This document shows positions 1 through 64,000 of a stretch of 64,000 bases of DNA, in pieces. The first letter of the stretch is position 1; each line of letters opens with the position of its first letter. The position numbers and the translations under genes are program-made. This DNA comes from Magallana gigas (lineage: Eukaryota), in contig NC_088860.1 in NCBI RefSeq assembly GCF_963853765.1, positions 37,262,001 through 37,326,000 of the forward strand, given 5' to 3'. Below the pieces are notes generated by a model. The model saw nothing but the letters and a program-made list of their open reading frames with translations. It was not told the origin of the DNA and made no database searches.

Positions 1-739
1 AGGAAACTGGATGTCCAACAAATTACCCATCAGATCTATATACCCAAAATTTTTAGATATGATTTATTCAGCTATTAGCAGTTTTGTTAGTATAGAAACA
101 TTCGTAATATTTGAAATGTAATGTTTTGGATAATTTGCTTTATCTCTATGCAAAGGTTTCCTTTTAAATAAAAAAGAAGATTGATGTAAACTAAAAATGG
201 CCACGTCCATCCAGCTCTTTAAAATTGGAAATAATGAAACATGAAATATAATTTTCGAAATACTTTTCATCAGTTGTTATGCGTGCTTGGTAACCACATT
301 ATGCATGCTTGGTAACCACAAAGACTAAAGATTACAAGCTCGTGTAACTATTCCTTAAACAATTCATTGTGTTTATGGTATTGGTGCTGATCGCTAGAAA
401 ATATTGCAAACTCTCATATGATCCAAAATTTGAAAATATATTAAGCAATGTATAAAAGACGCCTACTTTTTTGAACATCATATTTTGAGATCGAAGATGC
501 ATCAACTGTCCAACCTTATTATCCAAGGCCAGGACGTATCAAAGATGACAACATGGTGTATACATAATTATAAAATAAATGGCGGTCACTATGACCTTGT
601 TATGAATATATGAGAATTTTTACTTAGAAAAATAACTAAAATCAACATTGTATTTCATGAGATTTTTTTTAATTTTTATTTTTCTATTTAAATCTACACT
701 GAACTTTAAACAAGGTTAAATACATTTGAATTTTGAACA

Positions 740-1720
740 CATCCTGGGATACTAGCATTGGCATATGGGTTACGGTTTTAACAATTTAGTATCTGCACTA
801 TTTAAGGGTGCTTGTTACAAAAGAATTTCACGTATTGTTACACTGTTTGTTCTTAAGAATATTTTTAAACACTTTCCCCATTATATTTCTAAATTGAACT
901 TTAAACTCCTCATATCTGGCATGGGGTCACAGTATTAACAATTTAGAATTTACACTACTTTAGGATGCTTGCATAGTTATCTCCCGAAACGTTTTTTAGA
1001 TGTTGAATTTTGGAAAATTTCCCTATAATATCTTTCTATGTCAAACTTTGATACTAATATTGGCTTCAGCTTTTTATTTTAATAATTACACTATCAGAGA
1101 ATGTTTGCATAGCAATACCATAAATTGTAGCATTACAATTCTTGAGATTAAACAAAAACCCCAAATTTTATATTCAAATGTTAAACTTTGAACCCATATT
1201 AAGACCCCAGTATTGACTTTTGGGCATCTTCACTACCTAAGGATACTTGCAAAATAATCCCCCAAATATTAGCACTCTTGTGTATAAGGTTTTTAATCAT
1301 TTTTCCAATATACTTTTATGTTAAACTTTTAACTCCCCCTGGGGGCCACATTATTAGCCTGGGGTTTTTATTTAAACAATTTAGAATCTACACAGTCTGA
1401 GGATGCTTGCTTACATGTAGTAATATCACAAAAAATAGCATATCAGTTTTTGGAGAATAAGATTCTAAAACAGTGTGTCTGTATACATATATATATGTTT
1501 AATCATTTAACTAGCTATTATTGACCCCTCTTGGGGCCCCAATATTGGTGTAGGGTCACAATTTAGAATCTTCTCTGTATATACAAGCTTTGAAGTAATA
1601 TGTGTATCTTTGGTACTGTGGTTCTTGAGAAGAAGATTATTTACAGACACACAACCTATTTTACTGTTTTAATTATCTCCGTTTGAAAAAGGGTTTCACT
1701 CTTGATTTAAACAACTAAGA
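740..1720. repeat. Degenerate array of ~6 x ~160 bp core repeats typical of oyster Helentron/Pearl-like elements
   Basis: Recurring ACAATTTAGAAT(C/T)TACACTA...AGGATGCTTGCA motif near 780, 940, 1085, 1230, 1378 and 1559. Confidence 0.55.
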
Positions 1721-1981
1721 ATCCTTTCTGAGAGTTGATTTTAATCAACTCTCCTATGCAGTTACTCTGGCAAACCGAAAGTGAAACAGTGTTTGGAAGT
1801 AAGCATAAATCATCACCGCTGACAAGATATCGATTTAGTTTTAATTCGATGTAATGTATCTTGAAGCATTGGTTTGTAAGAAACTTATTTATGAATACTT
1901 TGAAAATAGTCAGATGTTAAATAGTACGAACAATTTAGATATTTTTGCAGTCGTATGTATTCATACGCCAGAGTTCAACAA

Positions 1982-2140
1982 AGTCTTGTTCAACCATCGG
2001 CTGTCTCCGTAAATCTCCGAAATGCAGAGAGTCATTCTATATTTAGAGGTCGCGTTATCAAGCTATTACGTGACCTGGTGTACACATTCTCTTGCTTGTT
2101 GACTAACAGAGACAGCCGAGCATCTGGTTGAACGAGACTA
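1982..2140. mobile_element. Small MITE
   Basis: TIRs AGTCTTGTTCAACCA..TCGGCTGTCTC / GAGACAGCCGAGCATCTGGTTGAACGAGACT. AGAGTTCA occurs on both flanks. Confidence 0.65.
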
Positions 2141-2559
2141 GAGTTCACTATTGCTTGGATCCATACAAATTTTTGAATATTTCGATTACTTATACTTATT
2201 ACTCATTCGTAATTAGTTCCCATCATTGTTCTTCAATGATGAAATCTTATCAAAATTACCACAAACATTTATTACTTCGGGCACATAACATTGTGGAGGG
2301 TTAGAAATTGCTTGTGTTTCTAAACGAATTAACGTAAAAAAATCGATTTTAATTCTTTCAGACATTCTTAATTATTTATATTTGTCACTAACACATCAAA
2401 GAATTGTGAATAATTCTACCTTCTTTTCTACTTTTCCATTATTGTTCGCATAAGGAACAATGAAATATATTGAACATTTTGAACAGATTATAATCTTTCT
2501 TTATTATGCATGTTTGTCACAGAGACATAACAGTGTTCTGCACCTCTCCTCTAATCCGA

Positions 2560-5500
2560 TTACGTTTGACATTCCTCGTATTTGCTACAGGTGCAGCACT
2601 GTGGAAGCCTCAGTTGGACGAGTCTAAACCCACAGTTTTCACAGTAGATCCAGGTGTCAAACTGGCGGAAACTGTCCATCAGACACTCGCTGGGTTTATC
2701 TGGGTCATTTTCCAGGCAGCCTCTGTTAATGAAAGAACAAAAGTTATGACGTATCTACATCACTTAACCTTGCATTAGAAACATTATGAAGAATAAGAAG
2801 AAAAGAAATCGCCCTAATAATGTGACACTAGTGCTATTTCTTTATTCCATCCAGTTTAAGTAAACTATATATTTGCATTGTTACTCCTTTTGCAATTTCT
2901 TCGCGCTGCGTTTGACCTTTTACCTATTAATAATTATTTTAAAAAATTTCACATCGTTGGAAATAATTTTAATATAATATTTTTTAAATACGCTATAAAC
3001 TATTATTTGAACTGTACAATACTGCTTTATTGTCAATTTCTTCAATTCTGTGCTATCTTTTAATGAAAAAGGAATTATTTTGCTGGTATTTCTGTATCAA
3101 TCAGGAATTGACCTATCTATATACGATACTGTAAGAGATATCATAATATTTTATCATTATTCAACAGACTATTTTTGGAATTATCTTATTTTTGCGACCA
3201 CTTTGACATCGCAGCGATACAATGCGCAATGTTATATTCTGTTAAGCTTAAAAAAAACAACCTTTTTGTAAAAATGACTGACGCAAATAAAAAGAGTGAC
3301 ACATTTACCCCCTTTACTGCAAATTTTGTGCTATGTAAAATAACCCAATTATAAATTATTTCAAAGAAAGGTCATGTACTTACGATTTGTCTTCACACTT
3401 TGCGTATCTGATACATTGACTTTCAGGCTTGACGACATAACACGTTTTTCCATAAACCTGGACCTTTGTAGGATAGGCAACCTCTGATGGACAGACATTT
3501 GTCAGACCAACAGACTTGTAATAGCTAAAACAGAAATCATCTCATTAAAAACAATAAAATACTTCCAGTTTAATTGATATATAAAAAAAATGTCCTTAAA
3601 AAAGAAATTTCTTAAAAGGTTATCTGATGAAATGAGTTTTTAGCACTTGCATTGTTATAGATATTGACAGTATACATGTGAGTATTACTATGTATATAAT
3701 TGCTATCAACTTTAAAAAAGACTTGAACTATGAATTAAAACTTCTCAAACGTCTCTTTGTCGTCTGTTTTTGCTTCAATGATCTTTAATATCCCATACCT
3801 GTTGTCACAACGGATGTATTTTTCTTTAATGGCAGCCAAAACGCTTGGGTTCTTTCTTAAGAGGTATTCAATTTTCAATCTAAAATAAATGCATAGAATT
3901 TTCAACTTTTAACAACTAATAATTGATATAGGCAGAATATAAACTGATATTTGAAAAGAATGATATAAATGATATACAAAGGAATCATTAGACCTCATGG
4001 TGTCTCAATTTTCGTTGAATTCCTGGGAACCTCTGTCTTTTATATGTATAAGATAACACACGAAATTACGTTTCAACGAACCAATAAAATTTAAACAATC
4101 TACAAAAGTCGCCCTCACGAATTTTAATGATTCCACAATATATGATACATGTACCTATAAAATAGTATTAAAAATAAATCCAACGTTTTAAATAAAAGAA
4201 GAATATTCAAAAGATTTTTTTCTAATAACTTTATAGATGATTTATTTAACACAAATATAGCAATATCATATTTTTGAAGACATGTTTCAATAATTTCATT
4301 AAGTATTTTATTTGTCTAAGAAACAAAATCAACATTTAATTATGAAAAAAAAATCTATTTTGATTTAAGGTAACTCCGTATCTATAAAATTATGGGTTCA
4401 AAGTTAAAAACTTAACTGTTTTTTAACTTATTAGACTTGAATTTCATCAAAAAATAAATAAAATATATATGTATCCATACTATTTAAGATGTAAGATAAT
4501 AAAAACCAAAGGCTGAAATTATCATCTGAAAATTACTTTTTTTGGTTTAAAAATTAAATATAAGTGGATGGATACTTGTTTGTCTATTTAAATTTTATCG
4601 CTTACTTTGCCAGAAAACTAAAATTAATTAAAAAAAAGAAAAAATTGTTTACATTAGAAAAATTATAGCATTTAGATATATCACTTAGAGAAAAGTAGAA
4701 AAGAGTTATTTCCCTTTGTCATTATTGAATTATGTCGAATAAAAGGATAAAGAACGCTTATTAAATATCTCCAAGTAAACAATAATTTGAGTTTTTGATG
4801 TGCACCTATCATAACATAGAAATTACAAATCTACTTGCAATAATTTTAATGAATTCATGGTTTATGTAAAATGTATGACGTCACAGGAGGGTGGATTTAC
4901 TTTAAAAAGGTTTTTTGTCCAACGACACTCCTAACAAACCTTACTGTTAAGCAAAACTAGAAAATTGTATCTCCTTTTTAACAGCAGCTTACTTTGTACT
5001 GGCTGGTATGCAATCGTCAGAGACAGGGAGAGTGGGGTTCTCCGGGCCGTCCGTCCAGCATTCATCCTCTTTGTCAAAATCTCCGTAAATGCTTGTTTTG
5101 TCATATAACTCCACAGCAAAGGCATCTGCTGCCTCTGTGGTCACCCAAAAAAGGGCAGAACCAATCAAAGTGAGGAATATGGCCTGAAATATTTTTTATA
5201 AACAGTTACTTTAAACGTTAAATTGAACACCCTAGTTTGTGAGAGATACTGAAAGCGATATAAAATATCGAATATATAAGAGGACATACAGTAAATCACG
5301 CTTATAATGAACTGAACCTTACACTTAAATGGACGTGATTTTCATTCTCTGTGGGGAACATATTGTGAAATTAACGGATGTAACAAATTATCTTTATAAC
5401 GAAGTGAAAAGCCCCTCCCTGGCTCTTTTTATAAACGTGTTTTACTGTACATGTAACGGTGTACTGAATTTTATATATCTTTATTAAGAACCTTAGCTAG

Positions 5501-6654
5501 AAAAAAAAGTGGCCCTGAATTCCTCTAATTATGATATATTCAGATTACATATGTGTGAAAATTGATGAATTGATATGAAATAATATGGATGTTTAAAAGA
5601 TGTTTTAAAAATAAAATAAAAAAAATAAAAAAATGTTTTAAAGTTATATTTATCTTATACATTTATTTGTGTAATAGTTTTAAAACATGTATAAAACCAG
5701 TGTTTGTTTTTATGTCAGTCTCTCTTACAGTCTCATAACTGATATTAACAACAACGTTCGCGAATTGTAGCGCTATTTAACAATTTTAAAAAGAAAAATG
5801 GATGATAATTATTTAATAACATTATAATTGTGTACCTCATCTGAATACATATTTCCTTAAAACAAACGCCATAGTTTAAAAAAAAATTACAGAAAAATTA
5901 TGCAAACTAAGCAAATTGATTCCAAGACTGAAAAAATGAGAATATTTCTATTCTCTTAAGATCCATTTTAGAGTAACTATGTCCCTCTATTCGGGATAAT
6001 GAATCTTTTCAGACATATATTTTGCAGTAAACCATGTTTTTGTAAATCATTTGAAATAATTTAAACCCGACATTATAGTATTTCTAAAAACAACCGAAAT
6101 ACCGAAATAAAAAAAAATTCTTCCATAACGTTAAGTATTTAAAAGAATGATTTTGTTTAAGAATTAAAAAAAAAAGTTTTATGTAGCCGCAAACAACATT
6201 CATACATTCGAAGTTTTGATCGCAAATTAAATGGATTGTCTTCGTTACAAATATATTTTAAACCTCTGACCTTCATTTAAATGACCTATCCTTGCATAAG
6301 AAATTATACCCAGGTGTAGACGTGGTCAATATTTTCTGTAAGGAGCGAGAAAAAAGCTCAAGTCCCATATAGAAATTACTGACAACGCAAAAACATCGTA
6401 AGGTGTAACGTAACGTAATCACTACTGAGTAATTGTGAATAAAACAAAACTTCACTCGGTTGCTGTTAACCTAACACTTTTTTATTTTACAAATTAGCAG
6501 GCTGTAAAACATGACACGATACAAGACAATTAACCCCTTTTCATCCAGTATTGCACCAACCAAGGTTTTGTTGAAAACTAATTTGTTATCCTTGAAATTC
6601 ATATTAGAATTAAATCAAAGAAAGTTTTGTAAAAGATGAAATATTTACCTTCAT
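2560..6654 (-). CDS. Gene B1: secreted Spaetzle-like cystine-knot protein, 166 aa, 4 coding exons, intact
   Basis: Exons 6654-6649 (ATG AAG|GT), 5183-4993, 3524-3384, 2722-2560. All introns GT-AG, phases 0/2/2, 501 nt total. Protein: MKAIFLTLIGSALFWVTTEA-ADAFAVELYDKTSIYGDFDKEDECWTDGPENPTLPVSDDCIPASTNYYKSVGLTNVCPSEVAYPTKVQVYGKTCYVVKPESQCIRYAKCEDKSGCLENDPDKPSECLMDSFRQFDTWIYCENCGFRLVQLRLPQCCTCSKYEECQT*. Hydrophobic signal peptide; C-terminal LPQCCTC resembles Spaetzle IPSCCKC. AATAAA on the minus strand at 2500-2505. Gene structure is well supported; the family name is pattern-based. Confidence 0.88.
4369..4901. mobile_element. Kolobok-like non-autonomous element in B1 intron 2, absent from B2
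   Basis: TTAA|GGTAACTCC ... GGATTTACT|TTAA, with subterminal TGACGTCA. The matching site in unit 2 (~14920-14935) is empty. Confidence 0.7.
5289..5447. mobile_element. TA-flanked MITE in B intron 1 (copy at 15309-15467; same family at 61423-61596)
   Basis: TA|CAGTAAATCACG ... CGTGTTTTACTG|TA. Confidence 0.7.
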
Positions 6655-7729
6655 GATGTACAACTGCTGAATCAAGATGACTGAATATACCTATGAATCA
6701 TTCTCTTTTATATGCTTGGTGTGTTACAAAACATGCTAATTAGTATACACATTATTATTCGATAAAATCTTTTCACCTATTCAATTTTCAATGCTTAGTC
6801 CAAATTGATTTAGTACATGGTACATACCATCACTATCTGATGCTTGAGGTTTAATAGGATAAGTTTATCTAGTGCCCCAAACGTCACGATTTGCTTCTTT
6901 CCAAAGAACTGTCCAATGTAGTTTTTCTTGGAAACAAAATTTTACTCTTTGTAATTTAAAACATTTAAGGAGGCTGGTTGGTCAACACAATTAAAAATTA
7001 GATCTAGCTTAAATTTTAAAGAAATAAATCAACATTTATTCAAGAAACTGAAATTTCACTTTAAAGTTTCTATGTTTTTTAATATCTTTATACAGAACTC
7101 TTCTTTTGAAGAAGAACGACTTAGTCTAAACATATTAAGTGATGTCCGTTCAGTCCCTTTAAAATTTATAAATATATTTTCATATTTAGATACCCCCCAG
7201 CCACTTTTTAAAATCAGATTTCTTGTTTTTTTTTTTTAAATCAAGTTTCGTGTTAATTCTTTTTTGTTTTTTGCTTTTCTACATTTTTTTCTTTCAACTC
7301 ATAATTCCTCCTAAAATTGGCGCTGTATAATAATTTGCTCTATATAATATGGGTGACAGAACATTTTCTCTAATATTTTTTCGAAGGTGTTCTAGTGTGG
7401 TTTAAACTTAAAAATTATACCAATACAAAAGGTTTTTTAAATTAACTCCTTGAATACATTTCGTTTTAAATGTATTAATAACAGATTAACTATTGATTTT
7501 TCATCGATTCTTCGATTATACAACTTTAATGTAGTTTCATAACGTGATTGAGATTTGCAGATGAGTTGATATGATAATTTGTTAAAACGTTAATTTTCAG
7601 TCTATACACATTTGATGGGCTTAAGATATGCAAAATATATACGCGTTGTATAACATACACGGTATTTATACAGGGTGATTTTGAGCCGTAAGTCATAAGT
7701 CACCCACTAAGTGAACATCGGCAAACATC
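6655..7729. promoter_or_regulatory. Divergent (bidirectional) intergenic promoter region between B1 and A1; repeated at 16632-17706 and, longer and diverged, at 28953-31286
   Basis: B side: TATAAAAG on the minus strand at 6705-6712, 30 nt upstream of an Inr-like TCAGT (6680-6684). The same geometry is in B3 (TATAAAA 29015-29021, TTAGT 28990-28994). A side: TATTTATA at 7663-7670, about 30 nt before TAAGTC. Confidence 0.6.
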
Positions 7730-9688
7730 ATGCAGGTAAGTTTAAGACTGTAACCAAAAATTAATTTACGGTGTATGCCATTTAATATGCAATTCTACCA
7801 CTGTTATTTTATTTGATTTTTTGAAAAAAGCTAATTATAAAAAGTATCACAAAAATTTTTTGGTTATTGAATGTTTAAAAATAATTATTATAGACTGTTT
7901 TTCATGCGATGCTCGACTTTCCAAATATTGTAAATATTAAAGTCGATAATTGTGTTTTGACAATGATATTGATTGATGAAATCTGTCTTTGAAATCAAAG
8001 TGTTTATTATATTTGCAAGAACTTTGTATACTTTAACATTGAATAAAAGAAAATGCACGTGTTTTGCAACAAATCATTCAGTTCTGGTTAACATTGAAAA
8101 CTGCAAATGCCGAGGGTCAGTCAGGAGAGTAATTGGAAGTTTGATTGAAGCTAAGACATGTGATTGCTTTGTGATCTGATCCAGAACAAAATATATTCTA
8201 AGAATAAGTACGACAACAAAACCAGCACAATTATACTCTTGGGATATTCAGAGATAGAAAAGTATTTAGACTCCAAATATTTTATTGATATACAAAATTA
8301 AATTACACGAGTAATACCACTATTTATTAGTTCTCGAAACCTGAATTTTTTTCAATGGTAAATTAAGACGACATACGAAAAATTTATCCCAGAATGATTT
8401 GACATGCATAAAAAGATTGTTTTCAATTCATAATGTTCATTTAATCATCTTAAAGGTCATAACTGTGGTCTTTGCGATTTCTCTCCTGTTCTGGAGTCAC
8501 GTGGTCGGTGAGGATTCTCTTGTTGCTAAACAAGCTGAACGTCGTGATACTGACTTGTATGCCTATTCGGAGTATGACAAAACTAGCCTGTATGGAGAGT
8601 ATAACAAAGAGGACAAATGCTGGACAGATGGACCTACTAACCCTGAGCTACCAGTTGGAGACGAGTGTCAAAGCGCGGCTGTGAAGTAAGATTAGCCTCC
8701 ACAATATTGTATTGCTTATCTACATACATCAAATATTCATTCAAGTAAACATGCAAACATCTTTTTAATACTTTGACATATGATAGAAAAAAAGTAGTTG
8801 TTTTTAGTTTACACGTGAAAGATGGAAAGATTGAACGTATATAATTAATAATTGATAACGAACAATAATATGATCATAATATTTATTATTTTTTCAGGCT
8901 GAAGATTGAGTATCTTTTGAGAAAGAATCCAGCTGTTAATGAAGAAATCAAAGAGAAATATCTTCACTGCGCAAACACGTAAATTAAATTCTACACAATA
9001 TGTGATTAATTGATTAAAAAACCATTTCAATCAGAGCAGAGAAATTGGACATTTGATATATTTCATGTATTTTAATTTTTTAAAAATGTATGCAAAACTG
9101 GTTTTTAGCTACTACACTCCATATGGGCTGGATAATGTTTGTCCCAGCGAGGTCACCTTTCCTACGACAGTTGAAATATATGGCAAGACCTGTTACATCG
9201 TCAAGCCAGAAAAGCAATGTCTGACCTACGTGAAATGTGACGACGCACCGTAAGTATAAGATAAATAATACTTGCATTTGCCAAAACCGCTTAATCTTAA
9301 AATATAAATCTTTGAATGACTTTATTTAAGACTTATATTCAGACTAATTTAAAAAAATACATGGAGAAACTAATAAAACAATGCTTTACAGTCTATTATA
9401 GGAAAAAATTGAATTGAATTGAAACCTCAATTACATATAGTTTAATTTGTTTAAAAAAAACAAACAAACATCCTTCTCGAAAACCCCCCCTAAAGTCACA
9501 GGAATATATAGTGTAAAATTATCTCTAGGGGCTGCTCTGGTTCAACGACAGAAGAAAGCAAGTGTTTGATGTCATACTTCCGTGACTTCAATGCATGGGT
9601 TTATTGCGAGAATTGTGGATTTACGATGGTCAAGCTAAGACTTCCACAATGCTGCACATGTAACAAGTATGAAGAATGTGATACGTAA
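7730..9688 (+). CDS. Gene A1: secreted Spaetzle-like cystine-knot protein with short pro-segment, 178 aa, 4 coding exons, intact
   Basis: Exons 7730-7735 (ATG CAG|GT), 8456-8685, 9109-9249, 9529-9688. GT-AG introns, phases 0/2/2, 537 nt. Protein: MQVITVVFAISLLFWSHVVG-EDSLVAKQAERR-DTDLYAYSEYDKTSLYGEYNKEDKCWTDGPTNPELPVGDECQSAAVNYYTPYGLDNVCPSEVTFPTTVEIYGKTCYIVKPEKQCLTYVKCDDAPGCSGSTTEESKCLMSYFRDFNAWVYCENCGFTMVKLRLPQCCTCNKYEECDT*. AATAAA at 9723-9728. Confidence 0.88.
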
Positions 9689-12600
9689 AAAAACCATTTG
9701 ATGATTGCACCGGTATGGTTTAAATAAATTGAATCCAATCCATAACTGTCTTATGTGTTTTATGTATTTGGGGAAAAAATTGCTTTGTTCTGCAATATTG
9801 TGTGAGGTACACACTAAAAGGAATTGATGTTCGTAGCATGTGTTTTTTTTCGAATTAGTACCAGTATAACGACGCAATGCATACTTTGTGTTTCGGATGC
9901 AACCTTAAAAGTTTCATATTTTTTAAATATACGTGTATTGAATTTTATCATAACAGTCAAACTTTTCCGATTTTATCTTAATCAACTTTAAAAATGGCTT
10001 TGCTTTGATAAAAACAATACCTGCTGTTTTCGAACTCGGGTTATAGGCCACAGCTGTACACACACATGTAGTGCTACAGAATTAGACACCCACTTCAAGT
10101 CATTTAATTTTGATACTTTCAATTACACCCGTAAATATTTTCCTTTATCAAACACGATTTGTGCAATCTGCTGCTATATCTGCATAATATCAGCTTGGAT
10201 CAAGAGGTCAAGCAGCGCATAACTAATCTGGATCAATCATTTTTCCATGTAAGAAAACTAGCCGACTCACATCTAGTATTGTAATGAAAACACATAAAAT
10301 AGAAATAAAAACGTAAACGCAATACCACAGATCTTTCGTGTATAGACCTACCAATATTACCTTAACAACGATCATCATTATCTTGCAAATAGAAAATAAT
10401 ACAAGTAATCGGTAAACCATGTATAGCGCCAGTTAACAGCGTTGTAAAGTAAACGAGTTTAAGACAACCACTCATTGGTATACTCTACTTAATTCTAAAA
10501 AAAATTGATTCCATAAGAAGCAAAATATTTTAATCTTTAAAGATAGATATACTTTCACAAATATTGGCAAAGTCATTTTTATCAACCAAAAACTGATATG
10601 AAATATAGCCATAATATGCAAGATGGTTTTTAAAACAATAAGCAAAATAATCCTCAAAATATCGCTTATATAAACGTGCAACCCACCGAAATACTTTTCC
10701 AAACTATTTCTTCAATTTTGGGATAATAACGTTATAAAACAACTCAAGCGAACCTGAATTATTTAAGAGTTATGTAAAACGGATTTATAATATAGACAAT
10801 ATACATTACGTTATCATAATGTGCAAGCAACCATACCTGCTTAACATAATAATTTGAAAACAATAAGCGTTTAAACAGCCTTATATGTTTTTAAAATTAT
10901 GTAAAAAAAAAATAAGAAAATGTAATATTCAAGAAAAAGATTATCAAACGTGTTGATATAATTGTTTTTCCAACGGGTTAGAACATTCAATCCTTGTCCA
11001 AGGCATTTACCATTTTATACAACTTCATTGTGGGTAAAATATGGAACACGAAGTCCGTTCGTTAACATGTCATCCAACAGCAAATATCTTATTAATATAT
11101 CAGAAGATATTTTATTTCTATTTCTAACATGTCATCTAATTTTAGAAACTTTTAAATATGCTTATCCTAGAGATTATTTTCATCCAACATTGAAGTAATA
11201 GCCTGTGTTTTTACGGTATTCTACTCCCATTGAAAGTTTATTTTATGTATCGCTATATTTTAGGCATATATGTTACCTTATATTATTTTTTATGTACATT
11301 CATTTTTCAAAAAGGCATGTCCTGTATGTTTTGTTAGGTTTTGCTTACAATTATCGTCTGTAAAAACGTTTTCAGGATAACAATGTGAACTAATATCTGT
11401 TATCTTATTCTGCTATTTTGTTTAAATTAAAGGCAGTATTATTATTGTTATATTTGAATTGCTTTGTGGTTGGTTTTGAAGTGAGGAACTGGTAAAATTA
11501 TTTACCGAATTTAATAAATTATTCACAAATAGCAATAATTACCCTATCTACCGGTTTCAGACGGTTTGTATTTTCAAACTCAGTATGCTAAAAAGTATTC
11601 TTTATGTGGTAACTTCCCCCAATTTACTCGAAATATCATTTCTGGGTGGAACAGTTCCTACGATCCCCGCTCACTACTAGTATATAAAAGAGTTCCAGGG
11701 ACGACTTTTCTCGTATATATACATGTACATGTGTCTTAAAAAACACAAACTCAAAAACGTGATATATTTAAAGAATTTCAGGTAAATAAATACACGTATC
11801 GATCTGCACATGTGGATAATGTAATCCAAGCGCTTATTTGAAATTCATTTGCTTTAACAAAGTTTGTTAGATAAAAATTGACTACGCGACAATTACCGCA
11901 TCTAAAGTGTCAACAGGTAGCTGATTATGTAATGGGAAATAATCACCGAGAAAACACCCTCATTACACTCGGTATCCGCAGAAATACCCCAAACGGAGTC
12001 CGGAAACACGCATAAAAAGGTAGTCAAAGTTTGATACATGTATAATATATTGTATATTTATTTTTATAGTAAATAATAATAAAGAAAATTTATATGGGAT
12101 TCGAACGATGCACAGTTGTCCTGCATTTATGTGATTAACATTTTCACCATCTGTATGTAAATGTTCACATATCATAGTTTGTATGTAAGCAGTGGAACAC
12201 ATTTGTTTCAATTTACTAAGTCAGAGAAAACGAAACACTACCACCAACCAGATTTGTAGTACTCCGACTTTATATAAGCTGGATGTAGCTGTTATTTTTG
12301 GCTATTTTAAGGTAATTTAGAACTTCCTGGACCTTGATCAGGACACGGGTACTTAAAACTTGTTTGATATAATGTATGTGAAATAAATCTTGTTTGTAGC
12401 AGTTTATTCAAAGAACAGTGGGGTTGGAATCACTAGACTCATTCGTTATCAATCAATGAAGTTTGCATAACATAATATTTTCACAACTTTGACATTTACC
12501 TCACATCGAGCATTATATGCTATTATGTAACTTAAATAACGTATTAAATTTAAACATCCTATTATTTATTTATCAGGTATTTTGAATAATAAATGAAATG

Positions 12601-13147
12601 GCAATAATATGATACATTTTCTATACTATTCACCTTAGATATATTATGCGGTTTGTCTATTTATTGCGTGTGTGTGTATGCCGTCATTAAAGAAAATGCC
12701 ACAAAGTTATGGCATCTCTCTATTTTATTATTTTATCCCCAAACCAAATATTTGTACTATTCCAATTTTATCATTTATAAAGAATCAATGATTTTTTTGT
12801 AATACTTTGTAAAAGCTGTTTGTCCCCTGCAAAAATTTGGGTTCAGTTCGTTCTATGTTGAATTTTCTCTTTCTTCGATTTTAAAAAATGACAGTTGTCA
12901 CGTGCCAAGGAAAGTAAGAACAAGACATTAAAATCAAAATTAAATATCATTTTTAAAGTACATTCGTCACAAAGACATTCAAATACTCAAACCATTTCTA
13001 TTATCTACTTATACCTAGTAATACATATTCCAAACCACAAGTGTCACAAATGGAATCAAGGAACAAGTTAGACGTTTTGAACAGATTTTAATATTTCTAT
13101 AATATGCATGTTTGTCACAGAACCAAAAACTGTTCTGCACCTCTCCT

Positions 13148-16100
13148 CTATCCCGATCCCGATTGACATTCCTCGTATTTGCTACAGGTGCAACACTGTG
13201 GAAGCCTCAGTTGGACGAGTCTAAACCCACAGTTTTCACAGTAGATCCAGGTGTCAAACTGGCGGAAACTGTCCATCAGACACTCGCTTTTTGATGCGTC
13301 ATTTTCCAGGCAGCCTCTGTTAATGAAAGAACAAAAGTTATGACGTATCTACATTACTTAACCTTGCATTGGAAACATTATGAAGAATAAGAAGAAAAGA
13401 AATCGCCCTTATAATGTGACACTAGTGCTATTTCTATAAACTATTATTTGAACTGTACAATACTGCTTTATTGTCAATTTCTTCAATTCTGAGCTATCTT
13501 TTAATGAAAAAGGAATTATTTTGCTGGTATTTCTGTATCAATCAGGAATTGACCTATCTGGATACGATACTGTACGAGATTTCTTTTTAAGGACATTTTT
13601 TATATATCAATTAAACTGAAAGTATTTTATTGTTTTTAATCTTATCATAATTCAACATGCTATTTTTGGAATTATCTTATGTTTGCAACCACTTTGACAT
13701 CGCAGCAATACAGTGCGCAATGTTATATTCTGTTTAATTTGTTTCAAAAAACCCTTTTTGTAAAAATGACTGACGCAAATAAAAAGAGTGACACATTTAC
13801 CCCCTTTACTGCAAATTTTTTGCTATGTAAAAAAGACCCAATGATAAAGTATTTCAAAGAAAGGTCATGTACTTACGATTTCCCTTCACACTTTGCGTAT
13901 CTGATACATTGACTTTCAGGCTTGACGACATAACACATTGTTCCATAAACCTGGACCTTTGTAGGATAGGCAACCTCTGATGGACAGACATTTGTCAGCC
14001 CAACAGACTTGTAATAGCTAAAAAGAAAAATCATATCATTAAAAACAATAAAATACTTTCAGTTTAATTGATATATAAAAAAAATGTCCTTAAATAGAAA
14101 TTTCTTGAAAGGTTTTCTCATGAAATGAGTTTTTAGCACTTGTATTGTTAAAGATATTGACAGTATACATGTAAGTATTACTATGTATATAATTGCTATC
14201 AACTTTAAAAAAGACTTGGATTATGAATTAAAACTTCTCAAACGTTTCTTTGTCGTCTCTTTTTGCTTCAATGATCATTAATCTCCCATACCTGTTGTCA
14301 CAACGGATGTATTTTTCTTTAATGGCAGCCAAAACGCTTGGGTTCTTTCTTAAGAGGTATTCAATTTTCAGCCTAAAATAAATGCATAGAATTTTCAACT
14401 TTTATCAAAAATTGATAAGTAATAATTAATATAGGCAGAATATCAACTGATATTTGAAAAGAATGATATAAATGATATACAAAGGAATCATTAGACCTCA
14501 TGGTGTCTCAATTTTCGTTGAATTCCTGGGAACCTCTTATCTACGAATAAATACTCTTCACAAATTTATAAATGATGACTATAAAGTCATGTTGTCTTTT
14601 ATATGTATAAGATAACACACGAAATTACGTTTCAACGAACCAATAAAATCTAAACAATCTACAAAAGTCGCCCTCACGAATTTTAATGATTCCACAATAT
14701 ATGATACATGTACCTATAAAATAGTATTAAAAATAAATCCAACGTTTTAAATAAAAGAAGAATATTCAAATGATTTTTTTCTAATAACTTTATAGATGAT
14801 TTATTCAACACAAATATAGCAATATCATATTTCTTATGACATGTTTCAATAAGTTCATTGAGTATTTTGTTTGTCTAAGAAACAAAATCAACATTTAATT
14901 ATGAAAAAAAAATCTATTTTGATTCAAAATGTTTTTTGTCCAACGACACTCCTAACAAACCTTACTGTTAAGCAAAACTAGAAAATGTTATCTCCTTTTT
15001 AACACATTCTTACTTTGTACTGGCTGGTATGCAATCGTCAGAGACAGGGAGAGTAGGGTTCTCCGGGCCGTCCGTCCAGCATTCATCCTCTTTGTCAAAA
15101 TCTCCGTAAATGCTTGTTTTGTCATATAACTCCACAGCAAAGGCATCTGCTGCCTCTGTGGTCACCCAAAAAAGGGCAGAACCAATCAAAGTGAGGAAAA
15201 TGGCCTGAAATATTTTTTATAAACAGTTACTTTAAACATTAAATTGAACACCGTAGTTTGTGATAGATACTGAAAGCGATATAAAAAATCGAATATATAA
15301 GAGGCATACAGTAAATCACGCTTATAATGAACTGACCCATACAATTAGATGGACGTAATTTTCATTCACTGTGGGGAACATGTTGTGAAATTAACGGATA
15401 AAACAAATTATCTTTATAACGAAGTGAAAAGCCCCTCCCTGGCTCTTTTTATAAACGTGTTTTACTGTACATGTAACGGTGTACTGAATCTTATATATCT
15501 TTATTAAGAACCTTAGCTAGAAAAAAAAGTGGCCCTGAATTCCTCTAATTATGATATATTCAGATTACATATGTATGAAAATGGAACAATTGATTTATAT
15601 TAAAATGGATGTTTAAAAGATGTTTTAAAATTTTTAAAAAGTTTTAAAGTTATATTGACCGTATACATTTATTTGTGTAATCGTTTTAAAACATGTATAA
15701 AATGAGTGTTTGCTTTTATGTCAGTCTCTCTTACAGTCTCATAACTGATATTAACCACAACGTTCGCGAATTGTAGCGCTATTTAACAATCTTTAACAGA
15801 AAAATGGATGATAATTATTTATACCTCATCTGTATGCATATTTCCTTGAAACAAACGTCATAGTTTTAAAAAAATACAGAAAAATTGTGCAAACTAAGCA
15901 AATGATTCCAAAACTGAAAAAATGAGAATATTTCTATTCTCTTAATATCCATTTTAGAGTAACTATGTCCCTCTATTCGGGATAATGAATCATTTTAGAC
16001 AGATATTTTGCAGTAAACCATGTTTTTGTAAATCATTTGACATGATTTAAACCCGACATTATAGTATTTCTAAATACAACCGAAATAAAAAAAAACTTCT

Positions 16101-16631
16101 TCCATAAAGTTTAGTATTTAATAGAATGTTTTTGTTTAAAATTAAAAAAAAAGTTTTGTGTATCCGCAATCAACTTTTATACATTCGAAGTTTTGATTGA
16201 CAATTAAATGGATTGTCTTCGTTACAAATATAGTTTAAACCTCTGACCTTCATTTAAATGACCTATCCTTGTATAAAAAATTATACCCAGGTGTGGACGT
16301 GGTCAATATTTTCTGTAAGGAGCGAGAAAAAAGCTAAAGTCCCATATAGAAATTACTGACAACGCAAAAACAACAAAAGGTGTAACGTAACGTAATCACT
16401 ACTGAGTGATTGTGATTAAAACAAAACTTCACTCGGTTGCTGTTAAACTAACACTTTTTTATTTTACAAATTAGCAGGCTGTAAAACATGACACGATACA
16501 AGACAATTAACCCCTTTTCATCCAGTATTGCACCAACCAAGGTTTTGTTGAAAACTAATTTGTTATCCTTGAAATTCATATTAGAATTAAATCAAAGAAA
16601 GTTTTGTAAAAGATGAAATATTTACCTTCAT
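13148..16631 (-). CDS. Gene B2: Spaetzle-like cystine-knot protein, 168 aa, intact paralog of B1
   Basis: Exons 16631-16626, 15204-15014, 14017-13877, 13316-13148. Differs from B1 at YGTMC (vs YGKTC), CEGKS (vs CEDKS), ENDASKSEC (vs ENDPDKPSEC) and the C-terminus ECQSGSG* (vs ECQT*). All 14 Cys retained. Confidence 0.87.
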
Positions 16632-17706
16632 GATGTACAACTGCTGAACCAAGATGACTGAATATACTTATGAATCATTCTCTTTTATATGCTTGGTGTG
16701 TTACAAAACATGCTAATTAGTATACACATTATTATTCGATAAAATCTTTTCACCTATTCAATTTTCAATGCTTAGTCCAAATTGATTTAGTACATGGTAC
16801 ATACCATTACTGTCTGATGCTTGAGGTTTAATAGGATAAGTTTATCTAGTGCCCCGAACGTCACTATTTGCTTCTTTCCAAAGAACTGTCCAATGTAGTT
16901 TTTCTTGGAAACAAAATTTTACTCTTTGTAATCTAAAACGTTTAAGGAGGCTGGTTGGTCAACACAATTAACAATTAGATCTAGCTTAAATTTTCAAGAA
17001 ATAAATCAACATTTATTCAAGAAACTGAAATTTCACTTTAAAGTTTCTATGTTTTTTAATATCTTTATAAAGAACTCTTCGTTTGAAGAAGAACGACTAA
17101 GTCTAAACATATTAAGTGATGTCCGTTCAGTCCCTTTAAAATTTATATATAGATACCCCCCCCCCCCCCCAGCCACTTTTTAAAAACAGATTTCTTGTTT
17201 TTTTTTAAATTCAAGTTTCGTGTTAATTTTTTTTGTTTTTTGCTTTTCTACATTTTTTTCTTCCAACTCATAATTCCTCTTAAAATTGGCGCTGTATAAT
17301 AATTTGCTCTATATAATATGGGTGACAGAACATTTTCTCTAATATTTTTTCGAAGGTGTTCTAGTGTGGTTTAAACTTAAAAATCATACCAATACAAAAG
17401 GTTTTTTAAATTAACTCCTTGTTAACTCCTTGAATACATTTCGTTTTAAATGTATTAATAACAGATTAACTATTGATTTTTCATCGATTCTTCGATTATA
17501 CAACTTTAATGTAGTTTCATAACGTGATTGAGATTTGCAGATGAGTTGATATGATAATTTGTTAAAACGTTAATTTTCAGTCTATACACATTTGATGGGC
17601 TTAAGATATGCAAAATATATACGCGTTGTATAACATACACGGTATTTATACAGGGTGATTTTGAGCCGTAAGTCATAAGTCACCCAAGTGAACATCGGCA
17701 AACATC

Positions 17707-19669
17707 ATGCAGGTAAGTTTAAGACTGTAACCAAAAATTAATTTACGGTGTATGCCATTTAATATGCATTTCTACCACTGTTATTTTATATATGATTTTT
17801 TGAAAAAAGCAAATTATAAAAAGTATAACACAAAAATTATTTGGTTATTGATTGTTTAAAAATAATTATTATAGACTGTTTTCCATGCGATGCTCGACTT
17901 TCCAAGTATTGTAAATATTAAAGTCGATAATTGTGTTTTGACAATGATATTGATTGATGAAATCTGTCTTTGAAATCAACGTGTTTATTATGTTTGCAAG
18001 AACTTTGTATACTTTAACATTGAATAAAAGAAAATGCACGTGTTTTGCAACAAATCATTCAGTTCTGGTTAAAATTGAAAACTGCAAATGCCGAGGGTTC
18101 GTCAGGAGAGTAATTGGAAGTTTGATTGAAGCTAAGACATGTGATTGCTTTGTGATCTGATCCAGAACAAAATATATTCTAAGAATAAGTACGACAACAA
18201 AACCAGCACAATTATACTCTTGGGATATTCAGAGATAGAAAAGTATTTAGACTCCAAATATTTTATTGATATACAAAATTAAATTACACGAGTAATACCA
18301 CTATTTATTAGTTCTCGAAACCTGAATTTGTTTTCATGGTAAGTTAAAACGACATACGAAAAATTTATCCCAGAATGATTTGACATGCATAAAAAGATTG
18401 TTTTCAATTCATAATGTTCATTTAATCATCTTGAAGGTCATAACTGTGGTCTTTGCGATTTCTCTCCTGTTCTGGAGTCACGTGGTCGGTGAGGATTCTC
18501 CTGTTGCTAAACAAGCTGAACGTCGTGATACTGACTTGTATGCCTATTCGGAGTATGACAAAACTAGCCTGTATGGAGAGTATAACAAAGAGGACAAATG
18601 CTGGACAGATGGACCTACTAACCCTGAGCTACCAGTTGGAGACGAGTGTCAAAGCGCGGCTGTGAAGTAAGATTAGCCTCCACAATATTGTATTGCTTAT
18701 CTACATACATCAAATATTCATTCAAGTAAACATGCAAACATCTTTTTAATACTTTGACATATGATAGAAAAAAAGTAGTTGTTTTTAGTTTACACGTGAA
18801 AGATGGAAAGATTGAACGTATATAATTAATAATTGATAACGAACAATAATATGATCATAATATTTATTATTTTTTCAGGCTGAAGATTGAGTATCTTTTG
18901 AGAAAGAATCCAGCTGTTAATGAAGAAATCAAAGAGAAATATCTTCACTGCGCAAACACGTAAATTAAATTCTACACAATATGTGATTAATTGATTAAAA
19001 AACCATTTCAATCAGAGCAGAGAAATTGGACATTTGATATATTTCATGTATTTTAATTTTTTAAAAATGTATGCAAAACTGGTTTTTAGCTACTACACTC
19101 CATATGGGCTGGATAATGTTTGTCCCAGCGAGGTCACCTTTCCTACGACAGTTGAAATATATGGCAAGACCTGTTACATCGTCAAGCCAGAAAAGCAATG
19201 TCTGACCTACGTGAAATGTGACGACGCACCGTAAGTATAAGATAAATAATACTTGCATTTGCCAAAACCGCTTAATCTTAAAATATAAATCTTTGAATGA
19301 CTTTATTTAAGACTTATATTCAGACTAATTTAAAAAAATACATGGAGAAACTAATAAAACAATGCTTTACAGTCTATTATAGGAAAAAATTGAATTGAAT
19401 TGAAACCTCAATTACATATAGTTTAATTTGTTTAAAAAAAACAAACAAACATCCTTCTCGAAAACCCCCCCTAAAGTCACAGGAATATATAGTGTAAAAT
19501 TATCTCTAGGGGCTGCTCTGGTTCAACGACAGAAGAAAGCAAGTGTTTGATGTCATACTTCCGTGACTTCAATGCATGGGTTTATTGTGAGAATTGTGGA
19601 TTTACGATGGTCAAGCTAAGACTTCCACAATGCTGCACATGTAACAAGTATGAAGAATGTGATACGTAA
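17707..19669 (+). CDS. Gene A2: Spaetzle-like cystine-knot protein, 178 aa, intact, near-identical to A1
   Basis: Exons 17707-17712, 18437-18666, 19090-19230, 19510-19669. One amino-acid difference from A1 (pro-segment EDSP vs EDSL) and one synonymous TGC/TGT change seen. Confidence 0.88.
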
Positions 19670-22600
19670 AAAAACCATTTGATGATTGCACTGGTATGGT
19701 TTAAATAAATTGAATCCAATCCATAACTGTCTTATGTGTTTTATGTATTTGGGGAAAAAATTGCTTTGTTCTGCAATATTGTGTGAGGTACACACTAAAA
19801 GGAATTGATGTTCGTAGCATGTGTTTTTTTTCGAATTAGTACCAGTATAACGACGCAATGCATACTTTGTGTTTCGGATGCAACCTTAAAAGTTTCATAT
19901 TTTTTAAATATACGTGTATTGAATTTTATCATAACAGTCAAACTTTTCCGATTTTATCTTAATCAACTTTAAAAAAAATGGCTTTGCTTTGATAAAAACA
20001 ATACCTGCTGTTTTCGAACTCGGGTTATAGGCCACAGCTGTACACACACATGTAGTGCTACAGAATTAGACACCCACTTCAAGTCATTTAATTTTGATAC
20101 TTTCATTTACACCCGTAAATATTTTCCTTTATCAAACACGATTTGTGCAATCTGCTGCTATATCTGCATAATATCAGCTTGGATCAAGAGGTCAAGCAGT
20201 GCATAACTAATCTGGATCAATCCTTTTTCCATGTAAGAAAACTAGCCGACTCACATCTAGTATTGTAATGAAAACACATAAAATAGAAATAAAAAACGTA
20301 AACGCAATACCACAGATCTTTCGTGTATAGACCTACCAATATTACCTTAACAACGATCATCATTATCTTGCAAATAGAAAATAATACAAGTAATCGGTAC
20401 ATCATGTATAGCGCCAGTTAACAGCGTTGTAAAGTAAACGAGTTTAAGACAACCACTCTTTGGTATACTCTACTTAATTCTAAAAAAAAATGATTCCATA
20501 AGAAGCAAAATATTTTAATCTTTGAAGATAGATATACTTTCACAAATATTGGCAAAGTCATTTTTATCAACCAAAAACTGATATGAAATATAGCCATAAT
20601 ATGCAAGATGGTTTTTAAAACAATAAGCAAAATAATCCTCTAAAATAACGCTTATATAAACGTGCAACCCACCGAAATACTTTTCCAAACTATTTCTTCA
20701 ATTTTGGGATAATAACGTTATAAAACAACTCAAGCGAACCTGAATTATTTAAGAGTTATGTAAAACGGATTTATAATATAGACAATATACATTACGTTAT
20801 CATAATGTGCAAGCAACCATACCTGCTTAACATAATAATTTGAAAATAATAAGCGTTTAAACAGCCTTATATGTTTTTAAAATTATGTAAAAAAAATAAC
20901 AAAAATGTAATATTCAAGAAAAAGATTATCAAACGTGTTGATATAATTGTTTTTCCAACGGGTTAGAACATTCAATCCTTGTCCAAGGCATTTACCATTT
21001 TATACAACTTCATTGTGGGTAAAATATGGAACACGAAGTCCGTTCGTTAACATGTCATCCAACAGCAAATATCTTATTAATATATCAGAAGATATTTTAT
21101 TTCTATTTCTAACATGTCATCTAATTTAAGAAACTTTTAAATATGCTTATCCTAGAGATTATTTTCATCCAACATTGCAGTAATAGCCTGTGTTTTTACG
21201 GTATTCTACTCCCATTGAAAGTTTATTTTATGTATTGCTATATTTTAGGCATATATGTTACCTTATATTATTTTTTATGTACATTCATTTTTCAAAAAGG
21301 CATTTCCTGTATGTTTTGTTAGTTTTTGCTTACAATTATCGTCTGTAAAAAAGTTTTCAGGATAACAATGTGAACTAATATCTGTTATCTTATTCTGCTA
21401 TTTTGTTTAAATTAAAGGCAGTATCATTATTGTTATATTTGAATTGCTTTGTGGTTGGTTTTGAAGTGAGGAACTGGTAAAATTATTTACCGAATTTAAT
21501 AAATTATTCACAAATTGCAATAATTACCCTATCTACCGGTTTCAGACGGTTTGTATTTTCAAACTCAGTATGCTAAAAAGTATTCTTTATGTGGTAACTT
21601 CCCCCAATTTACTCGAAATATAATTTCTGGGTGGAACAGTTCCTAAGATCCCCGCTCACTATATATAAGAGTTCCAGGGACGGCTTTTCTCGTATATATA
21701 CATGTACATGTGTCTTAAAAAACACAAACTCAAAAACGTGATATATTTAAAGAATTTCAAGTAAATAAATACAGGTATCGATCTGCACATGTGGATAATG
21801 TAATCCAAGCGCTCGTTTGAAATTCATTTGCTTTAACAAAATTTGTTAGATAAAAATTGACCACGCGACAATTACCGCATCTAAAGTGTCAACAGGTAGC
21901 TGATTATGTAATGGGAAATAATCACCGAGAAAACACCCTCATTACACTCGGTATCCGCAGAAATACCCCAAACGGAGTCCGGAAACACGCATAAAAAAGG
22001 TAGTCAAAGTTTGATACATGTACATGTATAATATATTGTATATTTATTTTTATAGTAAATAATAATAAAGAAAATTTATATGGGATTCGAACGATGCACA
22101 GTTGTCCTGCATTTATGTGATTAACATTTTCACCATCTGTATATAAATGTTCACATATCATAGGTTTGTATGTAAGCAGTGGAACACATTTGTTTCAATT
22201 TACTAAGTCAGAGAAAACGAAACACTTCCACCAACCAGATTTGTAGTACTCCGACTTTATATAAGCTGGATGTAGCTGTTATTTTTGGCTATTTTAAGGT
22301 AATTTAGAACTTCCTGGACCTTGATCAGGACACGGGTACTTAAAACTTGTTTGATATAATGTATGTGAAATAAATCTTGTTTGTAGCAGTTTATTCAAAG
22401 AACAGTGGGGTTGGAATCACTAGACTCATTCGTTATCATTCAATGAAGTTTGCATAACATAATATTTTCACAACTTTGACATTTACCTGACATCGAGGAT
22501 TATATGCTATTATGTAACTTAAATAACGTATTAAATTTAAACATCCTATTATTTATTTATCAGGTATTTTGGATAATAAATGAAATGGCAATAATATGAT

Positions 22601-22864
22601 ACATTTTCTATACTATTCACCTTAGATATATTGTGCGGTTTGTCTATTTATTGCGTGTGTGTGTGTATGCCGTCATTAAAGAAAATGCCACAAAGTTATG
22701 GCATCTCTCTATTTTATTATTTTATCCCCAAACCAAATATTTGTACTATTCCAATTTTATCATTTATAAAGAATCAATGATTTTTTTGTAATTTTTTGTA
22801 AAAGCTGTTTGTCCCCTGCAAAAAATTGGGTTCAGTTCGTTCTATGTTGAATTTTCTCTTTCTT

Positions 22865-25130
22865 TAAATGTCACTTTCCAGCAAAAAATGGGACTCAGCA
22901 CTGCGCAGGACAGTTAAGGCAACATTTTGCTTTTAAACAGCAGGAAAAGGAGGTGGTTTTGCTTTTGTCTATTCATTTGTGCATAATGAATAGTTCTAAA
23001 CTATTTTGGGTGTTATTGTAAAGATATGGGTCTCCTTTACTTGACCATGTCTAAATTTGACGGTCACGTGACTTTTTAGGGTCACGTGGGCGTTTTTTAG
23101 ACAAAAATCGTAATGTTAAATTGAGACAAAAAGTTCAAGGGCAAGCCAGAGAAATTTTAGAGTAAGTAATATGGCAACATATTCAAAATTATCCATACAT
23201 CATAGAAATCAATGCTCATTCAGTTGTAAAGTTTACTAGTTATGTATATTTCTTTAAAAACTGTCTACTTGTTCCTAAAATAGTGCATTTTTGTATATTT
23301 TCATTAAAATTACAAAGTAAACCTTCATCTCTCAACAAATGAGCATCAGTTTTTATAAAGAACTTGTAAAAAGGAAGAAAATCATACCAAGTTTAATGAT
23401 ATCTATAGGCGTCTTGCACTTGAACTTTTGCATTTAATTTCTCAGTCTAGAAGTCCTTTCAAATCAATACACATTTCAAACGCACAAGTGATCCCAAAAG
23501 GGGAGTTAATTCTTTGAGCGATAACTCTTCTGATATAGGCGCGATGTCATTTTATCACATAATCCGAATTAATTTTAAGATATGTTTCAACAGTACATTA
23601 TGTAAATGGTTATTAAAACATAGTGCTTCTGTTTTATTTATTTTAAAAGAGACAAGATGGTTACGATGAATCGTCCGCATTTCCTCTGTCGTATCATGGA
23701 TGTAAACAAAAAACCGTTGTGTATCAGTTATATTGGTTAACCGCATTCGCGGAGTTATTGATTTCTTAATATTTTTTTAGGAATGGGAGAAAAATATATA
23801 AGAGCTAATTGTACACAATTATTTGAAGGATTTATAGATGTCAACAGAGACAAATGAAGCCCCTGATATTAATATAAGTAAATTGATCTCATAATATATA
23901 TTAAAAAATAAGATATGGAGTATTTTTTCATTATTTATGATTTAATGTCAGATGAATGCAAATGCAGCCTTAGCCCAATGACTGCATATTCTATAGCACT
24001 GCTTGAGTCTGTTAATATTATTCTGGGGAGGGGGGTTCAAAGGGGTAACTTTATTCTGTTTGCCAGGGGCCAGGTACCAGGGTGTTTTACTATGTAAATT
24101 GTGAATTAAATTAGAATTTGCCACGGGGACTATACATGTAGATCTGCCCATGTATGAGGCCTTTTCCCATCCCCCATAAGCAATCAACAGTATTCACCTT
24201 TGTATTACACATGTTACACTTTTAATTTAAACACTCATTAAAAATTGACTTTTATTTTTATTCAACACATGCAGAATGATTAAGGTTAAGGAGAGGGGGA
24301 GGGTTAGCATATTCATTCACAAAATAAATTCTATGCTTGATCATTTCTCATTACTGAGAAAGGAAGAAAGAGGGTGTGTCAATCCTGCAACAAGGCAATC
24401 AAAAGCCATTTTTGGTTCACATCAAGTTATTGAATTTAAATAAGTCTGAATTCTCCTATGTGAGAGAATCTCTCTCCCACCCATTTACATACCATCCCCT
24501 TTTCACTTCTCAAACAAAATTATGAATATAGAAACAATTATATTTGTTTCATTTCTTTTATTAATTCAAGAAGATAAAGAGACGTTCTGAAAAAAAATTC
24601 TGTAACAACATTTAAACCTGACATATGCATGCAAACTCATAATTGTAATTTCTTTAAATGATATCAATGTGTTTATTGTATGACTTCTTAGTTATGCTCC
24701 TCTTCTCTGTTAAAAAAAACAGACTTCCTGTTCTTAAAGTTCAGGTTTTTCTTTCCATCATTTCATCTTGTATATGACACCAGGATAAGGATGCGGGTAA
24801 ATTATCACCAATAAGAACATCATTTATGTAAATCTCAAGACAAAGCAGGTACCAACTAAAATAAAATTATATATATTCAGTTAGTTTAACTTGTTATCAA
24901 AATGGCTGAACGACTGAAATGGAGGATTTTCTACAATTTGATAGTCAATGGAATTTATTTATCTTAATAAACATTTCATTATGTTTAGATGTGCATTTAG
25001 TTTTGCACAAATTCAAATACAGCTTTTTGGTTTGATCGATTTGAAATTATTCGCATCCTCACCCCTGATATGTGCATGATAATAGTTTAATTGCACCCCT
25101 TTATTTTACCCGACATGACATTAAAAATGC

Positions 25131-25178
<48 letters not shown>

Positions 25179-26764
25179 CACAACTGATTTGCTTGATTGA
25201 TATTATATAATGCAGGTGCAGTCAGTGCGAATTAAAACATACCATGTATTGTTGATTTGTTGATGAGCAATATTCAAAATTGTAGATTTATAAATAACAT
25301 AGGTTTATATCAATCATTTTAAAACATTAAATGAAACCATTTGTACTTGAAATAACTTTTTCTAATTGAATTGTCTCATAGAATAATGCGATTTGTCATT
25401 ATTTCAATGATAAATTATTGAACTTATACCTGTATGTTATTTACTTACATTTTCTTTTAGCCTTTTTTTTCAAATCAGTGTGACACTTTTCAAATTACTT
25501 TGCAAATAACAAAATATAATTATTAGAAGTCATACAATTTAATTTACATGCATATATAAGGACATGTCAACAGTAATTTGAACATGTTTGTGAAAGGTCT
25601 ACATATATTATGCATGGATGGGTAAAATGACCAACACTTCAAATTTTATTTGAAAGTTACACATGCACATTCTACATAAACAATACCATATATGACCATG
25701 AATGTTGATTCCTCATTTAGAGAAAATCAGGCATGTAGTCATTTGTTTATAATTATTTGGGTTTTTTTTATTACCAATAGTACAGCATCATAAGTATGAA
25801 CCCAGGTGACAAGATTTCAAACAGTGTTATGGTAGTAATATACTGAGTTCTAAAAACTAACTATAGTAATAATTAATAAGAAATTAATGTGCATGAATAT
25901 CTTACATCAACTGGATGAATGTGTAAAAAATATATATGAACTGTCATGGAAGAATTTTGAACACAGTAGAAAGGTGTTATTGATCAGCTGTTCATCAATT
26001 TCCAGAAAATGAAATCAGCATCTTTTAGCCTGCACTGTACTGATTTTCAGAAAATCAAATCAGCTGTTTTCACACAGTCTTTGTATTGTTTACTTACAAA
26101 TTGAAAAAAAACCAGCTGTGTAAAACTAAATATTATCAGTACAAGTACTATGAACTGATTCGTGTCGATTGGTGAAAATGATCAACAATTTAACTTACTG
26201 GCAATAAAGCTACATGTACAATGTACATTGTACAGGCCTAAATGTAAACAATGCAGTCTCTCCTCATGTTTAGAACGAAACAACACATTAAGTCGATCAG
26301 AAATGCATCAACAGTATAAAATCACAATAAAGTAGTTATTGAGCTATCTGGTACTTTCAAATACACTGTATATCTATTCTATATACCTGATAAATCATCA
26401 AAAGATCGCAATCATCGGGAATACCAGCTACACGTGTTTACATCGTCTGACGAGCGCTTTTTGGACGCAGATTCACACCCATACGACAGATGCGTTATCG
26501 AAATTCTTCGTATATTCTGATTGTTGTAAACTTATAAAAACACACATGAGTGATTCGTAGTTATATTTTTCTTATGAAGCATTAAATCAGCCGTATTTTA
26601 TGCTTAAACTGCTGTTTTCGGTATATTTTCTATATATGGAAATACAGAGGCGGGGCGTATATTATGACGTCATAACTCATTATCCCTTCATTAGCATATC
26701 AAAACGATGTGCTGCCTTATCTGTCCTGCGTGCTTCCATTGTTGCTACAAGTCATAATTATTAA
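22865..26764. mobile_element. ~3.9 kb non-coding element with imperfect terminal inverted repeats (Kolobok-like)
   Basis: Left GCGCAGGACAGTTAAGGCA (22903-22921) matches the reverse complement of 26713-26731 (ACGCAGGACAGATAAGGCA) at 17/19, with further imperfect extension (AGCAA.AATGG). TTAA at 22864-22867 and 26761-26764; TGACGTCA near the right end; no transposase ORF. Exact termini uncertain. Confidence 0.55.
25133..25174 (+). repeat. (CT)21 microsatellite
   Basis: Direct reading. Confidence 0.95.
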
Positions 26765-27112
26765 GAGTTTACAGGAACAAAGTGAGGATATCTTCAACAT
26801 AAAATTCAGAGGAACATTCCAGTTTTGATAGAAGCTGTAAAAACTTAATCAACTTTCTGAAGTCAAAGTAATAAGGGAAATGTTCAGTTAAGATAAATGC
26901 ACATATTCCATGGTAAAATTGTTAACAAAGTTTAGTAAGATATCATACAATAGGTAAATGTTACCAATAATAATAATATATGATTCAATAAAACTTAGAT
27001 TGATCTCGAAATACATGATTTTAATACTTGAAGTAAATAACATTATTCAGAATTTTTTATCACAAAGTTTAGACTGAGCCATTGCCCATAAAGTTTCAAA
27101 GAATGTACTCAC

Positions 27113-28952
27113 GACTTAACTTCACACTTTGCATATCTGATACATTGACTTTCAGGCTTGACGACGTAACACGTGGTTCCATACACCTCGACCTTGATAG
27201 GATAGGCAACCTCTGATGGACAGACATTTGTCAGCCCAACAGACTTGTAATAGCTAAAACATGATATCAAAAATGATCAATAATCCTGTTATATTAAAAT
27301 GTAATAAAAGAAAAACAACTACAACCCTAAAAAGCAACGTGATAGATAAAATGTTTTAGGGTACAAAAAAATTCATGATCATACTCTTGTTTTTTTAAAT
27401 ATATAGAGGCGGTATATTTCTATTCTATAGATCTTTCCTATTTTTTTATCGTAGGACACCTTAAATTAAATCTTAGAATTGAAATCATTTCTAAATAAGC
27501 GTTTCCCCAAAAAAGAATAAAATATGAGAACGCTGCCGTCTGTTCTTAAATTCAAAACATTTGATCTTAAACTCTCATACCTTTTGTCACAACGGATGTA
27601 TTTTTCTTTGATAACAGCCATTACACTTGGGTTCTTTCTTAAGAGGTATTCGATTTTAAGTCTAAAAAAATCATATTACATTGGCATTTCTCTCAGACGT
27701 AAAAAAAACGTTATGCTCTTAACTACATAAAAAGTCCAAAAATATGTCAACCCAGGTATGCACATTTTTGAACAGTTACTAAACAGCAACTTACTTAGTA
27801 CTGGCTGGTATGCAATCATCAGAGACAGGGAGAGTGGGGTTCTCCGGGCCGTCCTTCCAACATTCATTGTCTTTGTCAAAATCTCCGTAAATGCTTGTTT
27901 TGTCATAAAACTCCACAGCAAAGGTATCTGCTGCCTCTGTGGCCACCACAAATAAGAATGGCCCAACCAAGGCAAGGAATATGGTCTAAAGAAAAATAAT
28001 AAAAGAAAACCTTTATCTTTAAAACATTATCGCTCTTGTTTAGTTACTGCATTTAATTAATCATTTCACTATTTCAAAGTACCCATTTTGTAATCAGTGC
28101 ACATATGTATGCATGATTATTTTGGAAAATATAAGAATGAAAATTAGTAGAATAACAAGTCAAGATAGAATTGAAGCATTTTTGCATTCGGTTAATTCTT
28201 TTACAGGTAAGTTTGGAGGTAATTTAGTCATTTGAAGGAAAACTGTCTCATTTTTTAAATTAAAGATTTAAGAATGTTTTTTTCCTTTTTTGCGTTTCAC
28301 TTGTTACAAAATTGTTGCTTAGTTTATATTTAGCATAATTGTGATATAGGAAATATGTAAAAAACATTGTTTTGATGATCAAAATAATCATTTTATGTAC
28401 ATGTATGCATTAAACCTTGACTTGTTAGAAATTAAATGATTTTCCTTGAAAAATATATGTTTATACAAAATTTGTCCCTTCATTCTTTTAAATAAGAAGT
28501 AGACGATAATTTGGCATGTTTATTTATACCCTTGATGCTTACAAAAATTAATGCATTTAACGTGGAAAGAATAAATGTAGTTTTAACTCCAAGTCTGGTT
28601 ACATGTTGATATTTAAGTAGTCTAGCTTGCCTTCGATAAAATACGAATTGCGTTAAAATGTATTAAATCATTGCCCTTTCATTCAAATTCTGCACTGTCG
28701 TTAAGATATCATGCGATTTTCTTGACTTAATGTTGCAAAACTGAAACAAAACATATATGAATAACACCTTACCAGCTCTTTTTTGTACACGCATTACTCG
28801 GTACATGTATAACGATATTTGAAACTTTCTCATATTTTTGCTCTAAAGCTACGTAACGCACAAATTCATTATTTCAAGTTTACGTAACAATATTTTACCT
28901 TAAATGAGTAATTAAAATAAATCTTTAAAAATGATGAAAATTTTACCTGCAT
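27113..28952 (-). pseudogene. Gene B3: 3'-truncated paralog of B (exons 1-3 intact, exon 4 not found)
   Basis: Exons 28952-28947 (ATG CAG|GT), 27985-27795 (TIFLALVGPFLFVVATEAADTFAVEFYDKTSIYGDFDKDNECWKDGPENP...), 27253-27113 (YYKSVGLTNVCPSEVAYPIKVEVYGTTCYVVKPESQCIRYAKCEVKS|GTGAG). I found no exon-4-like sequence between 22865 and 27112. Confidence 0.72.
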
Positions 28953-29629
28953 GCTGTAAATCACTGTTGCAAGCTGAAGAATCAAGATGACTAAACACGC
29001 CGTACATCCCTCTTTTTTATATCCCCAATCCGTTACAAAATACGCTCATTATTATACAAGATCATTCGTCGATAAAGATATATGTGATATTATACCGATT
29101 CATTTATTAACTTGATCTTTCAAATTAATTTAGTTCATGGCACATATCTGTACGAACGGATTTTATATAACTTAGGATTAGATAATAGACCATAAGTTAA
29201 TCCATTGTTCATAGCAATATTATCTGCTCATTTTAAAAGAAAGGGGCGAAAATATACATGTATCTTCCCCTCAGCTATTGCGTCTATTTATTTTTGTCGA
29301 TCAGTTAAGTTTACAAAATGTCGGTTTGAATCCCCTCTTAATTATTTTTATTTTTTCTCATCCCAAAGTCTTTCATCCATAAAGCATTTTTTTAAGACTG
29401 TTAACCCACAACTTACAAAACAACAAAACAAGAGGAGATTTAAAGAAAATCAAACAGTATTTTATGAAAAACTATACATTGTTCTGCTTATAATATTGAT
29501 CTTTTTTAACTTAAGTTTTTGTTAAATCTTTGTAAACGGATCATTACGTTACAACAGCGTAAAAATTATTCCCTTAGAACCGCGTCTTTAAATCAAAGAA
29601 CATCATTAGAATCTTTTTTATTTGTAGAG

Positions 29630-29820
29630 GTCAATGTTCGTGGGTAGCCAAAATTGTCCTGGTACTTGGGGAAGTAATTACGTTGGTAATCAGGATAATT
29701 TGAATCAATATCAAAGATATACTTGTAAATAGGTTTGTGGGGATGTAAATTCGTTGGCATGAGTTTCCCACGAAATCCAAGATCATTGGTCACCCACGAA
29801 CAATGATGATTCAACAGTAT
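29630..29820. mobile_element. MITE of the TACTGTTGAATCAT/ATGATTC family (related copies ~3980-4140, ~14480-14695, ~60595-60780)
   Basis: Ends ...CACCCACGAACAATGATGATTCAACAGTA with internal CGTGGG/CCCACG inverted motifs; the other copies have similar GGAATCATT...AATGATTCC ends. Confidence 0.5.
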
Positions 29821-31286
29821 AAGTTATTTCTTACCTTTCAAATATATGTTCAGAAGTGAGTCTCAAATGTTATTTCTTTAAAAAGTAATGTTTATTCTAT
29901 GTTTATCTGTTTAAGAAAGTGAGAAAAAATTAAATCATTTTAAAAATACAAGATTTGTATAGATGAAAACATAACTTTAAAAAAAGTTGACAACAACTTG
30001 TAATAATGTAAAATATTGATATTTATTGAATATAAGCTCCTACTAATCATTAATACACATTGCTAAAAGGGACAAATTAAACGTCACAAAGCCTGAAAAT
30101 TTTATTTAAAAAATTATTTTCATCTTTGAAAAGAAATTGAGAGAAGAATTAAAGGAAAATACATCCTAATTTAATATAATTAGCATAATTTCTGCAAATT
30201 TTCAACAGCAAAAAGCCCTAAATACGATATGATATTTTAAAGGATAAATTGATTCACACTCATCTCAGTTAAGTTTTTCTTTTCAAGTGCTGTCTCTGTT
30301 GTTTCTAGTTTCCAAAAATCGTTCATACTTTATTCAAGAAAGTCATCAACAAATAATGTTTTAACAATTTGTCTCTTTATTTTTTTTTAAATCACAGCTA
30401 TTTCAAACAATAACTTTAAAGAAATTATACATTGATGACACCTCTCATTTATTTATTTCTAATACAGATGATTTCAAGTACGGATGACGTTGTTTTTAAA
30501 GTATATATTCAGTTAAACCTTAAAGTGTACCCAGTCATATTTTTTATTCATATTTTTATCAAATATTTTGGAATCATTAGAATTCAACGGTGCTCAATTT
30601 TAGTGATATTTGTGAGTTTGTGAGTTAAAAGAGTTAGTTTTCTAACTGAAACTGATGCATCCACGAAATTACATAAAAATGACAAACAGTAACAGATAAA
30701 GATGCAATCCTTTATTTCCTGTTCATGAAATCTATACTATCTGCGTATCTCCAGGGGAAGTTTTAAACGAATATTTATGATACTATGATAAAATGCAATT
30801 AGTAACAATCGTGTTAAAACACTGAGTAGAAAAAAGCCCCATTAAATATACTCAAGTTTGTCTTGGTATCTGAGTTGCATTATGTGTAATACATGATACT
30901 TATTACAGTTGTCTTGAATAAAAAATAAATGACTTTATGATATAAAACGCGTTACAAAAAATTTAATCGTAAATACTCCTTCATGTTTTAAAGTTTGGAA
31001 ACATACCAAAAAGCTATAAGATAAAGAATAATCGTCCTTTCTCCTTTATCTTAATCATTGATTTAAGATAAAATTATACAACATTAATCTAGAATTATAG
31101 TCTTAATGATTTTTTATAAACTGATAGGTGTTTTCATATCAAAAATTAATGTTCAATATTATACAACGTTGATTGACTTAAGATATGCAAAACATATTGT
31201 CATTTTTATAACTTATTTGCTATATATAAAGGAGTGTTTCAGTACAGCCATCATCTTTCTTCAACGGTTTAGCGTTGGTTAACATC

Positions 31287-32963
31287 ATGCAGGTAAGGTT
31301 TCTAGATGAAAAAGTGAATAAATAACTTATGTCTGAAGTGAATATGTTTTTAATAAAGATAAAGCTTCCAGTTAAGTAATTTAGGTGCAGCTGATCAATC
31401 AAACGACGAACAGTTTTTAACGAAAAATTATTAGAAATTTGAAAAATTGAGAATAGATTGCTTTTCTGTGATGAAATTTTTAAGATCGAGACATGTACAT
31501 TTTCTTAAAAACAAAGATAAGCCTCTGGTTTGTGGTTCGAAAGCATTAAGGTCCATGTAGGCTCAAAATACTTAACTGAGATACAAAATTAAAGTACACG
31601 AGTAATACCACTATTTATAAGAGAAGTTCTCGAAACAAGAGTTCTTTTTAATATTAAGTTGAAACGACATACGAACAATTTATCCCGGAATGATTTGACA
31701 TGCATAAAACGATTATTGTCTATTCATAATGTTAATTTAATCATCTTAAAGGTCATAACTGTGGTCATTGCGATTTCTCTCCTGTTCTGGAGTCACGTGG
31801 TGGGTGAGGATTCTCCTGTCGCTAAATAAGCCGAACGCCGTGATGCTGACTTGTATGCTGTTTCGCGTTATGACAAAACTAGCCTGTATGGAGAGTATGA
31901 CAAAGAGGGTGAATGCTGGACAGATGGACCTACTAATCCAGACCTACCAGTTGGAGACGAGTGTCAAAGCGCGGCCGTGAAGCAAGATTAGCCACCGCAA
32001 TAATGTACTGCTTATCTTCATCAAATATTCATTCAAGTTAACATGCAAACATTTTTTTTAATACTTTGCCATATGATGGAAAAAAATGCAGTTGCTTTTT
32101 AGTTTACACGTGCAAGATGGAACGTATATAATTAACAATTGATAACGAAAAATAATTTGTTGATAAAATTATTATTTCAGGCTGAAGATTGAGTATCGTT
32201 TGAGAAAGAATCCAGCTGTTAATGAGGAAATCAAAGAAAAATATCTTCACTGCGCAAACACGTAAATTAAATTCTATACAATATGTGATTAATTGATTAA
32301 TTGATTCAAAAACCATTTCAATCAAAACAAATAAATTGGACATTTGATATATTTCATGTATTTTAATTTTGTAAAAAAAATATGCAAAACTGGTTTTTAG
32401 CTACTACACTCCATATGGGCTGGATAATGTTTGTCCCAGCGAGGTCACCTTTCCTACGACAGTTGAAATATATGGCAAGACCTGTTACATCGTCAAGCCA
32501 GAAAAGCAATGTCTGACCTATGTGAAATGTGACGACGCACCGTAAGTATAAGATAAATAATACTTGCATTTGCTAAAACCGCTTAATCTTAAAAAATAAA
32601 TCTTTTGAATGACTATTTCAGATTTAAATTCAGAATAATTTTAAAAAAATACATGGAGAAACTAATAAAACAATGCTATACAGTCTATTATAACAAAAAA
32701 AGCATGTTCGAATTAAAACATCAATTACATATAGTTTAATTTCTTTAAAATTAACCAAACAAACATCCCTCTTGAATATATATTGTAAAATTATTTCTAG
32801 GGGCTGCTCTGGTTCAGATACAGAAGATAGCAAGTGTTTGATGTCTTACTTCCGTGACTTCAATGCATGGGTTTATTGCGAGAATTGTGGATTTACGATG
32901 GTCAAGCTAAGACTTCCACAATGCTGCACATGTAACAAGTATGAACAATGTACCCCCCTGTAA
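31287..32963 (+). pseudogene. Gene A3: paralog of A with premature stop
   Basis: Exons 31287-31292, 31752-31981, 32401-32541, 32801-32963. CAA>TAA at 31827-31829 (Gln in the pro-segment). Intron-2 donor is GC (GCAAG, 31982) rather than GT. Downstream frame is otherwise intact and ends ...PQCCTCNKYEQCTPL*. Confidence 0.85.
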
Positions 32964-35900
32964 AAAAAAAATCAATAGGATGATTATCACCGGATTGGTT
33001 TAAATAAATTGTATTCAGTCCATAACTGTCTGATGTGTTTTATATACTTGGATGAAAATTGATCCTTTTTACAGTATTTTTTAAGGTACATACTTAAAAA
33101 TTGATATTTATTGCATGATTTTATTAAAATCGGTATTATGACGAAAATCATGTTATGTGTTTCGCATGCAATCCTGAACTTACCTAATTCTTAAATATAT
33201 GGAATTTTATCATGCTTTCGATTCGAAAATAACAGTCAAAATGTTCAATTTTTGAAAACAGTCTGCTTCTAAAAATGTACTGCTATTTATAAAAACAAAA
33301 ACCCCTATTGTAATCAAAATTGGATTATATATAATCCAATTTTGACCTATATAGGTCGAAGCTGTATTATAGCGCTACAACGATAGAGATCCACTTCCAG
33401 CGATATCTAAATGGAATGTTTAATAAAATTCAAGATTATTACAGATTGGTTTGAAAAAAATAAACTCAATATCTTTGATTTATGGTATTTGCATTTTTTG
33501 ATTGAAGAAAGTCTAGATCTGCAGTGCACAATTCTTTCTACTTGCTGCCGCTGATTAAACTGTTTTTTTGTATTAAGTCGACGGAGCATTCATCATTATC
33601 AAAAAGTCCTTTTATGTAAAGACATTATTTCGTATACTGATGCTAAGCCAGTACACTGTATATAGAAGCACTAAAAATGGCTAACGATACGACTTCTTCA
33701 GGACATAAGAAATAAATGAAATGAAATAAAAACAAAGAAAACAAAATTTAGCCTTTAACCTAACACTACTAAAGGAACTTAAAAAACAATTTCAATGCTT
33801 CGGAAACTGTAAGCCAAGCGACCAATCGCTCTAGAGTAATTAATCGAACGTCGATTTCACACCTGATTGAGTTGATTAAGCTAATTTAAATTGACGTCCT
33901 TAATAATGATTGAAATATACAGCACCAATGTGAAGTCGAACGGAGGGCGCTTTGGTTAAAATCCGAAGTATTTAATTAATTCAAGCTAAGGAATGAAACG
34001 GAGTTTGAAATAAAAGAGGAAAACAAATTTAAAAATAGCATTAAAAATATCAAATAAATGATGAAAAAGCGTTAAGTAGACTAAAACGGAAACAGGAAAA
34101 GTCGACAGATTCGGTAAAATTACTATAAGGGTATCAGGTAATAAGTCTATCAGACATTCATTTTAATGAACTTGCTTGCTCATGTCAACAAGTCTGAATG
34201 TTTTGGGTCAGTGCATCTATAAATTATTCTTGATTTTCCCCTCCATACACATCCAATGGGAATTATTGTCAATAACCAATGCTGTCATGTCTTCCAATTT
34301 CTGAACACTGAAAATAAACTCTTCCCCGATTGGCTTCCTATTTTTTTGGTCTATGGTTGAACGGAGGGTTGAACGGAGGGCACCTGTTTCTGCAATTTAT
34401 TGCTTAGATCAAACCTTGAAACTAATAAAACTACTGGCGCACTGGAGCTGGCGTACTATATAACTTCAATTTCACTCCTCATTTCCTTATTTTCATATCA
34501 ATTTTTTACATACTACCAAAAAAGTGGGGGGGGGGGGGCAACTCCATGATTATTCCATTTTTTATATGTAAATTTTACAAAATTTGTTGCTGCGAGACAA
34601 AAGTGGGGGGGGGGGGGCAGGCCGCCCCTGCCCCCTCCCCCCCCCCCCCCCCGATGCTACGTGCCTGCATTTGGGAAGTCAGGAGCAATTCAAGAGATCG
34701 TACTACGGTACTTTAGTTTTATATTCATCACGCATATATAGTTAAAGTGTAAATATTATATCTGCTTACTTTCATCGATAATCCGTCACATATGTATGAT
34801 CGGTTGAAGATGACATGACAAAAATGCATTGCCAATAGCAGGGAAACATCATATTATTTAAATTTCATGTTTCCGTACAAAACCGCTGATAATCAATGTT
34901 ATACTTAGTTGAAAGCTTTAACCACAAAGAAAATATTGATATATTTTCTAAGCGTTTTGGTGACTTCATTCCTATCTTATCTCCCTTTTTAGAAGTGTTT
35001 ATTTAAATGGGGGTATAACTATTTTGTACCACGACATAATGTTATCACTCCGGAACAAAATGGCGTTTCAAACGGATGTCAGACATGTTGTGACGATGTG
35101 GCCTTCAACTTTAACTATTCATGTAATACATTTCTATTTTATAAAGTTATAGATAGCAATATCAATAGCAGCGGAAGGTTTGCAAGCCAAATGCAGGAAC
35201 GACAAATTCTGAGGAGCATGTTTTTCATTACAAAACGTGCATGTTTATTACAGTGGAGAACTTAAGTATTTATATTCGTATGGCTGCTGTTTCTAATTGT
35301 TATTGTAATAAAAAGTTAAATGCAATTTAACTACTTAAATTTTTTTTAAATAGTTTACTTTATTTGATGCATTCATCAAAAATATAATTTGTCTGATTCA
35401 AACATGATCATAAGCACTCCTTGCCTTACATGTGTATTCACATATTAAGCATGGACGTTTTATTTTTTATTCTTTCATTGTGATTTTTATTTAATAATTT
35501 TATTTTATGGTCTGTAGTTTTTTTTTCATTAAAACCATCCTAGGTGTTACTGTAGGTGAACGGCATTTAATGGTCAATATTTTTTTTACCTTATACAAGA
35601 TTAAATGTAGATTAGATGTTGCCTCCGTGTCAGAAAAAAACCCATCCAACTTTCGCTAAAATATATGCTTCATATTAAAAACACTGTTAAAAAAGACTGC
35701 ATGGCACATGTATCTTACGCTCTAGCCTGTTATTACGTATTGACCCTATACATGCATGGTATTTAACCTTATGGCGGTCTGGAAAGACCATTACTTTTTA
35801 AAAATTCAAAAATAATGTTACATCTTGATATAGATAAACCACTTTTAAATTCTATACTACTAGCTGTAGAAACAGTGTCAATTTTTTTCTCACCGGTAAT

Positions 35901-36082
35901 TATTATTTCATTGGTTCAACGTGTAAAAATTGTGCAACGGGGACCTTTTTCCTACAATAAATAAAGAGGGGTAAAATATCGGTAAAGTTATGAGGTCAAT
36001 TTATACTGTAAAACTTGTTGTTTCATAAAACTTGATAAGATTTACATGTAGTGCCGGGATTCAACTTGTATGAGGCCAAAAT

Positions 36083-36545
36083 AAATCAAATTTGGAAGAC
36101 AATTCTTTTTTGCATCACGTCGATATTCATTTCTCCGACGTTGACCAGACGGAATCCGCTTCCTCCGCTTTTCGTAGCCCTAGCCAACACCACACCCCTC
36201 GCCGTAAGGACAAGAAAGATTCAAGGGAAGACTAGATAACAAACTCAGAGAAAGGAACAGAATCTGTCGGATTTCAAAACACGACGGACCTCCGTCAGAA
36301 TTCCGTCTTCCACATATGCATCATGAAAAACATCGTTGAGAATTACAAAATCGAACATTTCCGTCCAGTCCTGAGGAAGCTGTTCTCCGCATACACAAGA
36401 AGTTGACATTGCTCAGCGCTGTCCAGGTCAATGTCATATACGGTGCTGTTAGGATAACGCTTGGATATCATTAGTGAGTATCTCCCGTATCCACAGCTAA
36501 GATCAAGCAGCTTGAAGTCGTAACTAAATTTGAGGTCAAACACAG
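36083..36545 (-). pseudogene. Class I SAM-dependent methyltransferase pseudogene (Rv2258c-like family)
   Basis: Minus-strand translation across frameshifts: FKLLDLSCGYGRYSLMISKRYPNSTVYDIDLD (motif I and post-I) / NVNFLCM / GEQLPQDWTEMFDFVILNDVFHDAYVEDGILTEVRRVLKSDRFC / LSSLPLNLSCPYGEGCGVG*GYEK...SGFRLVNV. Frameshifts, deletions and an in-frame TAG where Trp is expected. Confidence 0.72.
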
Positions 36546-37107
36546 GTAAAAGTAGTTCCAAGATAAAGGTCGTTGTGATAGGTAGTGACAAGTGGTACCC
36601 TACTTTTGTCTGTTTCTCTTTGTTAAGCAAAAGGGTTTTCCATCTTTTATTACAATTTCATTAATAATTATTGCAGATTGTTCTATGTTGGCTTAAAAGC
36701 CAGGATTACACATATGGGATTTTAATATATAGTTCTTTATTTCAACTATTTCAACAGAAGAGCAGATATGTCTGATTCGGGTTAATCGGATTAAGAATTT
36801 CTCAAAATGAAATGGGGGGAGGGGGGGGGGTGTCCTTATAGCTTAAAATATCAGGAATTACAGGGAATAGCCTATTAGAAGTGTACTCTTTAGATCCACC
36901 TCCACAGACTCTGCAAAAGAACATCATTCAATCCTGCGATCATATCAAACGCTGTATCGAAAGTTATGATTTCTATAAAAAATAATTTTAAATAAGTAAA
37001 TGAATTGATGCAAAGATATGGAAAATACTATATATCATCCACCAATCAACGCTTGACGTTGGAACAACTCTTCTATTTGAAATATGGTAAGGGAAATTGA
37101 GTCTGAT

Positions 37108-38297
37108 CAAGAGGTCCACGGACCACATCGCTCACCTGAGCAACAATGGGCATAATAAACTCAGCTTCAAGGAGTAATAATACAAAATATCTGGACAATG
37201 TGGTGTAATACATGTAGATCCTATACAAAAAAATCTGTTTCCACCTGGATATTTTAAAATTTATAATCAAGTTCCTTTTCTAACTGGATGATTTTATAGT
37301 CATTTCACATTCAGCATTGCAGTTCTCAAAAAGACCCTTAACAGTTGTTTATATACAGGATATAAACCTACATCAAACTCTGAACCCCTTGTGAGGCCCA
37401 ATAATCGTCCAGAGGCCAAAGTTTAAACAATTTTAAAGAATCAGCAATACATAAAAATGCTTGCACATAACTAAAAGCCATTTCATTTTTTGTGAATAAT
37501 TAAAATGTTTTCCTTTGTATAAGTGCATTCACTTAAGTTACAGCTTTTTTAGGAATTAAAGATATTTTTCTATATATTCTTATGTAAAAATTTGTCCCCT
37601 CCTTCTGATCCTATCCTACCCACGAGAGTCATGATTTGAATAAACTTGAAATTCCACTACCTGACGGTGCATCTATACAAGTTTCAGCTTTCCTGGCCTA
37701 ATGGTTTTGAGAAAAAGATTTTAAAAGATTTACTCTAAATATTCCTGTGTAAAAAGTCGATCACCCCATTGTGGCCCCACCAAAAAATAATGATTTCCAC
37801 AAACTTTACTTTATATATTCCTATGTAAAAATCAACCCCCCCCACCCCCCCCCCCCCACCCCGTTGTGGCTCCACCATAGTTTCAACTTTCCTTGCCAAA
37901 TGATTCTTGAAAAGAAGATTTTTTAAGATTAACTCAATATATTTCAATGTAAAAAGTCAATCCCCCATTGTGGCCCCACCCTAACCCAAGGGGCCACGAT
38001 TTTCACAACGTTAAATCTACACTACTCGAGGACGCTTCCACACAAGTTTCAGCTTTCCTGGTTGATTGATCTCTGAAAAGCAGAATAGCGTGGTCCTTAA
38101 TTTTCAGAACTTTGAATTCCCTTGGCCTAAGGATGCGTTGTGCCAAGTTTGGTTGAAAATAGCCCAGTTGTTCCGGAGAAGATGTTGAAAATGTGAAAAG
38201 TTTACCGACAGACGGACGGACAGACAACCATACAGACGGACGACATACAAAATGTGACCAGAATAGCTTACTTGAGCTTTCAGCTCAGGTGAGCAAA
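37108..38297 (-). mobile_element. Non-autonomous Helentron/Pearl-like element
   Basis: Subterminal inverted repeats GCTCACCTGAG / CTCAGGTGAGC, terminal hairpin AAGAGGTCCACGGACCAC, GACG/GACA microsatellite at 38205-38245, internal CCCCATTGTGGCCCCAC-containing ~160 bp repeats. Confidence 0.8.
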
Positions 38298-38669
38298 CAA
38301 AATTCATCATTCTTTTTACACGGTGTTCTTTTCACAATTTCGTCCTGCAACTGGTCGTTAAACTGTCTTACACCATCTTTTCAGACAACTTTAAGAAAAA
38401 GTCAATGAGCCACATTGCTCGTCTGTGCAACAAGAAACACAATAAAATCAGCGTTATTATCTCATATAAAAACGACCTCGACTATGTCGTAGAATATATC
38501 TTAAAATTAAAGATTTTCAAATATTTTCCAAATTTACTTTAACTTTAACAATATTTTTATGTATATATAAACCTATCTTAGACTTTAAACCTTTTGTGGG
38601 ACCCAAAAATTGACCAGGTGCCCACGATTTAACAATAAAGAATTTCAGATGTGTCAAAATGCTTGTACA

Positions 38670-40390
38670 AGTATACCAAGAGGCCCATAGAGCCAAATCG
38701 CTCATCTGAACAATAATGACTTTTTATGGGCGTTTAAAAGATAATGTGCAATATTGTTCCTCGGTAGAATAACAAATAAAAACTAGTGCAAAGCCTCGTT
38801 GCATAGCAACGAATGGGACTTCCGTTAAGGGTGTTTTTTACTCAGAGTTTGAGTTCTCTAATTCGGATTGTTATAAAGTTCGATGTCATGAGTAAAATTT
38901 GTTCTGAACATTAAAAGTATTTATGAAAGGAATTATTATTAATATAAAATTCGATATTTTTCTTCATTATGGAAATAGGCTTAAAAAAAAATAGACTTTT
39001 AACCAAACAGAGAAAATTTGGACTGAATTTTTCAGATTTTGTTTTTCCGCTTAAACATTTTTAGCACTACTCTACTATTAAAAGTTAAAATTTAATGTTT
39101 TAGTCTGTATAATTTTGCATATTTTCTGTTTGTTTTACCTTACTTATTCATTAAATCAATCGAATGACACGAATTGTAAAAATATTGAAAAATGTTTCAA
39201 AACTATAAAAGGCACTATATCTTAAAATTTTGATCATTCACCTCATATCAATTTTATGCATACAGAATTAGGTTAATATAAGTAGTTTGATACTATAAAC
39301 ATTTTTCTATTATCATCACTCATGTTTAAAAAATTGGATCAAAAGTTGGTAGGAATTTAAAAATATAATAGGGGAAATTTGGACTGGAATATTTTTTAAA
39401 ATGTTGCTAAAATATTATTGCTTTGTACCTATTTAGTGCCACTATCATTCATAAACTGTACCTTTTTTTTGAAGTGTGTAATTATTTGTAATATTTTGAC
39501 ATATTAAAACAATCTCAATCGTAGTGTAAAATTTTACGGAATTTTTTTTGTTTGATTTTTCAAAAAATATTCAATGGCCATTAACTCAAAATGTAGGTCA
39601 TTGACCTTCTTTTTTGAAAGTGAAAAATAACACTACAATCATAGGTCTATAACATACAATAGATGGTTTTTCATTATCATCAGTTTTGTTTTCATTCTGA
39701 GTAAACATCATCCTTAATATCATAAGTAAAGTTGGAATTTACTGGAAGAAGAGTTCTTAAATTAAAAACAATAGTGACTAAAAGTGAAAGAGATGCAAAA
39801 AACCGAACAATTCTTGGTACAAAATCCGAAAGATATTAAGTACAAATAAACAAAAACCTTAACAATTTCAAGGACAACATAGCATAAAAAAAATTCGAAT
39901 TTGTTCAAGTACGACTTAGGAATTATCGAATTAGTTTAGGTACACGTTTACTCAAATCTGAACTAACAACTATTTTGTTAACCAAGAATGCGGAATCAAA
40001 AGTTCCGTAAAAATCAATTTTTTTTCACGCTAATATCCATGCAATCAATCGTCGGCCGATTTTTAAACAGGATATCAATCTAAAATTCAGCTTAATAAGC
40101 TCTTATTGCGTTTATGGTTTAAAACAAACTATTGCTCCTAAAAGAGTTATCATGAAGAGCTTTTAAAGCCCTCCTAGCCCAAAATTTGAGGGGCCAGCCC
40201 CCTATTCCTGATATCAAATAAAAAGTCTCGTAAATATAAACATATTTTGTTCAACAAGTGTTCAAGATTAGTTGATCCCTCTAGATATAATTGAACAACT
40301 GTGTTTTAGGAGCCGACCTTTAAACTTCTTAACAGGGCCACCAACAGAAAACTTTTGGGCTGACCTTCTATACTGAGTGCTTGTTGCACC
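38670..40390. mobile_element. Stacked fragments of further Helentron-like or other non-autonomous elements
   Basis: AAGAGGCCCATAGAGCCAAATCGCTCATCTGAA end motif at ~38678; hairpin CGTTGCATAGCAACG at ~38797. Boundaries uncertain. Confidence 0.35.
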
Positions 40391-43243
40391 ATCAAATTTC
40401 AGAAACTTACCGATGTATAGTTTACTTTATTATAACTCTGAGAATATTTTCTATGTCAAACTACAATGAATAAACATGCTTTTCTCTTTACCGTGAATTA
40501 GTTTCCGTGCTATCTGCCCATGGTGAATAGTCATCGAAACTATTCATCCGCAACATACGATTTCCCTCCTTTTTAAAGTCGGAACATCTCTGACGTAACA
40601 TAATCATTGCATTAAATTCAAAGTCCGATAACTCTATCACCAAAAGATTCTGCATCGCCTACAAATAAAGTTTTCTTCTGTATAATAAAATACATGAACC
40701 TATTCACTGACTATTCGGAAGATTGCAAGTTTATTGTTCCCCTCGACAGCAATTTCTTCCCTCGGCTTCGCCTCATAATATAATTGCTGTCTTGGAGGAA
40801 AAATAAACTTGCTACATCCTTAAACCCATTAAAAAGGTATGTAATGTCCCATCCACCTTCATTTCGAGTTATATAATCTCCCGTTTGCTACCTGTAATTA
40901 CACTATGTAAAGTCAACACAACAGTCATTGACGCAAGATTCACAATTTATTTCTGCTTCCTATGAACTTAACATTAGGGGGCTTCATATTGCATACCGAT
41001 TCCTACAATAGACATCCCTCTAACTAACATTAAAATTTATTTCATGAATCTTAGCAACATTCATCAGCCCTCAAGTACAGCAACTCATTTTTACAAAAAT
41101 ATTAACGGGTACTTTATCCGAAGCTGTACTTTGATACCTTCAACTTAATTAGTACACTTACATTTTATGAAAAGACGTTTTGTCTTAGAATTGAAAAGAT
41201 TATGCAGTTTTGCGAAAAAGTGTACCACAAATTGCCAATTTCATCGAAATTAAAAAAAAACATATATGGCAATTTAAGTGAACCCATCAATTCCACTTCC
41301 CTCTATTCAACACAGATTCATATGTTTCTCATTACTAAAACATCTTTACATGACCTTTTGGAGGCCAATTGTTGTTCAGCCTCCTTTAATAAGAAACCTA
41401 ATTCAATACAACATAAATCTACATTAACAATATCTTGATAAAAGCATCACATCACTTTTAAATGTCTTTACATATATACCCTCCCCTATCTGTTAATTTT
41501 CATAAAAAGTCATGGTTTAAAATCTTTAACCTAATTTTATGAAACTTGTGGCAATTTTTTTGAGTCATTTCTCAAACATATTTGAAAACAATCATTAATG
41601 ATACTAAAATTTTATATTTGTTTGTTTATTGAAAGATTTGTAACTTTTAATTAACAAATATTCCGGCATGTAATTTCTTGTTTCATAAAAAAAGAAAGCT
41701 AACAATCATATTAAGTGAATATCTAATCTATTCTGTTTTCTAGTTTCCTTTAACCATGCCAAAACAGTAAGACCTTCAAATTAGACATCCGCCTTAACTT
41801 AAAATTAAATTCAAACACAACCGGGTAGCTGGAGACGGAGGAGAATTCCATGTAAAATAATCAAATTTTACATATTTACCTACATTTGTTTATGCATATA
41901 TACATTAAAACGGTAAAAAATATTGTATTTTGTTCATTTCAAAAATTATAGCAGATGTTATTTCAAGATCAAATGTACATTAACATATCCTACATGTAAT
42001 CTTAATGGTAGCAATAAAAAAGAGGAGGGTGATTTTTAATTTTGTAAACACATCTAAATATCATTATAAAATACAAAAAAAGGAAACATAATTGCATGCT
42101 TTTATTGAAAAACGAATTTTCACAACTAACAATTGTAAATTTATTTAATCAGCCTTAATTTTGGTTTTCATAATTTCTTATCAAACACAAACCACAACAA
42201 GGCATGATGCTTTCTTCAAGTTATATTATTGTTCACGCATTATCTGGTTTAATTTGAATTACCGACAAACAGTTTGTAGTAAACAAGGACTATGCATGTC
42301 GGTAGAGGAGTACAGGTTAACCTCAAGAGCTGAAACCACAAGATTCAACAGGTAAAGCCATGTGGTCGCCTTGTAGTAACAAGAGTCCGTTTTGACCTGA
42401 AATCCTAAACCTAAAATCAATTAGCTGTGTTAGAGGGCGAACCCCCTCACGGGCCCGAAAGGCCTGTGAGAGCGAAGCTAACCCTAAAGACAACACGTGT
42501 ATATATCTCTAAAGTAGAAATTACACTCTATACCTATGAAGTTAAAAAAAACTTTTCCAAGATGGAGGAGAAAAAGAATAATTTCATGCGCAGAGACATC
42601 GCCGGTTAAATTTGCATCTCGTACTTACTTATATTTGGTGATAACTTGTCAATATTGTTTAATGAGTAATAAATACATTCAAACATACCGTGTTTGTTCT
42701 TGAAAAATTAATCCTTAATAAAGGAAACGAATTTTCCTTTCCTACAACTTTCAACAGTTGCATTAGATCCGATCAAATGAATTTCATCTGATTGGATAAA
42801 AGATGTGTTTTAACAGTAAAGCAGTTTTTTTCACCCTTTTAAAAATAATATCAGGCTTTTTATTTGAATTTACCTTCTCATTATCTTTCTAAATCAATAA
42901 AGGCCATTTTTTCCTTCTTTCCCAGGTCAATTCGTACCCAGAATTACATTTTTCTTCAAAAGCCAAAAAATAAGGTGTTACAATCAATAACTAATTCAAT
43001 AAAAACATAAGATTATCAAGTCTTAAATTGCAGACACCCTAGTCTTTAATAAACACATTGTAAAACATTTCGCCATTCCAAATCACCCTCTACCCCCCCC
43101 CCCCCCCCCTTAACCATGTGTGAACCAATTACATATGATTACTTAATACAATAAATTATGTTTAGATTATTCCAAATCTACCTATTTTTAGCATATATGT
43201 GTATTTTTTATAAAAACCATCAGATTGTGATGAGAAACAGTAC

Positions 43244-43443
43244 CTTGAGACAGACTACACTCAGGGTTTGAACAAATTAAACAAGGGTCCAATGCTCTTG
43301 GACCACCAGCAATGAGATTAGAGTCCAAACAAAACAAACATTAATCCGGGTATGAGATGACCAGCCAGAGAAGATTTTTGGCTTCGACCTCCAAACGAGT
43401 TTGTTTAACTTGTAGTGCGACAGTCAATATTTCATTTCGTAAC
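43244..43443 (-). pseudogene. TMEM45-like (DUF716) first coding exon remnant
   Basis: AG/GT-bounded segment translating SSLAGHLIPGLMFVLFGL*SHCWW, resembling the TMEM45 N-terminal GHxxPGxxFxxxGxWW motif. No ATG in frame, and an in-frame stop. A possible second exon remnant (HMALPVES) lies near 42330-42405. Confidence 0.45.
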
Positions 43444-46400
43444 CTCAAAAGGAATATTACCCATCCTAACAGTGCCAAAGTTTAAGCTTCTGCTATAATA
43501 CCATGTTTTATCAATTCTACTGTTTTTTGCGAATAAATTAAGCGAGAGTTTTTTCTTTTTTTTAATACATGTTTTAAAAACAATATCATGTATAATGTAT
43601 AATATAAATTATATTATCACTGTGCAAAATAAACAAATATATTTATACCTTTTGTGATGTTATCATATCACAATATTACCACGGAAAAATACCGTTACAT
43701 TTCATTTCACTTAAAAAGCAATACTGGCAAGCTTTTTGCAGATTCTCACACACTGGTAGCTCTCCCCTGTCTCTTTACCCTTTATCATTAGCCATTATCA
43801 AACATCGTGATACAGCAGTGTGTGGAGCAGGTTAAAGCCCCAAACAGCGACTAGACGTACCTCATTGACACCAAGGCCGACGAGGTTATGGAAACTAAAG
43901 CGATATTACGTAATTTGAAGGTTTTGTACTCTAGGCTATTTAAAAAAAACCCAGTAGCTTGCCTTGTTTTAGGAATTGTTATTTCTAGGATCTTATTCTC
44001 GAAAGCTTATCCTATTTATTGTTTTTCCCCTCGGTGATCGCACATGCCCTTATATATCCAATAAAGCCACACTACAAATAGCGGCAGTTAACTATCCTAT
44101 ATATGATTTAGTGCAGACAGAGGTTGACACTCTCAAGTAATCTAAAATATTTGGGTATCGATTATTATGTTTATTTACTTAGATTTTCTCTTGAATCACT
44201 CCCAAAACCTTTTGACCAAGAAGTCTTTGAGCTACAGCTTTACAATTATATATCAAACTTTGGAAAATAAGCCATTCCGGATATCTGAGTTTTTGTTATT
44301 AAATCTTCCAAACACTTTGGAGACATAGAGGCTATAAATTAAAGTCCTCTCTGTTGACTAATAATACTTCAGAAAATTGAACGAGCCTTTGTAAGCATCA
44401 CCATTTTCGTCGTAGCAGCAGCAGAGACCAGAATTTTTAATCAATGCTACAGTCAATTATTGAACCTTTTCTTGCGGTAGTCTACAACCGTATCTATTGT
44501 CTATTTCTTATTAAAAAAACAACTTCTGTTCAGAGTGCATTCATTTGAGTCCGAAAAAGAAATCATTAAAAAAAAATCAAAATATCCTATTCCTATCTGT
44601 CCATGCCATTTCCAATTTAAACAATGTTGCCAATTTTTTAAAACAAGATGCTGTCATTAGACAGTAATACCCGCACCAAGTGTTTCCCCCTCAATAAAAC
44701 TGTTTTGTAACAGTTTAGGTAAAAATGAAGGCAACATGTAATTTTTGGTAATTTTTAAAATTGATGATTTTCATAAAGGAGGAGGTCCCATCCCACAATA
44801 TACAAAATAACAAAAACGATTCCCCTTTGGTCTAGTACACTCACCCATTTACTGATTCTGAGGTAAAAAGAGGAAGGGATAACCTGGTCCAGGATACATG
44901 CGCTACAGTCCTGCCAATGGTGACCTTTAATATTAATGTCCCCATGTTTTTGGCCATGTTTTAATTCTAACTTCTTTAGCCAACTCACATTTAGACTCTC
45001 AATAATAATGCTCTTTGAAATGCTTCTTCACAGCTGTAGATAAAACATCTGCACCCCGCCCTCCTGATACAGTTAAACACAAATTCGCCATATTAATTTT
45101 TCCCTGTAAACGCCCACACTGTCTTTACCTCATATACCCCCAACTCCTTACGACGCACTTTAAGAGCTAAACTAGCTATTTCGTCTACAGTTATTAACAG
45201 TACTAACTCTTAAGGATCATGCTATGTGGCCAAAATCGTCACCTTTTCTTTCGTCTTTCCCTCATACTCCTTTCCAGCCAGAGGGATTGCTTCATCACGT
45301 CCTCTATTTTCCTTCTTCTTTATTTCTTCTTCCTTACCACATCAGGCTACAAATATCTGCAATAATTAAACAACCTAAAATCTTTTTTACCATTTAAATT
45401 TTTGTAATAACAAGATATGTCATTAATTTACCTCATTTGGGCTAACTTTTCCATAATTAATTACCCATCGAAATAACCTTATTTAACAAAATTCAACAAG
45501 GTCATTAAAAGTATTTGGACATGATAATGATGACATACATCAACCTGCTAACATTGCCACATTAGAAATGCCAGATAGGTATCCCAAATACAACACTATA
45601 TCTTCTTGAATGTATATACACACTAAATCTGCATGGTAGGCTAGTTGTATATGATATATATCTGAAACTGCCATCAACAGCTATTCACACTCGCATGCAT
45701 TTAAAGTGTTATTATGAATTTTACCTGCCAATTCCAAAATAACATGAAGTGGCACTACCGTAATTAGCACCACTGCTCTCTTGATCTCCTTTCCATTTAA
45801 GCTCTCCTTTTTTCTCATCGATCCTCTCGAATTCCATTAAATTTCTCACATCACTCTCCTTCATCTTCCGTATCACTGGGAAGAGGGATTATCCTTTGAT
45901 GAATGTATACTATAAACCTACTATATTTAGCTTGTACGATATTTGGCGAAAAGTGATCTTTCAACAAGTCAACGTGGAATTGATTAAGCGCATTTCTGAA
46001 GGTACCTATTTATCTACTAAAGTATTTCGCATTTGGCGATGAACTTTATTTAGCGTACCATATTTTCCGCCAAAAACGCCAAATAGAATACACAGCCAGT
46101 TGTAATACGTTTACAGTTATACTCAACTTTACATGTTGAACTATGACTACAGAAAAGGGAACTTATTACATGTAGAAATTTCCCTTCAAACGTAATCAAA
46201 TACAAATACATGCAGTCTGTTCTATCTTCAATGGTGTGACGTTACACCCATATGTCTTGACCCATACACATTTCCAGTTACATATAATATTTAAAAAACG
46301 CAAGCAGTTTAACGTTCGAAAATCCATGGAAAATTACTGTTTTGAAACCAACAGATGCAAATTCTATAAAACTACCATTCCAATACAAACTTTACTTTAT

Positions 46401-48517
46401 TAATATAGGACAAGAGATCCTGTAACAAAATATACACAGTATTTAGTCATATCAATATCACAAAAGATACTACCCTGCATGATCATAATCCATAAACGTC
46501 AATTCAATAGCAAGATATCAAACAGTCTCTGCTTACCAAATATATCCTAGAGAAATCCAACAGTCTCATATCAATAAATATATCGATTCCAACAACAATT
46601 ACATGCACATTACATTAGAGACATGAATTACCCGTCTTCAGCTTGTCGGGCGTTGTCTCTCAAACAACCTAAAAGATAATGATACACATGTATACACGGC
46701 CTCACTATATCCCCGAAAATTAAACTTAAATCTACACTGTCTGAAATTGCTTCCACACTACACTCTGTCCCAAGATATCCTCGATTGCTTAATTACTCTA
46801 TACTTAAGTTAGGGATAACCTATTATTTTTTGATTAATAAGAGCATGGACGGATTATCTTTATTTAGAATAGTATGATGTCGCTTCGTTACAGTTTTTCA
46901 AATCCTAAATTTGATTGGTGAATTTATTTTTGAATCTTAAAATTCGAATCTTTCCCAAACAAAAACTTTTTTAAAGAAATCATATCAAAATCACTTAAAA
47001 GTCATATCAAACTCACAAATTCATGATTTTGTTCTATAATTTAGATATGATCCAATAAATGAATCATACCCAAATCATAGATGACAAATAAGGAAGTATG
47101 ATCCTGATGTGGTTTGTTTCTTGGTTTTGAGTCTGCTATGATTTTCTTGTGATTCTGGTATGTGCTATTATCTTAGAAGGCAACAGTGCATGCGTTTGAA
47201 ATGATTCGTTAATTGCCAGATAAACTGACCACTTAGAATTAAGATTTCTGCATAACAGGAAGTTGAGTTGCAAATTTGAATGTTCATCTTGGAGCCTAAA
47301 TGTGATGTACATGTCAGGAAAATTTGTTATTGTTGGGCATCTTGCTCTATCCTGGCATATTTATAAAGTGAATTTATGGAAGTATTTTGGGAGAATATAT
47401 TCTTATTCACTTGAGGTAAATAATATTTTATAAAGACTAATTTACAATACACTATCACGTGATTTATTAAGTGAAGCAAGCAACTAATGCATGGATGTAC
47501 ATGTATCATTAGTTCAGACCGGGAGCTACAGACCTGCAGCAAGGTTTTGAAATGCATACGCAATATTTTAATTTTTACAATTCATGTAATAATTGCTAGA
47601 AGAGTTTGAAATAACAGTATAATTATCATCTAAATCATGGAAGACTCTGATCCTGTGTTGTAATTCAGATTATATTGGCTTAACAATACAGTTCGTGTGA
47701 CATATATGTATACTATTTTTCATATTTGGTAATTGACAATGTATTTCAAATATAATGGCTTCAATGTCATCAGGATATCTTAATTTTTCGGGGCAGCAAC
47801 TCGAATGAGATGAGTTTTGCATTTAAGTAATTTTAATGCTTTATATCCATTCTTTCAATTTTATTTTGCATTTATTTATCATTGGCACCACATAAAAGAT
47901 CCAATAATGTGGCTTGTCTTAAACCTCTCAAAAAGTGTAAATATTTTACACACATAATCAACCATTATATACCTTTTTTTCATTGCCGCCACAATTTTAT
48001 TTCTAACATTTATGTTCCTAAGTATGCACACACCTTTTGACCTAGTTCTGTATGCAATAAATTCCTTGTAAATAATTGAGGAACCCACAACCGAGATACA
48101 TGTATCAAACTCTAAAATGATAGTTTTACAGCTAGATTGTAAATTTGAAAAAAACAAGTAATACAAAATATTTAATTCTGATTGATAGCTTGTAAGACAA
48201 AGACAAAGGTTTCCACAACTTAGCCACATTAATGGCTGCACCTTTTCTAGATGAATGAGACTTAAACATAGTGCTATGTGCCCCCATTCATTTTGATGAC
48301 CCCCCCCCCCCTCCGAAAGTAACAAAATAAACAGGTCGTTTTATCGGTCATAGAACTAAGTCAATGATGACTTCAATCGAGACAGTTGATAAACTTGTTT
48401 TATCATCTTGTTTGTCAGTAGCTTGCCTCGTTTTATAAATTGTTATTTCGGGTTCTTATACTCTAAAGCAAAGCTTATTTATTGTTGTCTCCTCTAGGTG
48501 GTCTCACATGCCCTTAA

Positions 48518-48557
48518 AGGGGCATGGTCACAATTTTGGTCAAATTTTATTTTTCTG

Positions 48558-48594
<37 letters not shown>

Positions 48595-50500
48595 ATTCTG
48601 ATCACATTTTTTCCGTCGTCCGTCTGTCCGTCTGTAAACTTTTCATATTTTGAACTTCTTCTCTAAAACCACTTAACCAGATTCAACCAAATTTGGCTCA
48701 AAGCATTCTTTTGGAAAGATGAATATAAATTGCAGAAATGAAAGAAAAATTTTCATTTTCATTGCAAAATGTTTTGTTGAGATGCTCGGCATTTTCTCGA
48801 GTTTATTCAGTTTAAATAGAGTTTAATATCGCTGACGGAAATATGTGGGTATATACATGTATATGATTCATTTTGAAAAATAAATTGTGTTCTTTATTTG
48901 TTATAGTGCATGTTTCTTGTGTTTAATTGTTTACAATTTCTATTTACTTACCATATTTGAGTGTTAAGCTTCGAATTATAAGCAAGATACAGAGATTTGC
49001 TCACAATTTTATGTTTGTACACAGATTCATTTTTTTCCATTTTAAATGCCGAATAGGACATACCGAGTTAAAAATCTTAAGCTGAATGTAATAAACTCAT
49101 GTGAACAAAATATGACTTTAACAAGCAAAATTTTGAGCTCATCTTGCTTATAATTCTACGATTGACGCTGAAATTTTGGTTGATTATTAGAAATTCTATA
49201 TGAATTATAATGTGAAATGTGAGGAAATAAAAACGACATCGTTAAAACAGTTTCCATAGTTCTGACACATTTCTGTTGCGGGGATAAAAAAAATTATCGC
49301 TATTCCCAAGAAAATATTACAGCGGAAAATTATCCTGGTTTGTAGCCATTTGTTATTTTTAATTAAAAATGAAAATAATGGGTGGGCCATAGTAAATTAG
49401 AGTGATGTGCCTGTCAATACGGTAACATTGATTTTTATAGCTCTTTAACATGTCACGTGACAAAATTTTTCATTCCAGTGTATTCATCAATCAAGTGTCA
49501 GTAAAGTTATAAAAGTCACGAGTTTACGCGAGGTAAACAATAGTCATTTAATTATAATGGAGAAGACAAATTAAATTGTTGATTATTTTTAATTTGAGAA
49601 ATTGACCGCATTGAGATGCAATTTTTTGTTCTTTTCATATATTCATGTAGGATTTCTTTGATAAAATACAATAACTATTATATTTTAAAAAAATACAATA
49701 ACTAGTAAGTAGTTGGGGAAGAAAATGTACCTATATGCTCTCATATATTTTGATCGCTTTATTAAGTGGGGGAGGGGGGCAGAACGAAAATACAGGGAAT
49801 TAGAAGTTATATAACAGTGTACCCCTACCAAATATTTAGTTCTATATCTTGCGTAGGATATTCTTATTCTGTGTAAAAACAGTATTTCATGAAGGTACAA
49901 TGTCAAAGATTACGTGTATGAAAAAATAAGTGTAAAATTCGAATACTTTACAATATTTATTTTTTTGCCATTCTACCGAGGGCCATATGGCACAATATCT
50001 TTTGAACGCCCATTGTTGCTCAGGTGAGCGATGTGGCCCCATGGGCCTCTTGTATTATTAACAATACTTAATGAATGCATTTTAAATGATCAAATGAAAT
50101 TTGGGTGCCCGTCGATGAGTTTTAAGCAAGATACAGGGCTCACAATTCTTTGTCATGTAAACAAGGCTCGTGCCCTGTTTTTGTTTACATATGTTCAATA
50201 TAACAGTAAAAAATCTTTTTCAAGATGATTTGTCTATATTCTTATTCTTTTTAAGCATAAACAAACAGTTCCTACCGATTAACACATTCATTTTAAGTCT
50301 AAAACTGGAACTTTCACTTCAACATTCAAAATGTAAACAAAAGCTTTGTTTACATAGCGAGGAATTGTAAGCTGTGTAACTCGCTTATAACTCAAAAAAT
50401 GGCATTCAAATTCTGATTGCCTTTTAAAAATGCCTTACTGAAGCATTATAAAGATAGAAATCGTAAAAAAAAATTTTGACCAAAATCGTGACCATGCTCC
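48518..50500. mobile_element. Kolobok-like non-autonomous element with nested Helentron
   Basis: TTAA|AGGGGCATGGTCACAATTTTGGTCAAA ... TTTTGACCAAAATCGTGACCATGCTCC|TTAA. The flanks join up in the paralogous empty site at ~44050. Confidence 0.8.
48564..50053 (+). mobile_element. Helentron/Pearl-like element nested in the Kolobok-like element
   Basis: Starts TTTTAGCTCACCTGAGCTGAAAGCTCAAGTGAGCT with a CCGT/CTGT microsatellite; ends CTCAGGTGAGCGATGTGGCCCCATGGGCCTCTTG. Same family as 37108-38297. Confidence 0.8.
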
Positions 50501-50884
50501 TTAACACATTCAAAAGATACTATGCAAATAACTGCAATTAACTTTGCTTTGTGGGATTTAGTGCAGACAGAGGAAGATACTCTCAAGAAGTAATCAAAAA
50601 TGTTTGGGTTATCGATTACCTTATGACAAAGAAGTTTATTTTGAGTTACATTTTTACAAGGCTATCAATAAAAATATGTATACTTCCCCTAATCCGACCC
50701 TAAATTTTGAAGTTGGGTAGGTAGGTAAGTAAAATTTTTTTTTCTGCCATGGTAAAATATAGAATATATTATAAAATAAATCAATTTTTTATTTGATTAC
50801 AAAACTAAAAAAAAAGTTTGACCAGTTGTAAAACAAAATGATATACTTGTATATAATGATATAACTTGATGGAATGTTAAACAA

Positions 50885-51437
50885 AGGACTATGTGCGGTA
50901 TGGTCAAATATCTTCCTCCAATTCTAACCAATTTTTAAATAGTACTGTATAAAAATCAAAATCTTCATAAATCATTGTATAGAAGACGCCTATCACTTTA
51001 ATCTTGATTTTAGTCATAATTGCTCAATCGCTGTTTATCTATGACGTCATCTAAATGACCTAATTCCTGCAAATTTGCAAACAAATGAAAATATTCTCAT
51101 TTTTGCTTTAGATTTGGGATTCGGAAGTATAGAGCGCAGGTCTGCTCAAGTACGATTTTAACATATATTTGTTTTCAGGTAATTATACACATTATATTAA
51201 AAAATGGTACTTGAGCAAGCATGCGCTCGTTGTTTCCCAGTCGAAAACCCATCAGAAAACACCCATATTTTGCTACAAAACATCAATTGTTCAAAATAAG
51301 ACAATCTTTATGACGTCATTACTACATAATACACAATTATTTTCAATATGATTTTAACTATCTTCCACCTTATGTTGAAAGCTCTTTTTAAAACTTTAAT
51401 TTTGGGGGCAAAAATGCATAAAACCGCACATAGTCCT
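50885..51437. mobile_element. Kolobok-like non-autonomous element
   Basis: TIRs AGGACTATGTGCGGT / ACCGCACATAGTCCT, right flank TTAA (left flank mutated), internal TGACGTCA motifs. Confidence 0.7.
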
Positions 51438-52215
51438 TTAATGTCGAATTCACCATTTGGTATTGTTAATCTTATATTTAAACATGTTTGATTCAATGAT
51501 TACATGTGCATGAATACATTAATTCATTATCATTTGTATGTTGATGTACATGTAAGCATATATTTGAATATCATTTTAATGATCATAATGTACCTACTTT
51601 AAGTGTCAATTAATTTTTTAAAATTTCGTTTATAAAATGTCTACAAGTACATTAAAACAATAATATGAGAAACTTAAAGTGGTGTAATAAATGTAGATAT
51701 TTGTAAATCATATTTAATAATTCTACAATAATAAGGTTACACGAAATCACTATATTTTCAGAGAATTTCCTTTTCGACAAAAAAAAATTAACCCATATTT
51801 GAAACATAATGCTAGCTAGGAAGAAAAAAGAAAAAAGAAATTTAAATGATAAAGATTTTTGTAAATTTACCCAATTTCACTTTAAATATAGTCATTACCA
51901 AGCCAACTCTTTTGTTTCTGTTGAATTGAAATTTAACGAAGTTAAGAGAACTGTTTAAATTTTCCAAAACAAAGAGTTTTTTACTTCACAAGTACCAACC
52001 TAAATTTGGGGAGATTGTTTCTCCCTAACAGAAATGTAGGGAAACTGTCAATATTTATGATACAGCATAATCTACAGGAATGATAATATACACAGTTTTA
52101 ACCTTATAATTAATATTCCAACCCATATTTGAAACATAATGCTAGCTAGGAAGAAAAAAGAAAAAAGAAATTTAAATGATAAAGATTTTTGTAAATTTAC
52201 CCAATTTCACTTTAA

Positions 52216-53084
52216 AGGGAAAGGTCAGGCAAAAGTAAAGAAGAGTTGAAATATTTATATTTACCATAAAAATAATGTCAACCACTAAATTCTTCTTAAC
52301 ATGATCATAATTCAGCAACAATCACTGATTGAATATCAAAGTTTGACAAAGTCATGGGAGCTGCCATTTTGATGCTCTCCACTATTTAGAGTTAAATATG
52401 TTGTGGCTTATCATCGGGTTTTATCCCAGCATCCCGATAACTTCCAAATGTTCTGTGATGTCAGCATACCCCATTCATAGTTCTTATCAGTTCACATGTG
52501 TGGTCAGTGTCTAGGGAAGTTACACATCCTTGTTGTTTCTTAAACATCATAAATTGAATAATAGTAATGGAAAGAGGATTAAGAATTAGAAGATCAAATT
52601 GGTCATGGTCAGTTATACAACCTATCTCTCCCATATTTTGTATTGTTACAGTATAATCGCATTGTTTACAACACATGCATTCCTCGGCAGTGGGCATGAC
52701 CTTAAACTGTCTACAGGAACACCATTCCTCTAATGTTGGAATAATTGGACGTAATGATTTATTATCGGCAGGGAGATTTTCAACTTTTTCAGTATATTCA
52801 GGTTTAAATGCATAAGGTACTCTCCCAAATGTATTTTCTTGCGCCATTCTTGCAGAGTTAAGTTATACAATTAGTGGGTCAGTTTATCGAAGTGGTATGC
52901 TGACGTCACAGAGATGCTATCATGGCAGCCTCCATGCGTTTGAAGGAGATTTAACACTGACCAGATAACTAAACCAAGTTTTATGGCTTAAGATGAGATC
53001 ATGAGATAAAGTTTATGGTGGATGTTTTAAACAAACTTTTGTTTATCTATTTCACTAGAGATGTGCTATACCTGACCTTTCCCT
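52216..53084. mobile_element. Kolobok-type element (869 bp) with perfect TIRs and TTAA target-site duplication
   Basis: TTAA|AGGGAAAGGTCAGG ... CCTGACCTTTCCCT|TTAA. The empty site CCAATTTCACTTTAAATATAG is present in the adjacent duplicate at ~51881. Confidence 0.9.
52461..52847 (-). CDS. P2X7 C-terminal ballast-like (Zn-binding Cys-rich) ORF inside the Kolobok-type element, probably a truncated accessory gene
   Basis: WCSCRQFKVMPTAEECMCCKQ...CITDHDQFDLLILNP matches the WCxCxxCxxMPTxxExxCC...CITxHxxF pattern of P2X7-like ballast domains. The C-terminus appears degenerate. Confidence 0.62.
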   Translation of the reverse strand: MAQENTFGRVPYAFKPEYTEKVENLPADNKSLRPIIPTLEEWCSCRQFKVMPTAEECMCCKQCDYTVTIQNMGEIGCITDHDQFDLLILNPLSITIIQFMMFKKQQGCVTSLDTDHTCELIRTMNGVC

Positions 53085-56000
53085 TTAAATATAGTCATTA
53101 CCAAGCAAACTCTTTTGTTTCTGTTGATTTGAAATTTGACGAAGTTAAGAGAACTGTTTAAATTTTCCAAAACAAAGAGTTTTTTACTTCACAAGTACCA
53201 ACCTAAATTTGGGGAGATTGTTTCTCCCTAACAGAAATGTAGGGAAACTGTCAATATTTATGATACAGCATAATCTACAGGAATGATAATATACACAGTT
53301 TTAACCTTATAATTAATATTCCAACCAAGTTAATAAAGAATTAAAACACTTTTAAAAATTTTAAAACTCATTTTCCAATCTAATAGATTTAATGTATTTT
53401 ATGTATTCATACATTTCATAGAAATGTTTTGTAATTGTGTTAGCTAAATGACAAATAAAATCAGTCTCTGTACCTCTGTGTATTTTGAGGTATTAGTCAC
53501 ACCTTTTGACCCAATTAACCGTTGTGTAGAAGATTATTTTAATTTTTATGATAAATATAAGCAGACGATTTTATGATTATTTTAGCATTAATTTGGCAGA
53601 GTCATTAACTAATTACAAGCTACCAACCAATTGTAATATCAACACTGAAAGTAGTAATCATCGGTTCCCGGGTAGGTTAAGGCAACTCTGAGTTTAACGA
53701 CCGTCAAAATTATGATCAATTTAAAAATTGTTTGCTTTTATGAAGACAGTGCTGAATATTAATACCAACTTGAAATGAATATGTTAACCAAGATATTATT
53801 TTTTTACTTCAGAATCGACTCAATCTTTGAAGCTGTCGTGCCATAGTATCACTTGACATTTAAAAATAGATCACTTTTTCACCTTAACAAAAAATCAAAA
53901 AGTTTAACACTACCCCGAAGTTCATTTGTATGTATGATACAAAAATTCGATCGGCAATTAGTTCATGTTTATAAGTATTACTGCTAGAATCCTATTGTTA
54001 ATCGCATAAAATAAATATTGTCATTATTTCTCGGAAACCCCCTCAACTTCTTTAATTTTATTGAAGATTGTTTGTATTTTAATTTACAGCAACGAAGCAC
54101 ATGATTCTAGCAGCACTTTTCAAGTACTTAGGGTCATACACTTTTGAAATTTACCAAATTCATCTTTCATAATATTCTGGGTAGTGTTTCACTTTTGCCT
54201 TTTTTGTACACACTGACAGAGGAAAGGCCGGTCAAGGCATATAAATGTCTATTTGCTTCCCTTGTAAAACTCGCTGATAAAACAAAATATCAATGCCTTT
54301 ATTATCCTGATTATATCCTAACTGACACTCATATAAATCTTGGGTATTTGTATTAATTAAGTCTTATTTCGGCATTGTTTACACTGCATTCCGATGATTT
54401 GTCTACCGACATTGATCTTCTCTATTAAACATGCTTCTGACGTTGTCATACATACGTAATACAGAGAAATCGAAGATATATCAGTTAGAAGTTTCTAGTG
54501 ACATTTTTCTTCTGAAGTTCTTATAATTCAAACCAGAGATAAAGTTAAAATTGACATGTTTCTGAGTAAAATATGACACCATGCTGCTTATTGTGACGTC
54601 TTATCGATCAGAGGAATTTTACTCAGTCGATCGCTGAGAGTTGCCTTATCATACCCGCGGTGTAATTTTCAATGCACTGTGAGTAGGCTATATGTTGCCT
54701 CACCCCGTATTTATACCAATAAAAAATAAGACAATCGATTAATCACAAAAATGGTTAACTGAGACTGTGGAAACGTCTTTTGAAATAAATGATTATCGAT
54801 TTAATGTATCTGGGGTTAAATAACACGAACGTGAACTCAGAAATCAGGACGACTTCAACTCTTTGGGAGGAAATTTCGGCGAAGTTACTGATCAAAAAGC
54901 GAGTATTTCGCCCATGTTGATGATCGATACTATCAAAATAATTGTTAAACGAAAAAGATGTGGGTATTCTAAAAACGAATTTGGATAAATCAGGTTTCTT
55001 ATAAAAAAAATATTTTCAATGTGTAAAAAAAAAATTCAGTCAACGGGATTTAATTGGGTCGGTCGAGTAAGGGGAAAGATATATAATTTTAATTTTGGCC
55101 CAATTATCTAACTTAAGGGAATAAGCGATGCCGGAAATGTTAGATCTTCCTATTGAATCTACCAAACCCTTTGCAGACATAAAGCCTATCAAAAGGAGAC
55201 CAAGAGTAGAAAAATTGAACGAGTATGTTAATATCTCTTTTTTTTCTTCGTGCTAGAAGATGAGACCAGATTTCCTAATCAGGGCTGCAGTCAATTGTTG
55301 ACTTTTTTCTTGCGGCCGTATTCTACAACCATATCTACTCTGTCTATTTCTTATTTCAAAAACACAACCTTTGTTCAGAAGCCTACTGTTTTCTTTGATT
55401 TTATTGGAACCCAAGTAGTTTCACACAAATTCCTTCGACCCTGCATTAATGAGCACATTCATTTGAACCCGAAAAACCCGAGAAAAAGAGAAAGCCCACC
55501 CCCCACCCCCCCAAAAAAATAAAAAGTTAAAAATATTATATTCCTACTCGTCTCTGCTTTTCCCAATGAAAAATAAATGACGTTTTTCATACTTATGACT
55601 GGAAATTGCACATCACTTTGGCAAACATTCATCAATGCAATAATTTTCTGAAAACTTTTGAAATAAAAGATCAAACTCTCCAAAATTTAAAACCATCAAT
55701 TAAAATTTGATATCCAGTTTTTGTTAGATAAGAAATGTGTGTTTTAAAGTCCAGCCACCTCGAAACACTTGAACTATACTTATTGTTGACGATTTTAGGT
55801 TATTTATTGATTTGTTCAAAAAAGGCCATGAAATTCGAATTCTACATTACAGAACTTCTTCACAGCTTATTTTCTCTTTAGCTGCATTAATATTAATTTA
55901 TATTTTTTACACATATTGTTGTCATTTTAAACGCCTTTATTTGTTTGTTTTATAGTAACAATTTAATTTGAAATGAAAGCTTTTTCAATTTAAAGATTTC

Positions 56001-59000
56001 AAGAAAACATGCGATAAGTGATGTAGACCTTTTGTTTTAGAAAGTAAACCCCAATGGTATACATCTTGAAATGTTGCCTAAACGTTTATGAATTATTATA
56101 TTATCAATGAGCAAAAAAAAAAAAAAAACAACAACATATACATTAATTTCGTTTTGTGATTGTTGTCAAATAACGGAAAAATAACGTCATATTTTCATTT
56201 CACTTAAAAAGTAACACTGACAATTTTGTTTACCTTTTCTGACACACTGATTCATCCCCCCCTGTTTGTTCAACCTTTACCCTACGTCATTATCAAACAG
56301 CGTGATACAGCAGGTTAAATCTCTAAACAGCGACTAGGTGTAACTTATTGACACCAAGGCCAATGAGGTTCATACGGAAACTATGGCAAGATTATGTATT
56401 TTGAAGGTTTTGTACTCTAAGTCATTGACAACCCCCGCGGCCCTCCTCAAGACAACACTGGTTTATGCTGAAATTTTCGCTGCTACGGATTGTTTCATTC
56501 TTAAACACTTTCTAAGTCATTTGTTTGTTTAAGTTAATTTTATTGGGTAATGTTTTGTTTACATTACCGTTTGGAACTTGTTTACTTAGTTTTAAAGCTT
56601 TGTTTCGTTCCTGTAATAAAAATGTATAGTGTTATGTGCACTCAGAAATGGAAAATTTATTTTTTATTCACGCACAATTTTGAACGTAAGAAAGTACTTA
56701 AACAGTTTTAAAAGAATTCGATTAAAGGGATTTATATGACTTGTACTCCAGAAAATGGAACGAATCTCACTAAGTATTGCCAGCAAGATGAAGATTTTAC
56801 TTAAATCTTAAAAGACTCAAAACCTGTTTTAACCAAGGACAGGATATTTTATTGAAGTGATAGTAAATTGAACCTTTTTGGTGTAAAACATAATTTTGAT
56901 TTTCTATTTTTCAGACATAAAGAGTATGGTTTGTACGTACTCCGTTTGACCATGCTAGATGATTTATATTAGTTACAAAGTTGATAATGAATATAATAAC
57001 CGAGGTGAAATATAGATTAAACAATCATTAATTTCTTTTCAGTTTGATGATTGCAACCTCAAACAAAGTCCCAAGTACTTGATAACTTAGCAAACTCTTA
57101 TTAAATCAAATTTATGATTTTCTTCCTTGAGAATTCCCTCAATCAAACAATTTGAGATGGTGCAAACTTTGAACTTGTCTTGTGAACTTGGTTTAAATCT
57201 TTCAACTATATCGATGCAAAATGTTAAGAAAGAAACCGAAAATTCTTTTCGACATTTACTTAATGAAACATGAAAAAAAAAATTGATAAAAATAAATTCA
57301 GGAAATTTTTAGGTAACACGAAAGTTCGTAGATTTTATTTCATTTATCATCTTCCATTATCATATTCTACATCATGTACAATATCACTATTTTAATCTTT
57401 GTTTAAATAATTAGTTTTATTGTTTAAAAACGGCTAAATTTTCAAGTTGTTAAAATGAATCAAAAATACGACAGATAACGCCGGCGCAAACAAGACTGAT
57501 TTATCTTAAGGCCATTCACCTTGTAATAATCGGGTGTCGACATTGATTCAAGTTTTGTCGCAAAGTACGGCGAAACACCCTGATAATGCATGATTTATAA
57601 AGCACCATTGTATAATATAATAATAACAGATTTGAATAGAAAAAAGACAGTTATTTTCGAAAACATAATAAAAAATACAATTTTACTGTTACTACAGATT
57701 AGAAGCTTGTAGCATTTTCGAATTAACACTGTTTAATCTATACTTCTTTTTCGGAGAAAAAATTATTTTAAAGGTTTTATTTAATATTTACTTTTGTTAT
57801 TTATTATAAAAATTGTTTTTTTAACAGATAAAATGGAGTTTGTATAGCGATACAGTTTAATTCTAATTAACATATTCCATACAAGTTTGTTATCTTGATG
57901 GTCCATTTAAGCTTTGCTTACATCATCACTCATCATACACGTGATCTAATCATGAATACTTATGTATGAATTAGACTTCCAAGATTAAGACTTAGATTAT
58001 TAAATGAAAAAGTGCTTGACTGTTAGACAACTCTTTCACAATGGGAATTCTTTTCGTTATTTTGGTAAGACATCAAGCAGTTCATCAGTTAATGAATCAT
58101 GTCTCAAAGATTTGTTATAAAGCTTAAGTTTTTAAATATTTTCTACGATTTTTAATTGTGAAAGTGAGTCCTATTGATTTCAAAATGGTATGTGCTTTTG
58201 ATTTTAAAACAAATATTTTTTTTCAGATACTAGGATTATACTCAGACGATGGTTTGAACATTTTTTAGCTATCAAATTTAAAAAAATTCTAAGCACAGAA
58301 TTTACAAATTTAAACCCATCAATAAAATTATTTTAACCATTTTTATTGGTCGTCAGAGGTAGCATTTATTTCAATTTTGATCATCCATTTTTTTCAAATG
58401 GAGCTTCAATGGATAGGTACTACAGTTCAAACTTTTAAAAATAAATAGCTCTTAAACTGATTTTTTTATTTGATATTTTTTAAGGTATGAGTTATGCATT
58501 TTGTATATCATCTTACAGATGTATAAATGGCGACAGTTTTGTTTAAACTCAAAATGATAATTGTACAAAATCACACCCAATTGACACGCACTCACGATAT
58601 AACGTACAGCGGGGAAAGATCGAGACAGACACTCTTATCAATAGTGTTGTAATTGCGACTTAAATTAAGTAGAAAAAGGCGGTCAATATAGACGTTTCAT
58701 TTTATTATTATTAACCTTGCATTTCGTGCCTTTCCTGTCTATGCACATTTAAACAATCTGTCAGCTTGACCAAGCTTTGCAAGTCTAATAAGCGAAAAAA
58801 AAATCAATGTTCAATTACCAAACAAAAAAGTGGTTATATCTGAAGTATTTTACCTGCACTCTAAACATTATTCTTTTAAGAAGCCATTCATGTGTGAGGT
58901 AAGCACGTATTTACCTGATTTTAAAATAGCCTCGTTTTCAAAATGTGGTATATTTTAAGTAACGTTTTAATTTCTTTTCGTTTAGGTAAAGTTAACGCAT

Positions 59001-60496
59001 CCACATACAGTAAAACTTGTCTAATCGAGCGGAGGGTGGTTCTGAAAAATTTGGTCGGATTAGGCAACATCCGGTTTGGAGAACATTGTTGTTGATTAAT
59101 TTTAGTATCTCATGCAGTAGGTCTTGATCGTCTATTCTTGCAAATGGTTTTAATTTTTCTGAAATATTTTAGCTCTCCTTGGTCGTAATTACGGTGCAGA
59201 TTTACATTTTTCTATTTAGAAAACATTAATTGCATAACGGATTACGTACGATGAAATACTTGTGAATCAAATAATCGTAACTGATAAATTTTCAAACATC
59301 CGATTAACTTGAGAAGTCCGACACGAGACAAGTGCAGGAATCCCCGCAAATAGTTAAACAAACATTTACCACGCGACATCTGGCTGATTATGTAATGACA
59401 AGCACTGTTTTGAAAAGGAACCAATGATAAATATACGGGAATTTAAATAAAAAACGGGAATTTACTATAGAATGGAGCATTTTGACAAAGTAAAATGTGA
59501 CTCTGTAAGTGTAACAATACAACGCGCATTACAAACAATATTGACAGTCTTTCTCCCACGGTATCAAGAATCATGGCCTGAAAAAAAAATGAGGTGAAGC
59601 TTTTCATGTTAATCATCAATTAATAGTTTTAAAGCCAAGGAACAATGTAGTTGATTTTAAATTTAACCATTTATACAGTTACTTATGGTTTAAATCATGT
59701 TTTGTTTTTCATTACATGCGTATGAATGTTGTTCGGAAATAGTTTTCCTACTAAATATAGAGTGTATTTGTTCTTGGTTGTTCCGGAAGCCAACAAACAA
59801 CGCAATTTGTCCTATATAATGTATGTTGTACTTTTGGCAAAACATTTCATTTTGACAACTGGTTTCACATGCCGTTCATTCCTTTAAAAGGAATATCTGT
59901 TTAACCTCCCACGGACTCGCGATAGTTAATAAATAAATAGACATGTTAAAACGTTTACTTGTTTAAAGTATAGAACAATATGATTTATTATTAGAACAAT
60001 AAGTTGTCTATTATATAGTTTATATTTATTCAATTTGAACACACGTCTTTCCTTTTAAAGCTTGACAGAACTCTTAAAATATATATTTTGAGATAATAGA
60101 TCAATGGATGAGTAAAAAATATGGTATGATTTATAAAAGGTGTGTGTTCTCCCTAATGCTTACATATTATATGACACAATTATTACATGACCCAAACTAC
60201 ATATCAACCCAAAACAAACACACTAATCGCAGACACACTTTCGTCTAACCCTATTGATCAAACATATCTATGTACCGTTGAAATACTTTTGATAATGAAT
60301 TTAAGCTGAAATTTAAAAATGTAAAATCAATCTCTATAGTTTAAATGTTTGAAAATTCAGACTGTTTTGCTGACAATTTGTCAACGGAAGGTACTGTTTT
60401 TAATTTTCAGACGGGATTGTCAATCACATTTCAATGTTTTATTCAATTTCTTCTCCAAATACATATACACAACCCATAATATAAAAGTATGTTAAT

Positions 60497-60595
60497 ACAC
60501 TGTCATCATACCATACAATATAAAGATTTATACATTAGAATGATAAACTGTCATCATACCATACAATATAAAAATTAATACTAGAGAATGATATT
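60497..60595 (+). repeat. 2 x ~50 bp tandem repeat
   Basis: ACTGTCATCATACCATACAATATAAA(G/A)ATT.ATAC..AGAATGATA occurs twice. Confidence 0.8.
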
Positions 60596-61369
60596 GTGGA
60601 ATCATTTTAATTCATGGGGACCAATTTCCCTGGATTACTTACATTTTACAGGTTCGTGGGAACGTACTTTCGTGTATTTACTCAAACCAACATAAGGAAA
60701 TATGACTTTGAAACCCTAGTCTATTAATTCTAGGGGAATGTTAATTCGTTGATGAGAGGTACCCAAGAATATCACGAGATAATAAACTAGCACATAACAT
60801 ACTAAGTGAAAATTGATACAATTGAATAATACACTAGCACATGTGTCTGACCTTTCTATCCCATTCCTTTCCAACATCTATTTTATATGCAAATCATACT
60901 GTTTCCAAATTTAAATAATGTCATTCTATGTTAAGGGGAATTGAAATTGTTAATATAGAAAAATGACATTTTTAAATTAACCCTTTTCAGAATTTCCTAC
61001 TTTCCAACAACTTAATTGCCTACAATAGCATAGTGTTGTTAACAATCTTCTTTTATTGTAACAGTATTTTGAATAATGAATGGCCCGGTGTTTTTCCTAG
61101 CGTTATAAAATTGTGATTTTTCTCTCCATTAGGCTGATCAAATATTAGCCTTTCCTACTAAATAAACGTATATTGTTTCTAGAACTTTTCGGTTTTCTGT
61201 AAGCATTATATATGCATAAATTACGTTGTTGTATTGTTAAGAGTGTCTTGCTTCCAACGAAAAAAAAATTGTAAAAGGATATAAGTACATGTAATATATT
61301 TTATATATCAGACTTTGTTCGTACATGCCATACAGTTTAAAATGTGTGTTTACGGAGTATAGTTATGTA

Positions 61370-62012
61370 TAGTCTGTCCCAAGATATTTATGCAGCACAT
61401 TTGGACGATTTTTAATAAAATACAGTAAAACACGCTTATAACGAAGTCCCAGGGACGGCCAATTTAACTTCGTTATAAGCGTAATTCGTTATTACCGTCA
61501 AGTTTACAACATGAAATGGAGACTTCGGGAATGAAATTCACTTAGCTGTAAGCGTCAATTCATTATAAGCGTGTTCGCTATAACCGTGTTTTACTGTATA
61601 CACACACCTGTAAAAGAAGTGCAATTGAAATAGTTGAAAGGGATAATTTCCAAGATAATTCCATTGACACATTATCATCTTTCACTCGGAAAAATTCACA
61701 GAATCGAAAACAGATTCCTTACGGAGATTTATAATGGGAAATGTTTACATCTTTTTTTCAATTCGGAATACACTCGGAATACATCGCGCAATTTTACAAA
61801 GTTATCATCCGGACTTGCTTCAATACAAAATCCTCGTAGACATCACATTTTTTAGCATTGTATTTAGACCTGATGAGGTAACAGGGGCGTTTCCACTGAG
61901 AAATCATGGAAATTTTTCATACTTTTGAATGAACATTGTTTTGACCCTGATATATTTATAAATATAATGCAATTAAGCAAAATGTAAATCCAGGATATCT
62001 TGGGACAGAGTA
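61370..62012. mobile_element. Non-autonomous TIR element with 10 bp TSD (MULE-like TSD length), containing a nested TA-MITE at 61423-61596
   Basis: TAGTTATGTA|TAGTCTGTCCCAAGATAT ... ATATCTTGGGACAGAGTA|TAGTTATGTA. A further terminus of this family is at ~46761-46780. Confidence 0.75.
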
Positions 62013-62071
62013 TAGTTATGTAGTGCTATACAGGTGTTTGAGGTTTTAAATCACTTGGGTTTATTTTGAAG

Positions 62072-63160
62072 TCCATACGACACCAGTTCATCAAACAAAG
62101 ATCAGTTCTAAAGCAACTACCTCATTGTCCTCTAAAATGACAATACCAGGTAAATATGTATTTTTTCATTTCATCAAAATGCAATATCTAAGAACCTACT
62201 GTTCAACTTAAATCTAATATATGTAATAATTTTATTTTGTAGTTTACGCTCGTACAGTAGGTAAGATTATTCAACGCATGATTTGATGGGAATATTCCCA
62301 ATGTTGCCTTAAATCCTTTTTTTGGCCTTTTTTAATTTACAGTTCTATTTTAAAACATAAGCATTTATTTTGCGACAGGAATCTCTGATGTACTGTTTCC
62401 TTTTCGTTATGGGGGACACATCAAACTCAACGGTAGGGAGCTGTGTTATAGATCCTTCACCAAAACAGCCGGGGAGGCACTCTGCCAATCAAAAGGGCTG
62501 CAGTATGGGTCACATAACAGGTATACATGATTTAAAAATACTAGTGTGCGATATAGGCAACGTTTTTTTTAAAATTATGTTTTAGGACGCAGTTGAAGAT
62601 GAAAGCATAAGCGAGTCGAGTACCGTTGAACAGTAAAAATTACAATCAATAAAGTTTTACGTAAAATTATTTTTTAAAGTTGACATAAGTCAAACTTCAG
62701 ACAATATATTAGGCTGTATGAAAATTCCTAAGGATGAAGTAAAACGTTTCTAAAACAAAGATCAATTTCTTATCGTAGTAAAATTACATCAAGTTGATAT
62801 TTGAATTCCTATAAAAATTTAACGAAAATCATCAGGCATATTATGAAATTCAGCAAAAACTTTTTTTTCGATGAAAAAAAAAACATATTCTAAAATATAT
62901 GTATGCGAAGAAACAACGCCAACAGGATATTTCAAAACTTTTGTTTAACTTTTACATTAAAAGTTTCTGAAATGTTCATTTACATATATAAATCAAATTA
63001 AGGAAACCATTCATAAAGTTGTTTTGTGATTTCGTATGTTGTAGAACAATAATGTATGACCGTTATAGATCCCAGCTGCTTCACTGTTCCTATCCAGACC
63101 TGTCTTATTGCTACATTTTCCAGAGATTTTGTGATGAGGCTGTTGAATTACATTGTACAG
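62072..63160 (+). CDS. Probable internal exons of a gene with a Ser/Thr-rich stalk followed by an SRCR-like domain (partial)
   Basis: Phase-compatible AG/GT exons 62072-62149 (HTTPVHQTKISSKATTSLSSKMTIP), 62379-62520 (ISDVLFPFRYGGHIKLNGRELCYRSFTKTAGEALCQSKGLQYGSHN) and 63069-63160 (SQLLHCSYPDLSYCYIFQRFCDEAVELHCT). Cys spacing resembles SRCR (VCxxxF/W...AxxxCxxLG ... LxxC...C...vxC). 5' exons not located. Confidence 0.45.
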
Positions 63161-64000
63161 GTTGGCGTTTGTTTTCGTAAAGAAAAGTACGAATCTAATA
63201 TCTCGAATCTCAAATGAGCCTTCTCAGCCTTCGAAAAAAACAATTCATAAGAGACTATCAGCTGTTTATCAATCAAAAGTAAGCAGATGGATGATATAAG
63301 AATTTTAAATTTACGAGATGCTTTGGTTCTAAAACATACCTTTATATCTAATAAGGCTTCGAACTCATTTGGAATCCAATGTTTTATCAAACCGTTTTGT
63401 TTCAAATATTGGTATGTTGATCACTTGACAAGGAGAAGAAACAATTATGTAATAACAAATGAATTGAAACAGTACAGCGAGGAAACAAATAAAATCATCA
63501 AAGTATTAATTGTAAGAACTTACTTCGAAATTGTCATTGAAAAGTGTTGACAAAACATTTGTAGCATTTCAGATGGAAATTGATGTCTTTGACTGGTTGT
63601 TTGTTCGTACATCTACATGTATAAGATGCTTTGTGCAACGCGAAATCTCATTATAACACGAAATTCTACAGCCCTTTCCTTAATAATAATAACAACAAGG
63701 GGGTAATAACAATGTGTTGTGTTATGTCAACAACTGTTGTTTTTACTACATATTTATAAACGTTATATACGATTAATAACAGTTGTTTTGAGAAACATAA
63801 TCTTCTTGGAAATGTTTCTAAAAATAGTTTTGCCATTGTGTGAGACCATATGACTATAAAGTCTTTCAATCCTGTTTCAGATAAATACTTAATAAGTGTT
63901 AGAGGTATTCATGAACATACACCTAGTTTACAATTATAAAACTTTTTTTCAATATTTTGTCCTGCTGCTGTAGTTAAAAACAAAATCTGATAGATAGAAA

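What the first reader, a model, noticed from the sequence alone, without database searches (positions are those of the whole stretch)
2560..32963. Head-to-head pairs of Spaetzle-like cystine-knot genes, copied three times as a linked unit: candidate two-subunit secreted ligand system
Seen: two paralogs (A on plus, B on minus) face away from each other across about 1.1 kb. They have identical intron positions and phases, all 14 Cys, and about 90 of 148 identical mature residues by hand count. The pair was duplicated, retained and lost as a unit, and none of it shows in the ORF track because of a 6 nt first coding exon and three introns. Established: Drosophila Spaetzle and the NGF family are cystine-knot dimers; Spaetzle ends in PSCCxC and activates Toll; bursicon and GPA2/GPB5 are heterodimeric cystine-knot hormones. 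Inference: A and B are co-expressed from a shared promoter and may form an A/B heterodimer acting as an immune, neuroendocrine or extracellular signal in a mollusc. I cannot tell whether this family is already annotated.
Basis: partly seen in the sequence, partly recalled or inferred. Interest (0 to 1): 0.85.

Follow-up and report, generated by a model that had tools for sequence, protein, structure and literature searches.

The report
Paired oyster cystine-knot ligand genes
This stretch of the Pacific oyster genome carries three back-to-back pairs of genes for small secreted, cysteine-rich proteins that are predicted to fold like nerve growth factor, Spaetzle and horseshoe-crab coagulogen; the family is oyster-only and unstudied, and the proposed two-subunit hormone remains untested.

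Summary
The window is Magallana (Crassostrea) gigas. It carries three head-to-head pairs, B on minus and A on plus, of five-exon genes. Each gene has a 6-nt first coding exon and identical intron positions and phases (0,2,2,2). My spliced models for A1, A2 and B2 equal RefSeq "uncharacterized protein" entries letter for letter. The family is therefore annotated but unnamed.

Corrections:
- Each protein has 15 aligned Cys, not 14.
- The ATG-to-ATG spacer is 1.08 kb in pairs 1 and 2 but 2.3 kb in pair 3.
- Pair 3 is broken in this haplotype: A3 has a nonsense codon and B3 lacks exon 5.

Fold: AlphaFold models (B2 pLDDT 80) match almost only cystine-knot proteins. Coagulogen aligns over the whole mature chain (Z 6.3-7.2) and NGF over the knot (Z about 5). 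No Pfam model reaches threshold (Spaetzle 12.5 bits against 27).

Distribution: the family was found only in oysters. The A/B split predates the Crassostrea-Magallana split, and the pair stays head-to-head in C. virginica and C. angulata.

A shared promoter is not supported, because each gene has its own conserved TATA promoter. A heterodimer is untested, and run lists hint at partly uncoupled expression.

Verdict: a new, divergent cystine-knot family of moderate interest.

The parts
2560..6654 (-). Gene B1, 193 aa. Coding exons 6649-6654, 4993-5183, 3799-3879, 3384-3524 and 2560-2722 (stop included). AATAAA at 2500-2505.
   Evidence: canonical GT-AG introns and an open frame. It is 97% identical to B2. 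It is not a called gene in the assembly's annotation.
6703..6714 (-). TATA box of B1 (CATATAAAAGAG), about 50 nt upstream of the B1 ATG.
   Evidence: The same element occurs at 16680-16691 (B2), and a related one at 29010-29023 (B3).
7663..7674 (+). TATA-like box of A1 (TATTTATACAGG). An octamer-like AGATATGCAAAA lies at 7624-7635.
   Evidence: Both elements recur upstream of A2 (17643, 17604) and A3 (31221, 31181).
7730..9688 (+). Gene A1, 205 aa. Coding exons 7730-7735, 8456-8685, 8898-8978, 9109-9249 and 9529-9688. AATAAA at 9723-9728.
   Evidence: The product is identical to P0019, XP_034329505.2. The gene is called at this place in GCA_963853765.1.
13148..16631 (-). Gene B2, 195 aa. Coding exons 16626-16631, 15014-15204, 14292-14372, 13877-14017 and 13148-13316.
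   Evidence: The product is identical to P0054, XP_065926216.1.
17707..19669 (+). Gene A2, 205 aa. Coding exons 17707-17712, 18437-18666, 18879-18959, 19090-19230 and 19510-19669.
   Evidence: The product is identical to P0021, XP_011455180.2, LOC105347707.
27113..28952 (-). B3, truncated copy. Exons 28947-28952, 27795-27985, 27581-27661 and 27113-27253. No exon 5 is present in the window.
   Evidence: An intact B3-type protein exists in the 2012 M. gigas assembly (K1R0F2, P0075) and in C. angulata (P0068).
31287..32963 (+). A3, probable pseudogene. Exons 31287-31292, 31752-31981, 32181-32261, 32401-32541 and 32801-32963. In-frame TAA at 31827-31829 and a GC donor at 31982.
   Evidence: The C. 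angulata orthologue P0020 is intact.
2474..22864 (.). Tandem segmental duplication of about 10 kb. Copy 1 (2474-12875) and copy 2 (13072-22864) are 93-97% identical. Each copy carries one B/A pair plus about 3 kb downstream of A.

Best explanation
SHOWN. The region holds three tandem head-to-head pairs of paralogous five-exon genes in the Pacific oyster. Two A copies and two B copies are intact; the third pair is broken in this haplotype. The genes encode secreted proteins of about 190-205 aa. These have a hydrophobic signal peptide and 15 conserved Cys. The predicted structure is two-part: a small N-terminal beta/helical module packed on a C-terminal cystine-knot domain of the NGF/Spaetzle/coagulogen type. 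The family was detected only in oysters (Ostreidae) and matches no curated family model. A and B arose by an inverted duplication before Crassostrea and Magallana split, and have stayed adjacent and divergent since. Both types are under moderate purifying selection and both are transcribed and spliced. Each gene has its own TATA promoter.

INFERRED. After signal-peptide removal (and, in A only, possible cutting at a conserved Arg-Arg), the proteins are released. They then act outside the cell as disulfide-linked dimeric ligands, in the manner of Spaetzle and the neurotrophins. The odd Cys count leaves one Cys free for an inter-chain bond. An oyster Toll-like receptor or another cystine-knot-binding receptor is the most likely target. 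Whether the dimers are A:A, B:B or A:B is open. On present evidence the head-to-head layout is most simply a legacy of the inverted duplication, not proof of co-regulation.
For: Gene models:
- Models are exact matches to RefSeq proteins.
- RNA contigs L007 and L008 are spliced as modelled.

Fold:
- AF2 model of B2: pLDDT 80.3, pTM 0.71, all five models 79-80.
- AF2 model of A1: pLDDT 68.6.
- Every one of the top 50 Foldseek PDB hits for both models is a cystine-knot protein: NT-3, NGF, sclerostin, VWF-CTCK, Norrin, coagulogen, Spaetzle 3e07, IL-17.
- In the search against 48,161 representative chains, only 45 reach Z>=2 and most of them, including all of the top 27, are cystine-knot proteins. 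The top hit is coagulogen 1aoc at Z 7.2, with 129 residues aligned over model 32-187 and chain 1-175. NGF follows at Z 5.0. The second look gives Z 6.3 and about 5.
- Nearest clusters by protein-language-model features carry PF16077 Spaetzle, then NGF, for both A and B (0.94, 201-203 of 256 features).
- Nearest ESM Atlas shape is a Spaetzle cluster, TM 0.50.

Cys count: 15 aligned Cys in all A and B proteins of three species.

Selection: dN/dS is 0.22-0.35 within types.

Phylogeny: the A clade has support 99/96 and the B clade 94/94, each with a C. virginica member.

Synteny: head-to-head pairs occur in C. angulata (1.13 kb) and C. virginica (3.1 kb).

Distribution: all hits in a 1.8-billion and a 5.8-billion protein library that carry a source name are Ostreidae; the rest are unnamed Logan or ENA fragments.

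Promoters: separate and type-specific.
Against: - No family HMM reaches its threshold: Spaetzle 12.5 of 27 bits, DAN 16.8 of 22.
- Sequence profiles find nothing in the PDB.
- All structural scores are middling (Foldseek E >= 0.005, Z <= 7.2). They rest on predicted models whose disulfide map I could not inspect.
- No Spaetzle-like activating cleavage site is evident between the N-terminal module and the knot.
- No receptor, tissue or induction data were obtained.
- The function as a ligand is inference from the fold alone. Proteins of this fold also act as clotting proteins and as ligand antagonists.
Confidence: 0.6

Rival explanations
1. A and B are obligatorily co-expressed from one shared bidirectional promoter and form an A/B heterodimer, a two-subunit hormone or cytokine like bursicon, GPA2/GPB5 or IL-17A/F.
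For: - The divergent A/B pair has been kept since before the Crassostrea-Magallana split.
- Copy numbers stay matched: 3:3 in M. gigas and C. angulata, 1:1 intact in C. virginica.
- Both proteins keep 15 Cys, an odd number.
- There are 11 fixed type-specific substitutions against 78 residues invariant in both types.
- Both members of pair 3 are broken in the same haplotype.
- Runs X1 and X8 hold exon-sized shares of both genes.
Against: - Each gene has its own TATA box and type-specific conserved proximal sequence. The spacer varies from 1.08 to 3.1 kb and is not alignable between pair 1 and pair 3.
- Matched copy number follows automatically from duplication of a segment.
- Runs rich in B (X25-X29, share 0.31-0.41) are missing from the list for the stretch that holds A. 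Runs of studies P2 and P5 that hold the A stretch are missing from the B list. This is weak evidence because the lists are capped and based on short exact words.
- Relatives occur as singletons in Ostrea and on another M. gigas chromosome, so the fold does not need a partner.
- No multimer prediction or read laying was possible.
Confidence: 0.15
2. Coagulogen-like structural protein. A secreted precursor is cut by a protease and then self-associates, as a wound plug, a haemocyte-aggregation matrix or an adhesive, rather than signalling through a receptor.
For: - The best structural match for both models is horseshoe-crab coagulogen, and it is the only match that covers the whole mature chain. 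Figures: Z 5.5, 7.2 and 6.3; 129-134 residues aligned; chain 1-175.
- The predicted mature size is about 173-176 aa (inferred from the signal-peptide and Arg-Arg cut sites) against the 175-residue coagulogen chain.
- It is rich in Cys, and has helices preceding the knot.
Against: - Z 6-7 is in the range the tool calls middling.
- There is no sequence or HMM similarity to coagulogen.
- No conserved Arg cleavage sites flank the helical segment.
- From my own knowledge, plasma clotting of the Limulus type is not known in bivalves.
- Coagulogen is itself regarded as a Spaetzle/NGF relative, so the match does not separate the two functions.
Confidence: 0.12
3. Secreted antagonist of the Noggin/DAN/sclerostin kind. 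It would bind and block BMP or Wnt-pathway ligands or co-receptors, for example in shell or larval patterning.
For: - The best Pfam signal in the family is DAN (E 0.0069, 16.8 bits, 4 of 37 members).
- Sclerostin is the top Foldseek hit for B2 (E 4.6e-3).
- Noggin aligns over model residues 23-186 at Z 4.8-5.0.
Against: - The DAN score is below its cut-off of 22 bits.
- Protein-language-model neighbours are Spaetzle and NGF, not DAN.
- NGF-family chains outnumber and outscore DAN-family chains in both structural lists.
- The C-terminal CCxC motif is of the Spaetzle/NGF type (from my own knowledge).
Confidence: 0.08

Closest known systems
Spaetzle (Drosophila Toll ligand; Pfam PF16077)
   Same: - Secreted, with a predicted cystine-knot fold with long beta-hairpins.
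- C-terminal CCxC motif. The end of the Pfam profile aligns to it in P0002.
- Odd Cys number, compatible with one inter-chain disulfide.
- Nearest clusters by language-model features and by Atlas shape.
   Different: - No member reaches the Pfam threshold (best 12.5 of 27 bits).
- Solved Spaetzle C106 (3e07) scores only Z 3.1.
- 12 Cys in the knot half, against 7 in Spaetzle C106 (from my own knowledge).
- The N-terminal module is short, structured and Cys-linked, not a long pro-domain.
- No evident activating Arg cleavage site before the knot.
Horseshoe-crab coagulogen (PDB 1AOC)
   Same: - The only solved chain that aligns over the whole mature protein: N-terminal strands, helices and knot. 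Figures: Z 6.3-7.2, about 130 residues, 19-20% identity.
- Similar length and Cys richness.
   Different: - No detectable sequence or HMM similarity.
- No matching pair of Arg cleavage sites.
- Arthropod clotting function with no known bivalve counterpart.
- The Z score is only middling.
Neurotrophins (NGF, BDNF, NT-3, NT-4; PF00243)
   Same: The knot domain (model residues about 98-191) aligns to NGF-family chains at Z 4.5-5.3, rmsd 3.1-3.9 A, 84-92 residues, mostly 17-22% identity. BDNF/NT-3 and BDNF/NT-4 show that heterodimers occur in this fold (PDB titles).
   Different: - No PF00243 hit.
- Twice as many Cys.
- An extra N-terminal module kept in the mature chain.
- Restricted to oysters.
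Heterodimeric cystine-knot hormones (bursicon/partner of bursicon, GPA2/GPB5) and the IL-17A/F pair
   Same: Two paralogous cystine-knot subunits encoded by linked genes. GPA2/GPB5 (8enb) and IL-17 appear among the weaker structural matches.
   Different: Those are distinct knot subfamilies (glycoprotein-hormone/DAN type and IL-17 type). Here, heterodimer formation and co-expression are not shown.

Membership tests
Spaetzle (PF16077) | Match to the family HMM at or above the gathering score (27 bits) | tested here: not met
   Best 12.5 bits, E 0.23 (P0002). Only 3 of 37 members give any hit at E<=10. A1, A2 and B2 give none.
Spaetzle (PF16077) | Cystine-knot fold with a C-terminal CCxC strand | tested here: met
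   AF2 models hit almost only cystine-knot proteins. QCC[TS]C is invariant in 37 members. The disulfide map itself was not inspected.
Spaetzle (PF16077) | Pro-protein activated by serine-protease cleavage after Arg just before the knot domain | tested here: inconclusive
   No conserved basic site lies between the helical module and the knot in the alignment. Only A-type, the LOC105324248 type and some others have an Arg-Arg near the N-terminus.
Spaetzle (PF16077) | Binds and activates a Toll receptor as a disulfide-linked dimer | not testable with these tools
   No binding or multimer tool was available. The odd Cys count (15) is compatible.
NGF / neurotrophin (PF00243) | Match to the family HMM; six-Cys knot | tested here: not met
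   No PF00243 hit at E<=10 in 37 members. Structural similarity of the knot domain is only Z about 5.
Coagulogen / coagulin | Sequence or HMM similarity to coagulogen | tested here: not met
   No Pfam hit and no PDB sequence hit to 1AOC at E<=10, with single sequences or with 18- and 37-member profiles.
Coagulogen / coagulin | Whole-chain fold: N-terminal strand, helix, NGF-like knot | tested here: inconclusive
   Top structural match for both models, covering chain 1-175, but at Z 5.5-7.2 and rmsd 4.6-5.6 A.
DAN / sclerostin (PF03045) | Match to the family HMM at or above 22 bits | tested here: not met
   Best 16.8 bits, E 0.0069 (P0008); 4 of 37 members.
Bidirectional (shared) promoter gene pair | Divergent starts less than about 1 kb apart, driven by one common promoter region | tested here: not met
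   The orientation is divergent. But each gene has its own TATA box and type-specific conserved proximal sequence. ATG-to-ATG distances are 1,076, 1,076, 2,335, 1,129 (C. angulata) and 3,091 bp (C. virginica). The spacers of pairs 1 and 3 do not align.
Heterodimeric cystine-knot ligand | Both subunits made in the same cells and joined in one dimer | not testable with these tools
The run lists show some runs with both genes and several with only one. No multimer prediction was available.

The most novel reading that the evidence does not exclude
A and B are the two chains of an oyster-specific heterodimeric Spaetzle/coagulogen-like cytokine. It would serve as an endogenous ligand for part of the greatly expanded oyster Toll-like receptor repertoire, giving lophotrochozoans a Spaetzle-Toll type of indirect pathogen sensing. 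Copy number and presence/absence variation (pair 3) would then tune immunity between individuals.
Probability: 0.1. Interest if true: 0.85.

Novelty: new variant of a known kind. Interest (0 to 1): 0.5.

Why it matters
Oysters carry very many Toll-like receptors. A 2013 functional study of CgTLRs explicitly left open whether an endogenous, Spaetzle-like ligand is needed (PMC3788107, Discussion). A 2025 review of mollusc TLRs does not mention Spaetzle at all (PMC12521104).

This family is unnamed, absent from Pfam and not found in the papers searched. It is a concrete, clonable candidate for such a ligand. If not that, it could be a bivalve counterpart of coagulogen.

It also shows copy-number and pseudogene polymorphism within M. 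gigas, which is relevant to the known presence/absence variation of bivalve immune genes. The genomic facts are solid; the function is still a guess from the fold.

Tried and rejected
- Pfam on single exons gave nothing.
- Sequence-profile searches of the PDB with 18- and 37-member alignments, and with one knot domain, gave no hit at E<=10.
That used the only call. I masked them in my local BLAST copy. Splice junctions, transcript starts and co-expression therefore could not be read from raw reads.
- Paper searches for LOC105347707/8/9, LOC105324248, K1PSE1, K1PZR7, K1R0F2 and the XP accessions found nothing. Searches for Spaetzle-like or coagulogen-like proteins in oysters found no paper on this family.
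- A profile-profile test against a Spaetzle or coagulogen alignment was not possible. No tool returned such sequences with ids, and I did not type sequences from memory.
- The spliced B1 protein has no stored id, so it was analysed only in scripts. B2 (97% identical) stood in for it in the fold and atlas searches.
- I considered that the Saccostrea head-to-head pair is orthologous to A/B. I rejected this because the tree places both Saccostrea genes, which fall in one 90%-identity cluster, outside the A+B clade.
- Two long ORFs elsewhere in the window (47882-48325 and 52464-52847, both minus) have no Pfam match.

Full report
**Where the window comes from**

Locus L003, fetched by exact look-up of protein P0019, matches window 1-19688 at 100% identity. 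It lies on OY970752.1 of Magallana (Crassostrea) gigas assembly GCA_963853765.1. G+C is about 30% throughout.

**What is there**

- A self-comparison shows a tandem segmental duplication of about 10 kb: 2474-12875 against 13072-22864, 93-97% identical. A third, older partial copy gives 8264-9828 against 31555-33105, 87% identical.
- tblastn with a provisional model, followed by exon mapping, finds six gene copies and no others in the 64 kb. The order is B1(-) A1(+), B2(-) A2(+), B3(-) A3(+).
- Reading the sequence and threading the frames gives one shared structure:
  - a 6-nt first coding exon (A: ATGCAG|GTAAGT; B1/B2: ATGAAG|GTAAAT; B3: ATGCAG|GTAAAA);
  - a phase-0 intron;
  - exons of 230 nt (A) or 191 nt (B), then 81, 141 and about 160 nt, separated by three phase-2 introns at homologous positions.
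- The models are not just plausible. A1, A2 and B2 are letter-for-letter identical to RefSeq XP_034329505.2, XP_011455180.2 (LOC105347707) and XP_065926216.1. All three are named 'uncharacterized protein'.
- Two RNA-derived Logan contigs are spliced at introns 2-4 exactly as modelled: L007 (A-type) and L008 (B-type). Both keep about 550 nt of the 3' end of intron 1.
- B1 is intact by my model (193 aa) but is not a called gene in this assembly.

- A1 against B1: 117 identities in 192 aligned positions, and 96 of the last 148. BLASTP of A1 against B2 gives 55% identity, E 7e-86.
- ATG-to-ATG distance is 1,076 bp in pairs 1 and 2, and 2,335 bp in pair 3.
- Pair 3 is defective here. A3 has TAA at 31827-31829 and a GC donor. 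B3 stops after exon 4, and no exon 5 exists anywhere in the window.
- Intact versions of both exist elsewhere:
  - K1R0F2 (P0075) in the 2012 M. gigas assembly is an intact B3-type protein.
  - P0020 and P0068 in C. angulata are the intact A3 and B3 orthologues.
  - So this is a polymorphism or a very recent decay.

**History of the copies**

- Pairs 1 and 2 are one recent duplicated unit.
- Pair 3 is less simple. A3 aligns to A1 through its introns, whereas B3 aligns to B1 only over exons. dS is 0.13 for A1-A3 but 0.30 for B1-B3. Gene conversion among A copies is the simplest reading.
- dN/dS within types is 0.22-0.35, which indicates purifying selection. dS between A and B is saturated.

**Family and distribution**

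- A profile of exon 5, searched against 1.84 billion representative proteins, found 13 hits.
- Word-indexed searches of 5.8 billion proteins with P0001, P0015 and an 18-member profile found about 25 clusters.
- Every cluster that carries a source name is from Ostreidae: M. gigas, C. angulata, C. virginica, Saccostrea echinata, S. cucullata and Ostrea edulis. The rest are unnamed Logan or ENA fragments. All named entries are 'uncharacterized' or 'Secreted protein'.
- None carries a precomputed Pfam domain.
- The maximum-likelihood tree gives:
  - an A clade that includes C. virginica LOC111134271 (support 99/96);
  - a B clade that includes LOC111134272 (94/94);
  - A and B as sisters (93/87);
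  - Saccostrea and Ostrea sequences outside.
- The A/B duplication therefore predates the Crassostrea-Magallana split.

**Synteny**

| Species and locus | Arrangement | ATG-to-ATG |
|---|---|---|
| C. angulata, L001 | A, B(-) A(+), ... B | 1,129 bp |
| C. virginica, L002 | A(-) B(+), plus fragments | 3,091 bp |
| S. echinata, L004 | own divergent pair in one 90%-identity cluster; independent inverted duplication by the tree | 6.9 kb |
| O. edulis (two loci) and M. gigas paralogue on OY970754.1 | singletons | none |
| Distant C. virginica subfamily | same-strand tandem | none |

The tiny first coding exon (6, 9 or 15 nt), the 81-nt exon 3 and phases 0,2,2,2 recur across the family.

**Fold**

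- Pfam gives nothing above threshold. The best Spaetzle score is 12.5 bits (cut-off 27) and the best DAN score 16.8 bits (cut-off 22).
- PDB sequence searches are blank.
- Protein-language-model neighbours of both A and B are Spaetzle-carrying clusters (0.94; 201-203 of 256 features), followed by NGF, Noggin and IL-17 clusters.
- AF2 on an 18-member alignment gave A1 a pLDDT of 68.6. On a 37-member alignment B2 reached pLDDT 80.3 and pTM 0.71, with all five models in agreement. The model has N-terminal strands, two helices and four long beta-strands.
- All top 50 Foldseek hits for both models are cystine-knot proteins, with E 0.005-0.2 and probability up to 1.0.
- In the Foldseek-independent scan of 48,161 chains, only 45 reach Z>=2 for B2. 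Most of them, including all of the top 27, are cystine-knot proteins. The leading hits are:
  - coagulogen 1aoc, Z 7.2, 129 residues aligned, model 32-187 to chain 1-175;
  - NGF, Z 5.0;
  - Noggin, Z 4.8;
  - sclerostin, Z 4.4;
  - Spaetzle 3e07, Z 3.1;
  - PTTH, Z 3.1.
- The second look agrees: coagulogen Z 6.3 and many NGF-family chains near Z 5 with 84-92 residues aligned.
- The best ESM Atlas shape match is a Spaetzle cluster, TM 0.50.
- I conclude that the cystine-knot fold of the NGF/Spaetzle/coagulogen kind is well supported. Membership of any one curated family is not.

**Promoters and co-expression**

- Each gene has its own TATA box 50-70 nt upstream of its ATG.
  - A: TATTTATA or TATATATAAAGG.
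  - B: CATATAAAAGAG or GATATAAAAAAGAG.
- Each type has its own upstream sequence conserved between the old and young pairs. In A this includes an octamer-like AGATATGCAAAA.
- The rest of the spacer does not align between pairs 1 and 3. This is not a single shared promoter; shared enhancers remain possible.
  - X1 and X8 hold exon-sized shares of both stretches.
  - Five runs that hold 0.31-0.41 of the B region are absent from the list for the stretch that contains A.
  - Runs of studies P2 and P5 on the A list are absent from the B list.
  - The lists are capped and word-based, so this is only a hint that expression is not strictly coupled.

**Mechanism**

Shown:
- a secreted-type N-terminus;
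- 15 conserved Cys;
- a predicted knot fold;
- purifying selection;
- transcription and splicing.

Inferred:
- The proteins are released and act as disulfide-linked dimers on a receptor, as Spaetzle and the neurotrophins do.
- The heterodimer idea is compatible with the odd Cys number, the long-kept linkage and the 11 fixed type-specific residues. Singletons in related oysters, and duplication of the pair as one segment, explain the same facts without it.

Rivals are a coagulogen-like self-assembling protein and a Noggin/DAN-like antagonist.

**Novelty**

I found no paper on these genes. It is a new, divergent, lineage-restricted family within a known fold class. It is interesting mainly as a candidate endogenous ligand in an animal with a huge TLR repertoire, a question left open in PMC3788107. 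I score interest at 0.5.

Noticed in passing
window 2560-6654 (-): B1 is intact by my model (193 aa, canonical splice sites). It is not among the called genes of GCA_963853765.1 at this place, while A1, B2 and A2 are.
   Followed up: partly
window 27113-28952 and 31287-32963: Both members of pair 3 are broken in this haplotype: B3 lacks exon 5, and A3 has TAA at 31827-31829 plus a GC donor. Intact B3-type K1R0F2 exists in the 2012 M. gigas assembly, and intact orthologues of both exist in C. angulata. This points to a structural or pseudogene polymorphism.
   Followed up: partly
window 8264-9828 vs 31555-33105; 3374-5153 vs 27103-27956: A3 aligns to A1 through its introns (87%), whereas B3 aligns to B1 only over exons. 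dS is 0.13 against 0.30. The A copies look homogenised by gene conversion.
   Followed up: partly
window 7624-7635, 17604-17615, 31181-31192: An octamer-like AGATATGCAAAA is conserved about 30 nt upstream of the TATA box of all three A copies and is absent from B promoters.
   Followed up: no
L007:1-757 and L008:3-772: RNA-derived contigs of both A and B types are spliced at introns 2-4 but keep about 550-570 nt of the 3' end of intron 1. This could be slow splicing of intron 1 or an internal start that would skip the 6-nt ATG exon. Older gene models (P0070, P0072) also start inside intron 1.
   Followed up: no
L004:878-14385 (Saccostrea echinata): A separate head-to-head pair of 197-aa family members from one 90%-identity cluster, 6.9 kb apart. 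The tree places it outside the A+B clade. Inverted duplication seems to recur in this family.
   Followed up: partly
L009:1-16093 (M. gigas OY970754.1): The paralogue of the LOC105324248 type is a singleton. It has seven coding exons (two extra short 3' exons). It lies divergently next to a gene for an LRR protein.
   Followed up: no
No letters of them were sent to any search tool afterwards. P0017, an ORF fragment that overlaps them, was not searched further.
   Followed up: no
window 25133-25174: A perfect (CT)21 microsatellite lies in the gap between pair 2 and the truncated B3.
   Followed up: no
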